A stretch of 64,000 nucleotides of DNA, from IMG/VR virus record IMGVR_UViG_3300009092_000002, positions 1-64,000 of that record; one strand, given 5' to 3'. The stretch's first letter is position 1. Each line of letters begins with the position of its first letter. The translations under genes and the position numbers were made by a program. This DNA is from a virus (taxonomy: Duplodnaviria > Caudoviricetes). This document shows, in pieces, positions 1 through 64,000 of this stretch. Under the pieces are notes generated by a model, which saw only the letters and a program-made list of their open reading frames with translations, was not told the DNA's origin and did no database searches.

Positions 1-64
1 CTTCTACCGCATCGGCGCACCCCACCAGGATCGCCACCAGCAACACGAACCAGGCACGAGTCAC
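1..64 (-). CDS. Partial putative lipoprotein (runs off window)
   Basis: Manual translation from GTG at 64: MTRAWFVLLVAILVG-CADAVE; lipobox LVGC; start overlaps stop of upstream ORF (GTGA). Confidence 0.5.
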   Translation of the reverse strand, partial: MTRAWFVLLVAILVGCADAVE

Positions 65-237
65 GCCTTCACCTCCACCGCCCGCCGTTCCTCTTCCACC
101 CAATGCCGCAGCGTCGGGTACTCCTTGTTGAACCGCGTGACCTTGGCCTCGGCGGCTTTCAGGCTGATCGGATTCCCGCGCAGCACTTGCTCGGGATGCT
201 CGCGGCTTGACCAGCAGACGCGGTAGAGGGTGGTCAT
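61..237 (-). CDS. Small hypothetical phage protein (58 aa)
   Basis: Manual translation MTTLYRVCWSSREHPEQ...EVKA*; ATGA-coupled to ORF 234..425. Confidence 0.6.
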   Translation of the reverse strand: MTTLYRVCWSSREHPEQVLRGNPISLKAAEAKVTRFNKEYPTLRHWVEEERRAVEVKA

Positions 238-425
238 GCGGCAAGGCCTCGCCCGTGGTCTTCTCCGTCGCAGTTAGCTACGACTAAAAACGTTGGCACG
301 TGGTATAGCTGTGGACGGGAATTACGGTCACAGAATGTCTCGACGTGAAACTTCCTGGCGAAGTAATACGCGAGCGGAGCGGCGTTACGTTGCCGGTAAA
401 AAGTAAATCTCTCAAGCAATGTCAT
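234..425 (-). CDS. Hypothetical protein
   Basis: ORF in tightly coupled leftward operon. Confidence 0.5.
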   Translation of the reverse strand: MTLLERFTFYRQRNAAPLAYYFARKFHVETFCDRNSRPQLYHVPTFLVVANCDGEDHGRGLAA

Positions 426-689
426 TTATCCAGCCCTCCTGAGCACAAGCTCTGGCCGACCCGCACTTTGAATCGGTCGCCGCAGTTCGTGAAGTAGCAG
501 CACGTCGGTAACGGTGCGAACAGGCAACCCCATCTCCTCTGCGACGTCTTCACTGGACTGTCGCGCGTGGAATTGATCGATAATCGCTTGGCGCACAATA
601 TGGGAGAGATGCCGAGGCTTTACCCGGCATTTACCCATTGCTCGGCGTTTCGTTTCTGAAGTTTCCGTTTTTATCTGTTGTTCATCCAT
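426..689 (-). CDS. Small HTH DNA-binding protein
   Basis: HTH-like segment SSEDVAEEMGLPVRTVTDVL. Confidence 0.6.
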   Translation of the reverse strand: MDEQQIKTETSETKRRAMGKCRVKPRHLSHIVRQAIIDQFHARQSSEDVAEEMGLPVRTVTDVLLLHELRRPIQSAGRPELVLRRAG

Positions 690-731
690 GTAATTTGCCT
701 CACTCTGAAGGTGCGGACTTCACAGGGGGCG

Positions 732-935
732 CTACTTGGCACCAGACTTCTTAGCCCGGCGCGCCTCTTCTCGATCCAACTTTTCGATGATGGCCGTTAT
801 ACAGAACTCGCGTAGCGTGGCGCGCAACTCTCGCGCCACCTCCGCATCAATCCGCAACTTCAGGCTTTCTGGAACTTGAAAGTTGATGCCGATTGTCGGC
901 TGCGGCTGCGTCTCATTTTGTTGTATGGTAGCCAT
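732..935 (-). CDS. Ribbon-helix-helix regulator (Arc/CopG-like; Cro-position gene)
   Basis: IGINFQVPESLKLRIDAEVARELRATLREFCITAIIEKL fits beta-alpha-alpha RHH pattern. Confidence 0.7.
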   Translation of the reverse strand: MATIQQNETQPQPTIGINFQVPESLKLRIDAEVARELRATLREFCITAIIEKLDREEARRAKKSGAK

Positions 936-948
936 GTAGTTCAGTAGT

Positions 949-1011
949 ATCGTAGATCACTTTCTAGAATTCTGTCAATAGCCCCGTTCAAGAATTCTAG
1001 AACTATAACAA
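949..1011. promoter_or_regulatory. Divergent promoter/operator region of the phage switch
   Basis: Perfect 12-bp inverted repeat TTCTAGAATTCT (962-973) / AGAATTCTAGAA (991-1002); leftward TTGACA (978-973)-18 nt-TACGAT (954-949); rightward -10 TACAAT (1006-1011) 6 nt before ATG 1018. Confidence 0.7.
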
Positions 1012-1017
1012 TTTGAA

Positions 1018-1506
1018 ATGATTGAGCCAGATAACATAAGCGATACTGAGACGCTAAAGAAGCTTGGGATTGAGGTTACCGTAGACCTTCACACCCGATT
1101 CAAAACAACAGCTTCGGGACGACGCATGTCATTGAAGGACGCCTTGAGTGATGCCCTGGAAGCGTGGATATCTGCCGCAGTACCCGGTACGCTACCTGCA
1201 AACGCGGGTATTCATGAACCCCAAAACCTAGGGACAGTCCCCAATGGACAACCAGGGGAAAACCCCCTTACAATACTTTTGCAGCAAATCCCCGAACTCA
1301 TCAAAAAAGTTGACGCTATTCTCAGCGCGGTGCGTCAGAATGGCCAGAATTTACTCAATATCTCGCGCGTGTCCGCCGCCGACTCGACGGGAAATCGAAA
1401 ATATGTTGACGCTATCGCTGGAGTTAAGCAAGCTGCGAAAGCAGGCCTACCTCCACGAAGAAAGGGCGGCAAAAAGGGAACGGGCGCTATTGGAAAGGTG
1501 TCTTGA
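1018..1506 (+). CDS. RHH (ParG/Arc-like) repressor candidate with C-terminal extension
   Basis: KKLGIEVTVDLHTRFKTTASGRRMSLKDALSDALEAWI RHH pattern; divergent from 732..935. Confidence 0.65.
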   Translation: MIEPDNISDTETLKKLGIEVTVDLHTRFKTTASGRRMSLKDALSDALEAWISAAVPGTLPANAGIHEPQNLGTVPNGQPGENPLTILLQQIPELIKKVDAILSAVRQNGQNLLNISRVSAADSTGNRKYVDAIAGVKQAAKAGLPPRRKGGKKGTGAIGKVS

Positions 1507-1617
1507 GGAAATTGACGGCAGGGAATGACGTAAGAATTTACATCTAAAATAAAAACGAGCCGCCGCAGTGCATCACCACCGCGACGGCTCAGATCACCGG
1601 ATCACTGGAGGATCACG

Positions 1618-1767
1618 ATGACCGACAACGATATTACTACGCTGGAAGCAGCGCTTGAACTGCTCGACCGGCACCGTCAGGGCTTGCTGACGGATGAACA
1701 ACTGGAGGCGGAACTAGTACGTACCGGAACCCAGCATCCGCAGAAGCTGTGGCATACTCCTCGGTGA
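1618..1767 (+). CDS. Small hypothetical protein (49 aa)
   Basis: GGAGG RBS then MTDNDITTLEAALELLDRHRQGLLTDEQLEAEL...; not in ORF track. Confidence 0.55.
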   Translation: MTDNDITTLEAALELLDRHRQGLLTDEQLEAELVRTGTQHPQKLWHTPR

Positions 1768-1773
1768 GGGGAT

Positions 1774-2511
1774 ATGGTCAAATGGCTGGCAAAGCTTCTT
1801 TACTGGAAGCTGGCAGTACCTAATTTCGTTAGCATTCTTCCGCCCGCCGTGCACGTTGCGAGTGGCCCGTTTCGCGGGATGCGCTATGTTCGAACCGCCC
1901 ACGGGAGCGCGCATTCCGCCAAGGTTCTAGGAACTTACGAACGGGAACTGCGCGATTGCGTGACTCTCGCGATGACGATGCCGTTTAAGTGCCTTGTCAA
2001 TATTGGAGCGGGAGAGGGTTACTACGCGATCGGGCTCGGTAGGGCCTTGCATAGCCAGATCGTCGCTTTCGAAGCAGAAGCGCACGGGCGTGGCCTCATT
2101 GCCCAATTGGCGGACTGGAATGGAGTTTCCGTTTCAATTCGCGGGCTGTGCGGAATTGATGAGCTCAACGATGCACTGGCGTCCACTGGCCCGGCCTTCG
2201 TTGTCTGCGACGTTGAGGGTTACGAGGCTGAACTGCTCGACCCGCAGAGAGTGGATGCGCTTGCGAGCGCCTGGGTTCTCGTGGAGTTGCATGAGACCCT
2301 GCGGCCCGGCGTCTCGGCGCTGATTGTGGAGCGCTTCAAGCGAACGCACCAGATCCTGGAGATCGCAAGTGAACCGCGCAGGTGGAAGGATTTTCCCGGC
2401 CGCCGGTCTTGGGCTGCACTACTTCCCAAGTCTCTCGCTTTCCGGGCGATGGAGGAGAGTCGCGCGGAGCAGTCCTGGTTCTGGATGCAACCGCTAAGCG
2501 CGCTACGGTGA
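1774..2511 (+). CDS. Class I SAM-dependent methyltransferase, FkbM-like
   Basis: NIGAGEGYY SAM-binding motif, acidic AFEAE motif II, CDVEGYE motif. Confidence 0.8.
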   Translation: MVKWLAKLLYWKLAVPNFVSILPPAVHVASGPFRGMRYVRTAHGSAHSAKVLGTYERELRDCVTLAMTMPFKCLVNIGAGEGYYAIGLGRALHSQIVAFEAEAHGRGLIAQLADWNGVSVSIRGLCGIDELNDALASTGPAFVVCDVEGYEAELLDPQRVDALASAWVLVELHETLRPGVSALIVERFKRTHQILEIASEPRRWKDFPGRRSWAALLPKSLAFRAMEESRAEQSWFWMQPLSALR

Positions 2512-5500
2512 ATCCGGGAACATGTTCGAGCAGCGGAAATTCCCACCGGCGAAGCCCTGGAATCGGTAGTTAGGAAACGGGTTGACGGTCTTGCTGCAGC
2601 CGAGCGAAACCTTGAGGGTTCCGGTGTGCGCGCGAGCGAGGTTGAACTTTAGCGTCCCAGCCGACCCCTTCACGCAAGTCTGTCCAGGCTCCGAGAACGC
2701 GGTGTAAACGAGTTCTGGTTCCTCGCCTCCAGTACTGTTTACCCAAAACGGCCGATTGAAGTAACTGCCCTGACCTCCGGTGCTAACGCTAGCCGGGCAG
2801 GTCGTGAAGGTTACCGTTTTGATTCCGGCACCGTCAAGTGTCCCAGTAGCGCCGTTGGCCACGTCTCCCTCGACTCCGGCCGCGACATCGGCGTCCCAGT
2901 CGTGAGCCGGGTACACCAGCTTGAGCCAAGCGAGGAATGCGGCGCGCTGCGTGCTGTCAGCGTCCCACGTGTTGAGCACGGTGATCCAGTAGGCCAGCCG
3001 ATCGCCGCCGCCTCCCGTACCGGACCAGCCATTCGCGGCGAAGCAGCACGGGTCGGCCGAGTAATTCGTAAAGACGTTGGTCCAGTAGGCCGCATTCTGC
3101 GTGTTGACAAAGTTCGCCGTGAACATTGCCAGGAACGAATTGGCGATCCGGTCGCGCCATTCAGTCGCCGTCATGAACCAATAATCAGGCGTAGATGCCT
3201 GGCTCCCAGCGCTGGATAGAAGACCAGTCCAGTCGATGCCGATGCTGCCATTGTGGAAGAACCAGTTTGCGTTCAGCGCACTTGCCTGTGTCGCGAATAT
3301 GCCGGCGAACAGTAATGACGGAGGTCCGGTTGGCCGGCAGTCTTTGGACACAGCGTTCAAAAAGGCCAGGTAGTACCCGTTATCGATGAGCGTTCCATTT
3401 CCCCAGCCGTTGCCTCCGTTGGCGATCACTTGGAGGTGATACCAGATATTGCTCTGGTAGTCGAAGGTGCAGTAATCCGGGTCTGTTGGCGATGAGGTTG
3501 CGATATTGTACAGGCCGGTGTGCAGGCCGATTCGATGCATTCCGGTGCTGAAGAAGGGACCAGGAGCAAGCACGCCATTCGATACCGACCAGTTCGGATT
3601 AGGAGTAGCCGAGGTTCCATGCGCTGCCGCCTGCCGCTGGCCGTCGAACTGAAACGTCTGCTTCTCAACCGCGATCTCCCATGACTTTACCGTCGCGAGT
3701 AATTGGATGGAAAAGCTGTTCATCGGCCACACCGCAGGAGGACGCTGGCCAGCCAATGTCACTGAGCCGTTTCCCGTGAAACCTGAAGCCTGAAGAGTGG
3801 CGTCCAGCCAATTGTCGCCACGATTGTAGATGTCTCCAAACTGCTTTGCAGAAAATGCCGAGTAACTGTTAGGGGCCATGTTGTCGATCACATCGTTAAC
3901 ACGGGTCAGCGCCGTTGACGCGCCGAAATTCAGCGACGGGAAGCAGTCCGATGGATAGCAGACGGGAATCCATTGCAACCAGTCCCCGAATTGCCACGGG
4001 ATCGGAACATTGCGTGGGTCGAGTTTGGAGTCAAAGGCGAACTTGGTATTATCCATGTACTCCCAGGTATCCATGCCGTAAGTGAGTACGGCGTCGATCC
4101 CGGCTCCGGCAAAGAACTTGACCGTGTTGCTGATCCCAAGAGTCGATTCTGTGTACGTCCCGTTGGCCACGTTGACGGTCGTAAACGTCCGCGTGGTGCC
4201 GGAGCCGCCCGTAATGGCGTAGTCGTTGTTCAGGTCCGTATCGACCGTTGCGCCCCAAACTATGATCGCGTCTCCTGTCACGAATCCGGGATCAGCGGAG
4301 AAGGTTGCCGTCGTGACGTTTGAGGAGGTGACAAGCTGCGTTAGCGTTCCGTTGGACTTGTTAAACGTGCCCACCGACATCCCCGGGCCAGGCTGAAGAG
4401 GAGGATTCCATGGGCGCCCATTTATCGGAACAGGGACAGCCGCCGCGCGAATGAACGCAGCTATGTTGTCACCTTCCTGGTCCGTCATGCCGTGGAATTT
4501 GGCGCGCTCACGGATGGCATTATTGGAGAAGTTATAGACCTTTAGATCCTTCCCCTGTTTTGTGTGGCAGGCAGCGCAGGTCGTGATGGTGGACAGGACG
4601 TTATTGACGTATGGCGCTTGCGGATTCACCATCGCCGCCACGTTCGGCGTCCCGGCCGCATTTCCGTACAGCCAGAGATTCCCTCCGGCGACCGCATCAG
4701 AGCCCCCTGGAGCAGCGCTGGGCATAGCGGCAGCGGTGAAAGCGGAATTGGCGATAATTCCCCGAGCGGCAGCGATGACAGGCTGGGTCATATAACCCGT
4801 GGTGACGATTGTGTTTCTATTCACGGGGACGGTGTAGGTTCCGTTGGGGGATGTGCAACCTGACGTGCTAGTAACGGTAGTTCCACAGGGCGTGAAATCA
4901 AATGTGTTCGTCGCAGCCGCGGTGAGCGTTCTCAAGCCTCCGAACCTCATGTACATTCCGGGCGTGAACTGCATGAGCACCGTGTCGCCGGAACTGTAGC
5001 CGTTTGATGAGCACGTCGGGGTTGCGACATTGCTGGTCACCGAAATCTGGGTGCAGGTTTTGTTCGCCTCGATGAGATTGAGCGCCAGGATGCGCGCGCC
5101 GCTGGTGTTGCCTTCGGTTCCGTTGAATCGAATTCCTATCGTGACCGTCGTGTCGCTGCTACCTACCGTTCCGTCTGGGACAACCAGAGTAAATTCCCTG
5201 ACCCGCGCGTAACTCCCGATGTCGCCGTAGTACTTCATTTCGTCGATGCCGGTCGCATTGGCATTGGTCAACGCTATCCACGAGCCGCCGTCGATCTGGA
5301 AACTAATCTTGCCATCGGGGCGAACTGCGCTCGTGTAGCCGGGATTGTGGATACGAATGTACAGCCGTAGACTCGTTGACGCATGTCCGCTGATAAGCGG
5401 AAGCTGTACACGGGTGACGTAGCAGTCCTGCCCGATCACTTCAATCGGCATTGGAAGCGGTGCGGTTGTGATCGTCGAGAACGGGATTTGGGGGATAGTG

Positions 5501-5907
5501 CCGAAGCCATCGCAGGTATTCGTCTTGTACGCCCCGGCTGCCGCCGACACGGTGAACGGAGAAACGATGGAGCCGCCACTATCCAGCCGGATTAGCCAAA
5601 CGTACAACTGTCCCCACTGCATGTTGAGCGTTGTCAGGCTGGCAGTCCCTCCCACACCGCAAGGATCTGCGCAGGTAGTCAGGGTGATCGCTGAAGTTGG
5701 CGGTGTGAAGATGGTCGAGACCACCACTGCAGCCCTCGCCCATGCCGCTGGGACGCCCACCTTGCGCTCCACAGCACCCCCGGCAGGGCCGGAGTTATTC
5801 ACGGTGAAGTGAGTCGCTCCAACGTCGAGCCTGACGGCAAACTCCTGGCCGTGGTTTGCCGCGAACAGTGGAATGTGGGCGAGTAGGAACAAAAGCGCTG
5901 TTTTCAT
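2503..5907 (-). CDS. Large exported protein with c-type haem motif and beta-rich modules
   Basis: Signal peptide MKTALLFLLAHIPLFA; CAACH at 4564-4578; many Cys pairs; Thr/Gly-rich beta modules. Confidence 0.75.
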   Translation of the reverse strand: MKTALLFLLAHIPLFAANHGQEFAVRLDVGATHFTVNNSGPAGGAVERKVGVPAAWARAAVVVSTIFTPPTSAITLTTCADPCGVGGTASLTTLNMQWGQLYVWLIRLDSGGSIVSPFTVSAAAGAYKTNTCDGFGTIPQIPFSTITTAPLPMPIEVIGQDCYVTRVQLPLISGHASTSLRLYIRIHNPGYTSAVRPDGKISFQIDGGSWIALTNANATGIDEMKYYGDIGSYARVREFTLVVPDGTVGSSDTTVTIGIRFNGTEGNTSGARILALNLIEANKTCTQISVTSNVATPTCSSNGYSSGDTVLMQFTPGMYMRFGGLRTLTAAATNTFDFTPCGTTVTSTSGCTSPNGTYTVPVNRNTIVTTGYMTQPVIAAARGIIANSAFTAAAMPSAAPGGSDAVAGGNLWLYGNAAGTPNVAAMVNPQAPYVNNVLSTITTCAACHTKQGKDLKVYNFSNNAIRERAKFHGMTDQEGDNIAAFIRAAAVPVPINGRPWNPPLQPGPGMSVGTFNKSNGTLTQLVTSSNVTTATFSADPGFVTGDAIIVWGATVDTDLNNDYAITGGSGTTRTFTTVNVANGTYTESTLGISNTVKFFAGAGIDAVLTYGMDTWEYMDNTKFAFDSKLDPRNVPIPWQFGDWLQWIPVCYPSDCFPSLNFGASTALTRVNDVIDNMAPNSYSAFSAKQFGDIYNRGDNWLDATLQASGFTGNGSVTLAGQRPPAVWPMNSFSIQLLATVKSWEIAVEKQTFQFDGQRQAAAHGTSATPNPNWSVSNGVLAPGPFFSTGMHRIGLHTGLYNIATSSPTDPDYCTFDYQSNIWYHLQVIANGGNGWGNGTLIDNGYYLAFLNAVSKDCRPTGPPSLLFAGIFATQASALNANWFFHNGSIGIDWTGLLSSAGSQASTPDYWFMTATEWRDRIANSFLAMFTANFVNTQNAAYWTNVFTNYSADPCCFAANGWSGTGGGGDRLAYWITVLNTWDADSTQRAAFLAWLKLVYPAHDWDADVAAGVEGDVANGATGTLDGAGIKTVTFTTCPASVSTGGQGSYFNRPFWVNSTGGEEPELVYTAFSEPGQTCVKGSAGTLKFNLARAHTGTLKVSLGCSKTVNPFPNYRFQGFAGGNFRCSNMFPDSP

Positions 5908-6059
5908 TGCGCTCCTCGGTGAGCATCACCGCTAAAATGTGGACTGGGCGAAAACGTTTGGATTGGCCAATACGGCGGGGCCGCCTGCCTTGGCCGCTTC
6001 ACGCAACCAGTTAGCAGCAAGAGGCCAAACAGAAGGCTGAGCGTTAGTAAGCGTCGCAT
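5904..6059 (-). CDS. Small Pro-rich lipoprotein (51 aa), o-spanin-like candidate
   Basis: Manual translation MRRLLTLSLLFGLLLLTG-CVKRPRQAAPPYWP...; lipobox LTGC; stop overlaps next ATG (ATGA). Confidence 0.65.
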   Translation of the reverse strand: MRRLLTLSLLFGLLLLTGCVKRPRQAAPPYWPIQTFSPSPHFSGDAHRGAQ

Positions 6060-8371
6060 TTGTAGACCAGAACATCCCCCGATACCGTCGTGCCGGAAAA
6101 GGTCGCGGTCGTTGTTGTCGATGCCGTCTGTCGCATGAGATTCGCGGTTGTCTGATTACTCATAGAACAGGCGTATCCATTTGGGGCGGTGGCCGCGAAT
6201 GTCACGACCGGCGTACACGTCCCCGTGGTTCCGCTCGTGATCGTACCGGCCGTGTTGGCCCCGGCTATCGCAGTACCGCAACCCGAGGGGGTAGACGGAG
6301 CCGCTCCCTTGTGTATATAGGTCCGGTATCCGACATCCGCAAAATTGGTGCTATCGCTGTCCTTTACGTCTAACTTTCCGAAGCCCGCGCCGACAAGGTT
6401 GTAGTTGCTGGCCATCTTAATCAGGCCAGACGATCCCGTTTCAAGCCTGTTCGTCCCGGTGAAATACAGCGTTGTAAGGGTGTCGCTGGTCGTAAACGTC
6501 AGATTGGCGTGCTGGGCAAGGTTGCCGCTGGCGTCCACATAAAGAATGCGGCCTGAGGTGCCACCGGAGACAGCGCCTCCGATGGTCGCACCACCGCCAG
6601 CCCCAAACGGCTGGGCGAAGTAGTTCGTTCCGTCAGAGCAAACATCCATCCCGGTCGGCGCTGAAGCTGAACCTGCGGACAGAGTTAAATTCGCCGCCGC
6701 TCCGTTGATGTTCTGGCCGGAGCGCGCTACCGTGACTACTCCAGTGCCGTAGTTGAGCACCCTGACACACTTCCCGTCTGCGGGCTGGGAGCCCGAAGCC
6801 ACCAAGGTCGCAGTGAATGTTCCAGACGCTACCGTGATGACCTTGTTCTGGTCGAAATCCGATGTCAATAGCTGATATGTGGTCGTTTGGGCGTTTTTAA
6901 CGAACGGCCTGGAGGCAAGCGAGTTCCAGAGATACCCCGTTGCGTTCGTCAGCACCGCGGCGCTCGGAGTCCCTATGTCGGGGGTTGTCAAAGTAGGAGA
7001 TGTCGCAAAGACGAGATTTCCAGAGCCGGTCTCGCCGGTGACCGCCGCCGCCAGATTAGCGCTTGAGGGCGTTCCTAGCCATGTTAAAACGCCAGTCCCA
7101 AGCGCCGTGCTGGTTACGGCAAACGAAGATCCGGCGAAGGTTGCCAACCCAGCCGCCGGTGCGCTCGGAGCGGTAACCCCGGACCCAGCCACGCTAACCG
7201 AATGTTGTGCATTTGTGCCGTCGAACCAACCGTGACGCCCGGTTAACGTCACATACAGGCCGCCTGAATCGATGCTGCTGGGAATGTTGGCTGGGACGAT
7301 TATCACCGACGCTTCTGTCGCGCTGGATGAGAAAGTGTTGTTCGCTCCGGCAACGGCGTTGCTAGCCGCGAGGTCGAAGAACGCCCCAGCGAGAACCGAA
7401 GAGTCGAAAGAGAGCGTCTGACTGCTGCGCGTCAACCCCGCCCCTAGCAGAATAGCTCCGGTCGCCGTGTCTATGCTGGAGACGCCGCCCCCTGCGCCGC
7501 CGCTGGTGCCACATGAGAAAGCGTCCGTAGATTGGGTGAAATTTAAATGGTTCCCGCCAGTGTCAGTACAGTCTGGGATCACTTTGGCAGTCGCGGTCGT
7601 ATTCGCCGTTGTGATGACTTCTACCGAGTGCGCCGCAGCAGTGGCGCTGTAGGCAATACCGTTGACCTTTGACACGGTGACGGCCGGGAATGTCGTCGTA
7701 ACGTCGCCCGTCATTACCCCGGCATTCGTTAATCGTGCAGCCGCCAGAGCGCCTGATGCAATCGCTGCGGCATCCAGGGTTCCACCGCTGTTTGCCGCCG
7801 CATGGGCGTGGTTAGCGTTAGTGAAGCCGGTTGCCGAGATGGTCGGGGTAGTCAGCGTTTTGGCGGCGAGGGTTTGCGTTGAGCCTAGATTTACCAGCGT
7901 ATCGGTTGCGTCTGGGATGGTAACAACCCTGTTGCCGGTCGGCGTGCCCGTTAAGCGCAAGTAAGTGCTTCCGAAAGTTCCGCTCCCCCACAGAAACAGG
8001 TCCCGAAACGGCTTTGTAGTTGAACCCGCGTCTACACCCGTTTGTGCGAGAAGGGAGGTATTAATTGAAACGGAAGCAAGGTTATCCAAAGCCGTACTTG
8101 CGCCACCGGAGCCGCTGTTAAGTTGCTGGGTCCACGTGTTCGTGGCGGAGCACATGAAGATTTGCTGACCGGCCGTAGCGTCAGTCGCAAAATAAAGCTG
8201 TCCCACCGCACACGTTGCCGGAATGGTGGCAACCGTACCGCTGAGCGCTAAAGACAACCCCCCGAAGCAGTCCGACAGACCTGTCTCTGGGTTCCTTCCA
8301 ATTTTCCCGCACTGTCCGAACGCAACAATACTCAAAATCAGCGGCAACGCCGCGCGAATAAGATATTTCAT
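6044..8371 (-). CDS. Tail-fibre-like protein with signal peptide
   Basis: MKYLIRAALPLILSIVAFG-Q signal; Thr/Gly/Ala-rich fibre-type segments (TSPTLTTPDIGTPSAAVLTNATG). Confidence 0.7.
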   Translation of the reverse strand: MKYLIRAALPLILSIVAFGQCGKIGRNPETGLSDCFGGLSLALSGTVATIPATCAVGQLYFATDATAGQQIFMCSATNTWTQQLNSGSGGASTALDNLASVSINTSLLAQTGVDAGSTTKPFRDLFLWGSGTFGSTYLRLTGTPTGNRVVTIPDATDTLVNLGSTQTLAAKTLTTPTISATGFTNANHAHAAANSGGTLDAAAIASGALAAARLTNAGVMTGDVTTTFPAVTVSKVNGIAYSATAAAHSVEVITTANTTATAKVIPDCTDTGGNHLNFTQSTDAFSCGTSGGAGGGVSSIDTATGAILLGAGLTRSSQTLSFDSSVLAGAFFDLAASNAVAGANNTFSSSATEASVIIVPANIPSSIDSGGLYVTLTGRHGWFDGTNAQHSVSVAGSGVTAPSAPAAGLATFAGSSFAVTSTALGTGVLTWLGTPSSANLAAAVTGETGSGNLVFATSPTLTTPDIGTPSAAVLTNATGYLWNSLASRPFVKNAQTTTYQLLTSDFDQNKVITVASGTFTATLVASGSQPADGKCVRVLNYGTGVVTVARSGQNINGAAANLTLSAGSASAPTGMDVCSDGTNYFAQPFGAGGGATIGGAVSGGTSGRILYVDASGNLAQHANLTFTTSDTLTTLYFTGTNRLETGSSGLIKMASNYNLVGAGFGKLDVKDSDSTNFADVGYRTYIHKGAAPSTPSGCGTAIAGANTAGTITSGTTGTCTPVVTFAATAPNGYACSMSNQTTANLMRQTASTTTTATFSGTTVSGDVLVYKCDAY

Positions 8372-8429
8372 GGGGTCTCCTAGTGAATTCCCTGAGTGCC
8401 GGGAAAAAGCTAACAGCGGTAAACTTTAG

Positions 8430-9125
8430 GTGCTAAGGATGTTGGTTTACGTTCAGCAATCGTTGCTTGCCTTCGCAACGCTCGGCTATCTCGTGCTATT
8501 TGTGCGGCTCATGCAAACGACTGGATTCCTGCGGGTTAAGTTCTTTACGCTTTACGTCGGAGTGATGGTTCCGGCGTCCATGCTGTGGAATCCACGGGAC
8601 ACGTTAAATGTTGTCGGCTGGGGAGCAATTCTGATTCTGCTGAAAATCTGCGTTGCCATCGAGGTCTATTTAATCGTCGCGCCACGGCTGCACATCAAAG
8701 AGCGCCGCGGAATCCTGTTGACGGTGACCGGCATTGCGGGACTTTGCTGTCTCGTGGTTACGCTCGGATGGGAGCCGAAAAGCCAATGGCTGCTAATGGA
8801 CTGGTATCGAGCCTTTCGCCAACTTTCACACGTGGCACTTTCGGCGATGCTGCTGTTTGGGATTGTCGGCTGCCTGTGCGTTCGAGTGCCGCATTTGGAG
8901 CGATGGGAGAGAAATCACGCTCTGGTGACTACGCTGTACTTTTTGATCATGACCGCCCGCACATTTGTCAGGCCAGGAAAGGGTGAGGCTGATCTGTGGA
9001 ACGTTACCGACTCGCTGGTTTCGGCCGGCGTCTGCTTATGTGTAGCGCTGTGGCTACAATTTGTCGTCCCCAAGAAATCTCAATTTCAGGCGTTTTTCAA
9101 TCTTAGAAATCCTACGATCATGTGA
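8430..9125 (+). CDS. Polytopic membrane protein (about 6-7 TM), antisense moron
   Basis: Repeated hydrophobic helices; opposite strand to the late operon; TAAACT -10 at 8420-8425. Confidence 0.7.
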   Translation: MLRMLVYVQQSLLAFATLGYLVLFVRLMQTTGFLRVKFFTLYVGVMVPASMLWNPRDTLNVVGWGAILILLKICVAIEVYLIVAPRLHIKERRGILLTVTGIAGLCCLVVTLGWEPKSQWLLMDWYRAFRQLSHVALSAMLLFGIVGCLCVRVPHLERWERNHALVTTLYFLIMTARTFVRPGKGEADLWNVTDSLVSAGVCLCVALWLQFVVPKKSQFQAFFNLRNPTIM

Positions 9126-9413
9126 TTCGTGGATTCGGCGATTCTCTTCGCGGATCAAGAAGTGAGCCCTGCGGCCCTCTTCGGCATCGGCCTCTAGCGC
9201 CCCGATTCTTTCCAGATAATCGTCGCTGGAAGTTTGCAGCCTGGTCAGCTTATCGACAAGCTTCTGGCGCTTGCCGTTCGTGAGCGCATCGGGCGTAGCT
9301 TCTTGAGATCCGCTCTGCCATTTTTTAAAGCCCCTTACGGCAGCTGCGACGCAGGCGCCGAATACTCCAAGGTATCCGGCGACGGCAACGGGGTCGATGG
9401 GGAATTGTGGCAT
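9054..9413 (-). CDS. Single-TM coiled-coil membrane protein (holin/spanin-like candidate)
   Basis: N-terminal TM VAVAGYLGVFGACVAAAV then coiled-coil; start moved to ATG 9413. Confidence 0.5.
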   Translation of the reverse strand: MPQFPIDPVAVAGYLGVFGACVAAAVRGFKKWQSGSQEATPDALTNGKRQKLVDKLTRLQTSSDDYLERIGALEADAEEGRRAHFLIREENRRIHESHDRRISKIEKRLKLRFLGDDKL

Positions 9414-9435
9414 CTGGTCAACCCGTGTCGGCTCC

Positions 9436-9591
9436 TTAGCCCGGCCCGCCCGGATCGCCAGGAGGCGGATCGTCAGGGTTATCCTGCGTCTGTGGAGGCG
9501 GGTCATCGCAGGGCGGCTTCGGAGGTGTCGGCTTGTCGTGCTTCGGTGGCTTTTTGTGATGCGGCTTTTCTTGCTCTTCCTTTTTCGTCAT
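9436..9591 (-). CDS. Pro/charged low-complexity peptide (51 aa)
   Basis: Manual translation MTKKEEQEKPHHKKPPKHDKPTPPKPPCDDPPPQTQDNPDDPPPGDPGGPG*. Confidence 0.5.
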   Translation of the reverse strand: MTKKEEQEKPHHKKPPKHDKPTPPKPPCDDPPPQTQDNPDDPPPGDPGGPG

Positions 9592-9716
9592 GGAGTGGCG
9601 CTCCTTTGTGAGATATTATACAGCGAATCCGGGGAAATATTGTGTTAATATGCTTCTGGGCCGAATGCCGGTGGGACTACATGGCGATGTCTCATCAATT
9701 TCTTGTCGGCCCATTC

Positions 9717-9875
9717 TCACCGATTAAACAACCCCAGCAACCAGCAAACTAGCAGAATAATCAAAACAGCGCCGAGCCCAGAAGGGAACCCATAGCTGGG
9801 TCCCCAGTTGCTGTGTCCGTAGTAGCCGAGCCCGCCGCCGAACAGCAGAATCAGGATGATGATGAGTAGAAGCAT
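9717..9875 (-). CDS. Small 2-TM protein, DUF3309-like (52 aa)
   Basis: Manual translation MLLLIIILILLFGGGLGYYGHSNWGPSYGFPSGLGAVLIILLVCWLLGLFNR; AGGA RBS. Confidence 0.75.
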   Translation of the reverse strand: MLLLIIILILLFGGGLGYYGHSNWGPSYGFPSGLGAVLIILLVCWLLGLFNR

Positions 9876-10076
9876 AGTTTCCTCACTGGAGCAACTTAAC
9901 GAGCGGTTCCGAGCCGCGCAACAGGAACGCGAGACAGCCGCAGAAGATGAAGATGTGACCGACTTCCTTGGTCTCTGGAGTCTTCGCGATGTAGTACATC
10001 AGCAGCCCAACGATGAACACGAATACCGGAAAATAGACAATCATTTTTTTTGCTCCTTCGCGGACCTGTGCCCGTC

Positions 10077-10544
10077 CTACTGTTTCACCGCGGCATCAGC
10101 CGCCTGCGTCTGCTTAAACCGATCCACCAACTGCGCTTCAAGTTCGGCTATAAGTTTAGTAACGTCCTCAATTTGCTGAGACTCCTCGGGGGTGAACTTG
10201 ATCAACACGGCCAACAGGGATTTATGGGAGGTAAGACCCCTTTGCATCTCGGCGGTCATATTGCTGTTGACGAGCGTATGAATCTGCACCAACTGGTCTC
10301 CGTGGGCGCGCGCCACCTCCGCAGCCTGCACATTTGATTCGGCCAGCAGTCTCGCAACTTCATCCGTTTTGGCTTCGGCTTTCTCTGCCGCTGCCAATGC
10401 CCTTTCGGCAACCTCGTCCTGACGTTTGTCCCGTCGCTCCTCTGCCTCCCTTAGGTGCCGGTTGTTCAACCACGACAGCATCAGCGGAGACAGCACGCCT
10501 GCAGCGGTAGCGCTCAACGCGATTGCAAGCGTGTTGTCCATCAT
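10077..10544 (-). CDS. N-terminal TM plus coiled-coil protein (holin/spanin-like candidate)
   Basis: LAIALSATAAGVLSPLMLSWL followed by EAEERRDKRQDEVAERA coiled-coil. Confidence 0.6.
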   Translation of the reverse strand: MMDNTLAIALSATAAGVLSPLMLSWLNNRHLREAEERRDKRQDEVAERALAAAEKAEAKTDEVARLLAESNVQAAEVARAHGDQLVQIHTLVNSNMTAEMQRGLTSHKSLLAVLIKFTPEESQQIEDVTKLIAELEAQLVDRFKQTQAADAAVKQ

Positions 10545-10711
10545 GACTGCGTATCGGAACGGGGACGAGGACGATACTCATTCATCCGCTTCACGATCTC
10601 CGCGCTGTCGTGCTCGTGCTTTCGCATATCCCGGCGCGCTTCGCGGACCAGCCATGCGAAACAGAGAACGGCTGCGATGGCGGCTAGGATGTAGGGGAGC
10701 CAGGAATTCAT
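10541..10711 (-). CDS. Small single-TM protein
   Basis: MNSWLPYILAAIAAVLCFAWLVR; ATGA-coupled at both ends. Confidence 0.55.
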   Translation of the reverse strand: MNSWLPYILAAIAAVLCFAWLVREARRDMRKHEHDSAEIVKRMNEYRPRPRSDTQS

Positions 10712-10866
10712 GCAGTCGGCAACCCCAACTGCCGCGCTAGCCACGCAAGTTCATTCTTTAGCTCGTCAGCGCAATGAAATCTTCCGTCGTACAAATGTTT
10801 CTTAATGGCGGCCTGGAGATTTCGCAGGAGGTCTTGCAAGTGCACTTTGGTGGTGCGGTGGATCAT
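10708..10866 (-). CDS. Small hypothetical protein (52 aa)
   Basis: MIHRTTKVHLQDLLRNL...; only the 3' part of the tracked ORF, since the rest overlaps the tRNA. Confidence 0.4.
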   Translation of the reverse strand: MIHRTTKVHLQDLLRNLQAAIKKHLYDGRFHCADELKNELAWLARQLGLPTA

Positions 10867-10874
10867 GCTATACT
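10866..10874 (+). promoter_or_regulatory. Extended -10 promoter for the tRNA cluster
   Basis: TG-C-TATACT, 10 nt upstream of tRNA start. Confidence 0.6.
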
Positions 10875-10884
10875 GCTTTCGTGA

Positions 10885-10958
10885 AGCGGGCTGGAAAAAC
10901 GGCAATTCGGGAGTCTCATAAGCTCCAGATCTGGGTTCAACTCCCAGGCCCGCAACCA
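10885..10958 (+). tRNA. tRNA with CAU anticodon (Met-type, initiator-like acceptor mismatch)
   Basis: Cloverleaf: AGCGGGC/GCCCGCA, anticodon arm GGAGT-CTCATAA-GCTCC, T arm CTGGG-TTCAACT-CCCAG, encoded CCA. Confidence 0.9.
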
Positions 10959-10980
10959 AGTTCTCGATACAACCCAACGA

Positions 10981-11057
10981 TGGGGGAGCCAGTCGTTAGC
11001 CCGATGGTCTCGGTTAGCCGAGCGGGTTGCAATGGACGAGGGACGCTCCCCACCCCA
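10981..11057 (+). ncRNA. Putative structured 77-nt RNA between two tRNAs
   Basis: GGGGAGC/GCTCCCC terminal stem, AGCCCG/CGGGTT, CTCGG-TTAG-CCGAG hairpin, ends in CCA. Confidence 0.5.
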
Positions 11058-11071
11058 CGCCCGTGATCCTT

Positions 11072-11145
11072 CGGGATATGGGGTAGTGGTCGCCTCCGAG
11101 TCTTGGGAACTCGTGGCCTCGGTTCGATTCCGAGTATCCCGACCA
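11072..11145 (+). tRNA. tRNA-Pro(UGG)
   Basis: CGGGATA/TATCCCG acceptor, CGAGT-CTTGGGA-ACTCG anticodon arm, CTCGG-TTCGATT-CCGAG T arm, CCA. Confidence 0.92.
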
Positions 11146-11149
11146 AATT

Positions 11150-11857
11150 TCACCGCTTCAGCCCCTGAATAACCGCAGCCGCCCCGTCCACCGGATCTCC
11201 GTGACCAGGACATAGAATCTTCACCCCCGGCAGGTCCGCCAGCTTGTTGATCGAGCGCTGATTGTAGCCCTGATCCAAAGTGAATCCATCCCAAGGGCAC
11301 GGCTTCTTCTCCGGGCCATCTCCGGGCCACGTATTGATGATGTCTCCGCCGAACAGAACTTCCCCAAACAGAAATGCCATATGGCCCTTGGTGTGGCCCG
11401 GTGCGTGAACTACTGTCAGCGGCCCGATGGTGTCGCCATCCTTCAGCGTGCCGTCTACATCACAAGCCACGTGGCCGCCGCGACCGAGAGCTAAGCCGGT
11501 TTGCAGCTTCCAGACCGTGAAATTGTGCGGCCGCTGGCTCCACTTTGGGAATCCGACCCGCTCGGCTTTGCGCTTGCCCCTGATGATGTCGGCCTCCCAA
11601 TCGTGGGCTAGTAGCCGGGCTCCAGTGAGACTGCGAAGATGCGCTGCGCCTGCGATATGGCTGCGGTGCGCGTGCGTCTGTAGAATGATCTTGATCGCGC
11701 CAGGGCCGATTCCTTTGGCCGCAAGTTGGGCGAGCAGGGTCTTGCCGTCGTCCTCGGACAGCGTATCGATGAGGATGCCGTCAGAGGCCAGGAAATAGGC
11801 TCTGACGTGACCGCCAGCGTCGTCGCCGAGCATGTGAATTCCGGGAGGTAGTGGCAT
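11150..11857 (-). CDS. MBL-fold metallo-hydrolase
   Basis: THAHRSH (HxHxDH variant), HAPGHT, GD, CPGHG motifs; start moved to ATG 11857. Confidence 0.85.
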   Translation of the reverse strand: MPLPPGIHMLGDDAGGHVRAYFLASDGILIDTLSEDDGKTLLAQLAAKGIGPGAIKIILQTHAHRSHIAGAAHLRSLTGARLLAHDWEADIIRGKRKAERVGFPKWSQRPHNFTVWKLQTGLALGRGGHVACDVDGTLKDGDTIGPLTVVHAPGHTKGHMAFLFGEVLFGGDIINTWPGDGPEKKPCPWDGFTLDQGYNQRSINKLADLPGVKILCPGHGDPVDGAAAVIQGLKR

Positions 11858-11874
11858 TGTGTTAGAGTGGGGGC

Positions 11875-11989
11875 GTGCTGGCGTCAGCATCGGTGGCGGA
11901 CGTGCAGTTGAGATAGCATCAAGGCGGAAAAATGGTGGTTACGCGGTAATCCAGAAAAGCGTAGAGGGTTCGAATCCCCACGCCAGCAC
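11875..11989 (+). ncRNA. Non-canonical tRNA-like RNA with very long variable arm
   Basis: 10-bp terminal stem GTGCTGGCGT/ACGCCAGCAC, D-like arm, TTGA-GATAGCA-TCAA arm, GGG-TTCGAAT-CCC T arm; extended -10 TGTTAGAGT at 11860-11868. Confidence 0.65.
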
Positions 11990-12016
11990 TTCACTTCACC
12001 CCTCGCGGCTTCGGAG

Positions 12017-12391
12017 TCACAACCTAACCCCCAGCGCCGGTGAGATCGACACCAGGAGCCTCAGAATCAGTTCCGCGTTATCCGCAGACGGCCCATTTTC
12101 CCCAGGAGGAGCGGCGATGACGGTATCCTTGCCATTCAATTCTCCAGCCTTGTTCAGCTTGTCTACGATCTGCTGCAACCACGCCTGAATCGTCGCGTCA
12201 TCCGGTATCTGCTTGTCCGACGCCGCGCCGGCTTTCACGATTCCCCCGAAGAGATTCTTAAACCAGGAGACTCCGGTGGCGAGTTTGATCGGGCCGGTTT
12301 TATTGCCTAAGACTTTATCCAGGAGCTTCACTATCAGGGGAGCGATAACGGGCTCAAGTGCGACGAGGATGGGGACAATGGCGGTTGCCAT
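12017..12391 (-). CDS. Membrane-associated protein (holin-like candidate)
   Basis: Hydrophobic/amphipathic N-terminus MATAIVPILVALEPVIAPLIVKLL. Confidence 0.5.
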   Translation of the reverse strand: MATAIVPILVALEPVIAPLIVKLLDKVLGNKTGPIKLATGVSWFKNLFGGIVKAGAASDKQIPDDATIQAWLQQIVDKLNKAGELNGKDTVIAAPPGENGPSADNAELILRLLVSISPALGVRL

Positions 12392-12484
12392 CTACCTTTT
12401 CCCCTCGCACTTCGCGCACAGCTTGAGCATTCTGAGCCACTCCCTGATCGATAGCTGACAGCCGCAGGATTGGCAGCAGCTCAT
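12392..12484 (-). CDS. Cys-rich mini-protein (30 aa)
   Basis: MSCCQSCGCQLSIREWLRMLKLCAKCEGKR*; coupled to both neighbours. Confidence 0.5.
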   Translation of the reverse strand: MSCCQSCGCQLSIREWLRMLKLCAKCEGKR

Positions 12485-12819
12485 GCGCCAGCCTTGGCAA
12501 CCTTGGGACGATCACCGGGCATCCACATGCCTGCATCCCGAAACTTGCGAAATTGCGTACAGGGTGGACAGTCGAGATTTGAGCCGGAGATGAACATGTC
12601 GCACATGCGCTGCGATTCAACGTGTTCCATGCAAGCCTCGAACTGTTCTCGCAGAAGCACGGTGACGAGTTCTACATCGCAGTGGGTCAGCGTGTGCCTA
12701 CCTTCGCCTGCATCCTTTGACGACAAGTTCAACGACTGCAATTGGCGCGAGAAATGGAACCATCGCAGCAGAGTACGCGATTGCCACCAGCGTCCCACAA
12801 GTCCAACCGGCGATGGCAA
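12481..12819 (-). CDS. Hypothetical protein
   Basis: Coupled ORF in late operon; contains CPPC. Confidence 0.55.
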   Translation of the reverse strand: MPSPVGLVGRWWQSRTLLRWFHFSRQLQSLNLSSKDAGEGRHTLTHCDVELVTVLLREQFEACMEHVESQRMCDMFISGSNLDCPPCTQFRKFRDAGMWMPGDRPKVAKAGA

Positions 12820-12822
12820 AGA

Positions 12823-13266
12823 TCATTCCGCCGCCAGTGGCGTCCAGACCTTGGTCCTGTGGCCACCGAACCCGGTAATCGCGATCAGGACGCACCGTAC
12901 GCCGTCCGGGCTGGTCGCTATCGTGCCCAGTTGGACATTGCTTCCCTCGGACTGGTATTCGCCGTACTGATTGCGACTACCAAATTTGATCGTGCCAGGA
13001 GGGGGAGTCAACGCCGCATTGTCATCCTTTGGCTTCGGGTCTGGCGGGGCAGTGAATCCGGCCGGTGGAATCGGTCTCGGGAGTGGCGTCAAGCGGGTGT
13101 CCCTAATCGTGTTGTTGTCCCACCAGTTCGAGAGGTCGCGTAAGTAGTTCGCAATGAGAGCCGCACGCTGCGCTGCTGCCTTAAGCTTTAAATCGTTTGC
13201 AATCATCGCGTCGATTGTTTCGCTGCGGAAATCAATGCTTGCAAGAATTTCTGAAAGGTCTGCCAT
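12823..13266 (-). CDS. Hypothetical protein
   Basis: AGGAG RBS; coupled ORF. Confidence 0.65.
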   Translation of the reverse strand: MADLSEILASIDFRSETIDAMIANDLKLKAAAQRAALIANYLRDLSNWWDNNTIRDTRLTPLPRPIPPAGFTAPPDPKPKDDNAALTPPPGTIKFGSRNQYGEYQSEGSNVQLGTIATSPDGVRCVLIAITGFGGHRTKVWTPLAAE

Positions 13267-13298
13267 ATTCTCCTTTTTCTGATAAACTGTTTTGCTGT

Positions 13299-13577
13299 AT
13301 GCAAGCCACCGACATTCGTGAATATCTGCACAAGGCCGTCATCCTCGAAATCACCGATAGCGGCATCATCGCCATTCGGCGAAGAGGCAAGCCTTCAGAA
13401 TGGCTCGCCGCTCCGTTCTACAGCGTCGAGACTGAAGCCGAAGCCGCCGCGCTTCTCGCGGAGCTCGCCAGGAAGAGAGACGGGGAGTACGAATATCCCG
13501 GCTTCAGTAGCGGCACCGCCCCCGTTTCGTTTGTGACTGAGCAATTCCATCGCGAGTGGCTTGCTCAAAATACGTAG
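13299..13577 (+). CDS. Antisense moron, hypothetical protein
   Basis: Extended -10 TGATAAACT (13280-13288) then ATG 13299. Confidence 0.55.
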   Translation: MQATDIREYLHKAVILEITDSGIIAIRRRGKPSEWLAAPFYSVETEAEAAALLAELARKRDGEYEYPGFSSGTAPVSFVTEQFHREWLAQNT

Positions 13578-16500
13578 CGGTAAGGGTCGCCATTTGCAAT
13601 CACTGCGTTGCTTGAATTCAGGTACGCAATCTGAATCCATGCCCCTGCCATCCGCACGTCGGGAGAGACGGAGCATTGCGAGACGCCTGAACTTGAAGTG
13701 GTGATCGTAGCTGCTCCGTTTGGTAAGGTTACGGTGCAACGCATTTTGTCGCCCCCTGTTGGAAAGGCTCCGTCGATCAAAAGCGCTTGCGTAACAGGAG
13801 CCACAACCCCACCCAGGATATCCGCCATCGCGACAGAGGCATTCCCGGCTCCGTCCGACATACCGAGTTGCTTTCCGTAATCGCCATTGAAGTTCCCACC
13901 TCCGCACGGAACTGTGCCGCAGGAAGGCAGAACTTGCGCCAGATTCCCATGCCCGCCATCCGCTCCCTGCCATCCCGGATCGGTGGCGTTGTAGAACATT
14001 CCCGTGCTGGTAGAGCCGGTACCGGCGTATGGAGCGGATAGGGTCAGGCTCGTGTTGCTGGCGCAGGAAGCAACCAGGACGCGCTTCCAGGTTGGATTCA
14101 GTGATGGATTGCCGGATCGTGAGTAGCTGTCGAAGGTGGCGCTGGTAACGCCATCGGCAACGGTAAGGTAGGTTGTGCCTGGGCAGGTTGAACCGTTTCC
14201 AAATTGTGACAGGAAGGCGGTCCCGACGCCGCTTACCGCCGTACTGCTGGCGGTAACCGTGATCACGCCAGGAGCGTAGACGCTCGTTCCGGTTGGGGGA
14301 GTAGCAGGGGAGCCCGCGCCAGTCGAGCCGCCTCCAAGCTGCTTGTTCAGGTAGTACTTTGTGATGTCGCACCATGTACTGTTCCCGGTCATACGGCAAA
14401 GCCAGCCCGCCGATCCCGCCGCGTCCGCGCTCAGGTTGCGACCGCCGAAGAAGTCCTCGTTGCAGGTTGTGGAAAGGGACAGTGGACAAGTGGAAGGCGC
14501 ATCCCGGTTGATGCCGAATGTGCCGATGCCGCTCCTCGTCGTCCCCGTATAATTACGGTCGAGCGTTAAATTCGTATCATTTGTAACTGTTGTCCGGTAG
14601 CAGCCTCGATTATCGCTGGTGATGTCCCAGATGCAGATGTGCGGGTAGGTGGATGGGAATTGCGTGGTGAAGTGAGTATTCGTTCCTACGACTGCCGTGG
14701 AGCCGCTTGTCACCGCAATTGTGCTGGGGTTGGAGAAACTGGCGCTATTGGTGAGCGTTGATCCGCTGTATCCGGTGCTCAGCGTCATATGGGTGTTGTC
14801 GGTAACCGTTGTCGTTGTGACCGTGACTCCACCGATAAGCGCAGAGCCTCCGTTCCAGAATTGCTTCGTGAAAATTGTGTTGACTCCGGTGACCGCTGTT
14901 GCTCCGTTCGCGACAGATAACGTCTGTCCTGCAAAATGACATCCCGGAGCACCTATCGCTGCGCAGGCTCCCGCCTGGTCACTGTTGTAGTCAAAGTAGG
15001 TCGGGTCCTCTCCGTTCGTGTCATTCGCGTACAGGACCGCCGCCAGAACTCCGCCGTCCGCTCCCCTCCCGAAGTCATAAATAAAGCGCGCCAAGCGGGG
15101 AATCACCCCAGTACCCAAGCCTCCCGCCGTGTACAATTGTGCGGCGAGCGCTGTGTTATTACAGCCTGAAGCGTTCGCTAAGGCGTCGTATGCAGCGATG
15201 AGAGCGATGGCCGGGAGGCCGTTAGATCGCCAAGGGGAGGTCCCGTAAACTCCATTGATGGGTACGCTGGGGATTGTGATGTTATTGGTAAAAAGGCTCT
15301 CTGGATACATCCCGTAGTCAGTGGACGAGTATCCGGCCGGCGTGGCGATCCCATTGACCCAGATGTTGGTGACTTGATTCGCAAGCCGCGTGCACCATGT
15401 TGTCCCGTTCAGGCCGTGCGCCACACCGACCGAAGCGAGTAGCGCAGTGCCGCGCAGGGCATAGGAAGTCTCGCGCGGGTCGAACGATGTGACCGGAGAC
15501 GATGGGCTGAGCCCTCCGTCGAGGTTGGCCATATTGGTCACTACGCGCTCCATGCCAGCCCAATATCCAGTCGGCGCTGAGTAGGTCGGGTCTGATCCGC
15601 AGGCGATCAGCGCATGGGCCGGGGAGTTTCTCCCAAGCCCGAAAGCGTAACCTGAATCGGTAGACCAACGATACACGTTGTCGCAGAATGAATGGAACTG
15701 CGTTCGGTAGACGGTAAGCCCGGTGCTCGCGGCAAGGCGGCCGATTGCTAGTCCAGCTTCGTAGAATGGCAGGATTTTTGAATCCGCCGCACTCGTATTG
15801 TAGGGGTTGTACGTTGAGTTCATGCGACCCCAAGTCAATCCAGCGGGGAAAGCATTGGTTGGATTCGTAATGAAAAAGCTGGGCAGAACGGCGATCGTGT
15901 TGCCAGACTGCAAGCTGTTCACGTATCCGACGAATCTTCCGCGAAACGAGGCATCACCGTCAGCATCCCAGTTGATGCAAATTCTCGTGCCGACGTCGCC
16001 GCCGGAGAACGTGCCGCCGCTTAACTGGATCGCTACACCGCCATACGTGTTCGCCGTAATTTGCCCGCCGACAACTTGATTGATTCCGGTGCTTGGGATC
16101 TCAACGGTCCCGGTTCCTGGAGTGCAGACAGGTGGGGTAGTGGAGACGGTGTACAGCCAATCCGATACGGCCGCAGAAGTGGCCGAGTGCCAGGGCCAGG
16201 ATGACGCACCGTTGCGGATGACATTTCCGATAGTTTTGGATTGCTCGTCGGTGCTGTTGATCACCACTCCGTTTGAGTCTGTCGCGACCACACCCACGGT
16301 CTGATCGACAGAGGCAGTAGTTCCAGTCGCGTCGGAAACGGTGAGACGATAGACGTACTGCCCCCCGAGAGTTGGAGTGATCGTTGAGGTCACGCTCGTG
16401 CGGCTGGAGAATACGCTCTGCGCTGGGCCGGAAATCTGTTGCCAGAAATAGCTGGCAACCTCTCCGGTTCCAGGATATGAAAGCGATGTCGAAGTAGCGC

Positions 16501-17200
16501 CCGAAAATGACTGTCCCGCCATTGCGCGAATTACCATTTTGTAAGCCGTTAATCCCGTGATCGCGGCAGTCGGCGGGTAAAGCGTGCTATCGCTGAACGT
16601 CCCCGTCGCCGCCGTCATCGTGTAGCCGTTGGAGCTTCGGTCAACGAGTGAGTCTGCTTCGAAGATCCAATCGAATACCTGACCAGCCGTGACAGGAGCG
16701 TCCACGGGGCAGGAGTGGCTAGTGTCAAGGGTATTGAATATTCTAAGAAAGCCAAGAGTTACGGTCGGCCCAAAAACCCAACCGCTCGCGCGGATAAAGT
16801 TTCCCCCACTCGTGATCGTCTTGACCGATATTGCATAATTCGCGCACGCCCCTGTCCATGTCTCAAGCGTATACGTCAGCCCGCTCGCATCCCTCTGCCA
16901 GCGATACCGGACATCCTGCCCGTTTGTGAATGTCGCCGATGGAAGGCCTCCAGGCGCTCCGTCTGCGCCTTGACGGCAGGTAAGAATGATGCTCGCGTCA
17001 AAATTGCAGTTGAAGTTTCCAGACAGCGAGTCGTCATTCAGGATATTCTTGGACGCGACGGCAGTAACTCTTCCCTCGACGCGATAGCTTGCAATCGTCG
17101 CGCCGGTGACCGTGGCGGTCGCTCCAGTTCCTCCTACGCTCAGAGAGCGCAGGGATTGGCCGTAGCAACAGGTTGCGGCGAGGATTAGCAGCAATCTCAT
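13565..17200 (-). CDS. Large exported tailspike/adhesin-like multidomain protein
   Basis: Signal MRLLLILAATCCYG-Q; LamG-like N-region; PKD-like SYFWQQISGP...YVYRLTVSD; three xVxxGxTAVxGxxTxF fibre repeats. Confidence 0.7.
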   Translation of the reverse strand: MRLLLILAATCCYGQSLRSLSVGGTGATATVTGATIASYRVEGRVTAVASKNILNDDSLSGNFNCNFDASIILTCRQGADGAPGGLPSATFTNGQDVRYRWQRDASGLTYTLETWTGACANYAISVKTITSGGNFIRASGWVFGPTVTLGFLRIFNTLDTSHSCPVDAPVTAGQVFDWIFEADSLVDRSSNGYTMTAATGTFSDSTLYPPTAAITGLTAYKMVIRAMAGQSFSGATSTSLSYPGTGEVASYFWQQISGPAQSVFSSRTSVTSTITPTLGGQYVYRLTVSDATGTTASVDQTVGVVATDSNGVVINSTDEQSKTIGNVIRNGASSWPWHSATSAAVSDWLYTVSTTPPVCTPGTGTVEIPSTGINQVVGGQITANTYGGVAIQLSGGTFSGGDVGTRICINWDADGDASFRGRFVGYVNSLQSGNTIAVLPSFFITNPTNAFPAGLTWGRMNSTYNPYNTSAADSKILPFYEAGLAIGRLAASTGLTVYRTQFHSFCDNVYRWSTDSGYAFGLGRNSPAHALIACGSDPTYSAPTGYWAGMERVVTNMANLDGGLSPSSPVTSFDPRETSYALRGTALLASVGVAHGLNGTTWCTRLANQVTNIWVNGIATPAGYSSTDYGMYPESLFTNNITIPSVPINGVYGTSPWRSNGLPAIALIAAYDALANASGCNNTALAAQLYTAGGLGTGVIPRLARFIYDFGRGADGGVLAAVLYANDTNGEDPTYFDYNSDQAGACAAIGAPGCHFAGQTLSVANGATAVTGVNTIFTKQFWNGGSALIGGVTVTTTTVTDNTHMTLSTGYSGSTLTNSASFSNPSTIAVTSGSTAVVGTNTHFTTQFPSTYPHICIWDITSDNRGCYRTTVTNDTNLTLDRNYTGTTRSGIGTFGINRDAPSTCPLSLSTTCNEDFFGGRNLSADAAGSAGWLCRMTGNSTWCDITKYYLNKQLGGGSTGAGSPATPPTGTSVYAPGVITVTASSTAVSGVGTAFLSQFGNGSTCPGTTYLTVADGVTSATFDSYSRSGNPSLNPTWKRVLVASCASNTSLTLSAPYAGTGSTSTGMFYNATDPGWQGADGGHGNLAQVLPSCGTVPCGGGNFNGDYGKQLGMSDGAGNASVAMADILGGVVAPVTQALLIDGAFPTGGDKMRCTVTLPNGAATITTSSSGVSQCSVSPDVRMAGAWIQIAYLNSSNAVIANGDPYRYVF

Positions 17201-19162
17201 TTACAGGGTGACTCCAGTTTGCAAGTACCCGAATCCGCGCATGAGCATTGTCCGCGCCGATCCGGTGAGAGTCTTTAGCCACCACTGAACATGTTCGTTT
17301 TCGTTGGGCAGGTTAGTTGTAATAGTCTGCTCTGTTTCTCCGTTCACCGAAAAGCGCCAAGTCCCGGCTGTTGTAACCCGAATGCGTATCGTGTAAGTGG
17401 TGTTGGCGGCAACGGTGACCGTGCTGTCCGCCGAGGTACATGTGGATGAGGCGCAGGAGCGGAATTTGAATACCGTATCGCCGTCAGCGGTGTTGAAGGA
17501 GACCCCTAGGCAATTGGCTGCCCCGTTGATGCAGTTAAGGCTACCATTCACAAAGCCGACATTAAACATGACGCTTGTGATCGTTCCAAGCCGCACAACA
17601 TACTGAACTTCAACGTTAGCTACGGTTGAAGGATTGACCGCCAACAATGTAGTGTTCGCCAGATGTGCGCGTGTAATATCGTTCGTGGTTCCGCCGGTTG
17701 TCAACGTGACTTGGCAGCCTCCGCCGGTTATATTGCTTGCCGCAAGCGTTCCAGTACCAACGTCGTTTACGCCAGTCCATGAGAGACCACCGAAGTATTG
17801 GAGGTTGCTACCAGCCGCTTGGGCAGCCGTACAAAATGTGTCGCGCAGAATGATACTGGAAAAATCGAACGGATTTTGTGAAACGACAGCACTGGAGACG
17901 GAGATACCGGAGCCTCCGGTGACTGACGTTCCCGATCCGCCTTGCAAGTTGAAAGCAGTCGCTCCCGAGTTTAGACAAATACGCCTTGATTGATTAGCCG
18001 TAATGTCGCCAGCGGTCAACGCTCCTCCACTCGGAGACAGAACAGAGAGAGCGCCAAGCGTATCCATATTAATACTGAAGGTCGTCGTGTTGGCAGTGCT
18101 GGAATTGAGCGTAAAGCAACCTCCTGCCGTATACGTGGTAAGCGTTGGAGTTAGCGTACAGGCACCCACTGTACTTCCATTCGTAGATCGGCAGTAGGTG
18201 GCCGCTCCCGACTGATCGTTAGCCAGCGATTGAATAACGGCGGTATCGGTCGCGACGGACAGTTGGTACTTGCCTGCGGGGTTTGAGCCCGTCAACGCAA
18301 CGCCGGTGCCTGCTACGAAATTAGCCGTTCCTTCCGTCGCCGTCGTGGAGCCGGCGGTTTGCCAGATGGTGGTGCCTGCGCCTCCGCAAGATCCCGAGGT
18401 ACCGTTCACCTTAACGCAATCCGTCGCTGTTCCCGATACCACCCCAGGCGTACCCGCGCTCCACGTTCCGACGCCGGTCAGCGATGTGAAGTTAATGGAG
18501 GCGTTCGGCCAGGTGTGCGTTTTGAGAGTGGAGGCGGGGCCGGAGATCGCAAAGAATCCGTTGCCGGTGCCACCGACCGCGCCAGTGAGAATACCGGCCG
18601 CGATTGCCGCTGCGCTCAAAGTTCCGCCACCCGCAGTATTCTGGTGCGTATGGCCAGCTAGGGTGAAATCCGGCACCGTTGGTTGGCCGGTAAAGACCGG
18701 AGAAAGTAGCGGAGCCTTGAGACCAAGAGCGGTATTCAGGTCCGTCTGTGAACTCAGCGTGCCCGTGATGGAGCCCCAGGACCCACCTCCGCCGCCCCCT
18801 GCCGTCCCAAAGCTGTAGTAATTGACCCCATTGCTGCGAATACAGGTTCCCTGCGTGGTTGTGTTCCCAGCCCCGAGAACTAAGGTTGCATGACCGTCGA
18901 TCGTACTTGTGGTTGGCGTGATCGTCACGGTTCCTGCCCCGATATTCGACCAGCAGGCCCACCAGCCGTATCCGAATCCGCTAGCAGCCGTAGCTTGCGG
19001 CAAAGTGTCGCTCATTGATCCAGCGTTCGAGCGAACGATTTGTTTCGTCCAGTCTGACGCAACCGCTGTATACGTCGTCCCGGTTTGCAGCTTGACGATG
19101 GAGCGATTTGGGAACTGCGCCGCGAGGGGGAGAGAGATCGCAAGCAGCAGAATGGTTTTCAT
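17201..19162 (-). CDS. Tail-fibre-like protein with signal peptide
   Basis: MKTILLLAISLPLAA-Q; GGGGGSWGSITGTLSSQTDL fibre motif; lectin-like beta C-terminus. Confidence 0.7.
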   Translation of the reverse strand: MKTILLLAISLPLAAQFPNRSIVKLQTGTTYTAVASDWTKQIVRSNAGSMSDTLPQATAASGFGYGWWACWSNIGAGTVTITPTTSTIDGHATLVLGAGNTTTQGTCIRSNGVNYYSFGTAGGGGGGSWGSITGTLSSQTDLNTALGLKAPLLSPVFTGQPTVPDFTLAGHTHQNTAGGGTLSAAAIAAGILTGAVGGTGNGFFAISGPASTLKTHTWPNASINFTSLTGVGTWSAGTPGVVSGTATDCVKVNGTSGSCGGAGTTIWQTAGSTTATEGTANFVAGTGVALTGSNPAGKYQLSVATDTAVIQSLANDQSGAATYCRSTNGSTVGACTLTPTLTTYTAGGCFTLNSSTANTTTFSINMDTLGALSVLSPSGGALTAGDITANQSRRICLNSGATAFNLQGGSGTSVTGGSGISVSSAVVSQNPFDFSSIILRDTFCTAAQAAGSNLQYFGGLSWTGVNDVGTGTLAASNITGGGCQVTLTTGGTTNDITRAHLANTTLLAVNPSTVANVEVQYVVRLGTITSVMFNVGFVNGSLNCINGAANCLGVSFNTADGDTVFKFRSCASSTCTSADSTVTVAANTTYTIRIRVTTAGTWRFSVNGETEQTITTNLPNENEHVQWWLKTLTGSARTMLMRGFGYLQTGVTL

Positions 19163-19167
19163 TTGAT

Positions 19168-19692
19168 TTACTGGTAATCCAAAGTGGCCCTATCCGCACA
19201 GACTTGTCCGTAAGGACGACCGCCGACTGCGGTTTGAACGGATTGCAGTAACGCGCTTACAGTTCTGAATTTTTTGACTTTCCAAATGCCCGCCGTGTCG
19301 CGCGGGGCCGTAGTCATTATTCGGAGTGTTGATTCGGTATAGGTGGCGTCAGAAACGCTAGCGCTGGCGTATGTAAATGTCGTCGTGCTGGGAACCGTTA
19401 GGATGATGAACGTGCCGTTGATGTCGGTGTCCACGGTTCCTCCAGAAACGGTCACCTTGTTGCCAATTTGTAAGCCATGCGCCGTTGATGTGGTAGCGGT
19501 GCCCGTGTTCGACGAGTCAACGATATTCGTTAGCGTGGAATTGTTGCGCGACCAGTAGAAGGCGGGCTGGATTGCCGGCGCTTCGCAGGTATACTCTAGG
19601 TCCGTGCCAGAGTAGAAAAACAATGTTGTAAGAGCGGTCTGTGCTCCGAGAGCAAGCGCAAGGGTGATTACAATCGCGAACACTTTTCTCAT
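19168..19692 (-). CDS. Small exported beta-barrel-module protein
   Basis: MRKVFAIVITLALALGA-Q; AHGLQIGNKVTVSG...INGTFII module. Confidence 0.7.
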   Translation of the reverse strand: MRKVFAIVITLALALGAQTALTTLFFYSGTDLEYTCEAPAIQPAFYWSRNNSTLTNIVDSSNTGTATTSTAHGLQIGNKVTVSGGTVDTDINGTFIILTVPSTTTFTYASASVSDATYTESTLRIMTTAPRDTAGIWKVKKFRTVSALLQSVQTAVGGRPYGQVCADRATLDYQ

Positions 19693-19707
19693 GGTTCTCC
19701 TCTGGAT

Positions 19708-22700
19708 CTACGGCCTAGCGGCGATCTCGGCTTCGATGCCTTCTATTACACTCGGCGTGATGATCTTCTTGTCGATCCAATCCTGAAAGATACGGGATCG
19801 CTCTGCAGGCGGAATGTCCGTTAGCTTCTGAACGATAAATCTGGCGCGAGTTTTCACGGGCGAAGTTCGGATATGCGCTTCGAATCTGGAGAGATCCGAA
19901 TTCTGGCGCTCGATGATCTTCTCAATGGCTCCCAACGTCTCATCGTCTAACTTCATTTCGCGTACTCGCTTGCCGCGCTCTGCTGGCGGGATTCCCGAGA
20001 GTTCCGCATACAGCGTCTGCGCTTTCCTGGCTAGCGCTACGTTCTCATCGGTGACGGCGGTCTCGACCTGCTTGAGGTCGTCGAATCGCTGGGTTTCTTG
20101 TTCTCCGCCGTGAGCGCCAGAGAATCGACCCGATATTTGCTTGCCCGCAGTAGATGGGCTGGAGATTTGACGACCCAAACCTCCGAACTGCGTTGCTACG
20201 GCGTTCTGGATCTTCATCGGCGACACCCCAGTAAGTTCCCCTGCCTTTACGAATCCGCTTGGAGTGTCTGCGGTGTACTGGTTCTCCGGAGAAGCCTTTG
20301 TTAGATCACCATAGGGGCCACGTGTCGGAACTATCTCGCGATCGGTGTACAGATTTTTATTGGTGATTCCCTCAACGCCGGCCTTGACTAGCGGGGGAAG
20401 AGTTCCGCTCGCTACGGCGCCACCAGAGAACTTGCCATTCCTCTCGAACGGTACCGGCGATAGGTCGCTGAGTACTTGTGTTGCGAGCACATCGAGAGCC
20501 TTTGGATTGTTTTTGTCGAGGTAGGATAGGAAGTTTTCCAGCGGATTTCCGAATGCCTTGGCGTCGCCTTTGGGAAGCTTGATAACTTGGGTATAGTTGC
20601 CTTTTTCGTCTTTGGCGTCACCGTAGATGATGAGGAAATTGGCGTCCTTCTCGTACTGCGAAATGTCGTCCCACACGTCCTTATGGTTCCGCGTGTTGTT
20701 CAGGTAGGTGGCAACGACCGGAGCGCCGACAATGGCAGCCAAGCCAAGCGCCGCGCGTTTCGGCTGGCCCTTGATCGCTCCCAGCATATTAACCGTGCCC
20801 TGCGTGCGTGCATTGAGGAACGGAACCCACTGGTTGACGATCTTTAAGGTCGTGCCGGATTTAGCAAAGTCCACCGTAGCGTTGCGGGAGTTGAACGCTG
20901 CTTCCGTCTCCGAAAGCCCCTGCCGAAGCGCGCGTTTGTAAACCCCGAGACGCGGAGCCATCTCGATATGCTCCGCCGAGTACCGCAAGAGTTCTACCGG
21001 ATTTAGGATCGTCTTGGCCGCCTTCAGGCTGAGCGGCTGCGTCAACTGTCGCGCTGCCGAGGGAAGTGCTTTTTGGCTGCCGAAGTAGCCGCTGAAGGAA
21101 GCGCCACTCTCCATGTAGGATTGAAAATCTTTCCCGTGATTGACGGATTCGGCAAACCCGCGAATCCAGTCCGCTGGCGTGAAACCAACCTTGGAGACGA
21201 TGGTGGCAGTCTGGAAGTCACGCACGGCGTTCGCCGGGATGAAGGCCACGTTCAGGGAAGTCGCGCCAGCCCTGAGCGCCGCGGCGCTCTTTGACGCCCA
21301 TTTGGTGATGAGATCGGCGCTTTCTGTGGTCATCCCCTTGAGCGCCTTGCCTACATTCTTCGGAACGGCGTACTCGTATTTCACGCCGTTGCGAAGTACG
21401 GCCATCTTGTCCATGCCAGCCGGGACAAAGCCGCCTTTTCCTACAGGTTCGACGATTCCCTTAAACTGCGGATCGGTTGCCAGCGAAGCCACCTTTTCGG
21501 CTACCTTATTTCGCTCGATCAGGCTGATTGTTTTGGCTGTGCGCCGGATGATGGATTCAACGGGATCGGCAATTGCCTTCTCGCTGCCGGAAATGGCCTT
21601 GATGACCTTTTGCGCCGGGACGTTGAATGAGTTCGAGCCGTGCGGCATCTGATCGACCGAATCGGCGAGGTACTCCAGGCGCTCGAATGGGATGTACTTC
21701 TGATTCTTTGTAAGAATAGACTGGTAGGCTTTTTGTCCGATCAGCCCAGCGTCGGCCGCTTCCTTTAGGATGCCGTTGCTGTAGTCGCGGACGCCTTGCG
21801 CCAAACGTTTTACCTCTGCCACCTTCTGCGGCCCCAGTCGGGCCTCCATCGCCGCGAGTTCTGCTTGGACGTTGGCAACTGTCTTTCCACCGGGGATTTT
21901 GTAGGTCGCCGCAAGATCCGGCCTGGAGCCGAGTTCGACGTGGCGCTCCAATGTCATGTAGTCGGTCGCGTCGCGGAGCAGTCCCGGCCGGCGACCGATA
22001 GCCGACTCCCAGAAGCCGCCCTTGGGTAGAATGTTGGCGAGTTGATCTAGGCGGTTTTGGATCTTTCCGTAATGGCCTGCGTAGTTGCGTGCGGCGACGT
22101 AAGGGTCGGAGTCCACTGTTAGTTTTTTGTCTTTGACTAAATGGCGCAGTGGGGCGAGGCGGTCGAGGAGTTGAGTCTCAAGGTCGATAGCTTTTTCCCG
22201 GATAGCTTGCGCATTGATGGTGATGGAACCGCGTTCGGGATTTCGGAAGGCTGCATCGAATGCTTCCTTTGGCGTAGACCTGCCGAATATGCTTTCCGTA
22301 CCGTTATCGAATCCCTCTGTTGCATACTGCCGAACGGCCTTGGTAAGAGCGGTCGGCGTCATGTCGCGTAGCGCAGTAGCCAATCGAACGGCTTCGTCCG
22401 AGAATTCAGGTGCGCCACCGAACATGTCTTCCTGCCTAACTGCGTCAGAAATTGTCTTCAATCCGTGAGCACGGGCATACTCCAGAAGATTCAGAGACTC
22501 ACGCAACTTGGGAGCTAGGTCCCATTCCGGATTCCCCTTGGTTGTCATCGCCGGAGCCGCGATGCGCTCCAGCTTGTTCCTTAAGGATGGCTCTGCCCTT
22601 TGCATCTGGTCGCTGTCGGCAAAGAAGTCTCCGAGGAGCATCTTGGAGATTCGCTCTTTCGCGTGCGCCGTCACTGCTCCGGTGCGTGCGTCCACCAGCT

Positions 22701-24603
22701 TTGGCTTTTCCTGGATAGTGAATACGCCTTCTTCGATGAGCCGATTAACTACCTCGTGACCACGGTTGCCGCTCAACACTTCCGAGATGGTAGTATCTGG
22801 ACCGGACTGCTCAAGGGCTGAGGCGATGTATTCAGTAGCCCTCGGCGACATGCCACGAGCGTCCGTGGTGGATTGTTCGGCGGGCGTTAGTTCAGCGGTT
22901 TCCCGCTTATTCATGTCCGTGACGGCGCGAGACACATCCGACTTAGATGCCAGCTTCCTAACGAGAACAGGCTGCTTCATACTGGCCACGTGACTCGCAT
23001 CGAAGCCAAATTGCCCAGCTTTTTCGGAGAGGGTGTTTCTGTAGGCCGCTGCGCCTTCTGGATTGCCCTGATAGACGCGCTGAAGAGTCATCACGCGACT
23101 ATTCCCGCCGTACACGTTTCCATTGGAATCTATTACAGGAGGTCCGTTCGTGGCGGTCGGATTATCGTTAACAAGGAACGCCGGATCAAAGCGCGGGGAA
23201 CTGTTTATTAAAATGCGTTCTTGGTTGGACGGATCGGCGTAGTTCCGGTCATTGCGAATCTGGTATTCGGGATTCGCCTGGAAAGTGTGGCCGCTATGCG
23301 AGGGCTGGATATCCGCTAGTTCGCGGAGCTCGTACTCGGTTTGGTATCGGGTGTCTTCGCCGGGGACGCGGACTTCGGTGGCGCGACCAACCCTAGTTTC
23401 ATTCCTTGCCGGACGCGATCCGAGAACCGACGCGCCTTCTCCAATTCCTCTTGGTAGTTCTGTTCCATACGGTGGGAGTATATCAGAAACCGGGGTAGGT
23501 TGTGGAGTGGATGGCTCTAAGGCTTGTACTGGAACTACCTCTTCTGGTCGAACTACGATAGGCTCACGTGTAGCCTGAGCGGGGACCTTTGAAGCAACTG
23601 GCGGCTCCGGAGTGGAAATCGGCGTCACTTCTTCAGGCCGTACAACCAGCGGACGGCGGGCACTGGGTGCCGTTCCTACCTGTCGCCGCTGCGCCTTCGG
23701 AGGCCCCGGTGCGGAGCCAGCCTTGCCCTCCGCGATCAGATCGTCAATCGCGATCCGATCCGGATTACTGAGTTCCTCCCATTTCACGCCCAGCCGTTGC
23801 GCTGCCGTCTCCCGCGCTGCCTGTCCTCGCGCTACATTCTCTGGGATGCCCGTCTCCGGAACTACCGGCTTGACTGGCGGCTGGAATACTTCGGCGGACT
23901 GGCGCGCTGTCTGTGGTCGCGGAGTTCCTGCGGCGCGGAATACGGCTGCGGATTCTTCGGCGGATTTGAACGGCGCTGGCTCGATAGGTCCAACAGGCTT
24001 CGGGCCAACAGTTTCCGCAACCTTCGCTTCGACTGGCGATCGATGCCCACGGCTCGCCACCAATCCGCCGCCGGCGATTCCAGCCACGTCCGCAATTGGC
24101 GCGGCGTAATCTGGGTCTACGCCGACCGCTTCCAGGCCCTTCTCCGTCCCGTACTGCGCTGCGGCTCCGGTCGCAAGGGCGCGGGCAGTTCCCATGGTCA
24201 GCGGCAGGGGAATGATTCCAGATGCCGCCTCAAGTCCGCCGCGGATCACATCCGATACCCCACGAGACTTAGCCTTTGCTCCCGGCTGGGTAGCAATCTT
24301 CTTGCCGCCGTAAATCATCCGCATCCCGCCTCCGATCACCGGCCCTAGTCCAAAATCGGGAGAGTCGCGGAGTGTCCGGCCTTCGCGGGCCGCCGTGCTG
24401 ACGACTTCCTGTTGCAATTGATCGGGAGTACGTGGATTGAGGCGGCGCTCCTCGTCTGCGGCCTCCTTGCGTTCGTCCTGGGCCTGCAGGCCATAGGGGA
24501 CTAGGCGGCGCGGGAGTCGCGGAGCGGATTGCTGGTCGAGTTCCTCCGGACGCACTACCAGCGGCGCTTGGTCGAGTTCGTCGATTCTGACCGTGATTGG
24601 CAT
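19708..24603 (-). CDS. Large polyvalent/ejection protein (ddrB-like ParB domain plus LPD38-like C-terminus)
   Basis: YELRELADIQPSH...GPPVIDSNGNVYGGNSR (ddrB-ParB pattern); WDDISQYEKDANFLI...IKLPK (LPD38 pattern); position after other internal virion genes. Confidence 0.75.
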   Translation of the reverse strand: MPITVRIDELDQAPLVVRPEELDQQSAPRLPRRLVPYGLQAQDERKEAADEERRLNPRTPDQLQQEVVSTAAREGRTLRDSPDFGLGPVIGGGMRMIYGGKKIATQPGAKAKSRGVSDVIRGGLEAASGIIPLPLTMGTARALATGAAAQYGTEKGLEAVGVDPDYAAPIADVAGIAGGGLVASRGHRSPVEAKVAETVGPKPVGPIEPAPFKSAEESAAVFRAAGTPRPQTARQSAEVFQPPVKPVVPETGIPENVARGQAARETAAQRLGVKWEELSNPDRIAIDDLIAEGKAGSAPGPPKAQRRQVGTAPSARRPLVVRPEEVTPISTPEPPVASKVPAQATREPIVVRPEEVVPVQALEPSTPQPTPVSDILPPYGTELPRGIGEGASVLGSRPARNETRVGRATEVRVPGEDTRYQTEYELRELADIQPSHSGHTFQANPEYQIRNDRNYADPSNQERILINSSPRFDPAFLVNDNPTATNGPPVIDSNGNVYGGNSRVMTLQRVYQGNPEGAAAYRNTLSEKAGQFGFDASHVASMKQPVLVRKLASKSDVSRAVTDMNKRETAELTPAEQSTTDARGMSPRATEYIASALEQSGPDTTISEVLSGNRGHEVVNRLIEEGVFTIQEKPKLVDARTGAVTAHAKERISKMLLGDFFADSDQMQRAEPSLRNKLERIAAPAMTTKGNPEWDLAPKLRESLNLLEYARAHGLKTISDAVRQEDMFGGAPEFSDEAVRLATALRDMTPTALTKAVRQYATEGFDNGTESIFGRSTPKEAFDAAFRNPERGSITINAQAIREKAIDLETQLLDRLAPLRHLVKDKKLTVDSDPYVAARNYAGHYGKIQNRLDQLANILPKGGFWESAIGRRPGLLRDATDYMTLERHVELGSRPDLAATYKIPGGKTVANVQAELAAMEARLGPQKVAEVKRLAQGVRDYSNGILKEAADAGLIGQKAYQSILTKNQKYIPFERLEYLADSVDQMPHGSNSFNVPAQKVIKAISGSEKAIADPVESIIRRTAKTISLIERNKVAEKVASLATDPQFKGIVEPVGKGGFVPAGMDKMAVLRNGVKYEYAVPKNVGKALKGMTTESADLITKWASKSAAALRAGATSLNVAFIPANAVRDFQTATIVSKVGFTPADWIRGFAESVNHGKDFQSYMESGASFSGYFGSQKALPSAARQLTQPLSLKAAKTILNPVELLRYSAEHIEMAPRLGVYKRALRQGLSETEAAFNSRNATVDFAKSGTTLKIVNQWVPFLNARTQGTVNMLGAIKGQPKRAALGLAAIVGAPVVATYLNNTRNHKDVWDDISQYEKDANFLIIYGDAKDEKGNYTQVIKLPKGDAKAFGNPLENFLSYLDKNNPKALDVLATQVLSDLSPVPFERNGKFSGGAVASGTLPPLVKAGVEGITNKNLYTDREIVPTRGPYGDLTKASPENQYTADTPSGFVKAGELTGVSPMKIQNAVATQFGGLGRQISSPSTAGKQISGRFSGAHGGEQETQRFDDLKQVETAVTDENVALARKAQTLYAELSGIPPAERGKRVREMKLDDETLGAIEKIIERQNSDLSRFEAHIRTSPVKTRARFIVQKLTDIPPAERSRIFQDWIDKKIITPSVIEGIEAEIAARP

Positions 24604-25848
24604 TTAGTTATCGAGAACGAGCGTCCCGTCCGGATTTACGCTTAGAACTTTGTGCGGCTTGCCTTTATAGTTCACAGGGTCGCCTGGTTTGTACTTAGAT
24701 CCACCCGCCGAGGGCGACGGAGACGCGGAACCGCCGCCCAGGAACTTTTCCATCGCTGGAGACAACTTGCTCTTCTTTTTAGGAGAGCGCTGCGTTAGCT
24801 GGCGCTCTACTCCAGCGAAAGCGGCCGGATCGTCCGCCAGGAGGCTCTTAGCTTCGGCGACCGCCGCTTCCAGGTTGTCGCCGTGCTTCATGCGGAGCTG
24901 GCCGACCACCTCGTTTATTTCCCGCGTCAATACTTGGTTGGGCGTGCTGCCGGCCTCGGTCTTAGTTTTTCCGATTCTGCCTAGCGGAAGCTTGCCACCT
25001 GGGGAGCTCGCAACCTCGGTAGGCTTTACAGATACGGCTGTGACGTTCCCTTGGTTGTCCGATTCAAAATGCGTAATGGGCTTCTCAGGGTGAAGTTGGT
25101 TATACGTGTCCCTAAGGGAATCCAGTTGCGCCTTCTTCTGCTCCGGTGGTGCGTCACTGCGGAATATTTCCAATGCCTGCCCTTCGATGGTTCTCGCGGG
25201 CGCAGGGGCGTTAGGCTTTCCGGTACGCGCCGTCCTGAAGCCGGTTGGATCGCTAGCGTCGGGCACGATCAGATTCTTAGTAGGGTCATGTTGAATCGGA
25301 TCAGGCGGCTTTGGACCCACTGCTGCCAGGGCCCTCGCCCTCACCTCCTGTCCTTCGTAAGCCCCTGCGTGAGCACGCTTGAGCGCTAGGTCGGCTTCCT
25401 GATCCTCTGCTGCTCGTTGCGACGTTACCTTGTTGCCTTCGATCTGCGCTTGCTGCCCGTATGTATCGAGTCTCCGCTTCCAATCGTCAGTACGTCGCCG
25501 GAATCCTGCTTCCCCGGTTACGCCTTCGACTGCGGCCTGCGTATCGCGCGGGTCGATGCGCGTCCGTCCGCTGGCATTGATGAATCCAGCCCCACCACCA
25601 ATAAGCCCAGCCGCAAGACGCTGCCACCCTGACGGTGCTTGGCGCTCCGGACGCTCTCCTAGCGTCTGCTTTACTTTATCCATCGCGGCGCTGAATTCCG
25701 GACTGAGCACACGACTGGAACGCGGCACAGTGATCGGTGTGGGCGAAGAGGCAGGCGCTTCCTCGGGATCATTCGGATACGTACGCATGGTGCGCAGTGG
25801 GTTATCGCGAGGGAGGAGATCGTCCTCTTCTGGATATAAAAAGCTCAT
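24604..25848 (-). CDS. Putative ejection/internal virion protein
   Basis: Helical, charged, GLIGGGAG hydrophobic patch; podovirus ejection-gene position. Confidence 0.55.
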   Translation of the reverse strand: MSFLYPEEDDLLPRDNPLRTMRTYPNDPEEAPASSPTPITVPRSSRVLSPEFSAAMDKVKQTLGERPERQAPSGWQRLAAGLIGGGAGFINASGRTRIDPRDTQAAVEGVTGEAGFRRRTDDWKRRLDTYGQQAQIEGNKVTSQRAAEDQEADLALKRAHAGAYEGQEVRARALAAVGPKPPDPIQHDPTKNLIVPDASDPTGFRTARTGKPNAPAPARTIEGQALEIFRSDAPPEQKKAQLDSLRDTYNQLHPEKPITHFESDNQGNVTAVSVKPTEVASSPGGKLPLGRIGKTKTEAGSTPNQVLTREINEVVGQLRMKHGDNLEAAVAEAKSLLADDPAAFAGVERQLTQRSPKKKSKLSPAMEKFLGGGSASPSPSAGGSKYKPGDPVNYKGKPHKVLSVNPDGTLVLDN

Positions 25849-25854
25849 GCGTCC

Positions 25855-27282
25855 TTACGGCTTTGCTCCAAAATAAGCGCCGACTCCACCCGCAACTGCG
25901 CCGGTCAATTTCTCCCACCACTTGGGCTGATTGTCCTGATTCGCCTGCGCCTGCACAGTGCCTTGCTGCAAACCGCCCTGCGTACCGTACAATCCGATCT
26001 GCTGGCCAGCCGCTGCATTCTCGTTGCCGCTCGCCACATCGCTCTGATGGGTCAGATATCCGCGACCTTCCTGCGCTTCCTTGAGCCGCTGTTGCGCGAC
26101 CTGAGCGTTCCTGTTCGACAGCTCTGAATCGACCGCCGCGCCACGGTAGAACTGGTTTTGCTGATTTTCCTGCGACGTCCGCGCCCTCTGCTCGGCAATG
26201 ATGCGTTGACGCTCTGCCGCGTCTTTCTCCTGCCCGACGGCAAGTTCCGTTCCGAGCCCTTGGTTGTACTGATCAACGTTGCGCCTCTGCGCGTTGATCT
26301 GCTGCTCTCCGGCGATATCTGCCTGTCCGGAAACCTGCGCAGCGTTCGTATTGCGGTCGCCGATATCGCGCGCTGTATCAAGACGCAGCGCCTCCATGCG
26401 GTCCTGCGCCGTAAGTCTCCGTCCGCCGAGCGCGAGTTCGTTACTGGACCCAATCTCGGCCGCAGTCGTTTCACCGGCGCGCCGGCCCTTTTCGATATCG
26501 CTCTCCCGTCCCGCCGCTGCGTCGCTGGCGTAAATGCGGGCCTTGGTGGCAGCGTCTCCAGCCGCCCCTCCACTCTCGCGCAACAGGCGCTCCTTCATGG
26601 CCGCGATACCACCGGGATCAACTCCAGCCGCTCGACCCTGCCGCTCCAGATCACCCATCGCCGCACGATAGCCGGTTCCCGCCGATATCCCAGCGCCAGT
26701 TACGATGTCCTGTTTTTCCTGATCGGACATCCGCACGCGGTCGGCATAGCCGGGGTCCTGCCTCAGTCGGTCAGGATCTGCCGCTCCACGTACCCGATCC
26801 TCGGAGGTGTCGAGCGTTTCGTTAACGCCAGGTACGTAGTCTTCCGATAGCCGCAGATCCGGTTCATTTATGGAACTATACAGGCCGGAGCGCAGCCCGC
26901 CGCGCGCCTGCCGCTGGAATACCTCGCTCGTGTTCTGGTTGTCGTTCGAGTAATCCGGGTTGTAGTATTTTTCCCGCTCGTAGCCCTTTCCGGCGATGGC
27001 TTCCTTTTCAGCGTCATTGAAATAGTTGACGTTGTAGGCGGTGTCGCTCGGGAGAATACCCTGTAGTTCCTGTTCGCGGATGATGGCATCGCGCTCTTCG
27101 GGAGAATAGCCGCCCCTGCCCCCAATGAGTGGATCGTACGCCTCGTCGCCGTAGGAACGGTAAAACCTGCCTGCTTGGCTGGCGTTGGTAGCGCGGTCTT
27201 GCGCTTGATTGGCAAGATTGCCGCCTTGTCCATAAATCCATCCTCGATCCTGGGCAATAAAGTCTTTGGCGTTAACTGCCAT
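25855..27282 (-). CDS. Putative ejection/internal virion protein
   Basis: Gln/Ala-rich helical protein with C-terminal WWEKLTGAVAGGVGAYFG. Confidence 0.55.
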   Translation of the reverse strand: MAVNAKDFIAQDRGWIYGQGGNLANQAQDRATNASQAGRFYRSYGDEAYDPLIGGRGGYSPEERDAIIREQELQGILPSDTAYNVNYFNDAEKEAIAGKGYEREKYYNPDYSNDNQNTSEVFQRQARGGLRSGLYSSINEPDLRLSEDYVPGVNETLDTSEDRVRGAADPDRLRQDPGYADRVRMSDQEKQDIVTGAGISAGTGYRAAMGDLERQGRAAGVDPGGIAAMKERLLRESGGAAGDAATKARIYASDAAAGRESDIEKGRRAGETTAAEIGSSNELALGGRRLTAQDRMEALRLDTARDIGDRNTNAAQVSGQADIAGEQQINAQRRNVDQYNQGLGTELAVGQEKDAAERQRIIAEQRARTSQENQQNQFYRGAAVDSELSNRNAQVAQQRLKEAQEGRGYLTHQSDVASGNENAAAGQQIGLYGTQGGLQQGTVQAQANQDNQPKWWEKLTGAVAGGVGAYFGAKP

Positions 27283-27292
27283 GATCCCTCCG

Positions 27293-27592
27293 CTACCTTT
27301 TCTCCGCAGGCTTCTGCCAGGTCATGGTTTTGAAATCAATCACGCAGCCCGAACATTTGGCGTTCTGAATCTGCTCGATTGCCTTCGCTGCAGACTCGCT
27401 GGCATTCTTGAAGGCTTTCTCTTTTTCGTAGTAAGCCGCAAGCGCCGTCGCCATGTCCGCACGGGCCTCGGAGACCGAGAGCTGAAGTTCGCGAACTGAA
27501 CGAACCTCCGGGTCGGAGAGCTTTTCTGCCTCTGACTTGTCGGCGGAGAAAAGTGACCCGCAGAGGAGCGCTACTAAAATTGTAATTTTCAT
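27293..27592 (-). CDS. Small exported coiled-coil protein
   Basis: Signal MKITILVALLCGSLFS-A; CSGC near C-terminus. Confidence 0.65.
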   Translation of the reverse strand: MKITILVALLCGSLFSADKSEAEKLSDPEVRSVRELQLSVSEARADMATALAAYYEKEKAFKNASESAAKAIEQIQNAKCSGCVIDFKTMTWQKPAEKR

Positions 27593-27618
27593 AGGATGCG
27601 TTCTAGTACTTCCCTTGG

Positions 27619-27647
27619 TTGCAAGTTACCGCAAATTGCGGTATGCT
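27619..27647 (+). promoter_or_regulatory. Sigma70-like promoter
   Basis: TTGCAA-17 nt-TATGCT. Confidence 0.6.
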
Positions 27648-27660
27648 TGCGCTTGTGAGT

Positions 27661-27822
27661 ATGGCAAATGACTACAAGTGCTTTAAGGTTGCGACTAGCG
27701 TCAGGTTGACACCGGAAGCCCTGCGCCTCTGGGCGGCGCTCGCGAAAAAACTTGGATTGACGAAAAGCGCCTGCCTGGAACTGGCAATACGAAAAATGGC
27801 CGAACTCAGCAAAATCGAGTAG
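27661..27822 (+). CDS. CopG/RHH DNA-binding protein
   Basis: TSVRLTPEALRLWAALAKKLGLTKSACLELAIRK. Confidence 0.75.
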   Translation: MANDYKCFKVATSVRLTPEALRLWAALAKKLGLTKSACLELAIRKMAELSKIE

Positions 27823-27829
27823 GTACCCC

Positions 27830-28366
27830 ATGCGGTTGCTGATCTGTTTAACGTTTTGTGTTGCGTCGATCGCCCAAGAGCCCGAAACCGAGATGGATAT
27901 TCACGGAACCTGCACCATCACCGGCATCCGAAACGCGACGGACGGAACAACGGCCACCTGGACGGATCGCTGCAACCTTGAAACCATGACCCCCAAGGCC
28001 GGATTCAACAACCTGTATAGGATTGTCGTGAAGCTCTCCATGTCAGCGCCCATCGCCACAGACCTTCCGGCGATCCATGATTTTGTGAAGGCGCAGAACA
28101 CAACCGCCGGAAACGTCATCTTTACGTCAATGCTTTGGGGGAAGATCACCGTTTCACCTAACAGCCCGACCCTTCGCGCCGCTCTCGCATCCCGAGCGCC
28201 GGCCTTTGAAGTTCGCCCCCAAGTCCTATATATTTCGATGTTGAACGAATCCACATTGGAAATTCGCGTAGAAGAAAAGTATGAAGACTTCGACGGAAAG
28301 ACGCCACTCCTGCCGTGGCAGTTGCGGTACGTTGAATCGTTCCGAAGATTCTCATTTTCCCGCTAG
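27830..28366 (+). CDS. Exported hypothetical protein (antisense moron)
   Basis: Signal MRLLICLTFCVASIA-Q. Confidence 0.65.
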   Translation: MRLLICLTFCVASIAQEPETEMDIHGTCTITGIRNATDGTTATWTDRCNLETMTPKAGFNNLYRIVVKLSMSAPIATDLPAIHDFVKAQNTTAGNVIFTSMLWGKITVSPNSPTLRAALASRAPAFEVRPQVLYISMLNESTLEIRVEEKYEDFDGKTPLLPWQLRYVESFRRFSFSR

Positions 28367-29856
28367 CAAGTTGATGCGTATATTACGCCACCATTGATCG
28401 AAATGGTGCAATCGCTAACCCCACCGCTATCGCGAACAGAAAGGACACCTGTAAAGTTTCCGCTCGAAGTTGTGATTCCGTTTGTGGCGTTGATGATGTC
28501 GGCGTAGACAACAAGGGGTCGGAGGCTGGAACTACCAAGGGTATAAGCGCCCGTTGTACCGGGGAGAAAGTTACCAGAGGTGTCAATTTCCCAGCGCTTC
28601 GACGCGGACGTAAAGAACGCCAGCGGCAAGTACGTTCCGGAGCCGGTCTTTGAAGATGCGACGGCAACGTAGTTGCTGGCGATGGCCGCGAACGACCCGA
28701 TGGAGGCATTTGTTGCGGCGGTCGCCGAGACAAAGGCGTCCTTGCTAATGATCGCGCCAGCGTTATAGGACACGTCGGTGGATGTCAGGTTTCCATACAA
28801 TCCGCCATCCACGGTGATGCGAAATCTTTCTGCCGAGTTCGTAAAGATCGCAATCGGCAGATCGGTTCCAGATCCGGTATGGTTCGAGCCGATAGCGACA
28901 TAGCTTCCACCTATTGCAGAGAACGATCCAACCGAGGCGTTGGTTGTGGCTGACGCGCTATAGAATCCTTGGCTGGATATAAACGCGCCTGGACTATAGG
29001 AAACATCCGTCGAAGTTAGGTTTCCCAGTAACCCTCCGGCTGTCGTCATCCTAAAATAAATAGACCCATTCGTATAGAAGGAAATAGGGTTAGCGCCGTT
29101 AGTTCCGATCAGGAATGTGCTAGGCCCCACTACGGCCGATCCGTTAGCGAACCCCACTAGGCCCTTTGAACTCGCTGATGAATCCAAAAATTCAACCGCT
29201 GAGTATCCTGCGGTGTTGCTGTTTTCCACACGCACCACGGAATTTCCAGAAGAGTTCCGGTGGAAGTAACTTAGGCCCGTCACATCCATATCGTGGCCAA
29301 AGTACTGGTTCCAGCGATGAGTGATGTTTCCGAGCTTCCACGTCACGTCATCGAACGGAACAAAGTCTCGACCTACGCAGGTTCCCGGAGCGCCTGCATC
29401 CGTTCCGCCGATGCACTTGAAGTAGATCGTGTTGTCATTCTTGCGAATCTCAAAGGAGTTCCCAGTAGTAGTGCCTGCTGGATCTCTAATGATGAGACCT
29501 GCCACGTCAACACGCGGCGTCTCAACAAACACTGAAGCGTTCGCGGCCACGTTTCCGGGCTGCAGTACAATATTGCCGTTACTGGTTCCAGATCCGATAA
29601 TCGTTAAAGATTGGCCCAGCCCGTCGCAATTTAGAGGGAACCTGCAAAAGCCATTTGCCGATATAGAGTCCGGTGCCCTTAGTCCGAGATAGTTCACGCC
29701 GTTTACTTGGCGCTCCCTAAAGCGCAGTTCGCCAACCGCAGATCCGTCAGCCAGCGGAAGAATAGTTACCTGAGCGCTCCTTACCTGGCCGGAGGCCGAA
29801 GATGCCACTAATAGTAGGGCTAGTCCCCAAGGAGCGGAACGGCAACGTTTGACCAT
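28363..29856 (-). CDS. Tail-fibre-like protein with signal peptide
   Basis: Likely start MVKRCRSAPWGLALLLVASSASG-Q (ATG 29856); IGTNGANPISFYTNG and GAYTLGSSSLR fibre motifs; internal duplication of about 75 aa. Confidence 0.7.
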   Translation of the reverse strand: MVKRCRSAPWGLALLLVASSASGQVRSAQVTILPLADGSAVGELRFRERQVNGVNYLGLRAPDSISANGFCRFPLNCDGLGQSLTIIGSGTSNGNIVLQPGNVAANASVFVETPRVDVAGLIIRDPAGTTTGNSFEIRKNDNTIYFKCIGGTDAGAPGTCVGRDFVPFDDVTWKLGNITHRWNQYFGHDMDVTGLSYFHRNSSGNSVVRVENSNTAGYSAVEFLDSSASSKGLVGFANGSAVVGPSTFLIGTNGANPISFYTNGSIYFRMTTAGGLLGNLTSTDVSYSPGAFISSQGFYSASATTNASVGSFSAIGGSYVAIGSNHTGSGTDLPIAIFTNSAERFRITVDGGLYGNLTSTDVSYNAGAIISKDAFVSATAATNASIGSFAAIASNYVAVASSKTGSGTYLPLAFFTSASKRWEIDTSGNFLPGTTGAYTLGSSSLRPLVVYADIINATNGITTSSGNFTGVLSVRDSGGVSDCTISINGGVIYASTC

Positions 29857-30302
29857 AGTAGATTTTGGCGAGCCACAAAAATGAACTTGTTCTGCGCCCC
29901 TGGCGTCGTAGAAATGTCCACCGTTGTCGTTGAGACGAATTCCGCCGACCATGTAATTTGCCTGCCGCCTGTCCCATCCTGAACAACGAAAACTGTTAAT
30001 ATGTCTCCCTCTTTCGGCGTTGGAAGGCCGGTAGAAATTGCTGTCGTCGGAGCGGTGAGGGTAACAGTGAGAACGCTGCTTTTTGGTAACGCCGCGACCA
30101 GTACGGCGAGAGCGGCGATGCTCGCATTGATGATTGCCAACAGCGCATCGACATCTTCCACCGAGTAAACGTTGAGCCCTGCCAATGCCCGAGTACTGGC
30201 GTCTAACTGGGCCTGGGCCTCCTCTAGCGCCTCTGCCGTCAGATCCGAATCCCGATTCCGCAGTCCACGGATCTGATTCGCGAGAACGCCTAAATCCGCC
30301 AT
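29820..30302 (-). CDS. Putative tail structural protein
   Basis: Coiled-coil N-half plus LTVFVVQDGTGGRQITWSAEF beta motif typical of phage tail proteins. Confidence 0.6.
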   Translation of the reverse strand: MADLGVLANQIRGLRNRDSDLTAEALEEAQAQLDASTRALAGLNVYSVEDVDALLAIINASIAALAVLVAALPKSSVLTVTLTAPTTAISTGLPTPKEGDILTVFVVQDGTGGRQITWSAEFVSTTTVDISTTPGAQNKFIFVARQNLLWSNVAVPLLGD

Positions 30303-32207
30303 TTACCTGTTCCGCCACATGCCCCGCCAGTACGGTCGAATCTGCGCCAAGTCGAACCACTCGTTAACCGCATTCGTCCGAACGCGCACCGAGAAATTGT
30401 CCACGTCCTGCAGGTCGAACTGAACATCGGCGTCCTGATCCGGAGCCGCTGCCAACGTCGCGGTGGATGCTGCATTGCGCGTGCGGTCAGGGCTGTACGC
30501 GGTGATCGCCAGCGTTCCTGCGCCCTTCACGCTGAGCTGCAGCCTGCCGACGCGGCTCGACTGCAGGGAGTCTCCCGAGTCCAAAACCTGTCCGGTCTCA
30601 TAAATGCCGTCGATGGCCACTCCCTGGTCGTTGCGTTGATTTTCAACTTCCTTCAAAATCTGGCCAGACGCTGCAGGCCCAACCCACAACACCGATTCGT
30701 TATTGGTCTCCTGAACCATCCCGAGCGAAGAGAATAGGCCGCTGGCGAACAGGCTTGTACTGTACGTGTAGATCGCAATATCCACGTCGTACGGTGTCAT
30801 TCCCTTGGAATAATCGACAACAATGACGTGACTCAGTTCGGTCGCCGAGTCCAGCGGAACGCCGACAAGACAACGCTGCTTAATGAAGTCGTCAACTACC
30901 TCGACGGCGTAAGCAGCTGACCAGTTGATCCGGTCCCACTCTGCGCACAAATACGTGATCGGCTTCTCTTCGTAGACACCACGGAAAAGAAACAGGCCAG
31001 CCTGCGCTGCAACCCAGCCGTAGTCGCCGGCAGTTCGATCCGTCACGCCCAGCGGGGCAAGGGTTCCAATCGCGCCGGAGATAACCTGAATTGCTCCCCA
31101 TGTCGTCGGATACCCACCGCGATCCGACATGCCGTAGGTCCAGGTCGGCCCGATCAGATATAGAATTCCGCGAATCACTAGGGCCGTGATGACCCGCCGC
31201 ACTCCGGGCATCTGCCGCTTATGTAGCGCAGTCGTAATTGCCTGGTGGTTGTTCTCGTCGCTGATCCATACATCGGTATCGGCTATATAGACTATGCGCT
31301 GCCCGAACTGCTTCACGAAACCGGGAGAGAACGGCCCTACTCCTGACGAATTCTGCGTATCGTAGTCGAAGTTATCGACCACTTCGGTTCCGCGAGCCGC
31401 AAGGTCCTCGTCTGAAACATTGATATCCCAGAAAAAACTGAATCCAGGCGTCCCGCCCGGCAGCGCTACGGGATCTCCGCCATCGGTTCCCGCTGGAACG
31501 AAGTACCAGATATTTGGATTGTCCTCCCGGGTCATTATCGGATAGGCCAAATCCGCGTCCGTTGGAATATTGGCGACCACAGTAAAGCGCAACTTCTCAG
31601 AACCCGTGCTTGTGAAGCTGGCTGGCGTGAAAACTGAGCCGACAACCGGGCCGGGACGCCCTGGAAAGCCAGAGCGTGACTGCATGATGAATCCGAGATA
31701 GTGAAGGCCTGCTGTGACGACGCCCGAACCAACAGGCTCACTGCCGGTCGCGGACGTGACGGCCATCGGCGCAGCGAATGCCTTGTCGGCAGGGTAACCA
31801 GCTAGCGTGCTGTTGACAACACGCGCCTCGGATTGTCCTAAACTCGAAGTGTTGAAGACGGCGATGAATGCGCGTGGTCCGCCTTCGGCCACAGCCGCAG
31901 CGCGGATGCTGGCCACCGTGAAAAGGGAGGTGGCTACGCTGGTCGCGATATTGAGGGCCTTTACGGTCGTTCCTTCTGTATAGATGACCTGATTGAGGCC
32001 ACTGGTGATCCAGTTGTAGATAGAAGTGACTTTCGCGGAGACGGCAAAGCGGTTTGCAAAGCCGTCCCGCGTGACAACGCGGCCAGGGGGGAATTTGACG
32101 TTCTGGCAAACGAACGCCCGATTTGCCTTGGCCTTAATTAGGTCGAGTTTTGTCCATGCCCCACGAAGCGAAGTGATTAGCTTTGTGGACCATTTGGCGA
32201 GGTACAT
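30303..32207 (-). CDS. Putative tail nozzle/DNA-stabilisation protein (P22 gp10 / T7 gp12 position)
   Basis: Beta-rich 634 aa; synteny after adaptor gene. Confidence 0.55.
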   Translation of the reverse strand: MYLAKWSTKLITSLRGAWTKLDLIKAKANRAFVCQNVKFPPGRVVTRDGFANRFAVSAKVTSIYNWITSGLNQVIYTEGTTVKALNIATSVATSLFTVASIRAAAVAEGGPRAFIAVFNTSSLGQSEARVVNSTLAGYPADKAFAAPMAVTSATGSEPVGSGVVTAGLHYLGFIMQSRSGFPGRPGPVVGSVFTPASFTSTGSEKLRFTVVANIPTDADLAYPIMTREDNPNIWYFVPAGTDGGDPVALPGGTPGFSFFWDINVSDEDLAARGTEVVDNFDYDTQNSSGVGPFSPGFVKQFGQRIVYIADTDVWISDENNHQAITTALHKRQMPGVRRVITALVIRGILYLIGPTWTYGMSDRGGYPTTWGAIQVISGAIGTLAPLGVTDRTAGDYGWVAAQAGLFLFRGVYEEKPITYLCAEWDRINWSAAYAVEVVDDFIKQRCLVGVPLDSATELSHVIVVDYSKGMTPYDVDIAIYTYSTSLFASGLFSSLGMVQETNNESVLWVGPAASGQILKEVENQRNDQGVAIDGIYETGQVLDSGDSLQSSRVGRLQLSVKGAGTLAITAYSPDRTRNAASTATLAAAPDQDADVQFDLQDVDNFSVRVRTNAVNEWFDLAQIRPYWRGMWRNR

Positions 32208-32213
32208 CTGAAT

Positions 32214-32792
32214 TTACGTTGTGAAGCTGCCGATTGAATACACCGTGTATGCTTCTGCCGCAGCGGTTACATTGGTGAGTACAACCAGGAACCGACGCGA
32301 AGCGTTCTGCGCGATAGTCATCGTTCCGCTGAGCGTTGCCCCAGATCCGGCTGTTACGGTGATGGTTTCCGCTGCGTCTGCTGTATTGGTGATTTGGAAC
32401 TCGAACGATTGCCCAACGACAGCGCCGGGAATAGCGGCGACGAGCAACGCGGCGGTCGGCGTCACGTCGGATCGATTCGCGCCGTTCGGATCGCGGAGGA
32501 GCAAGCCTCCGAGAATCTGAGCGGCGGTGTAGGTGGCCGCACCAGCAGTAGTAATTGTCGAGACAGTGCGAGAGGCGAGCGGGATCAGGTTTGGAATCTG
32601 AACTTTGTCGCCAGCCGTAAGGCGCATAAGTTCGACCACTCCAGTGCCTGCTGCGTTGACTGCAGTGATCGCTTCGTTGTTAAGGGCAATTGGAGGAATG
32701 GCGCGATTGGTGACGCTCTTTCCCCACCAATATGCGTCCATGACGCGAGCCAGAACCGCTTCGATTGCGTAGTTTCCAGTTGGATAGGGCAT
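32214..32792 (-). CDS. Putative capsid decoration/minor structural protein
   Basis: TYTAAQILGGLLLRDPNGANRSDVTPTAALL motif; no signal peptide. Confidence 0.55.
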   Translation of the reverse strand: MPYPTGNYAIEAVLARVMDAYWWGKSVTNRAIPPIALNNEAITAVNAAGTGVVELMRLTAGDKVQIPNLIPLASRTVSTITTAGAATYTAAQILGGLLLRDPNGANRSDVTPTAALLVAAIPGAVVGQSFEFQITNTADAAETITVTAGSGATLSGTMTIAQNASRRFLVVLTNVTAAAEAYTVYSIGSFTT

Positions 32793-32822
32793 CGTGTTTT
32801 CTCCTTATATCGATGTCCTCCC

Positions 32823-33197
32823 TTAGCTGGGGGAACCAGGCGAGAAGAAGATCAGGCCGGTGATGGTACCCTGCGTAGTAATCGCGCCATCGGAAAGCTC
32901 GGTAGCTCCATTCCACAGCCTGACCGTCGCGGTCCCGTCCGAAACCAGGGTGATCTGCGCGGCGTAGCCCAGCGAGTTTCTGGCCAGAATATACACGATG
33001 TCGTTGAACTTCACCTGTAATTCGATGCCGACAGAATTGAGCAGTGCCGTAAAGTCGGCAGCGGCAATCGTAATGCCGCCGGTCGCCGTGGCGTAAGTTT
33101 CGGTTGTCACCAGCTTAAAGGGAATCACTCCCACCATCCGGATCACCGGCAGAACCGCGCCTTTCGGGGCGGGGAAGAAAGAAAGTGTATTGGCCAT
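32823..33197 (-). CDS. Putative structural protein
   Basis: Beta-rich; late operon position. Confidence 0.55.
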   Translation of the reverse strand: MANTLSFFPAPKGAVLPVIRMVGVIPFKLVTTETYATATGGITIAAADFTALLNSVGIELQVKFNDIVYILARNSLGYAAQITLVSDGTATVRLWNGATELSDGAITTQGTITGLIFFSPGSPS

Positions 33198-33279
33198 CTC
33201 GTTTGTTCTCCTGTTTACGTCGTCTAGGCTTTCGCGCGCCTCGATTTACAATTCCCCCGCTGGCGCGTCCGGCGAGAGA

Positions 33280-34224
33280 CTAAATTTGTCCGTTGGCTAG
33301 AAGTAGATCGCCCGTGATCGGAATGTACGGCGATAGGAAAGTGATCGTCGATCCGGCTAGCGTGTAGTGGACGTTGGGATATTGCAGGATTCCCCGATTG
33401 TGTAGTTCCAGGTATCTCGGAGTCTGGTCCAACGTATAAACCGCAAGTCCGTCAGTGCCGTCAGTCCCACTCGGAGTTCCAGTGATGATGAACGGAATCA
33501 TATTCTCTGTCGTCCCCGCTACGAAGAACCGAGCACCCAACCTTGCAAGCGTCGGCACGCCGGCACGGAAAGGCCTCGGGGCGACCGGGATGTTCTGCTG
33601 CGCCGTTATCATCGGGCCGATCAAGCGTCTTGCGTCGCCGCCAACAATCCCTTCGTGGAATCTTGGACCTACTGCTTGGGTCATCAGATCCTTGCCAAGC
33701 TCGGGATCTCCCTTGCGGGGGGCCGCAAATGCTGCCGTCAGCTTTGCTAGAAGCAGGCGAACGCCATCGATGCCAACGGACCCAGTAGCGGGAACCGCAC
33801 CGCTCGCATAATACGTGATCTGCAGTTGGCGGGCAGTGCTGGCTGCGACGAAATAGAACGTATCGTCGCGCCACTCAAATTCCATGAGGTTGTCGGACGA
33901 ATCCCGTTGCCACAGATTGTCAACCTGATTGACCGGCGAATACCTATCGGACGATCCGCTGAGCCGCTCTTCGAGTTGAATAACTTCCCCAAAATCCGCA
34001 ATTCCTGCAGTTGCTGGCGTCAGGCTTGCCGTGCTCACCGGCAGCGTATACGTCGTGACTTTTTTGACCTTCTGGATTTCGTAGAGAACAAACAGGTCAG
34101 CCAGCGTGAGATACGCCATACTGAACGCCCACGTTTGGATAGGCGCCGTGAATCTACTTCCCGCCGTGTCATCCAAAAACTCCAGGGCGTCTGCCTTGAT
34201 CGCCTCTACAGTGCTGATCGCCAT
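33280..34224 (-). CDS. Putative head-tail adaptor
   Basis: N-terminal STVEAIKADALEFLDD helix pattern typical of adaptors; synteny. Confidence 0.55.
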   Translation of the reverse strand: MAISTVEAIKADALEFLDDTAGSRFTAPIQTWAFSMAYLTLADLFVLYEIQKVKKVTTYTLPVSTASLTPATAGIADFGEVIQLEERLSGSSDRYSPVNQVDNLWQRDSSDNLMEFEWRDDTFYFVAASTARQLQITYYASGAVPATGSVGIDGVRLLLAKLTAAFAAPRKGDPELGKDLMTQAVGPRFHEGIVGGDARRLIGPMITAQQNIPVAPRPFRAGVPTLARLGARFFVAGTTENMIPFIITGTPSGTDGTDGLAVYTLDQTPRYLELHNRGILQYPNVHYTLAGSTITFLSPYIPITGDLLLANGQI

Positions 34225-34228
34225 CTAT

Positions 34229-34903
34229 TTAGGCAGCCTGAATCGCCTTCATCGCCGCTTTCTTTTTGGCCTCAAGCGCCGCGAACAGTTCGAAGTTAAC
34301 GACGTTGCCGCAGCCGAAGCATGTAGCCGCATTAACCGGAACATTCTTGCGGCAGTACGGACACTCGGTCACGTCGAGATCGCTTGGAGGATTGAGCCAC
34401 GCTGGCTCACGGCCGAGACCCATTGCCGCGACACGCATGAGCCACGTGATTGCCTTGGCGCTCCGTGGATCGGTTGCGAGGCTGTTCGCGAATTCCATGC
34501 GATCCGCAAAGAACAGGCTCTGCGCCTGACGGCCGGCCGTGATCTCCGCTTCGGTCGCCTTGCCGGGCTCTCCGCCTTGCCCAGGATCGGCGCACATCCA
34601 CACGCCAGGGTGGCATCCGGCGCTCATGCCGGGAGAACCCTGAGTGGCGTGCTTCAGAAAATCCAGGCCAACCTCTTCGGCGCTGAACTTCTCCTTGATC
34701 TCCATGTGGCTGACCGGCGCTCGGTTGGATTCGTATTGATCCTCGATCACCTTGTAAACAGGATTCTTGACGCGCTCGCGAATTACGTCAGCGGAGCAGT
34801 TTGCGGGAACACCTTCGATCCAGAACTGTCCAGTTGGAATGAATCGCGGGCGGGAGATCCCGACCGTCAGCGGATAAATCGATGCGATTGTTACTTGGCT
34901 CAT
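34229..34903 (-). CDS. Hypothetical protein with C-terminal zinc ribbon
   Basis: CPYCRKNVPVNAATCFGCG. Confidence 0.65.
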   Translation of the reverse strand: MSQVTIASIYPLTVGISRPRFIPTGQFWIEGVPANCSADVIRERVKNPVYKVIEDQYESNRAPVSHMEIKEKFSAEEVGLDFLKHATQGSPGMSAGCHPGVWMCADPGQGGEPGKATEAEITAGRQAQSLFFADRMEFANSLATDPRSAKAITWLMRVAAMGLGREPAWLNPPSDLDVTECPYCRKNVPVNAATCFGCGNVVNFELFAALEAKKKAAMKAIQAA

Positions 34904-34909
34904 AAAGTT

Positions 34910-35524
34910 TTAAATTCCTCCAAACGAAACGCTGCCACCGCGCGACGCGCCGAGTTTGTCTTCGAGCGCCTTGCCGTTGTCGAATGCCGGCCAAAAGTCG
35001 TCCACGATGTCTTTGAATTCCTTCTTTTTGTCGTCAATGGGCTTCTGCGCTTCGCGGCGACACATGTCGAGAACTTCACTCCAGTTCGCCGACTCCTGTG
35101 CCCGGATGCGGGCTATTACCATCTTTGTGTCTTCCTCGTCCGGCTCCTGCTCGGGATCGAACTGCGTATTCTCGATGGCGTAATACTGTCCCTTGTACGG
35201 GTAAGGGAAGTCGAGCCCGATACTGTTCGCCCACTGCTCAGGAGTGAGTGTCGGGGTTTTGAATTGCGCGAGCACCCAGCAGTCTCGCTCGAATTTCTCT
35301 GCCCAAGAGTAGCGACGATAGCGGGGCTCGACTAGGATGAGTCGCGGCCCAGGAAGGAAAAGTCCGCCAGCGCCCCTTGCTTGCGGCTGCAAGACGTTCT
35401 TTGTTCCCTCTTTGACGAAGTAAAACAGCTCTGCGGCGCGCTTCCAGGCGTAGCGGGGCTGGTCGGAGACGAGTCCGAGAGACAGGCCTAGTTGCTTGTT
35501 GAGGTTTGAGATGCGTTTGTTCAT
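34910..35524 (-). CDS. Hypothetical protein
   Basis: Coupled ORF in late operon. Confidence 0.6.
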   Translation of the reverse strand: MNKRISNLNKQLGLSLGLVSDQPRYAWKRAAELFYFVKEGTKNVLQPQARGAGGLFLPGPRLILVEPRYRRYSWAEKFERDCWVLAQFKTPTLTPEQWANSIGLDFPYPYKGQYYAIENTQFDPEQEPDEEDTKMVIARIRAQESANWSEVLDMCRREAQKPIDDKKKEFKDIVDDFWPAFDNGKALEDKLGASRGGSVSFGGI

Positions 35525-35555
35525 GGGGTCGTGTGGGCCGACCCCGGAGGGGCGG

Positions 35556-36242
35556 CTACTGCTGTGTTCGGGCTAGGCGGCGGCGTTCACGGCGTCTAGC
35601 AAGATACGCTTCGCGGTTCTCGGATTGATACTTGTCGATAAAGCTTCGCCGACAAATTTTGCAGCCACGGCCAATTCCTGTCTTTGTCTTGTACTCGTAG
35701 AGGTTGTCGCCGGAAAGCGGATGACCATTGATACAATGTGTTTTCTCAGGCAGAGGGTTGGCGGCACGGAATGCCCGATATCGAGCCGCGCAACGAAGTC
35801 GATCACACTCCCGACAGCCACGATGCCCGTCTTTGTGTATCGTGTTTCCTGGTGTGTACTCGTGACCCTGTGGACAACGGGTAATTGAGCGTTCAATAAA
35901 CCCGCGACCGTTCGGCGTAACGTCAACATGTTGGAGCGCAGTGCGTGATTCAAGGTGGTCCGGGTTACAGCAGGCAGGGTTCTCGCATTTGTGATGAATC
36001 TGATTTCCCTGCGGGATCGGGCCAATTGCAAGCCTATATGCAAGGCAGTGAGTCTGTATTGGACACTTTGATCCTGTGACGATTCGCAAAGACAATCGAC
36101 CATAGCCCTTGCATTTTGACCCCTGCCACTCCCAGCAGTCGGTTTCCTTTTTGAGGCTAAGGCGCGATGAAAATCTGTATAGATCACTAGTCGAGAGTCC
36201 GAGAAGGTTTCGCTGAAAAGACGGGGCATGAAGGTTGTCCAT
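35556..36242 (-). CDS. HNH homing endonuclease
   Basis: CWEWQG...YG...HHKCENPACCNPDHLE plus two CxxGH...CxxC repeats. Confidence 0.88.
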   Translation of the reverse strand: MDNLHAPSFQRNLLGLSTSDLYRFSSRLSLKKETDCWEWQGSKCKGYGRLSLRIVTGSKCPIQTHCLAYRLAIGPIPQGNQIHHKCENPACCNPDHLESRTALQHVDVTPNGRGFIERSITRCPQGHEYTPGNTIHKDGHRGCRECDRLRCAARYRAFRAANPLPEKTHCINGHPLSGDNLYEYKTKTGIGRGCKICRRSFIDKYQSENREAYLARRRERRRLARTQQ

Positions 36243-36289
36243 GCCCCTATTTTGACTTGTCTATATGTTATAAGTCAAACAAAATAGTA

Positions 36290-37561
36290 CTATTGGTAAA
36301 GCGGCGGCGCGGTAAGTCCGTAAATGAACCCTCCAGCCCCAGGGCGGACGTTGTACGGTTGCTCTTCACAGGTTAGCCCGAACCACACTGCCGCCGCAGG
36401 CCCACCAGACCCGCCGGACAGTTGGAAGAACCGGGCATCGGCTCCACTCTTGCCGGGCGTCTCGAAGAAGTCCATCTCGCCGAGTCGCGCCCATCCCCAC
36501 AGTTCCGGGATGATGTAGTCGATGCGGGTTTCGTCCTGATGGATATCGACCATGTGAGGCATTCCGCACCACATGAACGATTTCTTGCCCTTCAGTTTCG
36601 GTAGCCGGTCCACCGCTTCGGCTTGAGTGGAGCCGAGATCGATGCGTTGGATAGACATCACGTTCATCCAGATCGCTGCCTGTTGCGACGTCGGGCACAG
36701 GCCGACCATATTGTCCGCCTGCTTGCCGAAGCGCTTTAGGTTGCGGTGGTAGAGCGCCATACCGTGCTCGTGGGTGAGTCCACCGGCAGCGTTGACCGAG
36801 TTGGCGATAATCTCGTTCTCGTTGGCGCGGTTGATGCCGAGCGTGGTTCCGGAAGTGGCCGAGTTATTGAAGTATGGAATACCCTGGATTCCAGCCGGAG
36901 ACGCGCCGGAGGTTCCCTCGAAGCACATCTTGTCGGTGGCAACGGGGCTGGTAACAAGTCCGCTCAGTAGGATAGTGCGAGCGCCGGGGTCCCACTGCTG
37001 GATGTAGAGCGTGCTTGAACTTTTAAGTGTGGCGAGCGTGGTGTCGTAGATGTTGAGGAACTGGCCACGGCGCAGACGCATCACGCCAAAGTTTGCGTCC
37101 ATCGTGTACTGCGTCTTACTGGAGACGGTAGCGGTTGCAACGGCAGTCGCCAGAACGGCTGTTCCATCGCAATGCAGGAACTTGTCGCGGTAGACCATGA
37201 ATTCGGGAACTGCGTCCGCGATCATCGCTTTGAACGGATTCTTGATGGCAATCGTCTTGTTCCGCGTCGCCTTGATCGACAGGTGGTCGATTTCAAAATT
37301 TAGGCGCAGCGGGAAATAGCTGGAGATCATCACGACGCCGCTCGATGCGGTGCCGCGGCCCATGTCGCCGCCTTGCGGGTTGTAGGTTCCGACACGGCCG
37401 CCGTTCGTTACCTGGGCCGGGATACGGAAATCGCGCTCGCCGACTTCGGTGACTTCTCCCTTGTCGATCAGATCCGCCGCCACGTTCCACGGCATGGAAA
37501 TCCATTTGTCGAGCTTTTTGCGGACTACCTCGGACTGTTGATAAAGCTGGGCAGTACTCAT
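36290..37561 (-). CDS. Major capsid protein
   Basis: 423 aa directly after scaffold and portal; composition and synteny typical of HK97-fold coat proteins. Confidence 0.8.
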   Translation of the reverse strand: MSTAQLYQQSEVVRKKLDKWISMPWNVAADLIDKGEVTEVGERDFRIPAQVTNGGRVGTYNPQGGDMGRGTASSGVVMISSYFPLRLNFEIDHLSIKATRNKTIAIKNPFKAMIADAVPEFMVYRDKFLHCDGTAVLATAVATATVSSKTQYTMDANFGVMRLRRGQFLNIYDTTLATLKSSSTLYIQQWDPGARTILLSGLVTSPVATDKMCFEGTSGASPAGIQGIPYFNNSATSGTTLGINRANENEIIANSVNAAGGLTHEHGMALYHRNLKRFGKQADNMVGLCPTSQQAAIWMNVMSIQRIDLGSTQAEAVDRLPKLKGKKSFMWCGMPHMVDIHQDETRIDYIIPELWGWARLGEMDFFETPGKSGADARFFQLSGGSGGPAAAVWFGLTCEEQPYNVRPGAGGFIYGLTAPPLYQ

Positions 37562-37582
37562 CTTTTCCTCGTTGAGTGCGCG

Positions 37583-38944
37583 CTACCCGAGAAGGGCGTC
37601 CAATTCCCGGCGAAAACTCTGCTCTCCGTTCCAAGGTCCGGTATCTTTTGCTGGAATGAGAGACGTTTTCGGGGCTGGACCGCCACCGCTGGGCGCTCGC
37701 TTGTTTTGAGCAGCCGCAAGGCGCTCGTGCTTAGAGTCGATGTTCACTTTCAGCGACCTGCCTGCCTCAGATGTGATCGCCGGAAGGTGCTTCTGGACGA
37801 TCTGCTGGGCCCTCGATTCGTGCCTACGGACAATTCGCGCCGCAATCTCCTGCCGCTTCTGTTCAGAAGGGGCCATCCGCGCCGACTTGAGCTCGATCAT
37901 CATCAGGCGCTGCCATTCGGCGTCGCCTTTGAGTTCGTTCTGGACAAGGCTATTCAGCCGGTCCTGTATAGCTCCGAAGGTCTCGGAAAGTTGGGCTTTG
38001 TCGTAGTTCGGTTTGATGCCGGCGAGTGAAGTTTCCACTACTTTGTGGACCGCCGATTTGGAGTCTGTGTCTGCTTTTACTCGGAAATCCTGCCATTGCC
38101 GATCGATCGCCGGCTGGGGCGCTGCGGTTCGCGTGGCCTGGTCTTGTCTCGGCTGGGGCGTGGCCCGCTGCTTGGGAGTTACCTGGACGACCTTTCCCTC
38201 ATCGTCGATGTATCGATTGAACAGGCGCTTCTCGATATGCTGCGCCGAGCGAGTCAGGTTTACGTCACCCTCGGCCTTAGCCAGCTCGTAGAGATCCTTG
38301 ATAAGGATGTCTGCCGCGCGACCCTGTAATTCTCGATACGCCGCGGGATGCTTCTCAGCGATCGTGTCGAAGAACGTCGCGGCGAACGGAACCATTGGGT
38401 CCGAAGAGACGTCGCCGTTTGTCAAGGCGTCCTGCGCTTGGCCGAGAAAGTGATCGACGATGCCGCGTGGATTGGCTCCGAGGAAATCAAGGCGCATCTC
38501 CTGGTGGCCCAGAAACGCTTTGTCGCGGATATCGATGGCTTCACGAAGAGCCTCTACCGTAGGTGGCTTGCCGTCTTCCGTCAGGGGAACTAGACGCTGT
38601 TCCATCTCACGGCGAAAATGGTGGCCTTCCTCGAACGTGCGATAGCGCTGTTCGTTGAGACGGAATTCTTTCTTGCCGTCCTTGTCGATGACGCGGACGC
38701 CTTCCGGCAGATCGGGAGCAGCTTCAACTGGTGGCGCTTCCTCTTGGACCGGCGCTTCCTCGGCGACGGCTTCGACCGGAGGGATCTCTTCGACCGTTGA
38801 CTCCTCGACTGTCGTGGCTTCTTCGGTCGCAGCCTCAACGGCTTGCTCGGTGGACTCCTCGACGGCCGGAGTCTCTTCCGCGAATGTCGATTCGAGATCG
38901 GCGGCGAAAGAAGGGTTCTCGCCTACAGCTAATTCATCTGCCAT
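37583..38944 (-). CDS. Capsid scaffolding protein
   Basis: Acidic Glu/Ala N-terminus, helical body, between portal and capsid. Confidence 0.65.
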   Translation of the reverse strand: MADELAVGENPSFAADLESTFAEETPAVEESTEQAVEAATEEATTVEESTVEEIPPVEAVAEEAPVQEEAPPVEAAPDLPEGVRVIDKDGKKEFRLNEQRYRTFEEGHHFRREMEQRLVPLTEDGKPPTVEALREAIDIRDKAFLGHQEMRLDFLGANPRGIVDHFLGQAQDALTNGDVSSDPMVPFAATFFDTIAEKHPAAYRELQGRAADILIKDLYELAKAEGDVNLTRSAQHIEKRLFNRYIDDEGKVVQVTPKQRATPQPRQDQATRTAAPQPAIDRQWQDFRVKADTDSKSAVHKVVETSLAGIKPNYDKAQLSETFGAIQDRLNSLVQNELKGDAEWQRLMMIELKSARMAPSEQKRQEIAARIVRRHESRAQQIVQKHLPAITSEAGRSLKVNIDSKHERLAAAQNKRAPSGGGPAPKTSLIPAKDTGPWNGEQSFRRELDALLG

Positions 38945-38953
38945 GCGTTTTCC

Positions 38954-41173
38954 TTACTGAATTGTTGGTTGGATTGCGATCGATTCTGGATTGATCGGCT
39001 CCGGAGGTAGCGGTTCGGACTGCGCGTCTTTCTTTGGAGGCGCGGAGCCTTTCTCTTCTTCCGGTGGAGGCATCATTGCCATTGCCGCCGCTTGAGCCAT
39101 CTGCCGCGCCTGCCGCGCGCGCGCCTTGACGTTCTCGTACCCGGCGGGGGCCTTTAGTTTTACCTTGTCGCCCTCATCGGAATTCATCCAGCGCTGGGCA
39201 ACGTTGAGGAAGAACGCCGGATCTTCCTCGATATCGTCGATTGGAATCGAAGGCAGCATCACCGGCTGGCCGGTCATCATGTCAATGTCTTGAACCGGCT
39301 CTTCCCTTGCGCATCGGCCGATGATTCTGACCGCTTTCTTGTAGGCGTCTTCCATCGGAGATTTGAATCCGGCGAGCTGTAACAAGTGGAGGAGTTCGCT
39401 AATGTTGATGATGTCGGTCAGCGCCAGAGACTGCATAACCTCCGGGGGAAATTCCTTCAGGAGCCCAAGTAGACGGTCGGCCCGCTCGGTAAACGAGAGC
39501 GCGATCCCCTCGTCAGCCTCACAATGCCAGAGCCCTTCAGTCAGTTCCGACTGATCGACGGTATCGGAGGAGACTCCGAATCCAGTGTCCTGCTGAACCT
39601 TGATTTCGCCGGAACCGTACTTTGCTCGTAGGCGCGTGCCATTTTCGTAAACTTTTTCCCAGAATCGATTGTGGGCGTTTGAGCAAGGCGCAAGCGTCAT
39701 CATCGCCTGGTCCTTGCGCTGCTTGGCTTCGCGATAGGTACTGGTAGGCTGGCCGCCACCCGCTAGTTCCGGTCGAATGCCGGTCACATCCTGCATGGTC
39801 AGGCGCGACAGATTCAGGAACGGAACAAGTTGGTCGCTGAACCGCGCCATCGGGAGTGCTGCGATACCTTTCGAGATGTCGCCATTGTGATTGCCGATGG
39901 TGAACAGGATTTCGTTCGGCGTTGGATCGTTCTCGCCAGCCGCTCGCCGGCTTAGGATGGCTTGATCGACGATGGTCTTCGGAATCGCGCGGAGAATGGT
40001 TTCTACCGCGAGACCCCACATGTCGTTCGTGGCCTTCTGGAACGGAATCGCATCATGGATAATGGGATTCTCCATGATGTATTCGCCGCGGCCGACTTTG
40101 CAGACAGCCCATCCGTCGTTCTTGTTCTCGTCCTCCAGGTTGACCCAAATGTCGTTCACCTTGGTTGCATGGAGACCGTTAGGGAAGTGTTCCTGGAGCA
40201 ACTTGCGCTTACCCTCGTCCTCGACTCCCTCGAAAACTTCATAGTCGAGAAACGTCTGGTCGAACAGCCAATGGCTTTTCTTGTGCGCGTTGCCCGATCC
40301 GCTTGGAAGCGCCGTCGCCTCCTGCGCCTCGACCCCTGCGTTCGTGTTCGCATCGGCGCGACCGCCGCGACCGTCATCGTGACGATGTTCTTTGAGGCGG
40401 TTCCGATAAAGCCCGAGTAACGTGTACTTGTCTTCGAGATACCGATAGCGTAGCCACTTGCAGTCCTCCATTCTTTTCTTGCCGAAGGGAACTTCAACCT
40501 GAAGAATATTGCAGTGGCTCAGTTCGACGTCGCCGTTCTCGTAAGATTCCTCGCCGACCTGCTCGGGGATCATGGCGATCAATCCGTCCGGTTGCATCTG
40601 CGGAACGAGTTCCATTTTGGGAACCTTCGTGACTCCGTACTTGCGACCATTAGTAACGTATCGGGTGTAGCCGAAGCTGGGTCCAGTCACGTACTGGTGA
40701 AAAGATAGGTCAGGCTGAATCTCGTCAGCCTGCCACTTGGCGCGAAGGTCGATCACGCTGATGTCGGCTTTCTTCGAGGCGTCGATGGAGTCCTGGCTAT
40801 CAAGGTCGTCCGCCTCGCACTTAACGTTTGGGGCGCTCTGTCCGGTCACGGCGACGAACTTCCAGCAATCTCCGGCAACGAGGTTTACTGGATAGCAGAA
40901 CTTTTGCTTCGCTCCGTTTTCCTCGGTCGAGCCATCGACGGAAATATAGTCGGCATACGCTTCAGCCCCGTCATCGACCCACGCCGGCGCAAGGAAGTGA
41001 TCCCCTTTTACGAACCGCCAGTTGCGCTTTGCCCGGTTGACGGCAATCCGGCGCTCGGAGGCGTACTCGTCGTTGATGACGCTTGAGACGAGCGTGTCGA
41101 GGTCTGCTCCAAGGTAGGCGATCAACTCGCCTACGGTGTCGCGCCCTTCTTCTTTTGCTGAGGATGGAGACAC
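38954..41173 (-). CDS. Portal protein
   Basis: 739 aa after TerL; P22-like pattern (QDVTGIRPELAGG) with Gln/Pro-rich tail. Confidence 0.8.
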   Translation of the reverse strand: MSPSSAKEEGRDTVGELIAYLGADLDTLVSSVINDEYASERRIAVNRAKRNWRFVKGDHFLAPAWVDDGAEAYADYISVDGSTEENGAKQKFCYPVNLVAGDCWKFVAVTGQSAPNVKCEADDLDSQDSIDASKKADISVIDLRAKWQADEIQPDLSFHQYVTGPSFGYTRYVTNGRKYGVTKVPKMELVPQMQPDGLIAMIPEQVGEESYENGDVELSHCNILQVEVPFGKKRMEDCKWLRYRYLEDKYTLLGLYRNRLKEHRHDDGRGGRADANTNAGVEAQEATALPSGSGNAHKKSHWLFDQTFLDYEVFEGVEDEGKRKLLQEHFPNGLHATKVNDIWVNLEDENKNDGWAVCKVGRGEYIMENPIIHDAIPFQKATNDMWGLAVETILRAIPKTIVDQAILSRRAAGENDPTPNEILFTIGNHNGDISKGIAALPMARFSDQLVPFLNLSRLTMQDVTGIRPELAGGGQPTSTYREAKQRKDQAMMTLAPCSNAHNRFWEKVYENGTRLRAKYGSGEIKVQQDTGFGVSSDTVDQSELTEGLWHCEADEGIALSFTERADRLLGLLKEFPPEVMQSLALTDIINISELLHLLQLAGFKSPMEDAYKKAVRIIGRCAREEPVQDIDMMTGQPVMLPSIPIDDIEEDPAFFLNVAQRWMNSDEGDKVKLKAPAGYENVKARARQARQMAQAAAMAMMPPPEEEKGSAPPKKDAQSEPLPPEPINPESIAIQPTIQ

Positions 41174-41202
41174 TAATTATCCATTAGGTTAAACTGAAAG
41201 AG

Positions 41203-41409
41203 GTGCCAAGCGAAGATCCACAGACGCCATACGAGAAGATGATTGAGCGCATAAACATGGACTGCAGCATGTATGCCTGCTGGAAGCCGATCCGTGGATT
41301 TGTCGCAGTTGATGCTCCGGGCTGTGGCCGTGGGGATGATGGCGAACTCGGACTCTGCGAGGAGCACGCAATCACTCGTGGGATTCCCGTTAGATGGTTG
41401 GAATCTTGA
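41203..41409 (+). CDS. Small antisense ORF, DUF4406-like C-terminal fragment
   Basis: ELGLCEEHAITRGIPVRWL; TAAACT -10 7 nt upstream of GTG. Confidence 0.4.
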   Translation: MPSEDPQTPYEKMIERINMDCSMYACWKPIRGFVAVDAPGCGRGDDGELGLCEEHAITRGIPVRWLES

Positions 41410-41422
41410 TGTCCAAGTACCA

Positions 41423-41797
41423 CTAAGAAGCTTCTTTAAGTCCGAACCGGATCAGCGTTTCTTCGCGGAATCTGTCGTGCTGCGCGATTACCAGTTGGCT
41501 ACCCTGCGAGCGCTCGCCGCGCTGGGGAGTATCGTCTGGTTCGTGGACCATACGAGGGGGCAGGTGTGGCGAGTCAGGGAAAGGCGCTGGACGACCAAAG
41601 CCCTGCCACTCCACATTTTTATCCATCTCGAAATAGGTGGTCAGCTTTTGGAGTAGATGCCGGTTATCTTCGCGGAGGCGCTCGCGGTCCTGGTCGGCGC
41701 GCTCCAGGCGGTCCTGCAGAATGGCCTGCTCGCGCTCGCCGCGTTCAAGTTGTGCGAGCAGCGAATGGTTGAAAAAGCGGAGAAGCCGAAGGATCAC
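41423..41797 (-). CDS. Coiled-coil hypothetical protein
   Basis: Likely GTG start at 41797 overlapping upstream stop. Confidence 0.55.
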   Translation of the reverse strand: MILRLLRFFNHSLLAQLERGEREQAILQDRLERADQDRERLREDNRHLLQKLTTYFEMDKNVEWQGFGRPAPFPDSPHLPPRMVHEPDDTPQRGERSQGSQLVIAQHDRFREETLIRFGLKEAS

Positions 41798-42156
41798 GCC
41801 GGATATTCCTCTTCCTGCCCGCCTTCGGCGACTTCCTCGGTCGGGCCTTCCCGTTCGCCACCGACAGCAAAAGCCTGGCAACCTCCATCTGGAACCACGG
41901 GCGTGGTCGGGTCCAGATCGCACGCCGCGTTGCCGTCGAAGTGCGAACAACCCTGGCATTGCATCTCCGGGCCGCGGTAGCCGAGCATTTGCAGGGTAAC
42001 TCCGTTGCCAGCGGGCATCTCTGGTTCCGGCTCCGGCGGTGGCGCTTCAACTGGTGGTTTGGCTTGGCGCGGAGGCGCGGGTCGTCCTTCAATCGGGCCA
42101 ACCGGGCCAGGTCCCATCATCGGAGGCTTCTTTTTCTGAAATGGTGATGCGGTCAT
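41794..42156 (-). CDS. Pro-rich protein with four-Cys HiPIP-like motif
   Basis: CQGCSHFDGNAACDLDPTTPVVPDGGCQAF. Confidence 0.6.
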   Translation of the reverse strand: MTASPFQKKKPPMMGPGPVGPIEGRPAPPRQAKPPVEAPPPEPEPEMPAGNGVTLQMLGYRGPEMQCQGCSHFDGNAACDLDPTTPVVPDGGCQAFAVGGEREGPTEEVAEGGQEEEYPA

Positions 42157-42157
42157 A

Positions 42158-44098
42158 TCAATTCATCCTGTGGCGGCTACTTCCGGCGCGAGCGAACGTC
42201 ATCCCGCCTTCGCTGTTTCCGTACTCTCGGTCGTACCTCGCTGACTGAGTGGCGTAGATCATCCGAAGCGCGTTAGGATCGTCCGTCTGCTGTCGATATT
42301 CCGCCATCTGCTCGTCAACCCAGTAAGCCTTCGGCATCTCAACCTGAATATCCCGCGCGGCCATGAATCCGTAGCGCACGCCGTCGTAAGTATCGTCGCC
42401 ATCCTGCCCGTCATCGGCGTCCACTTTTAACACGTCCTCTTGCTTCGGTGGCTTGGCGTGCTGCAGCATCGGCATACAGCGGATTACGCGCGGGCAGCCG
42501 GGTCCGCCTTCGTGTTGGCGCTGGTGAAACTGCACACGGGGCAGAATTTCCGTTTTTTGCTTCTTGAAACGCCCTAGGTAGTCGGTGTACGCGAGCATTC
42601 CCTTCTCTTCGTACAGCCGCTTGGCGTATTCAAGGTCGGGAACCGCCGCCACTTCCCCCGGCCGCCAACGCAGCAAGTCCCGGATGAACGCCGCCCCCGC
42701 TTTCCGGTCGTGATTCGCCCGCTTCAGAGTGATGCAAGCGCTCCCCGTCTCGTCGGCGCGCCGCTGAGCGAACATGTACTCAGCCGCACTAGGATTTTCC
42801 TTCGCAAGCGCCCGCTCTTCTTCCGTTTTCTTCATCAAAAACGAGGAACCGGGCCCGAGAATCGACAGAATTCCGGCCTGAACCTGCTGCGCGAGGGAAT
42901 TCCGCGCGTCGCGGTCGTCGAAGGCGTCCGGCGACATGTGAATTGTGATCTGCTTGTCAGGCAAAAGATCCAGATCCGGCGCCCACCACCGCGCCAAGCG
43001 CTGCCCTAGTTCGTAAGACCCGACGCCCTGCACGTCGAGCTCGTCATAGACGTGAATCCGGCCATCCTGCTGGCTCAGGCAGAATTTATAGAACGAAGCA
43101 TGGTGCTTGTAGCCCCAGTCCCCACCTCCCCAGCGAAACCACCATGGCTTGAGTGGTATTGGACGAATGACATGATTCGCCCAAACAGGCTCCCCATCCC
43201 GCGCGCCACCCGCCGAGAGTTGATTGCGCCACTCGCGGAAGAACGTCCCCGCCATCGAGTGCCAGAGACCATGAATCCAGGCGTCCTGTGTCTGCTTGTC
43301 CTGTGACAGCAGCATGCCCATGTAGTTCGGATCGTTCTTCGAGTAGGGATTGTCGGCAACCTTGGCCGGCATGAAGATGCGAGACAGTCCCGTGATCGGG
43401 TCTTTCATCCGCTGACCCCACGGATTCATCCCACCGCCAATAATCGGCACCTCCACAAAGCGATTACACACCCACGCCGAGCCGTCGCCGTCCGGGTTGG
43501 TTGTCGAGAAAATCTGGGGCCGCGCCTTCCCGCCAGAATTGAAGGCGCGCAAGCTGGCAAGCAACTTGAGATAGCCACCAAGCTTGGGGATCAGCGTCAA
43601 TTCTTCGATGAGAATCTTCCAAATGTTCCAGCCCTTATACTTCTCGAACGCATCGTCGCTCTCCAGATGGTTCGTATAGATGCGGGCTTTCGATTTGAAC
43701 TCGATAATGGTCGGGTTGCCGGAGCATTTCGCGCCAAGTGGCCCGAATATCCGCTTTGCCTCTTCAACCCATTCCTTCAGATCCGCCGCGTTGCGTCTCA
43801 GGACGAGTGCTGTGTAGTTCGGATCGTTAATATAGGTCGAGTACAGGGGCTCGCTCGGATCGAGGTCGAAATTACCCAGCAGTAGCCAGATAATCCCGGC
43901 GATCGTCTTGCCGCCGCCGCGTGCCCCGCCATACAGCACCTCCGTCTCGTTCCGCCAGAGCACCTCGTTCTGGGGCCCCTCGTTCGCCTGGAACAGCACC
44001 CTGCCGTCCGGGTACTGGAGTTTCAGCAGCGGGCGCGGCGGACGCGCCCGCAAAGCTGGGCCTGGGTTCGGGATGTCGGTTTCGGCGGGGGCCGTCAT
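42158..44098 (-). CDS. terL: Terminase large subunit
   Basis: Walker A YGGARGGGKT, ILIEEL Walker B, STTNP motif III, DNPY, C-terminal RNaseH-like GGDWG ... DDTYDGVRY. Confidence 0.92.
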   Translation of the reverse strand: MTAPAETDIPNPGPALRARPPRPLLKLQYPDGRVLFQANEGPQNEVLWRNETEVLYGGARGGGKTIAGIIWLLLGNFDLDPSEPLYSTYINDPNYTALVLRRNAADLKEWVEEAKRIFGPLGAKCSGNPTIIEFKSKARIYTNHLESDDAFEKYKGWNIWKILIEELTLIPKLGGYLKLLASLRAFNSGGKARPQIFSTTNPDGDGSAWVCNRFVEVPIIGGGMNPWGQRMKDPITGLSRIFMPAKVADNPYSKNDPNYMGMLLSQDKQTQDAWIHGLWHSMAGTFFREWRNQLSAGGARDGEPVWANHVIRPIPLKPWWFRWGGGDWGYKHHASFYKFCLSQQDGRIHVYDELDVQGVGSYELGQRLARWWAPDLDLLPDKQITIHMSPDAFDDRDARNSLAQQVQAGILSILGPGSSFLMKKTEEERALAKENPSAAEYMFAQRRADETGSACITLKRANHDRKAGAAFIRDLLRWRPGEVAAVPDLEYAKRLYEEKGMLAYTDYLGRFKKQKTEILPRVQFHQRQHEGGPGCPRVIRCMPMLQHAKPPKQEDVLKVDADDGQDGDDTYDGVRYGFMAARDIQVEMPKAYWVDEQMAEYRQQTDDPNALRMIYATQSARYDREYGNSEGGMTFARAGSSRHRMN

Positions 44099-44635
44099 CT
44101 ACGGCTTTGGCTTGGGATGAGTCGCTACGGCCGGATGCGCCGGGACTGGCGCAGGGACTACATTGGTGAATCCATCCGCCCTGGCGTCAGACTCTTCAAC
44201 GGCATTGTGCACGAGCCGGTCGGGACGACTGCTCTTCGGATCGGAAAGTAACTTCGGATATCCAGGAACCGATGCGCCGATGACTGGCTTTGATTCCGCA
44301 GCCTTTACCTTGAACGTCTCGGGCTTTTTCGGGTCCGTGGATAATATCGGGTCCGGAGTCGTCTGTGTACTGGCCGGAGCGTCGATCCTATCCAGCATCT
44401 CGCGCGTCTTGATCTCCGCCAATGTCTCGTGTGGGCGAGCCGTCAGTTCAACCTTCTGCTCGTCGGTCAGATTCTCGTAACGAAGCTCGGAACCAACCCC
44501 GAGCCCCAGTTCCGCATCGATCAGCGCATAAGCTTCTTCCGCTTTTCGCTTCCTGTCGATCAGGCTTCCCGTTACCCTTGCTTCCTCGGAAAGCTGATAG
44601 ATGATGTACCGCAACCGCAGAAATTTCTCTTTCAT
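44099..44635 (-). CDS. Hypothetical protein
   Basis: Coupled directly to terL. Confidence 0.6.
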   Translation of the reverse strand: MKEKFLRLRYIIYQLSEEARVTGSLIDRKRKAEEAYALIDAELGLGVGSELRYENLTDEQKVELTARPHETLAEIKTREMLDRIDAPASTQTTPDPILSTDPKKPETFKVKAAESKPVIGASVPGYPKLLSDPKSSRPDRLVHNAVEESDARADGFTNVVPAPVPAHPAVATHPKPKP

Positions 44636-44928
44636 CGCTTTTTCGCCTCTCTAGTCGTCTGAACCAACTTGTAATCGCGCCCCCGCAACATCTGCGTCAG
44701 CGCCGCAGGATCGTACCCAAAATTTTCAGCGCCGCAGGGGCATTTGTTCTCCGGCGTCTCGACGTACGGCTCCGTTGAAGTCTTCTTGCCGCACGCCTGA
44801 CAGATGATGTCGATGGTCATGCCGATAACTGTTCCCCGTGAAACCTTATAACCGCCGCCGCAGAGTTCAACCAACACTCCCGGAACGGCAACTCCGGCCG
44901 CACGATTAACTTCGGTCGCGCCGGGCAC
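44632..44928 (-). CDS. Zinc-ribbon protein
   Basis: CQACG ... CPCG. Confidence 0.55.
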   Translation of the reverse strand: MPGATEVNRAAGVAVPGVLVELCGGGYKVSRGTVIGMTIDIICQACGKKTSTEPYVETPENKCPCGAENFGYDPAALTQMLRGRDYKLVQTTREAKKR

Positions 44929-45292
44929 AGGTAGCGAACACGATGCTTCGTCCCATGCGCCTCGTAACCGCGATCCAGGTAGCCCTGAACGTCGGCAATA
45001 CCAAGTGTCGCGACCTTAGCCCCCGCTACGTCGCGTAAATAAATGCTTTTGCGCGTGCGTCCAAGCGCAACGGTGATTACAGAGTGATCGAGTGCGGCCA
45101 TAGTGGCGTAGTTGTGGCGGAAAGTAAAGCGTGGGCTTATGGTTTACGCCTCAAGCTCGGCGATTTTGTACACCAAACCCTCGATTGCCGTCGAGAACCT
45201 GTGTATCTTGCTCACAGCGTACAGGTAAACCTAAGTTTTGTCAAACATTTCTGGCGATCTACGGTTTGGGGGAGTATAATTGGGGCGAGAAT

Positions 45293-45901
45293 ATGAGCAT
45301 CACTCGGAGAGGCTGGCTTAAGAGTTTGGCGGTAGCGCCAGTAATTGGCACCGCAATAGCTTCGCTTCTGGAATCTAGGGCGGATGAAAAATGGCGACCG
45401 CGCGATACGAGCCCGCTGCATCCAGACAGCCTCTTCCGCCGACAGCATCTCGCTATCGCGTCAGAATGGCCACTGGTTCTCATCACCGGCGCCCGCGGCA
45501 CTGGTAAGTCGTGGGTTCTGCAGCGTATTGCGGAGAAGGAGCAGCGCCGTTTTCGCCAGGTCGGAGTGGCGAGCGGATTACTTCACATGGAACCGTGGTC
45601 TTGCGAACTAGATCCGACCGGCCCCCTGCTAAGCGCCATCAACCCTGGCCCTGATTTGCGCATTGGCTTCCCAAGTCCTGAAGTTTTGCTGGTGGACAAT
45701 GCCGAGAACTTTCCCGAGAATGAATTCGGGGATCTCATGTATGCAACCCGCCGCGCGTGTCGCAGCTGGTCTGACATTCCTCGCCGGATTGTTGTTGCAT
45801 CCGCGCCCTGCGTTCGCACCCGCGAGATTCTGATTGAATCAGGCATATTCGAAGTCCACCATCTCGGCTCAATGTGGGACAACCCGTACCTGCGCACATG
45901 A
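45293..45901 (+). CDS. P-loop ATPase resembling a terminase ATPase domain, with Tat-like N-terminus
   Basis: MSITRRGWLKSLAVAP; ITGARGTGKS; LLVDNAE; VVASAP; SMWDNPYL; TATAAT 12 nt upstream. Confidence 0.6.
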   Translation: MSITRRGWLKSLAVAPVIGTAIASLLESRADEKWRPRDTSPLHPDSLFRRQHLAIASEWPLVLITGARGTGKSWVLQRIAEKEQRRFRQVGVASGLLHMEPWSCELDPTGPLLSAINPGPDLRIGFPSPEVLLVDNAENFPENEFGDLMYATRRACRSWSDIPRRIVVASAPCVRTREILIESGIFEVHHLGSMWDNPYLRT

Positions 45902-46332
45902 GTCTCCTCCACCGCCTCTTCGGCTCCACGTCCGACGCTACTGTGCTCTGCGGGCGCTGTGAGCGCGCCCTCGACGGGCACGACGCCAAGGCCTGCGAAC
46001 GCCGCATGTCCCGGCGCTTCTTCTTTGGGGTGTGCGCAGGGGCGGGGGTTGCGGCGGCCACGATACCGGAGGCCGTCAAATACATCGAGTTTGCGAACGG
46101 TGGGAAGATCGCCGTTGGAACGACAAACCCCTTCAAAGACCAATTTGAGCAGGCGTATCGGGAACTATCAGCGGAGATGAATATCCATTTTTGGAAGCAC
46201 CACGCCAACGTCGCGCATTGGCAGGGACGTATTCCAATCCGCATCGACCCCGCCATGCCGCCGACTGAGATCGCTATCGAACAACGTGGCGTCGAGGTGT
46301 CGCGCATCGTGAACCTGGAGCGACGGGGATGA
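45898..46332 (+). CDS. Hypothetical protein with internal twin-arginine-like motif
   Basis: SRRFFFGVCAGAGVAAA; ATGA-coupled. Confidence 0.55.
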   Translation: MSLLHRLFGSTSDATVLCGRCERALDGHDAKACERRMSRRFFFGVCAGAGVAAATIPEAVKYIEFANGGKIAVGTTNPFKDQFEQAYRELSAEMNIHFWKHHANVAHWQGRIPIRIDPAMPPTEIAIEQRGVEVSRIVNLERRG

Positions 46333-46535
46333 CCCTCTACATCTCCAAGATCGACTACGAGGCCAAGACGGTCACGCTGGATACGAAGCCACCACAAAAT
46401 CAGCACGTCAATCTACAACCACCGAATTATCAGCTAGACGATTTCTTACTAGGAGGCTCCACCCTTCGCCGCGGCGTCGCGCTTTGCGTAGATTGCCCGG
46501 ATGGGCCGGCGTATTGCCCGTGGCCGAGGGAGTAG
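46329..46535 (+). CDS. Hypothetical protein
   Basis: Coupled ORF. Confidence 0.45.
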   Translation: MTLYISKIDYEAKTVTLDTKPPQNQHVNLQPPNYQLDDFLLGGSTLRRGVALCVDCPDGPAYCPWPRE

Positions 46536-46538
46536 ATT

Positions 46539-46871
46539 ATGAAACTCGATAATAAGACTCGCGACCGAATCCTGGAAATCGTCGCCGTTACAGCTCTTGC
46601 CGATGAGGAAATGATGCTCGGCATCCCGCAGACGGCCGATAGCGTCCGGGGTCTACGGGGGCGCGCGATTCGACGCTACCACGGTCCAATGCTTCCATCC
46701 GAGGCGTTCGGTATTGGCCAAGTTTTTGCCGACTACCGTTTCACCGCGCGAGTGAAGCGCACCGCTTACATGATATTTGAAGCGATCGAATGCAATGAAG
46801 ATGCTGATGCTCAACTACAGGCTTGGCGGGAATTATTTGAAACCGCGCTCGGTTACGTAGGTCCACGATGA
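46539..46871 (+). CDS. Hypothetical protein
   Basis: Coupled ORF. Confidence 0.6.
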   Translation: MKLDNKTRDRILEIVAVTALADEEMMLGIPQTADSVRGLRGRAIRRYHGPMLPSEAFGIGQVFADYRFTARVKRTAYMIFEAIECNEDADAQLQAWRELFETALGYVGPR

Positions 46872-47269
46872 CCAAATCCGACGCCCAGATCGCGGCTGAG
46901 TTCGACGCCATCGAGGTGTCTCGCATAATCTCACGACTCAAGCTCTGCGGATGCGGCCAACCAGAGATCCCGTTGCGCGTCATCCGCGAAGCGCTTGAGG
47001 TTTTGTGGACCCCACAAGTTAATGAGCCAGGTTTTCACGAAGCACATGAGGGCCGATGGTCCCGTATCGAAACATGGATGGGACCGGAACCTCAAAGTAA
47101 TCTGGCCTGGTTCGTTTTTTACGTGCTCGACACCTGGAAATTGACCGATCACGGCGGAAGCTTGCCAGGGTGGCTCACTGACGACGGTCGCAAGTTGCTG
47201 AAGTTCCTGCAAGACACCGACTGCAGCCGTGAGAAATGGGACGATGCGCCGGGGTTTGACCCAGAATAA
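46868..47269 (+). CDS. Hypothetical protein
   Basis: ATGA-coupled ORF. Confidence 0.6.
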   Translation: MTKSDAQIAAEFDAIEVSRIISRLKLCGCGQPEIPLRVIREALEVLWTPQVNEPGFHEAHEGRWSRIETWMGPEPQSNLAWFVFYVLDTWKLTDHGGSLPGWLTDDGRKLLKFLQDTDCSREKWDDAPGFDPE

Positions 47270-47352
47270 TCCACCCCACCGACCACCCGCCGGATGGGAC
47301 CCTAGGCTACATCCCTACCGAATAATCATTTTTCGGTACCGAATAAATACCC

Positions 47353-47928
47353 CTACCTCGTCACCTTGTGCACAAACCCTCGCGACACCTTAAACTCCGC
47401 CGCCACCTCCGATATCGAAGCCCCCTCTAAGCGCCGCTCCCGCATCTTCCCACGGTCCACGATTTTTTTTGGGCGTCCGCCAATCCTGCCCTCGCGTCGA
47501 GCCTTCGCCAACCCTGCAAGTGTGCGCTCCGAGATTCGCTGGCGCTCCTGTCGTGCAATCCAGGCCGCGATTGCAATCATCAGCTCCCCGGCTGGCCCCG
47601 TCGTTCGGAAATGCTCCTCCGTGAAACTGACAAACTCCACGCCACTCTCCCGTAGCCGCTTGATATGCAGAAATGTCTCCGGCACGCCCTCGCGCGTCAG
47701 CCGATCAAGCGCCCAAGCTACCACCAGATCGAACTCCCGACGCGATGCCCCCGCGAACATCTCCCGGAATTCATCACGCTTCGCATTCTTGCCGGTCGCG
47801 TGATCGACATACTCGCGGACAATCGTCCAGCCTTGCCTCTGACAGAACTCGCGGAGTTGTACGAGTTGATTTTCGGTGTCCTGTCCTTTATCTTTTGTGC
47901 TGACCCTTGCATATAGGGCTACTCGCAT
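47353..47928 (-). CDS. Small serine recombinase (resolvase/invertase family)
   Basis: YARVST catalytic motif, DRLTR, ERQRISERT, C-terminal HTH; GGAGGG RBS before ATG 47928. Confidence 0.92.
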   Translation of the reverse strand: MRVALYARVSTKDKGQDTENQLVQLREFCQRQGWTIVREYVDHATGKNAKRDEFREMFAGASRREFDLVVAWALDRLTREGVPETFLHIKRLRESGVEFVSFTEEHFRTTGPAGELMIAIAAWIARQERQRISERTLAGLAKARREGRIGGRPKKIVDRGKMRERRLEGASISEVAAEFKVSRGFVHKVTR

Positions 47929-48320
47929 TTGCTTTCCCTCCAAAGATTGGGAATTCATATTGGGGCTTTAGCCTTTAGGGCCGCGCGAGGGTTCCCTTGA
48001 CGTTTTGGGTAGCCGGGTACCCCTCCCATCCGCCTACCGCGCGCCGGCCAAATCACCACCCAAATAGTATCACAAAACGGTCGTACTGTGAACGCTAAAT
48101 AAACACACCTAACCAGTAGACCTGTCAATAAATACATCCCCTATGGCGACCTACCCTTTAGTGAACGCACCATATTTCGCACGAGCGATTCCGGCTGATC
48201 GCAAGTGTAGGTAAAATATGGCGATTCCGCAAAATCAGCACTTTTCAATAGAAATTTTGACAATAGGAAGCCCTAGGACGGGCTGCTGGGGGTCAGGTGA
48301 TACTAGGATATGGCGGAAAA

Positions 48321-49016
48321 CTAGCTTGTTATCGCCTTCACATCGATCGTGTTGCCGTCCTCGATCTGGCCTGGTTCGCTCTGGTTCGAACCAGGTTCGG
48401 CAATCTGGACTGACTGCGCCATGATGATCACGAAGGGGCGTGCCGTCTCGGGGGTTGCGTCCTTGGATAGCTCACCAGTGGCGTTGCCGAGTAGCTCAGT
48501 AACCGCCTTTGCTGCGTTGATAGCGGGTGCCATTGCGCCAACGTCGCGGAATTCTCGATACTCTTCGCCGTTGACCATCACGGGAACTTTAATCGGATCG
48601 CCGGCGGAGTCGAACATTGGCCGGCCGTCGGCGTCGAGCACGGCTATCTCGGCAGGATTGCCGTTGATGATGAGTGGTTGCTTGACGGTGACCTTCTGCA
48701 TCTTGATGGCCCCGTGAGCGTCTTGAACGTACTGACGACTCTCGGCCATAAGAAATTGAAGACTCTCGCTAAACTGCGATGCGGCCTTATCTTTGAGTTT
48801 CGCGGCAGCCTTGGTAATATGCCGCGATAGGTGATTTGTCTTGTGACGCTGGACGGCAGAATCGTTTAAATTGAATTGCTTCGCTATGCTTCGTGCACTA
48901 GACGAGGCAGAAGCGAGGCATGCGTCGATAGCCAATCTTTGAGGGTGAGAACAGACAGTACAAGTAATCTCGCGGATAATTTTCTGTCTATCTGCTTTCT
49001 TTTCCTGTACTTGCAC
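48321..49016 (-). CDS. Putative terminase small subunit
   Basis: CTVCSHP...SARSIAKQFNLNDSAVQRHKTNHL HTH; first gene of the late operon. Confidence 0.6.
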   Translation of the reverse strand: MQVQEKKADRQKIIREITCTVCSHPQRLAIDACLASASSSARSIAKQFNLNDSAVQRHKTNHLSRHITKAAAKLKDKAASQFSESLQFLMAESRQYVQDAHGAIKMQKVTVKQPLIINGNPAEIAVLDADGRPMFDSAGDPIKVPVMVNGEEYREFRDVGAMAPAINAAKAVTELLGNATGELSKDATPETARPFVIIMAQSVQIAEPGSNQSEPGQIEDGNTIDVKAITS

Positions 49017-49065
49017 AACCCAATATTACTACTCTTTCCCTCCCGATGCAAGCGCCGTCTCGCCG

Positions 49066-49345
49066 ACACATTGCGTCCAACAAGTGTAGGCTTTTATCTC
49101 CTTTAGAATCAAGTACCTTACACTTCCCGACACATTTACAGGTGTTTTCTATTTACCCCCAGGGTATATCGCGCAACTAAGTTGTTGATTCTATAGTAAG
49201 TCATTGATAATACATACTTATCAATACTTACATACTATATATATCTCTTTTTAAAATATAAAAAATAAAGTGTAGAAGTGTAGGAAGGTAATAGAATGAA
49301 CAACTTGCAAGTGTCGGCGAAGTGTTGGGAAAGTGTAGGCATCTG
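49066..49345. repeat. AT-rich core flanked by inverted iteron-like repeats (putative replication origin)
   Basis: Multiple AAGTGT(A/C/T)GG copies in opposing orientation; AAGTTGTTGATTCTA / TAGAATGAACAACTT arms; TTGATAA-7-TTATCAA palindrome. Confidence 0.6.
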
Positions 49346-49376
49346 TAGGTTGTTGATAACAAGCCTACTATAGTTC

Positions 49377-49405
49377 TTGACACTATGTCTATGATCATAT
49401 AGTAT
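49377..49405 (+). promoter_or_regulatory. Strong sigma70-like early promoter
   Basis: TTGACA-17 nt-TAGTAT. Confidence 0.75.
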
Positions 49406-49438
49406 GGTTCTGTCAGGTAGGAAACAGGAGAAAACGAG

Positions 49439-49672
49439 ATGACAGCAGATCAGATACAGGCAGTGAGAAGGATCGGGGTAGCGATACTCGAAACAGTGCG
49501 AGAGTCAGGCGCACTCGGAGCGCCCGGTGGCCATCTTTACGCGGCACTGATGGCTCATGGCTGCACTTTGCATCAGTTCGAGCAGATCATGGGCGGTCTC
49601 GAACGCGCTGGAATGGTCCGCAAGTCTGGAGACTGCTACCACTACGTACGCGGGCTATCTGTAGCAGCCTAA
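49439..49672 (+). CDS. Small early protein (winged-helix-like)
   Basis: CAGGAG RBS; short helical protein. Confidence 0.65.
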   Translation: MTADQIQAVRRIGVAILETVRESGALGAPGGHLYAALMAHGCTLHQFEQIMGGLERAGMVRKSGDCYHYVRGLSVAA

Positions 49673-49753
49673 TCGCAGAGTGGGCCCTGGAAACAGGGCT
49701 TAATGCGCGGATCTTGGTCACAGCGCCAGATAAGAGCAGAGGAGAAAACGAGA

Positions 49754-49963
49754 ATGATACCGAACGAGAGAACCAAGGAACTGCGACGAGAGATCCGCGA
49801 TACCCGCGCCGAAATGAAGGCCAAAGGGATCAAGCGAACCTCTTGCTTCAATGGCGGTTTAATTGGAGAAGTCTACAGTTTGAATGCTCGCATGTTTCAA
49901 CTTGAGACTCACCTGAAAGACGAAGAGCGGCGCAATCTGGCGGCACATGGCATTACAACCTAG
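49754..49963 (+). CDS. Small early protein
   Basis: GAGGAG RBS then ATG 49754. Confidence 0.6.
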   Translation: MIPNERTKELRREIRDTRAEMKAKGIKRTSCFNGGLIGEVYSLNARMFQLETHLKDEERRNLAAHGITT

Positions 49964-50017
49964 CATTCCAGGCCCACGTCAAGCCGGAAACTCGACGCGG
50001 GCCCTAAATCCAACACA

Positions 50018-50323
50018 GTGAGGATATTCACCATGCAGGATCTAAAAAACGGTACCACACTCAGCAAGCCGGGCCAGAAGTGGTTACTACCTTACAAGCG
50101 CGGCAAAAAGAATTACGAAGATATCGGATGCTTGCCGTATGTTTTGCTTCATGACCGCGGATTCGGCGGCGACAAGCTCTATCGCGTTGTTCGCAGGATG
50201 CCGGATGGAGGATTCGTTTATATCCTCTGTCAGGACGCCAACGGTGAACAACTCGGCCCGTTCTACAAGCGCCGCGATGCGGTGGCGATTCTCAAACAGA
50301 AGTATCAGGAGGCTTGCAGATGA
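50018..50323 (+). CDS. Early hypothetical protein
   Basis: ORF in early operon. Confidence 0.6.
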   Translation: MRIFTMQDLKNGTTLSKPGQKWLLPYKRGKKNYEDIGCLPYVLLHDRGFGGDKLYRVVRRMPDGGFVYILCQDANGEQLGPFYKRRDAVAILKQKYQEACR

Positions 50324-50505
50324 TAACAATTTTCAGTGATGGGCGCTGGGCTGTTGTGCTCCGCGTCGTTAACGCCCTATCGGTTGCAGGATTCGAGACC
50401 AAGACCGACACTAAGGGCACGAACGGGCGCTACAGCGTTGCGGTGGATATGCGCGAGCGCGTTGCAGTTCGGCGGGTTATTGAGGGGCTGGAGATTCAGA
50501 AGTAG
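50320..50505 (+). CDS. Early hypothetical protein
   Basis: ATGA-coupled. Confidence 0.55.
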   Translation: MITIFSDGRWAVVLRVVNALSVAGFETKTDTKGTNGRYSVAVDMRERVAVRRVIEGLEIQK

Positions 50506-50577
50506 TAACACCGGGCCCGCCTCGAGGTTCGCGCCTCAATCCGGGCCCTAACAACGCAAATTACAGGAGAATTTACG

Positions 50578-50961
50578 ATGTCTACACAAACGGTAACATA
50601 CAAACCTTTCGCGGTGAACGCCGATTCAGCCGTTCTTTACCGCCTTCAATTTTGGATGACCAATACAGAATGCGCGAAGTGGTTCAAACGCCGTCCCGAA
50701 TTAACTCCCGAACTCATCGCCAACGCTAGGCAGCTTGAGATCGCAGGCAAGATTTACATGGGAGTTCGGTGCTTGACGACCGCAGACGCGCGGCGACTGG
50801 TTGCGGCTGCAAAGTGGGCTGCTGAAATGGCCAACCCGCTAGCGGAATGCAAGCATGAACATCTCGGCACGACTGGCGATCCAGAATCCTACACCTGTAT
50901 GGACTGCTCCGAAACATTACCACGCCGTATTGCCGTACTCGCGCGTATGGAGGTGCTCTAA
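50578..50961 (+). CDS. Early hypothetical protein with Zn-finger-like C-terminus
   Basis: CAGGAG RBS; CKHEH...CMDC. Confidence 0.6.
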   Translation: MSTQTVTYKPFAVNADSAVLYRLQFWMTNTECAKWFKRRPELTPELIANARQLEIAGKIYMGVRCLTTADARRLVAAAKWAAEMANPLAECKHEHLGTTGDPESYTCMDCSETLPRRIAVLARMEVL

Positions 50962-51729
50962 ATGGCTACCTCATACGACGTGAAAGCAGTTGCCGCGATC
51001 ATCCGCGCAACACTGAAGGCCGCATTCCCTAAGACAAAGTTCTCGGTTCGCCTCGATCGCTACTCGGGCGGATATTCCATCGATGCGCGATGGACGGATG
51101 GCCCCACCGATAGCCAGGTTAAGCCGATTCTTGACCGATTTGAGAGCAAGGGATTCGACGGAATGACCGATTGCTCGTATTATTGCGGGAAACGTCGCTA
51201 CAAGGGCGAAATCGTCAGTATGAATGGCGGATACGTTCGCGGGACTCGCAACATGTCGAAAGCTGTTCTACTCGCCGTGGCTGATCGTGTCGCTTACGAA
51301 TGCGGAACGCAGGCTCCGGAAGTCAAAGAGCACAGCGGGAAAGACGGATATGCTTACCTTGCGGGCGATTACAACCAGCGCGTACCGTTTCAGTGGCACT
51401 CACACTGGATCGACTCCGGAAAAGAGCATGACAAGCGCCGGAAGTGGCTAGGAATGGACGATATCACGGGCCCAGGTCACCTACTGGCGCACGATTCGCA
51501 TGAAGGCGAGTACCTGACACGCCTGATCGACCGTATCGCCCATCACGTCTCCCTGGAAGAAGCGCAGCCCGTCGAACTGCCCGAATACATAAACGAAACT
51601 GCCACGGTAGAGACCGGCCGCGCGTCGTTTGAGCCGAAAATGCGGATGTTCCCGCACCTGGAAACGGCGCAGGCTGAAGATAAGGCGATTGCCGAGTTTG
51701 AGAATGTGAACCTGGAGGTTATCAACTAG
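50962..51729 (+). CDS. LPD29-domain protein
   Basis: IRATLKAAFPKTKFSVR...WTDGPT...FDGMTD matches LPD29 pattern. Confidence 0.75.
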   Translation: MATSYDVKAVAAIIRATLKAAFPKTKFSVRLDRYSGGYSIDARWTDGPTDSQVKPILDRFESKGFDGMTDCSYYCGKRRYKGEIVSMNGGYVRGTRNMSKAVLLAVADRVAYECGTQAPEVKEHSGKDGYAYLAGDYNQRVPFQWHSHWIDSGKEHDKRRKWLGMDDITGPGHLLAHDSHEGEYLTRLIDRIAHHVSLEEAQPVELPEYINETATVETGRASFEPKMRMFPHLETAQAEDKAIAEFENVNLEVIN

Positions 51730-51796
51730 CCCCTGCCTCCTATCTAGGGCTTTCTTCGGAGAGCCCCTGATAGGGATTAGGGGCAAAGGAGACAAT

Positions 51797-52102
51797 ATGG
51801 GAATCGCAGCATACAACCGAGGATCGACCGCACTGTCGCGAGAAATCGACGCGGATCAGCGCCCGGTGGAATTCGAAATCATGGAACGGCTGAACGCTCT
51901 GCCGAAGTATGCGGACGCCGGTAAGCCGTTCGGCCCGATTGATTTTCGCGAGTCGAACGGTATATGGTGGGCGCTCGATCCCGCCGAAGGATTCGCGGGC
52001 TTCGGTTTCTGGTACACGTCACTACATGAAGCGGTTCGACGGTGGCGCGTTCAGATCGTTGCGTTCGACAACGGGGTATGGAAAGCGGAGGTCTCCCGAT
52101 GA
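51797..52102 (+). CDS. Early hypothetical protein
   Basis: AAGGAG RBS. Confidence 0.65.
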   Translation: MGIAAYNRGSTALSREIDADQRPVEFEIMERLNALPKYADAGKPFGPIDFRESNGIWWALDPAEGFAGFGFWYTSLHEAVRRWRVQIVAFDNGVWKAEVSR

Positions 52103-52329
52103 AACACCAACCTAACCTCGCCGAACTGGAGCGCCTCTGTATGAACTGGAACGGAACCTATCCAATTGGAACTGAGGTCGAGTACCACTCGGTTATCGGT
52201 TCACCAAAGCACATCGTAACGCGCACCCGTACCGGCGCTTATGTTCTGAGCGGACATACCGCCGTGCTGTTTGTTGAGGGCGTCTCTGGCTGCGTAGCAT
52301 TGGAAGCGGTTGAGCCGGTGACGAAATAG
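52099..52329 (+). CDS. Early hypothetical protein
   Basis: GGAGG RBS, ATGA-coupled. Confidence 0.6.
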   Translation: MKHQPNLAELERLCMNWNGTYPIGTEVEYHSVIGSPKHIVTRTRTGAYVLSGHTAVLFVEGVSGCVALEAVEPVTK

Positions 52330-52427
52330 CCCCATACCACAACCCACCCCGTGAGAAAATTGCGTTTTTGCACCCTCACGGGCGGGGCGGATTGGCAATT
52401 TAGTTTAGGGGAAGGAAGGGAGAAGAG

Positions 52428-52913
52428 ATGGCCGAACAAACACTGGTCCACTATAGCAAGCACCCACTTACGGAAATTAGATCGGTTTCTGTAGCCGAAC
52501 AGGGTGATCACCACAAACCCAAAGGGCTGTGGGTGTCCGTTCTCGGGGAATGCGACTGGAAATCATGGTGCGAAGGAGAAGGGTTTTCCCTTCCAAATCT
52601 ATCCATTGCGCACAGAATTATCCTGTCAGATAAAGCCGATATCCTGCGTCTATCGAACGCTCAAGATATTGACCAATTCACGTTGGAGTTTGCTAGGCCA
52701 GAGCGATACGGCAGTAGATACGAGATTGACTGGCAGAGAGTTGCTAACGGTCGCGACGGAATTATTATAGCGCCGTACGTGTGGGAGCGCCGGTTGAATG
52801 GTGGGGCAGACTGGTATTACCGATGGGATTGCGCAAGCGGGTGTATCTGGAACGCTTCAGCGGTCAAGCAAATCATCCCGATGCAGTCCGAGGCTGCAAT
52901 CTGTGCCCACTAG
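52428..52913 (+). CDS. Hypothetical phage protein
   Basis: GGGAG RBS; KPKGLWVS motif. Confidence 0.65.
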   Translation: MAEQTLVHYSKHPLTEIRSVSVAEQGDHHKPKGLWVSVLGECDWKSWCEGEGFSLPNLSIAHRIILSDKADILRLSNAQDIDQFTLEFARPERYGSRYEIDWQRVANGRDGIIIAPYVWERRLNGGADWYYRWDCASGCIWNASAVKQIIPMQSEAAICAH

Positions 52914-52940
52914 CCCCGACTGCCGCGCGCTGGTGCGACC

Positions 52941-53108
52941 ATGAAAACCCTAATCCTGAACTGCCTCCGATGTCAGCACAAGTGGCTGCGCCGGAGTCTG
53001 GAGAGGCTACCAAAACAATGCCCGAATTGCCACTCACCCTACTGGGCTAAACATCGGCGAATCACAGCCAATAGACCCGCTCCACGCACCGAGTCGATTT
53101 CCCATTAA
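52941..53108 (+). CDS. Small zinc-ribbon protein (55 aa)
   Basis: Manual translation MKTLILNCLRCQHKW...PKQCPNCHSPYW. Confidence 0.6.
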   Translation: MKTLILNCLRCQHKWLRRSLERLPKQCPNCHSPYWAKHRRITANRPAPRTESISH

Positions 53109-54717
53109 CGTCGTGTAGCGCGACCTGATAGCCGGCGGATTTGAGCATCTGGGTAATGGCCTTATCGCTGTGCGGCTTACCCAGAAACGGCCGGAACTTC
53201 TCCCGGAATTCCTTCATCGGGATAACATACTCTGGCTTGCCGTTCGATTTGACTTCCTCGCTCTTGCCGCAGCACTCCTCTATAAATCCATTGACGGGAT
53301 TCTGCTCAAGCCGGTATTGCGCCACGCGCGCGGTAGATTCGTCGATCACCGTAAACTCGCCGTTGTTGCGTACCAGGCGGTCAGCCCCTTCGACGCTCCA
53401 GGCAAAAATACCCTGAATCTCAGCCTTGAGTTTGTCAAGAATCCCCTTATCCTGTTCACTCTTCAATAATACGTGCCTAAATTGAATCAGTAGTAGACGG
53501 TTGAACGTGGCGCGGCTGAGATCGTTGATGGTCGGCAGGTTGTTACAGCAGATGACGTGCTTACAGAATGGGGTGTAGTCGAAGGGCTGAAGGAATTTCG
53601 GATCGATCGATATCGGATCTCCTGTCGAGACGAGCTGCTTAAATCCGCCATCGGCGATCATGGCGTCGGATGGCAGCTCAGTCAGCAGGTTAACCATCTT
53701 GCCCACCAGGGGCGCGCGCTTGCGCTCGTCGGCCATCTGGTCGGTAGACAGGGTACATCGGTTGTGCGGACCCACCAGGGCGCTAAGAATGAGCGGAACC
53801 TGGCTTTTGCCGGTGTCCGACTCGCCTTGGAGAAATAAGGCTCGCTTATACAGGGCGTGCGGCAGGAGCACATACCCGAAATACTCCTGCAGTGCGTCGA
53901 TCTTGGCGTCGGCGTCCTTATCGCCCCGGAACCATCGCTCCATGGTCGCGAGCCAGATCGGGCAGCGGGCCTGCGGGTCGTAATTGTGCGGGATGACGGT
54001 TTCGAGGTAATCTTCGCGGGCGTGCGCCCGGACTTTGCAGGTATGGACATCAACCACTCCATTAGCGCAGGCGATCTCTGTCGGCCCCAGCGCCCGCCAT
54101 GGTATTTCGGTCTGGTTGGTGGCGTCGAGCACGTACTTGACGGCCTCCGAGCGCCGGGCGTCGGTCGTGTACTGATGGCTGTCGAGCGCCAAAGCATAGC
54201 TGCGGAGTTTGGAATTCGGGATGCGCTCCCAGTACCGCCCGTTGTACTCGCGCACCTGTCCGGAGGATTCGAGCAGAATATCGTGATCGCGCATGATGAG
54301 CCGCGCGAGATCGTTGACGACTACCTTAGCGGCGCTGTCGTTCGGCAGGTATAGCGCCGGCGCGCGGACCCCTGGCGGATGCTCGGAGCCGCGGGAGCCT
54401 GAGCGCTGGTCAGGCCGATGCTTTTCGATTAGCCTGCTGATTTTATGGGCGGGGAAGAACTTCCCCCACTTCTTATGGAACTTCTCGACATACTGCTCTG
54501 CCTCCAACTCCGGCAGCAGCGCGAGCTTCGGCACGAGCGCGAGCACTGCAGGCACGTCGGCCTTGCTCTCCATCAACAGGTCGATAATGTGGAGGTCTAT
54601 GTCAGCCCTAAGGCTCTGCGCAGCGGCAGCCTGGTAGGCGGCGCTCTGGTATGGATTGGGGGGATGGGTTATACGGTCGCCTCCGGGGATTGGTTGGTGC
54701 GCGGTAGCCGTACGCAC
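53062..54717 (-). CDS. P4/D5-family SF3 helicase (primase-associated C-terminal domain)
   Basis: D5_N-like IACANGVVDVHTCKVRAH; Walker A QGESDTGKS; CCNNLPTIND motif C. Confidence 0.88.
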   Translation of the reverse strand: MRTATAHQPIPGGDRITHPPNPYQSAAYQAAAAQSLRADIDLHIIDLLMESKADVPAVLALVPKLALLPELEAEQYVEKFHKKWGKFFPAHKISRLIEKHRPDQRSGSRGSEHPPGVRAPALYLPNDSAAKVVVNDLARLIMRDHDILLESSGQVREYNGRYWERIPNSKLRSYALALDSHQYTTDARRSEAVKYVLDATNQTEIPWRALGPTEIACANGVVDVHTCKVRAHAREDYLETVIPHNYDPQARCPIWLATMERWFRGDKDADAKIDALQEYFGYVLLPHALYKRALFLQGESDTGKSQVPLILSALVGPHNRCTLSTDQMADERKRAPLVGKMVNLLTELPSDAMIADGGFKQLVSTGDPISIDPKFLQPFDYTPFCKHVICCNNLPTINDLSRATFNRLLLIQFRHVLLKSEQDKGILDKLKAEIQGIFAWSVEGADRLVRNNGEFTVIDESTARVAQYRLEQNPVNGFIEECCGKSEEVKSNGKPEYVIPMKEFREKFRPFLGKPHSDKAITQMLKSAGYQVALHDVNGKSTRCVERVYWL

Positions 54718-54956
54718 GACCTAACATAAGCCCTAACGCGTTCCAGGTCGCGCATTTTATGGTAAGTTCCGTACTCAATAACTCCCGCTATTTCCAGGCC
54801 GCGAACTCGGTATACGTCATGCGGTCCGGTAACATAGGTTGCATCACGAAATGCGCCATACCCAATCCGCTCACCGGCTTGCTTGGGGTTCTCGTTGGCC
54901 CACTTTACGAACTCCCGATGGCTGCCGCATAGAACGGCTACAATCCTACCCTTCAT
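54669..54956 (-). CDS. Hypothetical protein
   Basis: Coupled ORF. Confidence 0.5.
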   Translation of the reverse strand: MKGRIVAVLCGSHREFVKWANENPKQAGERIGYGAFRDATYVTGPHDVYRVRGLEIAGVIEYGTYHKMRDLERVRAYVRSCVRLPRTNQSPEATV

Positions 54957-55204
54957 CGCCCCGCCACCTCCAAAATCCCCACGATCTGCCGTGCGATCGC
55001 CCGCGCCTCGGCCTCTTCGCGCTCACGCTGCTCAACGTGCAGCCGGTACAGCCGCCGAAACTCCGGATGCTCGGCCCGGTACTTGATGTAGGCGTCCATA
55101 ATCTGCTGCGGTGTCGCCTCCCGGATCGCCCGGTTGCAGGCGTCCCAGCGCGACTGATCGGCGGCGGCAAGGATGCGCCAGGCGGCTGAGGATTTGTGGG
55201 TCAT
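54953..55204 (-). CDS. Hypothetical protein
   Basis: ATGA-coupled ORF. Confidence 0.6.
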   Translation of the reverse strand: MTHKSSAAWRILAAADQSRWDACNRAIREATPQQIMDAYIKYRAEHPEFRRLYRLHVEQREREEAEARAIARQIVGILEVAGR

Positions 55205-56184
55205 GCGACGGACTCCCGTAGCGCGTTTCGTAGAATTGAAACTACTAGTTTTTCTACCGCTGCTCTCTCTGGTTCGTTTGGCAGTTCCGACTTATCTCGC
55301 GCCGCTCGGCACTCCTCGAACAATCCAGTAGAATGCTCTTTGATTTGGGTTAATGTCCACTTGCCTCGCTTAATATCCAGCAATTCGGCGGCGTCGGTTG
55401 TTCGATATACCTGGAGTTCGCCGGTCTGCATGAATTCTTTACACATTCGGAGAAGGCGAATCAGATGCGCGGCATTCTTGGAATCGTAGCCGTGCTCTAA
55501 AACTAGGCCCTTGCGCTTTTCTCCGAGGTAGCCGATATTCTCGCCCTTCTTCTGATAATGTTTCAGTCGTTGTAGGAGAACGTCCGTACCCCAGTTCGCG
55601 GCATCGCGACTCTCGCCCGTGTCACGTTTGGGTTCCGGAAATACCTCACCTTTGTGGTTCGGGTGAATACCGCGATGCTTCAATTCTGCGGTGACCGCCA
55701 TGTATTCGCGTAACTCGGCAGGGTCCCGGCTCTCCATCTTTTCAAGCTGGGCATGGGCGTATCCAGCGAATGCGTTGTAGACGTGCTTGCCGATAAATAG
55801 ATGGCGGTTTTTGATCAGTTCTTTTGCGGCTCCGCTTTTGAAAAGGTAGTCCTCTTCGCGAAGCCAGAGCGTTCCGAGAATATTCGGGTTGCCCTGAAGG
55901 AGAAGCGACACGGCCTTGCGGAGTTCATAGAATACGCAGTCGTACTGCGCCTCTTTGTATTCCTTCGTGCCGCGCGATCCCCACTCGGACAGTCCTAAAT
56001 AGCACTCCTCCGGCCCGACAACAAACCCCATGAGATCCACGTCGTCAATGGAGTTCGGATCGGTATTCGGAACGTACATGTTGTGCGCAATCGAGCCACG
56101 ATAAGCAAGCAGCATCGTGCCACCTGGGATCTTGCACGCGCCGTCTGGATTCTTCAGATTAAATAGCGACCAATCCTTTACCAT
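55201..56184 (-). CDS. Pol-beta superfamily nucleotidyltransferase (RlaP/PF10127-like)
   Basis: RGSIAH...DDVDL; YELRKAVSLLLQGNPNILGTLW; YDSKNAAHLIRLL. Confidence 0.85.
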   Translation of the reverse strand: MVKDWSLFNLKNPDGACKIPGGTMLLAYRGSIAHNMYVPNTDPNSIDDVDLMGFVVGPEECYLGLSEWGSRGTKEYKEAQYDCVFYELRKAVSLLLQGNPNILGTLWLREEDYLFKSGAAKELIKNRHLFIGKHVYNAFAGYAHAQLEKMESRDPAELREYMAVTAELKHRGIHPNHKGEVFPEPKRDTGESRDAANWGTDVLLQRLKHYQKKGENIGYLGEKRKGLVLEHGYDSKNAAHLIRLLRMCKEFMQTGELQVYRTTDAAELLDIKRGKWTLTQIKEHSTGLFEECRAARDKSELPNEPERAAVEKLVVSILRNALRESVA

Positions 56185-56645
56185 TCCACCTCCAAATTCC
56201 CCCTCATCCACTCAAACGCCTCAACCTCAACCGTAGGCAGCATCGCGGCCCTGACGACTGCAGCGTACCCTCCCAGCGATACCCAGTAAGCGCACTCCCC
56301 CGCAAGCCCCTCCGCGATCGCCAACCGCTCCCGATACTCGCGCACGGGCACCGAGTCCAGCGCCACCCCACTGCGCTCCGCGAGCACGCGCACGGCTTCG
56401 GGGAACGACAGCCCGTCGATAGCCCGGAGGAAGGCGATGGCGTCGCCGGATTTGCCACAGCCGAAACACTTGTAGAATCCGCGGTCGGCGTGGACGCGGA
56501 AGCTGGGCGTCTTCTCGATGTGGAAGCAGCACAGCCCGATGTAGTCTTGCGTGCGCCCGATGCGCTTCAGGCGTACACGTTCGGAGATCAGGGCGAGAAT
56601 GTTGGCGCTGGCTCTGACTTGGGATAGGGCGCTAGGTGCGAACAT
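56178..56645 (-). CDS. Stand-alone CHC2 zinc-finger (DnaG N-terminal domain)
   Basis: GLCCFHIEKTPSF...YKCFGCGKSGDAIAF...LSFPEAVRVLA; no TOPRIM domain follows. Confidence 0.85.
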   Translation of the reverse strand: MFAPSALSQVRASANILALISERVRLKRIGRTQDYIGLCCFHIEKTPSFRVHADRGFYKCFGCGKSGDAIAFLRAIDGLSFPEAVRVLAERSGVALDSVPVREYRERLAIAEGLAGECAYWVSLGGYAAVVRAAMLPTVEVEAFEWMRGNLEVEW

Positions 56646-56802
56646 GGGCCTCCCGCGAAGTGAGCCAAAAGCTTGTCAAGTTATTTATTTTCGCGTTGCA
56701 GTCGCTAGGGTTATAGTGCGCGAAAGGCCCATTTTCATTGGTCCGCGAAAGCCACTGTGATAAAATGGTTCTAGCTCGCAACCAACGAGCAGGAGAAAAC
56801 AA

Positions 56803-57072
56803 ATGAAGAAAGTTGATCTGTACTTGGAATCCGCTACGGATTACAGCATCACACAAGTAGATGGCGCAAAACGATCCACCATCACACCGGAACGCGCCCG
56901 CGAATTGTATGAAGCCGGTCAAGTCCGTGACCGCAATATGGCATTTGATAGACTCGCCGAATACCGCTTTGACGTAGAGGCGGTCAAATCTTACTACACC
57001 AGCATGAGTGCGCGGCGAACAGGGCAAGCCCGCACCTGGAACCCCAAGTTGGGAATTACTCAAGGGCTCTGA
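56803..57072 (+). CDS. Antisense hypothetical protein
   Basis: CAGGAG RBS, upstream TAAAAT. Confidence 0.6.
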   Translation: MKKVDLYLESATDYSITQVDGAKRSTITPERARELYEAGQVRDRNMAFDRLAEYRFDVEAVKSYYTSMSARRTGQARTWNPKLGITQGL

Positions 57073-57379
57073 TCCCCGCCGTGCGCCTCTCCGCGTGCGC
57101 GGGGCGTCTGCCGTGGTAGGCAGGGCCGGTACGAAACCCGGCAAGCCCCTGATCACTCCTCCCCTCCCGGCCGCCGCGCCCGAGACGGATGTACTTCGCC
57201 CAGATCGCCCATCGGTGAGCGCAGATTGGGCGCCCACACCTGGAAATACCAATCCGGCCATTCTATGCGAACGTCCATCGATTTCCGTTTCTCGCTAGCC
57301 GTCGCCGGAGCCGGTACGTCGCACTCGTGCGGCGAGAACGGGGTGATGTTGCGGCGGCTGCATGGGCCTAGGGGTGGTT

Positions 57380-57763
57380 TCATTGGGTGGCCTCGTTGAT
57401 TAGAGGTATCCCAGCAATTGAATTTCGGCGGTAAAATACCGTGTCGTTGATGGTTTTCAGCGGCGAGATATCGTCAGGAGCGTGGACCGATTCGAAGTCA
57501 AATATCTGACGATGCAAGTACAGGCCAGCCAGATACCTGCCCTCTCGCCGCAGCTCTCTCTGTGAGCCCTGAATGGTCACGTGAAAATAGATCCACGGAT
57601 AGTTGCTCCTTGAGAGCCCACGAATCCTACAGCGAAACCAGCCAGCATGTAATGTCTTGCTCATTGCGTAATCTCCTCCTGCCCCGTTCCGCCAAGAATC
57701 AGCCGCAGATCCGCCGTACGATCGCGATGCGGGCACACCGCCGTCAGTCCGCACGCTGGACAT
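57380..57763 (-). CDS. Hypothetical protein (start uncertain)
   Basis: ORF in replication-region operon. Confidence 0.4.
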   Translation of the reverse strand: MSSVRTDGGVPASRSYGGSAADSWRNGAGGDYAMSKTLHAGWFRCRIRGLSRSNYPWIYFHVTIQGSQRELRREGRYLAGLYLHRQIFDFESVHAPDDISPLKTINDTVFYRRNSIAGIPLINEATQ

Positions 57764-57929
57764 TTGAACCTGGCTGCGAATCGGGCATGGATATCCCCGA
57801 GCGTGTCTTCCTCGCGCACGGTCTCATGGACTTGCGCTGCGATAAGTTCCCTCATCGACGACACCTGCCCATCCCAGGGCGTGCCGAGCGTTCTCCGCGA
57901 CTGCGGGCCGAGTTTGGCGTGGGCGTTGG

Positions 57930-58136
57930 TCATAAGGTGGGTTCCTTGGGAACGCAGTGACACGTATTCCCTTTGTCGAGAAAGCGCTGATGCGTCTGCG
58001 CCGCCGTGGTGGTGAAGAATCCCGCGCGACTCGGTTGGTGGTTGTCGTGCGTCCACAGGTTGACGTTGTGGTATTTGCCGCGCTTCTCCGCAACGATGCG
58101 CCAGCCTGCGGATTCAAGCTTCTCTCGGTCGGTCAA
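57930..58136 (-). CDS. Hypothetical protein
   Basis: ATGA-coupled. Confidence 0.5.
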   Translation of the reverse strand: MTDREKLESAGWRIVAEKRGKYHNVNLWTHDNHQPSRAGFFTTTAAQTHQRFLDKGNTCHCVPKEPTL

Positions 58137-58420
58137 TCTGTCGCTCCAACGTAAAAGAAGCAGCGCTTAGTATCGAGTCCGACAATTGGAACATTCGGAC
58201 ACGCCTTGATGAATTCTTCGAGAGTGGCGCGACGGATAATCTGAGCGGCTATCGAGCCATCATCAGAAAGGTAGACGCAACCCGGCGCCATATCCTCAGA
58301 GTGAACGATATAGACATAGGGGCGTCCGTCTATTAGTTCGTCTCCCTTGAAAAAGCAGTCGCCCGACTCCGTAACATGGTCGGCCTTTTGCCGGACAATA
58401 TCACCGCGAGACAGTTTCAT
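58133..58420 (-). CDS. Hypothetical protein
   Basis: AGGA RBS before ATG 58420. Confidence 0.55.
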   Translation of the reverse strand: MKLSRGDIVRQKADHVTESGDCFFKGDELIDGRPYVYIVHSEDMAPGCVYLSDDGSIAAQIIRRATLEEFIKACPNVPIVGLDTKRCFFYVGATD

Positions 58421-58569
58421 TCCTTTTTCCTCTTCTTCCTCTTCTCGACAGCCGCCCGCTCCGTCGCGCGCTTGGCAAGCCACCGCTTGCGCTCCGACTC
58501 TGGGAAGTAGTTAGGGCTGGCGATCTGCGCGCGGAGCCAGGTGGAGTAGGGGAGGGGATGGGGGAGCAT
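58417..58569 (-). CDS. Small basic protein (50 aa)
   Basis: Manual translation MLPHPLPYSTWLRAQIASPNYFPESERKRWLAKR...; coupled on both sides. Confidence 0.45.
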   Translation of the reverse strand: MLPHPLPYSTWLRAQIASPNYFPESERKRWLAKRATERAAVEKRKKRKKE

Positions 58570-59714
58570 CACGCGGAAACCTCCAGTCCATCGAACAAGC
58601 CAGGATGCCGCCTACATGCGGGTGAGAACCAAATGCGCTCCCGTGCCGAGTTCTCGCGCCCAGATCCCGTTCCCTGACTCCCATAACCGCCACGCGCTTT
58701 CCATGCCAAGCACTCCCAGGAGTCCGGCATCTGGTGTTCACCGTCGTACCCAAAGAGCGCAATCCTTAGGAGCGGATTGTCGCCGTTGGCGATAGCCCAT
58801 TCGCGAACCACATGAGCAACAGAGCCGCTGTCAGTGCTGTACAGATCGCCAGTGCGTTCCGCTTCGTCAGCGTAAGGCGGATCTAGGAAGACTCCAGTAA
58901 TACCGAGCTTGACCGTAGGCGAAGGCCCGAGCACGCGGCTCCAATCGCCACAACAGACACGCACGCGCCGCAATCGCTCCGCTAGTCCGCGCATGTAGCC
59001 GGTGAGAAACTCTAAATCCCGCGTTCCCGAGGTGAGGTCGCTTACGCACTCGAACTCTCCCGTTCCCGCGTTCCCGAGGTGAGGTCGCTTACGGTGTACT
59101 CCCGTTCCCGCGTTCCCGAGGTGAGGTAGCTGGCGATTTACCCCTTTTCCCGCGTTCCCGAGGTGAGGTAGCTGGCGAGAGCACCATCCCGAGCCGATCC
59201 AAATACACTGTCCCCATACCCACCATCCTGCGATCTTGACATCATAAAAATCAGGCTCCGTCTTCATCCGCTCGCGAAATTCTTCCTGATGAACCAGCCA
59301 TAAATGCCGTGCGTGTTGATCCGCTTCGTTAACCGGATTGTCAGCGTGATCGGCAACGCCTTCCGGGTCACGCTGAACTGCTCTCCAGAAGTTTGCGACA
59401 AGGCAATCCAGATCGTTGACTGTTTCGATTCCCGGAGTAGTTGGTCGCCCGAGCAGCACCGCCCCGCTGCCAAAGAAGGGTTCGCAATAGTTCGCAACAT
59501 CACCGAACCGATCCCAGACGATATCCGCGACGCGGGACTTTCCGCCGAACCAAGGGAACGGTGCTCGAAGATCCTGCTGAAGCAAGCGCTTCTCCGTACT
59601 CCAGTCTTTAAGCGCCAACGTCAGGCCGTGAATGTCTGGATTCCCGCTGAGCAACTCTTGCTCGACGGCGGCAATCTCACGGTCGCAGCGCAACAGATCG
59701 TCTTTCACTCGCAC
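58569..59714 (-). CDS. Dam-like (D12 class) DNA adenine methyltransferase
   Basis: PFPWFGGKSR, EPFFGSGAV, NDLD, FLDPPY motifs. Confidence 0.9.
   Translation of the reverse strand: MRVKDDLLRCDREIAAVEQELLSGNPDIHGLTLALKDWSTEKRLLQQDLRAPFPWFGGKSRVADIVWDRFGDVANYCEPFFGSGAVLLGRPTTPGIETVNDLDCLVANFWRAVQRDPEGVADHADNPVNEADQHARHLWLVHQEEFRERMKTEPDFYDVKIAGWWVWGQCIWIGSGWCSRQLPHLGNAGKGVNRQLPHLGNAGTGVHRKRPHLGNAGTGEFECVSDLTSGTRDLEFLTGYMRGLAERLRRVRVCCGDWSRVLGPSPTVKLGITGVFLDPPYADEAERTGDLYSTDSGSVAHVVREWAIANGDNPLLRIALFGYDGEHQMPDSWECLAWKARGGYGSQGTGSGRENSARERIWFSPACRRHPGLFDGLEVSA
59018..59180. repeat. Four direct repeats inside the methylase gene
   Basis: CCCGCGTTCCCGAGGTGAGGT starts at 59018, 59065, 59107, 59149 (spacings 47, 42, 42). 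Confidence 0.9.
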
Positions 59715-59917
59715 CCCCTGAACAGCGGCAGATCATCAGGCGGCTCACCAGCCTGTCCGCGCCACTTCCTCGCGCAGGTGCCGATCAGGGAATTCGGGTC
59801 GGCGCTGAGTGCGGGATCGGCCATCAGGATTTCGGCGACCTCCGCGTTGATCTCGTCTGCGGTTTTCTGCCGGCGCTTGACGGTGGGCTCGGGGATGTAG
59901 CGGCGCTTAAAGGACAT
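59705..59917 (-). CDS. Hypothetical protein
   Basis: ORF in operon. Confidence 0.5.
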   Translation of the reverse strand: MSFKRRYIPEPTVKRRQKTADEINAEVAEILMADPALSADPNSLIGTCARKWRGQAGEPPDDLPLFRGCE

Positions 59918-60461
59918 GGGGCACCACCTTCTCGATGTCGTGCCAAGTTAAAGCGACGGCCAACGCAGCCCACAGATCCCCACTGACGCCGTAAAGCGGT
60001 CCAGGCGTAGCCTTCTTGCCTATCGCCTTCTCCTTGCCTCCAAAGCGGTCCAGGATCGCCTGACGGATATTTCCATCCTTCGCGCGGGAATCGTGGCAAA
60101 GGTGGATTTTCACTTCAAGACGCTTCATGCGACCGACGCGATCCATGCCGTAGGCTTCAGCGAATCGACCAGACCAGAAAACCGTCTCGAACGTGGTTTC
60201 CCCTACTGCCATTCCGTACGATGCGATCTGCTCGATAACAAGCGGAACGATGCGCGGACCATGCCGCCAGGAATACAGTAGGTCGATGATGTCCTGATTT
60301 GGCGCGTACCGCATCAGGTCGATACTTTCGCCGTTCCAGACAACAAGAGCGCTGTATTCGTTGCCGGGATCGATCGCAATGACGGGCCGCTGGGGAAGTG
60401 GCTGGATTGCTAAATCAGATTGCGACCGTATTGTTTCGGTACTTCGTGTTAAAGTTCCCAT
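59907..60461 (-). CDS. RuvC-like Holliday junction resolvase
   Basis: VIAIDPG, LVIEQ, KDGNIR, DLWAALAVA acidic catalytic pattern. Confidence 0.75.
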   Translation of the reverse strand: MGTLTRSTETIRSQSDLAIQPLPQRPVIAIDPGNEYSALVVWNGESIDLMRYAPNQDIIDLLYSWRHGPRIVPLVIEQIASYGMAVGETTFETVFWSGRFAEAYGMDRVGRMKRLEVKIHLCHDSRAKDGNIRQAILDRFGGKEKAIGKKATPGPLYGVSGDLWAALAVALTWHDIEKVVPHVL

Positions 60462-60556
60462 GTTCGTTAGTCATCCCCTGACTCGGACAACCCAGGCCCT
60501 CCCCATCTCCATGCGTTACCCTTGCCGGGGTAGGCAGATGGCGGGGCCTGGGGAAA

Positions 60557-61129
60557 TTAGTTCGCTTGGTGCGCTCGCAGCACCGACACCTCCACGTCCG
60601 TCAAATCCCAGGCTGCGAGCACCACCCAAGCATCTTTCCCAATGCGCTTCAACAGGTACGGATCGCGCGGAATTGCGGTCCAGTCGGCTTCCCAAAGGAT
60701 GTGGTAGTCGCTTAGCTTGTCGGCCGCCGGCCGATACTGCGGTGGAATGCGCGGAAGTTGTGCGCGAAGCGTTTCTCGCGACGAGCCGGGACGATCCTTA
60801 GTCGGCCAAGGAATCTTAAAATGCCAGTCAGCAGCATTTGAGCGGCGCTCGTTTGTAAATACAACTTCGTCCGAATACCACATGTGGCAGCGAACAAACT
60901 GCTGGTCTGCTCGCATAATAGCCAACCTCGGACGCCCACGCCCATCGATCCCGCCCCGCACGATAGCATCCTGAACGCTGATGACTTTCTTGCCCTTAGC
61001 GATGGCGCGGTAGATGCGCGTGATTTCCTTATCCAGCTTGTCGTGAACCTTCCGATGCTCGTTGTAATCGCGCAAGGCGATCAGTGCATCTTCCGGCGTG
61101 ATAGCTTCGTTCAATGGTTGTACGTTCAT
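60557..61129 (-). CDS. Conserved-looking hypothetical phage protein
   Basis: AAGGAG RBS; YHILWEADW...PRDPYLLKRIG. Confidence 0.65.
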   Translation of the reverse strand: MNVQPLNEAITPEDALIALRDYNEHRKVHDKLDKEITRIYRAIAKGKKVISVQDAIVRGGIDGRGRPRLAIMRADQQFVRCHMWYSDEVVFTNERRSNAADWHFKIPWPTKDRPGSSRETLRAQLPRIPPQYRPAADKLSDYHILWEADWTAIPRDPYLLKRIGKDAWVVLAAWDLTDVEVSVLRAHQAN

Positions 61130-61150
61130 AGTGCTCCTTTCTTACTACGA

Positions 61151-61552
61151 TCAGCGGTCATCGTGCTCCTCCCCCGCCTGAGGCTTTGCCGCGGCGCTGG
61201 TGGAGAGAGTGTAGGAAGCCCAACCTACTCGCCTCCAAGGGCCAGCCGCTAATCGGTTCACGAGTTTGTAAGACTTGGGAAATCTGGTAACCCAATCTCG
61301 TGCTATTTCTTCGCTGGACTGCTCAATAATTCGATCCGTTTCTTGTCCACCAACGATACTCAAGATTCCCCACTCCAGCCTCCCGCACTCCTGGCAGGGC
61401 TCAGGCTCTTTAGCCGTTGGTCCGCCGCTCACCGCGTCCGCTCTTACCAGCGATCGCGAGGACTCATAGCACGGCTTGCCGTTCCGATAGAATTTGATCC
61501 ACCATTTTTCGCCGCGCTGGTAGACTATGCCCGCACCGCGCCGCTTCAGCAT
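61151..61552 (-). CDS. Chimeric ORF: integrase-like N-terminal arm segment fused to unrelated sequence
   Basis: RGAGIVYQRGEKWWIKFYRNGKPCYESSRS resembles tyrosine-integrase N-termini; no catalytic residues follow. Confidence 0.5.
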   Translation of the reverse strand: MLKRRGAGIVYQRGEKWWIKFYRNGKPCYESSRSLVRADAVSGGPTAKEPEPCQECGRLEWGILSIVGGQETDRIIEQSSEEIARDWVTRFPKSYKLVNRLAAGPWRRVGWASYTLSTSAAAKPQAGEEHDDR

Positions 61553-61615
61553 GACGCCTCCGCATTTATGGAAATTGAGTGGAAAGAAAAAGCCAGATCA
61601 AATAATCGACAGGGC

Positions 61616-61635
61616 GGTTGCCGTTGACAGCAACC
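61616..61635 (-). terminator. Hairpin downstream of the att tRNA fragment
   Basis: GGTTGC-8 nt-GCAACC. Confidence 0.35.
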
Positions 61636-61665
61636 TGCATTTCCACAGATTATCTGATTGAATTC

Positions 61666-61710
61666 TGGTGAGCCGGGCGGGACTCGAACCCGCGACCCTT
61701 TGATTAAAAG
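61666..61710 (-). other. att core: 3' half of tRNA-Lys(UUU) (attP candidate)
   Basis: Minus strand CTTTTAA-TCAAAGGGTC-GCGGG-TTCGAGT-CCCGC-CCGGCTC-ACCA; begins at the anticodon loop, 5' half absent. Confidence 0.85.
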
Positions 61711-61718
61711 ACAAAATG

Positions 61719-62378
61719 TCACTGGGGTACTTCCTCATTAAACTCAATACTTTGCGATTTAAAAATGGAATTCGAGCGGAGCATTGCGTCAGCAGCCCCA
61801 GTTAGAGGGTAAAAGACGTTGGAAACGTCTGCGGCTGAGGCGTACACGATTTCTCGCCCGTCGATCACCACCGCGAGAACATCGAACTTGCCAACGTTTC
61901 GAGACACGTCGCAGAAGATGGCGCCGGACTGTTCACGGCGACCACTCTTCACCTCAACCTTGACCGTCTTCCAATCGGGGAGAATCACCAGCAGATCGCA
62001 GGGCGCTCCAGGACTCACGGCTTTGTACGGGTGTAGGCCCTTCGCGATCAGATCAGCCGTGACGATCAGCTCGGCAAGAACGCCGCGACTTTGTTTGTCG
62101 ATGCTGTTTTCGGTTGCCGCTTTCCACTCCATCGGCACAATAAAATCGACAGCGGAAATCAGCCGCAGGTTGTCGCGGATCGCGCCCTCGCGCCGCATTA
62201 TGTCGTCCAGCTTGGCGCGCGCCTCCTCTTCGGTAACCTCATCGATCCGACCGAGCATGACGCTTCGTCTGCCATCTTTCGCGCACTTTCCGGTCGCAGT
62301 GAAAAGTCCACGCCACTGATTGCCCTGCTTTGAAACGCAGCCGGTTCTCTTGCGCCCGCGTTTTTTGCGTGTAATCAA
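61719..62378 (-). CDS. PD-(D/E)XK nuclease with integrase-arm-like N-terminus
   Basis: GVLAELIV...PCDLLV...KVEVKSG; N-terminus RKRTGCVSKQGNQWRG...EEEARAKLDDI; likely TTG start 62378 after GGGAGG. Confidence 0.7.
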   Translation of the reverse strand: MITRKKRGRKRTGCVSKQGNQWRGLFTATGKCAKDGRRSVMLGRIDEVTEEEARAKLDDIMRREGAIRDNLRLISAVDFIVPMEWKAATENSIDKQSRGVLAELIVTADLIAKGLHPYKAVSPGAPCDLLVILPDWKTVKVEVKSGRREQSGAIFCDVSRNVGKFDVLAVVIDGREIVYASAADVSNVFYPLTGAADAMLRSNSIFKSQSIEFNEEVPQ

Positions 62379-62578
62379 TTCGACCTCCCGGCCCCGTTTG
62401 CAAATTCGGCCTTGGCCTGTTCGATTGCAAGAAATCCTGGACACATTTCTGCAAGGTCAGCAGTACAGGCGTCGGCGAATGTCCCCAGCTTCGCGTCGCA
62501 CCTTTTGCATATCACCGAGTCGCCGAGAGAACGCTCGACAAACGCCCTTTCATCCCGCAAGCGCTGTGACAGTTTCAT
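62375..62578 (-). CDS. Small Cys-rich protein
   Basis: CKRCDAKLGTFADACTADLAEMCPG; ATGA-coupled. Confidence 0.6.
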   Translation of the reverse strand: MKLSQRLRDERAFVERSLGDSVICKRCDAKLGTFADACTADLAEMCPGFLAIEQAKAEFANGAGRSN

Positions 62579-62826
62579 GCAGCATCCTCTTCGGCATAGG
62601 CCGCGCGTGTTTCTTCTCCATAGTTCGGCGGATCATCGACAGCGCCCAAGTGTCCAGATTTCCACTTGTCGCACCGCTGCCTCTCGGTCACATATTTCCC
62701 GGAGAATGGGCCTCCATCGACAAGACACATGGCCTCCACTGGTCCGCCGCCTCGACACTGCGCCACCATCTCGCTCCAGAAGCGACACCCTGCACAATTC
62801 TTTGTTTCACCGTATGTTCTGCTCAA
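62575..62826 (-). CDS. Small Cys-rich protein
   Basis: CAGCRFW...C...C...C; ATGA-coupled to integrase. Confidence 0.6.
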   Translation of the reverse strand: MSRTYGETKNCAGCRFWSEMVAQCRGGGPVEAMCLVDGGPFSGKYVTERQRCDKWKSGHLGAVDDPPNYGEETRAAYAEEDAA

Positions 62827-63965
62827 TTCGGCCTCCCCGTAGCCTTCTCAAGTTGTCCCCGCATTCGCTCTCGACTCGGATGCGTGTACACCGTGCTCAT
62901 TTCCGGCCGATGCCCAAGGATGCGCGACTTCTCCTCGACCGTCATCACCTGGTCCATGTTGGTCGATGCCGTGTGCCGCAGGTTATAGAACGTGAGCCAC
63001 GGCATCCCTACAGCCTTCGCCGCCGGCGTCAGGTAGCGCTTGGCGAGGTTCCCAATACGCAGCGGCTTCCCCACACTGGACACAAACACGGGCGAGTCCG
63101 GTGTGTTGAACTTCGACGCCTCGTAGAGTTCAGTAAAGGCCATCCAGGCGTCCACGGTCAAAGGGATTTCCCGGCGATGCACGTCACGCTTGGGTGATGC
63201 CTTCCAATGCCCGTTCGTGAAGCTCTCCGCGATCCTGATGGTGAAGTTCGGACCCACCAGATCAACGTTGCGCCAGCGCAGCCCGCACGCCTCGCCTGGT
63301 CGCATTCCGGTGAGCGCCAGAACGCGCACGAAACCGCGGTACCGCTCGTCGATCGCAGCGACCAGTAAATCTACCTGGTCTCGCGTGAGCGCCGTTTTCT
63401 CGGGGCGTTTGTACTCGGGGAGTCGGCAGCGTCTTGCGGGATTGCCGGTAGCAAGCCACTCGGCGTCTTCGGCAAGGTGGAAGACGCCAGAAGTAATTGC
63501 TTTAGCGAGATGGGCAGTTCTGAGACCCGCAGCAGTAATCGTTCGTTCCAGCATCCTTTGCACATCGTCCCTCCTGATCTCCGATAATCGCTTGTCGCCC
63601 AGCGCCGGCAGAATGTACCGCTTCAGAATCGACTCGTAGGAATCGCGGGTGTTCTTCTCCTTGCGGTTCAGATGCTCCGGCCGGTACTTGCGCTCGACGA
63701 ATTCGGCAAACGTGGCAGCGCTCGACGGCGTGCGGGTGTTCTGATCCAACCGCGAGAGGTAGGTCTCCCAGGCCTTGCGCCGGGCCTCACGGATGCCGTA
63801 GCCGTCCATCTGGCCGTTCTGTTTTGATGGGCAGACCACGACAGGGGCGCTCCAGCCGCGCTTCAGCTTGCCGTCAGCGCCTACCTGATCCACCTTCCAT
63901 CGAAGCTTCCACCAGCCATTTTGATTGTACAGATCACCTTTTTGCTGTAAACGTCTTCGAGCCAT
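62823..63965 (-). CDS. int: Tyrosine integrase
   Basis: TGMRPGE (R), K in KASPK, YNLRHT (H replaced by Y, then R), ILGH and TVY catalytic Tyr. Confidence 0.93.
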   Translation of the reverse strand: MARRRLQQKGDLYNQNGWWKLRWKVDQVGADGKLKRGWSAPVVVCPSKQNGQMDGYGIREARRKAWETYLSRLDQNTRTPSSAATFAEFVERKYRPEHLNRKEKNTRDSYESILKRYILPALGDKRLSEIRRDDVQRMLERTITAAGLRTAHLAKAITSGVFHLAEDAEWLATGNPARRCRLPEYKRPEKTALTRDQVDLLVAAIDERYRGFVRVLALTGMRPGEACGLRWRNVDLVGPNFTIRIAESFTNGHWKASPKRDVHRREIPLTVDAWMAFTELYEASKFNTPDSPVFVSSVGKPLRIGNLAKRYLTPAAKAVGMPWLTFYNLRHTASTNMDQVMTVEEKSRILGHRPEMSTVYTHPSRERMRGQLEKATGRPN

Positions 63966-64000
63966 ATCGTTGCAATCGTCTCCAAGGGAGGTTATACCGA

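Follow-up and report, generated by a model that had tools for sequence, protein, structure and literature searches.

Why would a short-tailed phage fit nearly all its large, fibre-like late proteins with export signals, and where would proteins so marked end up? The question arises from IMGVR_UViG_3300009092_000002, a complete soil phage genome, most of whose 76.5 kb is covered by the stretch of 64,000 nucleotides analysed here (the window). That the phage is temperate and short-tailed is strongly supported, an integrase at 62823-64043 indicating the former, and its host, which uses Shine-Dalgarno sites, is probably a member of the Acidobacteriota. A 634-aa nozzle-like tail protein (30303..32207, minus strand; no signal, 3 Cys), for which a family search gave no match and whose name comes from the original prediction, is 26-27% identical to proteins adjoining signal-bearing fibres on two Acidobacteriota MAG contigs (L020, L024). 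Three signal-less, Cys-free context proteins of 1631, 414 and 475 aa (19708..27282, minus strand) can be read from their sequences as ejection or internal virion proteins; the first contains both PF18857 (LPD38) and PF18763 (ddrB-ParB), and a phrog_9854 match (E 2e-65) lies within this group. The ejection genes are followed by those for the exported proteins, at spacings of 0-15 nt.

Export signals on late proteins

Signal peptides were called by our own heuristic, which looks for positive charge in the n-region, a hydrophobic core of 7 or more residues without charge, and small side chains at -3/-1, and which counts a score of at least 8 as a pass. This strict rule was passed by 7 of 28 curated late-strand proteins, as against 27 of 9605 internal control positions (0.28%; binomial P = 1.6e-12). 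The seven N-termini quoted in the original prediction are all present at their minus-strand starts (5907, 8371, 17200, 19162, 19692, 27592 and 29856), and predicted cleavage does usually fall before Gln, which occupies +1 in five of them. Two signal-bearing proteins, both absent from that earlier list, can be added: a 51-aa predicted lipoprotein and a 178-aa protein, the latter again with +1 Gln at the predicted cut. As had been claimed, no signal is present on the capsid, portal, nozzle-like or ejection proteins, but the statement that every fibre-like protein carries one was too sweeping, a 160-aa fibre-like protein being signal-less. There is strong support for a total of eight or nine late-strand Sec substrates, one of them the lipoprotein and the others, seven or eight, cut by signal peptidase I.

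The predicted exported proteins and their relatives

The 1134-aa protein (2503..5907, minus strand; 20 Cys) begins with the signal MKTALLFLLAHIPLFA and has 14 full-length homologues, all with signals, in which C444, C447, H448 and H472, making up a CxxCH haem motif and a downstream His, are invariant. Its AF2 model (pLDDT 72, pTM 0.73) was compared with known structures using VIA-align: aa 511-595 match 4hiz_A (Z 9.2, rmsd 2.1, 78 aligned), an endosialidase-type beta-barrel, and aa 145-282 give CBM35/36-type matches (Z 6-7.8). The gene of the neighbouring lipoprotein (5904..6059, minus strand) encodes a Pro-rich sequence with lipobox L-T-G-C that resembles the o-spanin pattern; no i-spanin partner was identified adjoining it. 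The 775-aa fibre-like protein (6044..8371, minus strand; 12 Cys), whose signal MKYLIRAALPLILSIVAFG is followed by Q, contains tail-fibre repeats common to more than 8000 homologues, with signals in 53 of the 150 best representatives. Many signal-less homologues start with a common motif of the MASTYSSLKIQLMATGE..TWG type, which may be read as a tail-fibre N-terminus, and the ESM Atlas neighbours all fall in clusters of viral tail-fibre type (scores 0.86-0.90), which is no more than a lead. In L033, L034 and L035, the 1134-aa homologue has signal-bearing genes upstream of it in which parts of this protein reappear.

Three further minus-strand proteins have signals followed by Q. The 1211-aa protein (13565..17200; MRLLLILAATCCYG; 24 Cys when mature) contains a K319L-like PKD domain (PF22352, E 8e-9) and is 52.6% identical, over its full length, to a signal-bearing 1219-aa protein of L001. 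The 653-aa fibre protein (17201..19162; MKTILLLAISLPLAA; 14 Cys) runs from its signal through a phiTE_241_C-type module (aa 22-118), common to signal-less prophage tail fibres and signal-bearing proteins, to a Gly run and a collar motif of the kind typical of tail fibres. The 174-aa protein (19168..19692; MRKVFAIVITLALALGA; 2 Cys) is a single beta-barrel domain that matches phrog_5838, 'virion structural protein' (E 1.7e-8), and is 55% identical to a signal-bearing 194-aa protein of L001; this type of barrel also occurs at aa 514-595 of the 1134-aa protein, the link being the L001 copy, which matches there. The weakest case is a 99-aa protein with a coiled-coil body (27293..27592, minus strand; 2 Cys when mature), whose N-terminus fits a signal peptide or a membrane helix alike. 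A 112-aa signal-plus-coiled-coil protein of similar build, judged by eye only, adjoins the cluster in L035.

The 178-aa protein (27830..28366, plus strand; MRLLICLTFCVASIA then Q) is 83% identical to its L001 counterpart, as against only 27% for the neighbouring nozzle-like protein. The 497-aa fibre-like protein (28363..29856, minus strand; MVKRCRSAPWGLALLLVASSASG then Q; 6 Cys when mature) has a start at 29856 without a Shine-Dalgarno motif and with a 37-nt overlap with the upstream gene, and the recorded gene caller had placed it 16 codons further in; nonetheless, the 29856 start is supported because two homologues, P0300 (aligned over the full length) and P0305, have signals ending in A-Q at the aligned position, and nearly all of the 12 homologues show a signal followed by Gln. 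Directly upstream lies the gene for the signal-less, Cys-free 160-aa protein (29820..30302, minus strand), which has a helical N-terminal part, a C-terminal phiTE_241_C-type beta domain and matches to phrog_9017 and phrog_4549 'tail fiber protein'. Its aa 75-160 are 52% identical to a 129-aa PF26209 protein of L042, and it is 36% identical to a 200-aa protein of L043. The order of a signal-less small protein directly upstream of a signal-bearing partner occurs in all three phages, which alone share the exported partner's N-terminal domain, a conserved coupling that suggests a physical pair.

Conservation, cysteines and probable folding outside the cytoplasm

In related phages, signals recur in at least six other lineages. 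Their presence is kept while their sequences drift (L001/L002, L003/L004, L009, L020/L024, L033-L035, L042, L043 and Tunturi_1), with n-h-c layout, small -3/-1 residues and +1 Gln retained, which is the signature of cleaved signals. The trio of exported proteins shared with L001 is 52-55% identical, compared with 27% for the nozzle-like protein, and exported proteins encoded on the chromosomes of Bryobacteraceae and Terriglobia, outside any phage, also contain the same module (L008, L013).

The 'many Cys pairs' of the original prediction hold up on counting: cysteines make up 1.79% of the mature exported proteins versus 0.31% of the signal-less structural proteins (about sixfold; Fisher P = 1.3e-14), and their number is even in all eight mature exported proteins of the window. 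Among 304 public homologues examined, even counts were found in 102 of 119 signal-bearing proteins (86%; binomial P = 6e-16) and in 87 of 160 signal-less ones (54%). Attachment of c-type haem requires periplasmic machinery. Since the signals are conserved, the cysteines abundant and even in number, and the CxxCH motif invariant, export of the late fibre-like proteins is very likely, and the part of the earlier interpretation that comprised export and oxidative folding is well supported. Large fibre-like proteins with such signals therefore most likely fold outside the cytoplasm: they would cross into the periplasm unfolded, be cut, mostly before Gln, and form disulfide bonds as they fold, the 1134-aa protein probably also gaining covalently bound haem there. 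That the head, portal, nozzle-like and ejection proteins, almost free of Cys, are made and assembled in the cytoplasm is strongly supported.

One could suppose that nothing is exported, the N-termini being assembly or membrane-tethering segments, or simply ignored, and the cysteines oxidising only after lysis. The textbook view that tailspikes need no export speaks for this, as does the reliance of our signal calls on a heuristic. So does Agrobacterium phage Milano, whose Cys-rich virion proteins are locked by disulfides and whose tail proteins, unlike the window set and as far as the abstract describes them, are cytoplasm-made and without export signals (PMC10811340). The supposition nevertheless seems to us very improbable, given an n-h-c layout and cleavage-site residues that persist amid sequence drift, a haem motif that depends on the periplasm, and a division between Cys-free cytoplasmic and Cys-rich signal-bearing proteins within one genome that is hard to explain otherwise.

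Comparison with known systems

Literature searches found no published description of exported, Cys-paired, fibre-like phage proteins, in agreement with the earlier remark that no such system had been characterised. Conventional podovirus tail fibres and tailspikes include T7 gp17, P22 gp9 and the phi92 endosialidase. The window proteins resemble these in where their genes lie, behind those for the nozzle and ejection proteins, in their fibre repeats, phiTE_241_C-type module, endosialidase-type beta-barrel and PKD domain, and in exchanging modules mosaically with signal-less fibres; they differ in having an N-terminal Sec signal instead of the usual anchor, and in their sixfold richer, pairwise cysteines and one haem motif. 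Filamentous phage pIII and pVIII are virion proteins with Sec-type signals that are assembled outside the cytoplasm, but inoviruses extrude at the membrane without a cytoplasmic capsid and show no sequence relationship. Exported lysis and moron proteins (o-spanin lipoproteins, secreted or SAR endolysins, lambda Lom and Bor) are likewise encoded within or beside late operons, yet are small and have known envelope roles, whereas six window proteins are of 174-1211 aa and of fibre-type or glycan-binding architecture.

Similar in signal type are Porphyromonas gingivalis phages (Matrishin et al. 2023, PMC10367356), with genes for signal peptides that follow the Bacteroidetes Q-rule (described by Bochtler et al. 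2018, PMC5837995). These too are signal peptidase I substrates with +1 Gln, read as adaptation to host export, but they are five genes annotated without function in phages of Bacteroidota hosts and discussed as envelope modifiers, while the window proteins are large, fibre-like and late-operon encoded, in a phage whose host is probably acidobacterial. Tunturi_1 (PP887698), a cultured podophage of acidobacterial Tunturiibacter, has signals on gp12, gp13, gp14 ('tail spike protein'), gp16 and gp17 ('virion structural protein'), all with A-Q-type cleavage sites and encoded just before the lysis genes; the four large ones have 10-32 Cys each and the 149-aa gp16 has 2. No sequence similarity to the window set was detectable. 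Tunturi_1 forms plaques and a recombinase or integrase is annotated only in Tunturi 3-5, both in favour of a role in the lytic cycle; signal peptides go unmentioned in the paper (Demina et al., bioRxiv 10.1101/2024.08.08.607240).

Possible destinations of the exported proteins

The original prediction offered two destinations, docking onto virions at lysis or a cell-surface structure. The latter looks the less likely, because no C-terminal or cell-surface sorting signal and no outer-membrane anchor was seen in the exported proteins and a like cluster exists in Tunturi_1, for which no integrase or recombinase is annotated. A related thought, modelled on lambda Lom and Bor and P22 SieA, is that lysogens make these proteins to alter the envelope surface or block superinfection. 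The phage is temperate, the 178-aa protein is highly conserved and separately oriented, homologues are chromosomal in L008 and L013, and the Porphyromonas phage genes have been read as envelope modifiers (PMC10367356). The window genes, however, sit within the late strand and are coupled to it. The sole convincing terminator there, a 15-bp stem with a T run, is found at 1556-1591, past the 1134-aa gene, other terminator-like matches being no more numerous than in shuffled sequence, and a scan, itself a weak test, found no promoter-like site upstream of the exported-protein genes. With the missing sorting signals and the example of Tunturi_1, this makes lysogenic conversion or exclusion a very improbable reading.

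Far more credible, if still somewhat doubtful, is that the proteins are exported but never join the particle, acting as free, disulfide-stabilised, glycan-binding or -degrading late proteins released from the periplasm at lysis onto the host envelope, exopolysaccharide matrix or neighbouring cells, with virion receptor binding left to the 160-aa fibre. The CBM35/36-like modules and haem motif suggest that the 1134-aa protein may work as a free enzyme rather than a strut. Its family is kept full length across phages whose head and tail genes differ considerably in type (lambda-like, P22 gp10-like, SU10-like), which argues against tail-specific attachment, and with a protein partly related to the 775-aa one it makes up a cassette moving among phages with unrelated tail genes; this spread and the lack of a recognised virion-anchor domain at the mature N-termini favour free proteins. 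A signal-less fibre-like gene adjoins the nozzle-like gene in the window phage, L001 (428 aa), L020/L024 (328 aa) and L042, and in most of these phages (L001, L003, L020, Tunturi_1) the cluster is found directly upstream of the genes for lysis. About 5% of soil prophage CAZymes have signal peptides (PMC13507307). Yet it is hard to see what a free enzyme would do with long fibrous shafts and collar motifs, and multivalent receptor binders set free would be competitors of the progeny phage. The genes also take up about 13.8 kb (18% of the genome), which is much to spend on accessory proteins, the searches recognised no catalytic family in any exported protein, and the retained translational coupling of the 160- and 497-aa genes suggests a physical pair.

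Docking at lysis is favoured by the fibre-type modules, the gene position and the 160/497-aa pair, and the PHROG 'virion structural' and 'tail fiber' matches and modules common to signal-less prophage tail fibres point the same way. The greater conservation of the exported trio than of the nozzle-like protein, the chromosomal exported copies of the module and the possibility of virion disulfides without signal peptides, as in phage Milano (PMC10811340), tell against it. The fibres of Tunturi_3 and Tunturi_4, from the same host genus as Tunturi_1, are signal-less and Cys-poor, so that export is no prerequisite for infection of such hosts. We know of no tailed phage that takes up exported parts. 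Our best explanation, held tentatively, at less than even confidence and only narrowly ahead of the free-protein reading, is nonetheless one of export, periplasmic folding and then docking onto particles at lysis. Late in infection, the exported proteins would build up as a soluble periplasmic pool, which would meet finished particles once the envelope has been opened by holin and endolysin; its fibre-like members (174, 653, 1211, 497 and perhaps 775 aa) would then dock on signal-less tail stubs. The best candidate for such a stub would be the 160-aa protein, whose gene directly precedes that of the 497-aa protein.

Signal peptides of the late proteins

Tailed phages, in the textbook account, assemble wholly in the cytoplasm, and signal peptides have even been used to argue that a fibre-like gene is bacterial and not viral. 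Signals were called here by a heuristic of our own (a positively charged n-region and an uncharged hydrophobic core, with small residues at positions -3 and -1), under which seven of 28 curated late-strand proteins of the window score at least 8; among internal control positions the rate is 0.28% (P = 1.6e-12, heuristic). The seven signal-bearing N-termini quoted in the original prediction are all present in the window sequence, and two further signal-bearing genes were found beyond them, encoding a 51-aa lipoprotein (5904-6059, minus strand; lipobox L-T-G-C) and a 178-aa exported protein (27830-28366, plus strand). The latter is unusually strongly conserved, with 83% identity to its counterpart in the related phage contig L001, against 27-55% for neighbouring tail genes. 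No i-spanin gene was found adjoining the lipoprotein gene, and candidate membrane and coiled-coil proteins lie 4 kb off (9054-10744). The doubtful start at 29856 of the 497-aa protein (28363-29856, minus strand) is supported by its full-length relative P0300 and by P0305, which at the corresponding alignment position have signals that end in A-Q, while the N-terminus of the 99-aa protein (27293-27592, minus strand) could equally be a signal or a membrane helix. That every fibre-like protein carries a Sec signal, as had been proposed, is too strong, because the 160-aa fibre-like product of 29820-30302 (minus strand) has none.

Glutamine directly follows the predicted signal peptidase I site in six of eight window proteins and, if a valid site with Gln is chosen over other valid sites, in 89 of 122 signal-bearing homologues; without that preference it occupies +1 in 23 of the 53 signal-bearing homologues of the 775-aa protein (6044-8371, minus strand). 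This Gln at +1 resembles the Bacteroidetes Q-rule, but the host is probably a different one. Shine-Dalgarno motifs precede many late genes, and contigs of relatives are binned to Acidobacteriota (Acidiferrales, "Acidobacteria bacterium") and Gemmatimonas; on these grounds a Bacteroidota host, considered on account of the Q-rule, was rejected, although Gln follows most of the cleavage sites. The pattern recurs, moreover, in a Tunturiibacter phage. For the 1134-aa protein (2503-5907, minus strand), the weak Atlas neighbours are likewise mostly from Acidobacteriota, a group that the 2018 paper on the Q-rule did not survey (PMC5837995).

Phage type and conservation in relatives

The window covers the opening 64 kb of a contig of 76,503 bp whose bases 1-124 recur at its end, beyond the window (76380-76503), and the 76.5-kb record is therefore a complete or circularly permuted phage genome. 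Its minus strand encodes a large terminase (42158-44098), a portal protein of P22 type (38954-41173) and a major head protein (36290-37561), both recognised by weak matches only, an HNH endonuclease between the major head and head-tail genes (35556-36242), a nozzle-like 634-aa protein (30303-32207), and three large proteins read as ejection proteins (19708-27282), one with LPD38 and ddrB-ParB domains. Together with a primase and an integrase (62823-64043), also encoded in the window, this gene content indicates a temperate phage of short-tailed type. Two tRNA genes on the plus strand, tRNA-Met (CAT; 10885-10958) and tRNA-Pro (TGG; 11072-11145), lie inside the minus-strand late region among lysis-type genes, and a metallo-beta-lactamase-fold protein (PF00753, E 7e-14; 11150-11890, minus strand) sits among small membrane proteins at the place expected of an endolysin; no recognisable endolysin was found within the window. 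In the early region beyond the window, an ORF at contig positions 65090-65923 (minus strand) contains an internal Met, after which comes a signal-like segment (MFIFAASGQAQG).

No close relative was found in the GenBank phage collection or IMG/VR: among GenBank phages the capsid, 1211-aa, 653-aa and 1134-aa proteins have no match and the 174-aa and 775-aa proteins short matches only, and in IMG/VR neither the capsid nor the 497-aa protein gave a match, while the 1134-aa family gave only three loci. More distant relatives permitted a survey for conserved signals, which recur while their own sequence drifts, in loci L001, L003, L009, L020/L024, L033-L035, L042 and L043, in the cultured Tunturiibacter phage Tunturi_1, and in the homologous proteins P0297-P0308; in all, of the 304 homologues retrieved from public data, 122 carry a heuristic signal. 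These sources include a soil phage of 60.7 kb (L003/L004), MAG contigs of Acidobacteriota that carry a related nozzle-like gene (L020, L024), and a phage contig binned as Gemmatimonas (L009). L001 is syntenic with the window phage, and its counterparts of the minus-strand trio of 174-aa (19168-19692), 653-aa (17201-19162) and 1211-aa (13565-17200) proteins all start with signals. Identity to the 174-aa and 1211-aa proteins is 52-55% for the 194-aa and 1219-aa counterparts, and the 552-aa protein has only one 133-residue stretch (65%) in common with the 653-aa one. Adjoining the 1134-aa homologues of L033 and L034 are divergently encoded proteins of about 220-245 aa (12932-13591 and 13697-14431, respectively, both minus strand), in which a signal is followed by ADII(T/V)(V/N)NF and which may be another conserved exported partner.

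Paired cysteines and a haem motif

The many Cys pairs of the original prediction are reflected in composition, the mature exported proteins having 82 Cys in 4586 residues (1.79%) versus 17 in 5559 (0.31%) for eleven signal-less structural proteins (Fisher P = 1.3e-14), eight of which are Cys-free, and in parity, the mature Cys count being even in all eight exported window proteins. Among the 304 fetched homologues, Cys content is 1.42% in signal-bearing versus 0.63% in signal-less proteins, and even counts occur in the mature part of 102 of the 119 signal-bearing ones having any Cys (86%; P = 6e-16) versus 87 of 160 signal-less ones (54%; Fisher P = 1.7e-8 between the two groups).

At least 14 full-length homologues of the 1134-aa protein (31-55% identity) were found, and the family occurs in at least four different phage types; a signal begins 12 of the 14, and the other two, P0126 and P0134, look cut at the start. 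A CxxCH motif (C444, C447, H448; window 4564-4578) and H472 are invariant in 14 homologues, three homologues have a longer Cys-Cys spacing (CGGxxGCH), and the invariant His lies 24 residues downstream of the motif. Remote matches have only the CxxCH region in common with the protein, and the source of one calls it cytochrome c553. Haem is attached covalently on the periplasmic side, and the homologues would form a phage-borne family of c-type haem proteins. Conserved signals, paired cysteines and the haem motif constitute three independent lines of sequence evidence for export, and the export and oxidative folding originally proposed for the signal-bearing late proteins are very probable; that these proteins are not exported at all, their signals notwithstanding, is most unlikely.

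Fibre modules and predicted structures

PHROG matches among these proteins are of tail-fibre or virion-structural type. In the 653-aa protein, a module of about 95 residues (consensus NAQTGTTYT ... PTTSTIDG) directly follows the signal and is succeeded by a run of Gly residues and a collar motif of the classic fibre type; this phiTE_241_C-type module lies inside signal-less tail fibres in proteobacterial and actinobacterial prophages, and the signal-less 160-aa protein also matches tail-fibre PHROGs and a Phage_phiTE_241_C-type domain. The module recurs in exported 19-Cys proteins of about 900 aa encoded in conserved, non-phage neighbourhoods of Bryobacteraceae and Terriglobia MAG chromosomes (L008 8960-11668, L013 8312-11086), so that these phage proteins do have relatives in cells. 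The 775-aa protein has more than 8000 homologues with tail-fibre repeats in common, and its language-model neighbours, a lead only, are all viral fibre clusters. Signals occur in 53 of its best 150 representatives, whereas many signal-less homologues have a common N-terminal motif that is absent from signal-bearing ones; Pfam gave no named domain for this motif, nor any at the N-termini of the signal-bearing group. The 1211-aa protein has a PKD domain, the sole match in PDB sequence searches of four proteins.

The model of the 1134-aa protein (pLDDT 72, pTM 0.73) contains jelly-roll domains like CBM35/36 (Z 6-7.8) and a beta-barrel like that of phi92 endosialidase (4hiz_A; Z 9.2, rmsd 2.1, 78 residues), and the L001 protein that corresponds to the 174-aa one matches the beta-barrel stretch. 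Helices 405-414 and 453-487 surround the haem motif (pLDDT 74-89 over aa 440-500); the fold matches listed include no cytochrome, the list being filled by other domains, and no PDB entry reached E <= 0.001 in a Foldseek search with the complete model. No specific fold match was found for the large helical domain, which folded alone (aa 600-1015, pLDDT 62) yields generic helical-repeat matches only (Z <= 7.4), leaving a guessed (alpha/alpha) toroid lyase/hydrolase unsupported. The exported proteins thus resemble conventional tail fibres in their phiTE_241_C-type module, collar motif, fibre repeats and 4hiz_A-type barrel, but differ from them in starting with a signal, after which no known anchor domain to the tail was recognised.

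Possible docking at lysis, or free proteins

Head, tail core and short stubs would, in the scheme considered here, assemble in the cytoplasm, while large receptor-binding fibres would be exported by Sec and cut by signal peptidase I, in most cases so that the mature chain begins with Gln, which could cyclise, and would be locked by disulfides in the periplasm, one of them with haem; at lysis the holin would merge both compartments, and only then would the fibres join the particle. Such a two-compartment completion of particles is offered tentatively for tailed phages that infect Acidobacteriota and further bacteria of the soil, and docking of the fibre-like members at lysis is a plausible proposal that falls somewhat short of an even chance.

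Docking draws on the signal-less 160-aa gene and the exported 497-aa gene, which overlap out of frame by 37 nt (29820-29856). The same order recurs in L042, where a 129-aa PF26209 protein downstream of a P22 gp10-like gene gives a 37-nt overlap (L042 4223-4259), and in L043, with a 200-aa protein and a 1-nt overlap, and the N-terminal domain of the exported partner is common only to these three phages' proteins. The arrangement would fit a cytoplasmic stub with an exported distal part. The overlap length is identical in the window phage and L042, which are only distantly related. The idea that the two are a single gene with a frameshift, or correspond to a 428-aa L001 protein in split form, was rejected because the 428-aa protein is not similar to them and the 497-aa homologues have their own N-terminal signals. 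A complex prediction for the 160-aa protein and aa 24-200 of the 497-aa protein scored 0.00, a value obtained without controls that counts neither for nor against binding.

The exported proteins might instead stay free, a reading that is also quite possible without being probable. The 1134-aa family occurs in phages with lambda-like, P22-like or SU10-like head or tail genes, its gene is usually preceded by a signal-bearing gene having a segment in common with the 775-aa protein, and comparison of the window phage with L001 shows much stronger conservation of the exported trio than of the nozzle-like protein, all of which fits a tail-independent cassette, whereas the recurring 160-aa/497-aa pair fits docking.

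A role at the lysogen surface or in exclusion, for which exported proteins of a temperate phage might be considered, is highly improbable. No promoter-like site was found upstream of either exported cluster by a consensus scan, which may not fit the host, and the only convincing late-strand terminator (1556-1591, minus strand; 15-bp stem and T run) lies beyond the 1134-aa gene, the last exported one, across a plus-strand ORF (1774-2511), the remaining terminator-like matches being no more numerous than in shuffled sequence. This is weak evidence that the exported genes may belong to one late transcription unit.

A cultured counterpart

Tunturi_1 (PP887698) forms plaques on an acidobacterium (bioRxiv 10.1101/2024.08.08.607240). 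Of the six genes that separate its "tail protein" gp11 from the lysis genes, five start with a signal and an A-Q-type site, namely gp12 (1190 aa, 20 Cys), gp13 (675 aa, 10 Cys), the "tail spike protein" gp14 (919 aa, 21 Cys), gp16 (149 aa) and the "virion structural protein" gp17 (1184 aa, 32 Cys); the sixth, gp15 (113 aa), was not judged. The reverse-strand membrane protein at 8430-9125 of the window has no significant similarity to gp19 of Tunturi_1. The paper describing the Tunturi phages makes no mention of signal peptides and annotates integrases/recombinases only in Tunturi 3-5 (bioRxiv 10.1101/2024.08.08.607240), and the signal-bearing proteins of Tunturi_1 therefore act in a lytic cycle. 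In Tunturi_3 (short tail) and Tunturi_4 (long tail), which infect the same host genus, fibres are signal-less and Cys-poor, which argues that export is a property of some phages and not demanded by the host. The original prediction knew of no characterised system of this kind, and literature searches indeed found no published description, the nearest in print being Q-rule signal-peptide genes of Porphyromonas phages (PMC10367356).

Implications

The exported class makes up about 18% of this genome and is found too in a cultured acidobacterial phage, and with Tunturi_1 and its host in culture the destination of these proteins is directly testable. Should they be built into the particle, assembly would follow a new route, which would explain how soil phages come by oxidation-hardened host-recognition proteins; should they remain free, phages in soil would be releasing glycan-active proteins of a new class, among them one with a haem motif. 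As a recurrent class, fibre-like late proteins that are exported and disulfide-paired would change the annotation of receptor-binding genes and host prediction.

Follow-up and report, generated by a model that had tools for sequence, protein, structure and literature searches.

A degenerate tRNA-like sequence of apparently chimeric make-up in a putative temperate phage of Acidobacteriota

The described genes that come closest to the sequence reported here are the irregular or inactive allo-tRNA-like genes of Acidobacteria (Mukai et al. 2017, PMC5389517). Some of these are pseudogenes that overlap other genes, are inactive in translation or are carried by phages (PMC5389517). Allo-tRNAs have a long D stem with a tetraloop, a 6-bp anticodon stem, G73 or U73 and a strong likeness to the tRNA-Sec model. 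Here we describe a tRNA-like element of 115 bases, counted from stem to stem, in a 64,000-nt stretch of viral DNA (hereafter the window). With the allo-tRNA-like genes it has in common the probable host phylum, a long extra region, destabilised stems and odd junctions. It lacks the listed features of allo-tRNAs, and it differs from the allo-tRNA-like genes in that its 5′ third comes from a protein gene. We regard the element as a degenerate phage tRNA-like sequence with an unusual chimeric make-up.

Two further kinds of tRNA-related sequence resemble it in part. Host class II tRNAs have an extra region of about 13-20 nt, whereas that of the element measures 42 nt and is accompanied by a non-canonical loop, a broken T-stem base and the lack of a CCA. 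The tRNA 3′ fragments found at att sites, of which the attP of this phage is one, are like the last ~24 nt of the element (T arm and 3′ acceptor strand). In contrast to such fragments, the element has a complementary 5′ strand (10 bp) and lies far from the integrase gene.

The phage and the position of the element

The window comes from a virus record of 76.5 kb that is complete and has direct terminal repeats. Genes for a T4-type terminase, a D5-type primase, a resolvase and a tyrosine integrase are present. In addition, an RlaP-family nucleotidyltransferase, of an RNA-repair-associated Pol-beta family, is encoded between primase-related genes in the replication module (55201-56211, minus strand). 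Other features of the window are the following.

10885-11145, plus strand: genuine tRNA-Met(CAU) and tRNA-Pro(UGG) genes with encoded CCA, 0.7-1 kb upstream of the element and on the same strand
11150-11857, minus strand: gene for an MBL-fold hydrolase (Pfam Lactamase_B, E = 7e-14), the left border of the slot
61669-61736, minus strand: partial tRNA-Lys(UUU) from the anticodon arm to CCA, likely attP, beside the integrase gene
62823-63965, minus strand: integrase gene, adjoining the partial tRNA-Lys

The 45-nt 3′ part of attP was found exactly in 41 genome contigs, nearly all of them from Bryobacterales, Bryobacteraceae or Solibacteraceae. Because this part of attP matches Bryobacterales tRNA-Lys genes exactly, we read the window as DNA of a temperate phage of Acidobacteriota (Bryobacterales, soil Acidobacteria).

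Two minus-strand genes, one of 124 aa and that of the MBL-fold hydrolase, flank the element, which lies in the 160-nt spacer that separates them. Homologues of the hydrolase with 54% identity occur in related phage contigs. An anti-Pycsar, Apyc1-like identity was considered for this neighbour and dropped, as it came from a weak precomputed match on a 54%-identical homologue; the protein's own Pfam and PDB matches are to generic MBL proteins. Among the two upstream tRNAs, tRNA-Met(CAU) (10885-10958, plus strand) has an A1.A72 mismatch and a 3-bp D stem.

Parts of the element and tests against known RNA families

The element and the box in front of it consist of the following parts.

11860-11868, plus strand: extended -10-like box TGTTAGAGT, with a predicted transcription start at about G11875
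11875-11884, plus strand: 5′ strand of the 10-bp terminal stem (GU leader, 7-nt acceptor strand GCUGGCG, U8)
11875-11916, plus strand: what remains of a small leaderless protein gene: an open frame of 13 codons that stops at TAG 11914-11916, with homology over 11875-11911
11887-11905, plus strand: D-like arm, GCAU/GUGC stem (11887-11890, 11902-11905) and 11-nt loop with GG
11907-11923, plus strand: anticodon-like arm of 4 bp and a G.G mismatch, 7-nt loop GAUAGCA with UAG central
11924-11965, plus strand: extra (variable) region of 42 nt, with a weak hairpin TGGTTAC-GCG-GTAATCCA at 11936-11953
11966-11979, plus strand: T arm with a 3-bp stem GGG/CCC (11966-11978), the consensus loop UUCGAAU and an unpaired C
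11980-11989, plus strand: 3′ strand of the terminal stem (A65, acceptor strand CGCCAGC, A73, C74), followed by UU

All the motifs named in the first-pass annotation of this DNA (box, 10-bp stem, D-like arm, anticodon-like arm, extra hairpin and T arm) were found at 11860-11989, and its description of a non-canonical tRNA-like sequence without an encoded CCA is borne out. The terminal stem (11875-11884/11980-11989) is perfect over 10/10 bp, with pair probabilities of 0.69-1.0. Within the window the exact T-loop word GGTTCGAATCC is unique, and matches with one mismatch are found only in tRNA-Pro and in the attP tRNA-Lys fragment; by arithmetic estimate, ~0.03 exact matches are expected by chance in 128 kb. 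A perfect 10-nt complement that lies 60-120 nt upstream and adjoins the T-loop word has a chance of ~2e-4, likewise estimated by arithmetic. Correctly placed D-like and anticodon-like hairpins were seen in 0.27% of interiors after shuffling and, across the window, at 0.6% of positions. The combination of motifs at 11860-11989 is far beyond chance, and the observation is real.

The annotation had also given the RNA its own promoter and a giant variable arm. As to the promoter, the extended -10-like box is present and conserved in the related phage contig L005; as it lacks a -35 hexamer, a promoter scan left the box unflagged. The giant arm was not recovered, as the 42-nt extra region is unstructured and forms no stable arm: its hairpin at 11936-11953 reaches -3 to -4 kcal/mol, with a z-score of ~0 against shuffles and pair probabilities of <=0.03. 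A fold other than the cloverleaf has the minimum energy (-36.4 against -29.4 kcal/mol), and the z-score for folding of the whole element is only -1.27 compared to shuffles.

With default settings ARAGORN left the element uncalled, and none of its single internal deletions restored a call. Relaxed thresholds, a check that the annotation had proposed, gave only implausible alternatives, and no credible call was obtained in intron mode either. The tmRNA mode found nothing at the element at a 70% threshold, and a tmRNA identity was rejected. In a 451-nt search the Rfam tRNA model RF00005 (cut-off 29 bits) gave no match at E <= 10. The tRNA-Sec model RF01852 (cut-off 47 bits; 8/5 branch, 6-bp D stem, UCA anticodon) scored the element at 17.1 bits (E = 1.1), driven by the acceptor and T arms. 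The only other Rfam match, an unstructured one to RAGATH-32 (13.6 bits), was taken as chance. Host-order tRNA-Sec genes reach 65-81 bits on RF01852 and are unrelated in sequence to the element, so that descent from a host tRNA-Sec was rejected.

Decoding tRNAs nearly always carry Y32, U33 and R37. In the sequence TTGA-GATAGCA-TCAA (11908-11922) the anticodon-like loop has G32, A33 and C37 instead. Furthermore, of the five T-stem pairs that a 7/5 tRNA would have, the two basal ones are G.A and A.C, so that the T-stem base is broken, and the D-like arm has one surplus nucleotide between U8 and the D stem. Where A-CCA is expected, ACTT stands after the stem; CCA is thus not encoded, unlike in the tRNA-Met and tRNA-Pro of the phage and in the host tRNAs examined. 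What is kept of a canonical tRNA is an acceptor of 7-10 bp stacked directly on the T arm GGG-UUCGAAU-CCC. The element is tRNA-derived and not a working tRNA: because of G32/A33/C37, the broken T-stem base, the unstructured 42-nt insert and the lack of a CCA it would be unable to decode.

An allo-tRNA-like identity, which the annotation had proposed beside a new tRNA mimic, failed on the D arm, the anticodon stem, the discriminator and the tRNA-Sec score. The acceptor branch, compared to the 12 bp (8/4 or 9/3) of allo-tRNAs, can be drawn as 8+3 with a bulged C, as 8/4 with an A.C pair, or as 10+3 when the leader pairs are included. The discriminator is A, or C in a 9/3 register, and not the G73 or U73 of allo-tRNAs. 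The D stem of 4 bp with its 11-nt loop and the anticodon stem of 4 bp are also unlike the long D stem and the lengthened anticodon stem of allo-tRNAs, and the extra region has no stable stem where allo-tRNAs carry a long, paired variable arm. We did not file the element as an allo-tRNA because most of the defining allo-tRNA features are missing. A likeness to YrlA RNAs, also raised in the annotation, found no backing either: no Rfam Y RNA model matched at E <= 10, and searches for a Ro60 (TROVE) gene drew a blank in the phage and in three host-order genomes, while the controls matched. A link to Ro60 and Y RNAs was therefore rejected.

Relatives and sources of the ends and of the 5′ third

We searched for relatives of the whole element. 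BLAST against phage records gave no homologue, and neither did four element-based patterns and a promoter-box pattern in viral contigs, nor one pattern each in genome contigs and in metagenome contigs, yield a true one. All nine pattern matches in metagenome contigs proved to be coding sequence or else tRNAs, ordinary or partial, preceded by a GATAGCAT box. Sets of 3, 151 and 301 Bryobacterales genomes, searched by DNA sequence, model and pattern, returned only ordinary tRNAs and a tRNA(UAU) gene. The element is a singleton in all collections searched (viral, metagenome, genome and ~300 host-order genomes).

Through the neighbouring proteins we found the related phage contigs L005, L006 and L007-L009, all of them without the element. 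L005 has the gene order of this phage, with the tail protein and the MBL protein ~53% identical, and holds a small gene in the slot. There is no slot in L006 or in L007/L008, the latter joining the 124-aa and MBL genes without a spacer, and L009 has a short gap only.

Two side observations concern other contigs. A phage tRNA-like gene at L253:2583-2680 (minus strand), 4 nt from a tRNA-Trp, is also uncalled by ARAGORN and without CCA; its ends read GUGCUGG/CCAGCAC, its T arm has 5 bp and its long central arm contains a UUCG hairpin, and its interior is unrelated to that of the window element. In unrelated soil contigs (L010-L014, L017), tRNA genes or partial tRNAs are repeatedly preceded at close range by the word GAGATAGCATC, which may be a -10-type promoter box (TAGCAT).

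The ends of the element led back to real tRNA genes. A covariance model (R1) made from the element and the cloverleaf of the annotation was searched in 151 Bryobacterales genomes and matched ordinary tRNAs only. These included tRNA-Thr(UGU) at 30-38 bits, in which the acceptor GCUGGCG/CGCCAGC (positions 3-9 of the element) and the T hairpin are identical to those of the element, and tRNA-Arg and tRNA-Leu(UAG) at ~31 bits. Host tRNA-Leu(UAG) has in common with the element the UAG triplet, A73, C74 and a D-loop block: UGGCGGACGUGC at 11894-11905 (loop and 3′ stem strand) is similar to UGGCAGACGCGC in the host tRNA.

A search with the 3′ end of the element in 301 Bryobacterales genomes led to a tRNA array of 28-30 genes in one genome (G165). 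The array holds a 92-nt long-arm tRNA(UAU) (L115:1433-1526), in which the GU leader, acceptor, A73 and C74 are identical to those of the element and the T hairpin is near-identical. A homologue of this gene, ~86% identical, is present in an unrelated phage contig (L257:1390-1483, minus strand). The 5′ sequence GUGCUGGCG and the 3′ sequence CGCCAGCAC of the element are identical in both tRNA(UAU) genes. From these two genes we built a second model (R2), on which its members score 117.8 and 119.7 bits, ordinary tRNAs 25-38 bits and the element 21.1 bits. Membership of the long-arm tRNA(UAU) family was rejected on this score, which lies below those of ordinary tRNAs. ARAGORN recognises the family members, which also possess U33 and A37, a T stem of 5 bp, pairing within the variable arm and an encoded CCA; the element has none of these. 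We considered whether the extra region is homologous to the tRNA(UAU) variable arm and do not claim it, as only a UCCAGA hexamer is common to both, which has an estimated chance of ~7%.

Judged by these comparisons, the element has the ends of a tRNA(UAU) and not its body. The tRNA-type ends (GU leader, GCUGGCG/CGCCAGC, A73, C74 and T hairpin) can be identified, by identity of sequence, as those of the Bryobacterales array and phage tRNA genes. Moreover, the gene order Met, Pro and then the long-arm gene is the same in the G165 array and in this phage. The acceptor and T-arm ends of the phage tRNA-Met and tRNA-Pro resemble those of Met and Pro in the array; their middles differ.

The 5′ third points to a different source. 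L005 matches the box and its flank without a difference over 12 nt; there the box stands 6 nt before the GTG of a leaderless 70-aa gene, the same distance as in the element, and is divergent from the MBL gene. The conservation of the box is ambiguous because it overlaps the 5′ untranslated region of the divergent MBL gene. In an ungapped comparison, nt 1-37 of the element are identical to the start of the small gene at 21/37 positions in L005 and at 20/37 in a second contig, L112 (shuffle p = 1.5e-5). Among 3231 ATG or GTG 37-mers of the window, that of the element is alone at this level. Its summed identity to the small-gene starts is 41, compared to a mean of 16.4 and a maximum of 26 for 224 real tRNA 5′ ends. 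The frame of the small gene is shut in the element after 13 codons by the UAG of the 'anticodon loop'. By these comparisons nt 1-37 are homologous to the small-gene start and the 5′ third is gene-derived, though its first 10 nt are the exact 5′ strand of the tRNA. The word xTGxxxGCGT is common to the tRNA 5′ end and the small-gene start, and the conserved Lys codon AAA of the small-gene family is CTG in the stem of the element, which is exactly what pairing needs. No match was found for the interior beyond nt 1-37 and the ends. The annotation had itself named a degenerating pseudo-tRNA-Leu as the case against its proposal; that case comes close to our result, a degenerate tRNA-like sequence with Leu-type traits, to which is added the 5′ third from a protein gene.

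The small-gene family is real, and its L112 member starts 7 nt past a -10-like hexamer. It comprises proteins of 57-73 aa (MK[AT]SELI...HGDVPV...) from apparently leaderless genes (L005:5771-5983, minus strand; L112:2308-2529, plus strand). These genes run antisense within late operons of phages, and a -10-like hexamer precedes each of them by 6-7 nt. The L112 gene is flanked by an 8-nt direct repeat, AAAGCGTC. In 301 host-order genomes the family gave marginal matches only. A pairing of the ends in the L005 transcript (8/10 pairs, three double changes) was set aside as probable chance, since folding misses it and L112 is without it.

Explanations for the element

Our preferred explanation, to which we give somewhat less than even confidence, is that the element is a chimeric recombination relic of a phage tRNA gene, and that it neither works as a tRNA nor belongs to any described tRNA-like family. 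Versions of an independently transcribed slot, one bearing a tRNA and one bearing the small gene, would have recombined, probably aided by the microhomology xTGxxxGCGT, which offers a plausible joint. The interior of the tRNA would have been replaced, in part by the small-gene start, and the paired ends kept. If the inherited box is a promoter, the product is probably still transcribed, and the transcript could still form the acceptor/T-arm helix and would not decode. Traits that look like decay argue for a relic: the 21 bits on R2, the unstructured extra region and the loss of a CCA that the sibling phage tRNAs encode. Other features count against it. A gene-derived patch within a tRNA gene requires two junctions, phage genomes tend toward quick loss of junk, and the D-like and anticodon-like hairpins have a chance of only 0.3-0.6%. 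Moreover, the change from AAA to CTG suits pairing exactly, and a flawless stem and T hairpin beside a changed interior, T-stem base and CCA would also fit selection on the acceptor/T helix.

The main rival is a co-opted, non-decoding tRNA mimic, a reading that we consider possible and yet doubtful. Transcribed from the slot promoter at G11875, the RNA would titrate a host factor that binds or cuts tRNAs. Its acceptor/T helix and D-loop GG elbow would be handled by RNase P, 3′ trimming enzymes and the CCA-adding enzyme, and it would serve as an uncharged or unusable decoy for, e.g., a defence or toxin-antitoxin nuclease that acts on the anticodon loop or the variable loop. The perfect stem and T hairpin, the putative transcription start on the first stem base and a box-to-start spacing like that of the leaderless genes in L005 and L112 would suit this role, as would the low chance of cloverleaf-like arms, the stem change to CTG and the two genuine tRNAs that adjoin the element. 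There are precedents: in Acidobacteria, allo-tRNA-like genes that are inactive occur close to toxin-antitoxin systems (PMC5389517), a passage of PMC13096335 describes Septu as cutting the variable loop of tRNA-Tyr, and tRNA arrays are proposed as anti-defence systems in a passage of PMC12803027. However, the element is a singleton in the collections searched, folds as a whole no better than shuffles, has an unstructured extra region and scores below real tRNAs under tRNA-type models. In addition, the perfection of the stem, like the other favouring features, could be inherited from the parents, and the conservation of the box might serve the MBL 5′ untranslated region instead. We think it unlikely that a tRNA mimic has just been born here, with the start of a leaderless gene fused to the 3′ end of a tRNA, the change of AAA to CUG restoring the helix, and the expressed look-alike used by the prophage against a tRNA-binding or tRNA-cutting host factor.

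A decoding role seems highly improbable to us. The element would then be either a tRNA-Leu(UAG) of non-canonical build or a suppressor or missense tRNA akin to allo-tRNAs; its acceptor branch would be 8/3-8/4 and its variable arm very long. [quoted passage not shown] Against it stand G32, A33 and C37, the 3-bp T stem, the surplus nucleotide after U8, the lack of a stable variable stem and of a CCA, the failure of ARAGORN and the Rfam tRNA model to call it, the 17 bits on tRNA-Sec, a D arm and an anticodon stem unlike those of allo-tRNAs, and the gene-derived 5′ third. Improbable as well is a role on the minus strand, where the tRNA likeness would be incidental and the region would act in the late-operon mRNA as a large stem-loop or weak terminator, a processing or stability element. 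The region is indeed the 160-nt spacer between two minus-strand genes, its minus-strand fold has a z-score of -1.82 (5/200 shuffles fold equally well), and a hairpin is followed by CCAUUUUUCC on that strand. This hairpin, however, reaches only -3 kcal/mol, and a terminator was rejected as too weak; L007/L008 have both genes without the spacer, the T-loop consensus reads correctly on the plus strand only, and Rfam searches of the minus strand were empty.

If the element is a relic, as we prefer, it offers a small case study of recombination between phage accessory-gene slots and tRNA genes, and a warning that a convincing hand-drawn cloverleaf can conceal a gene fragment. If its RNA proves both stable and active, we would have here an orphan tRNA mimic of Bryobacterales phages, an almost unstudied group, and one that bears on tRNA-cutting defences and on the tRNA-based counter-measures of phages. 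A newborn mimic would be a rare case of the origin of a tRNA-like regulatory RNA caught in the act.

The tRNA(UAU) common to the host array and a phage is maybe the more useful lead and may belong with the allo-tRNA(UAU) genes of Acidobacteria. The genes of L115 and L257 have a tRNA-Sec-like short D loop, A.C/A.A mismatches beside the anticodon loop and a paired variable arm, and this long-arm tRNA(UAU) is possibly of the allo-tRNA(UAU) type of Mukai 2017. The G165 array also contains an odd tRNA-Cys(ACA).
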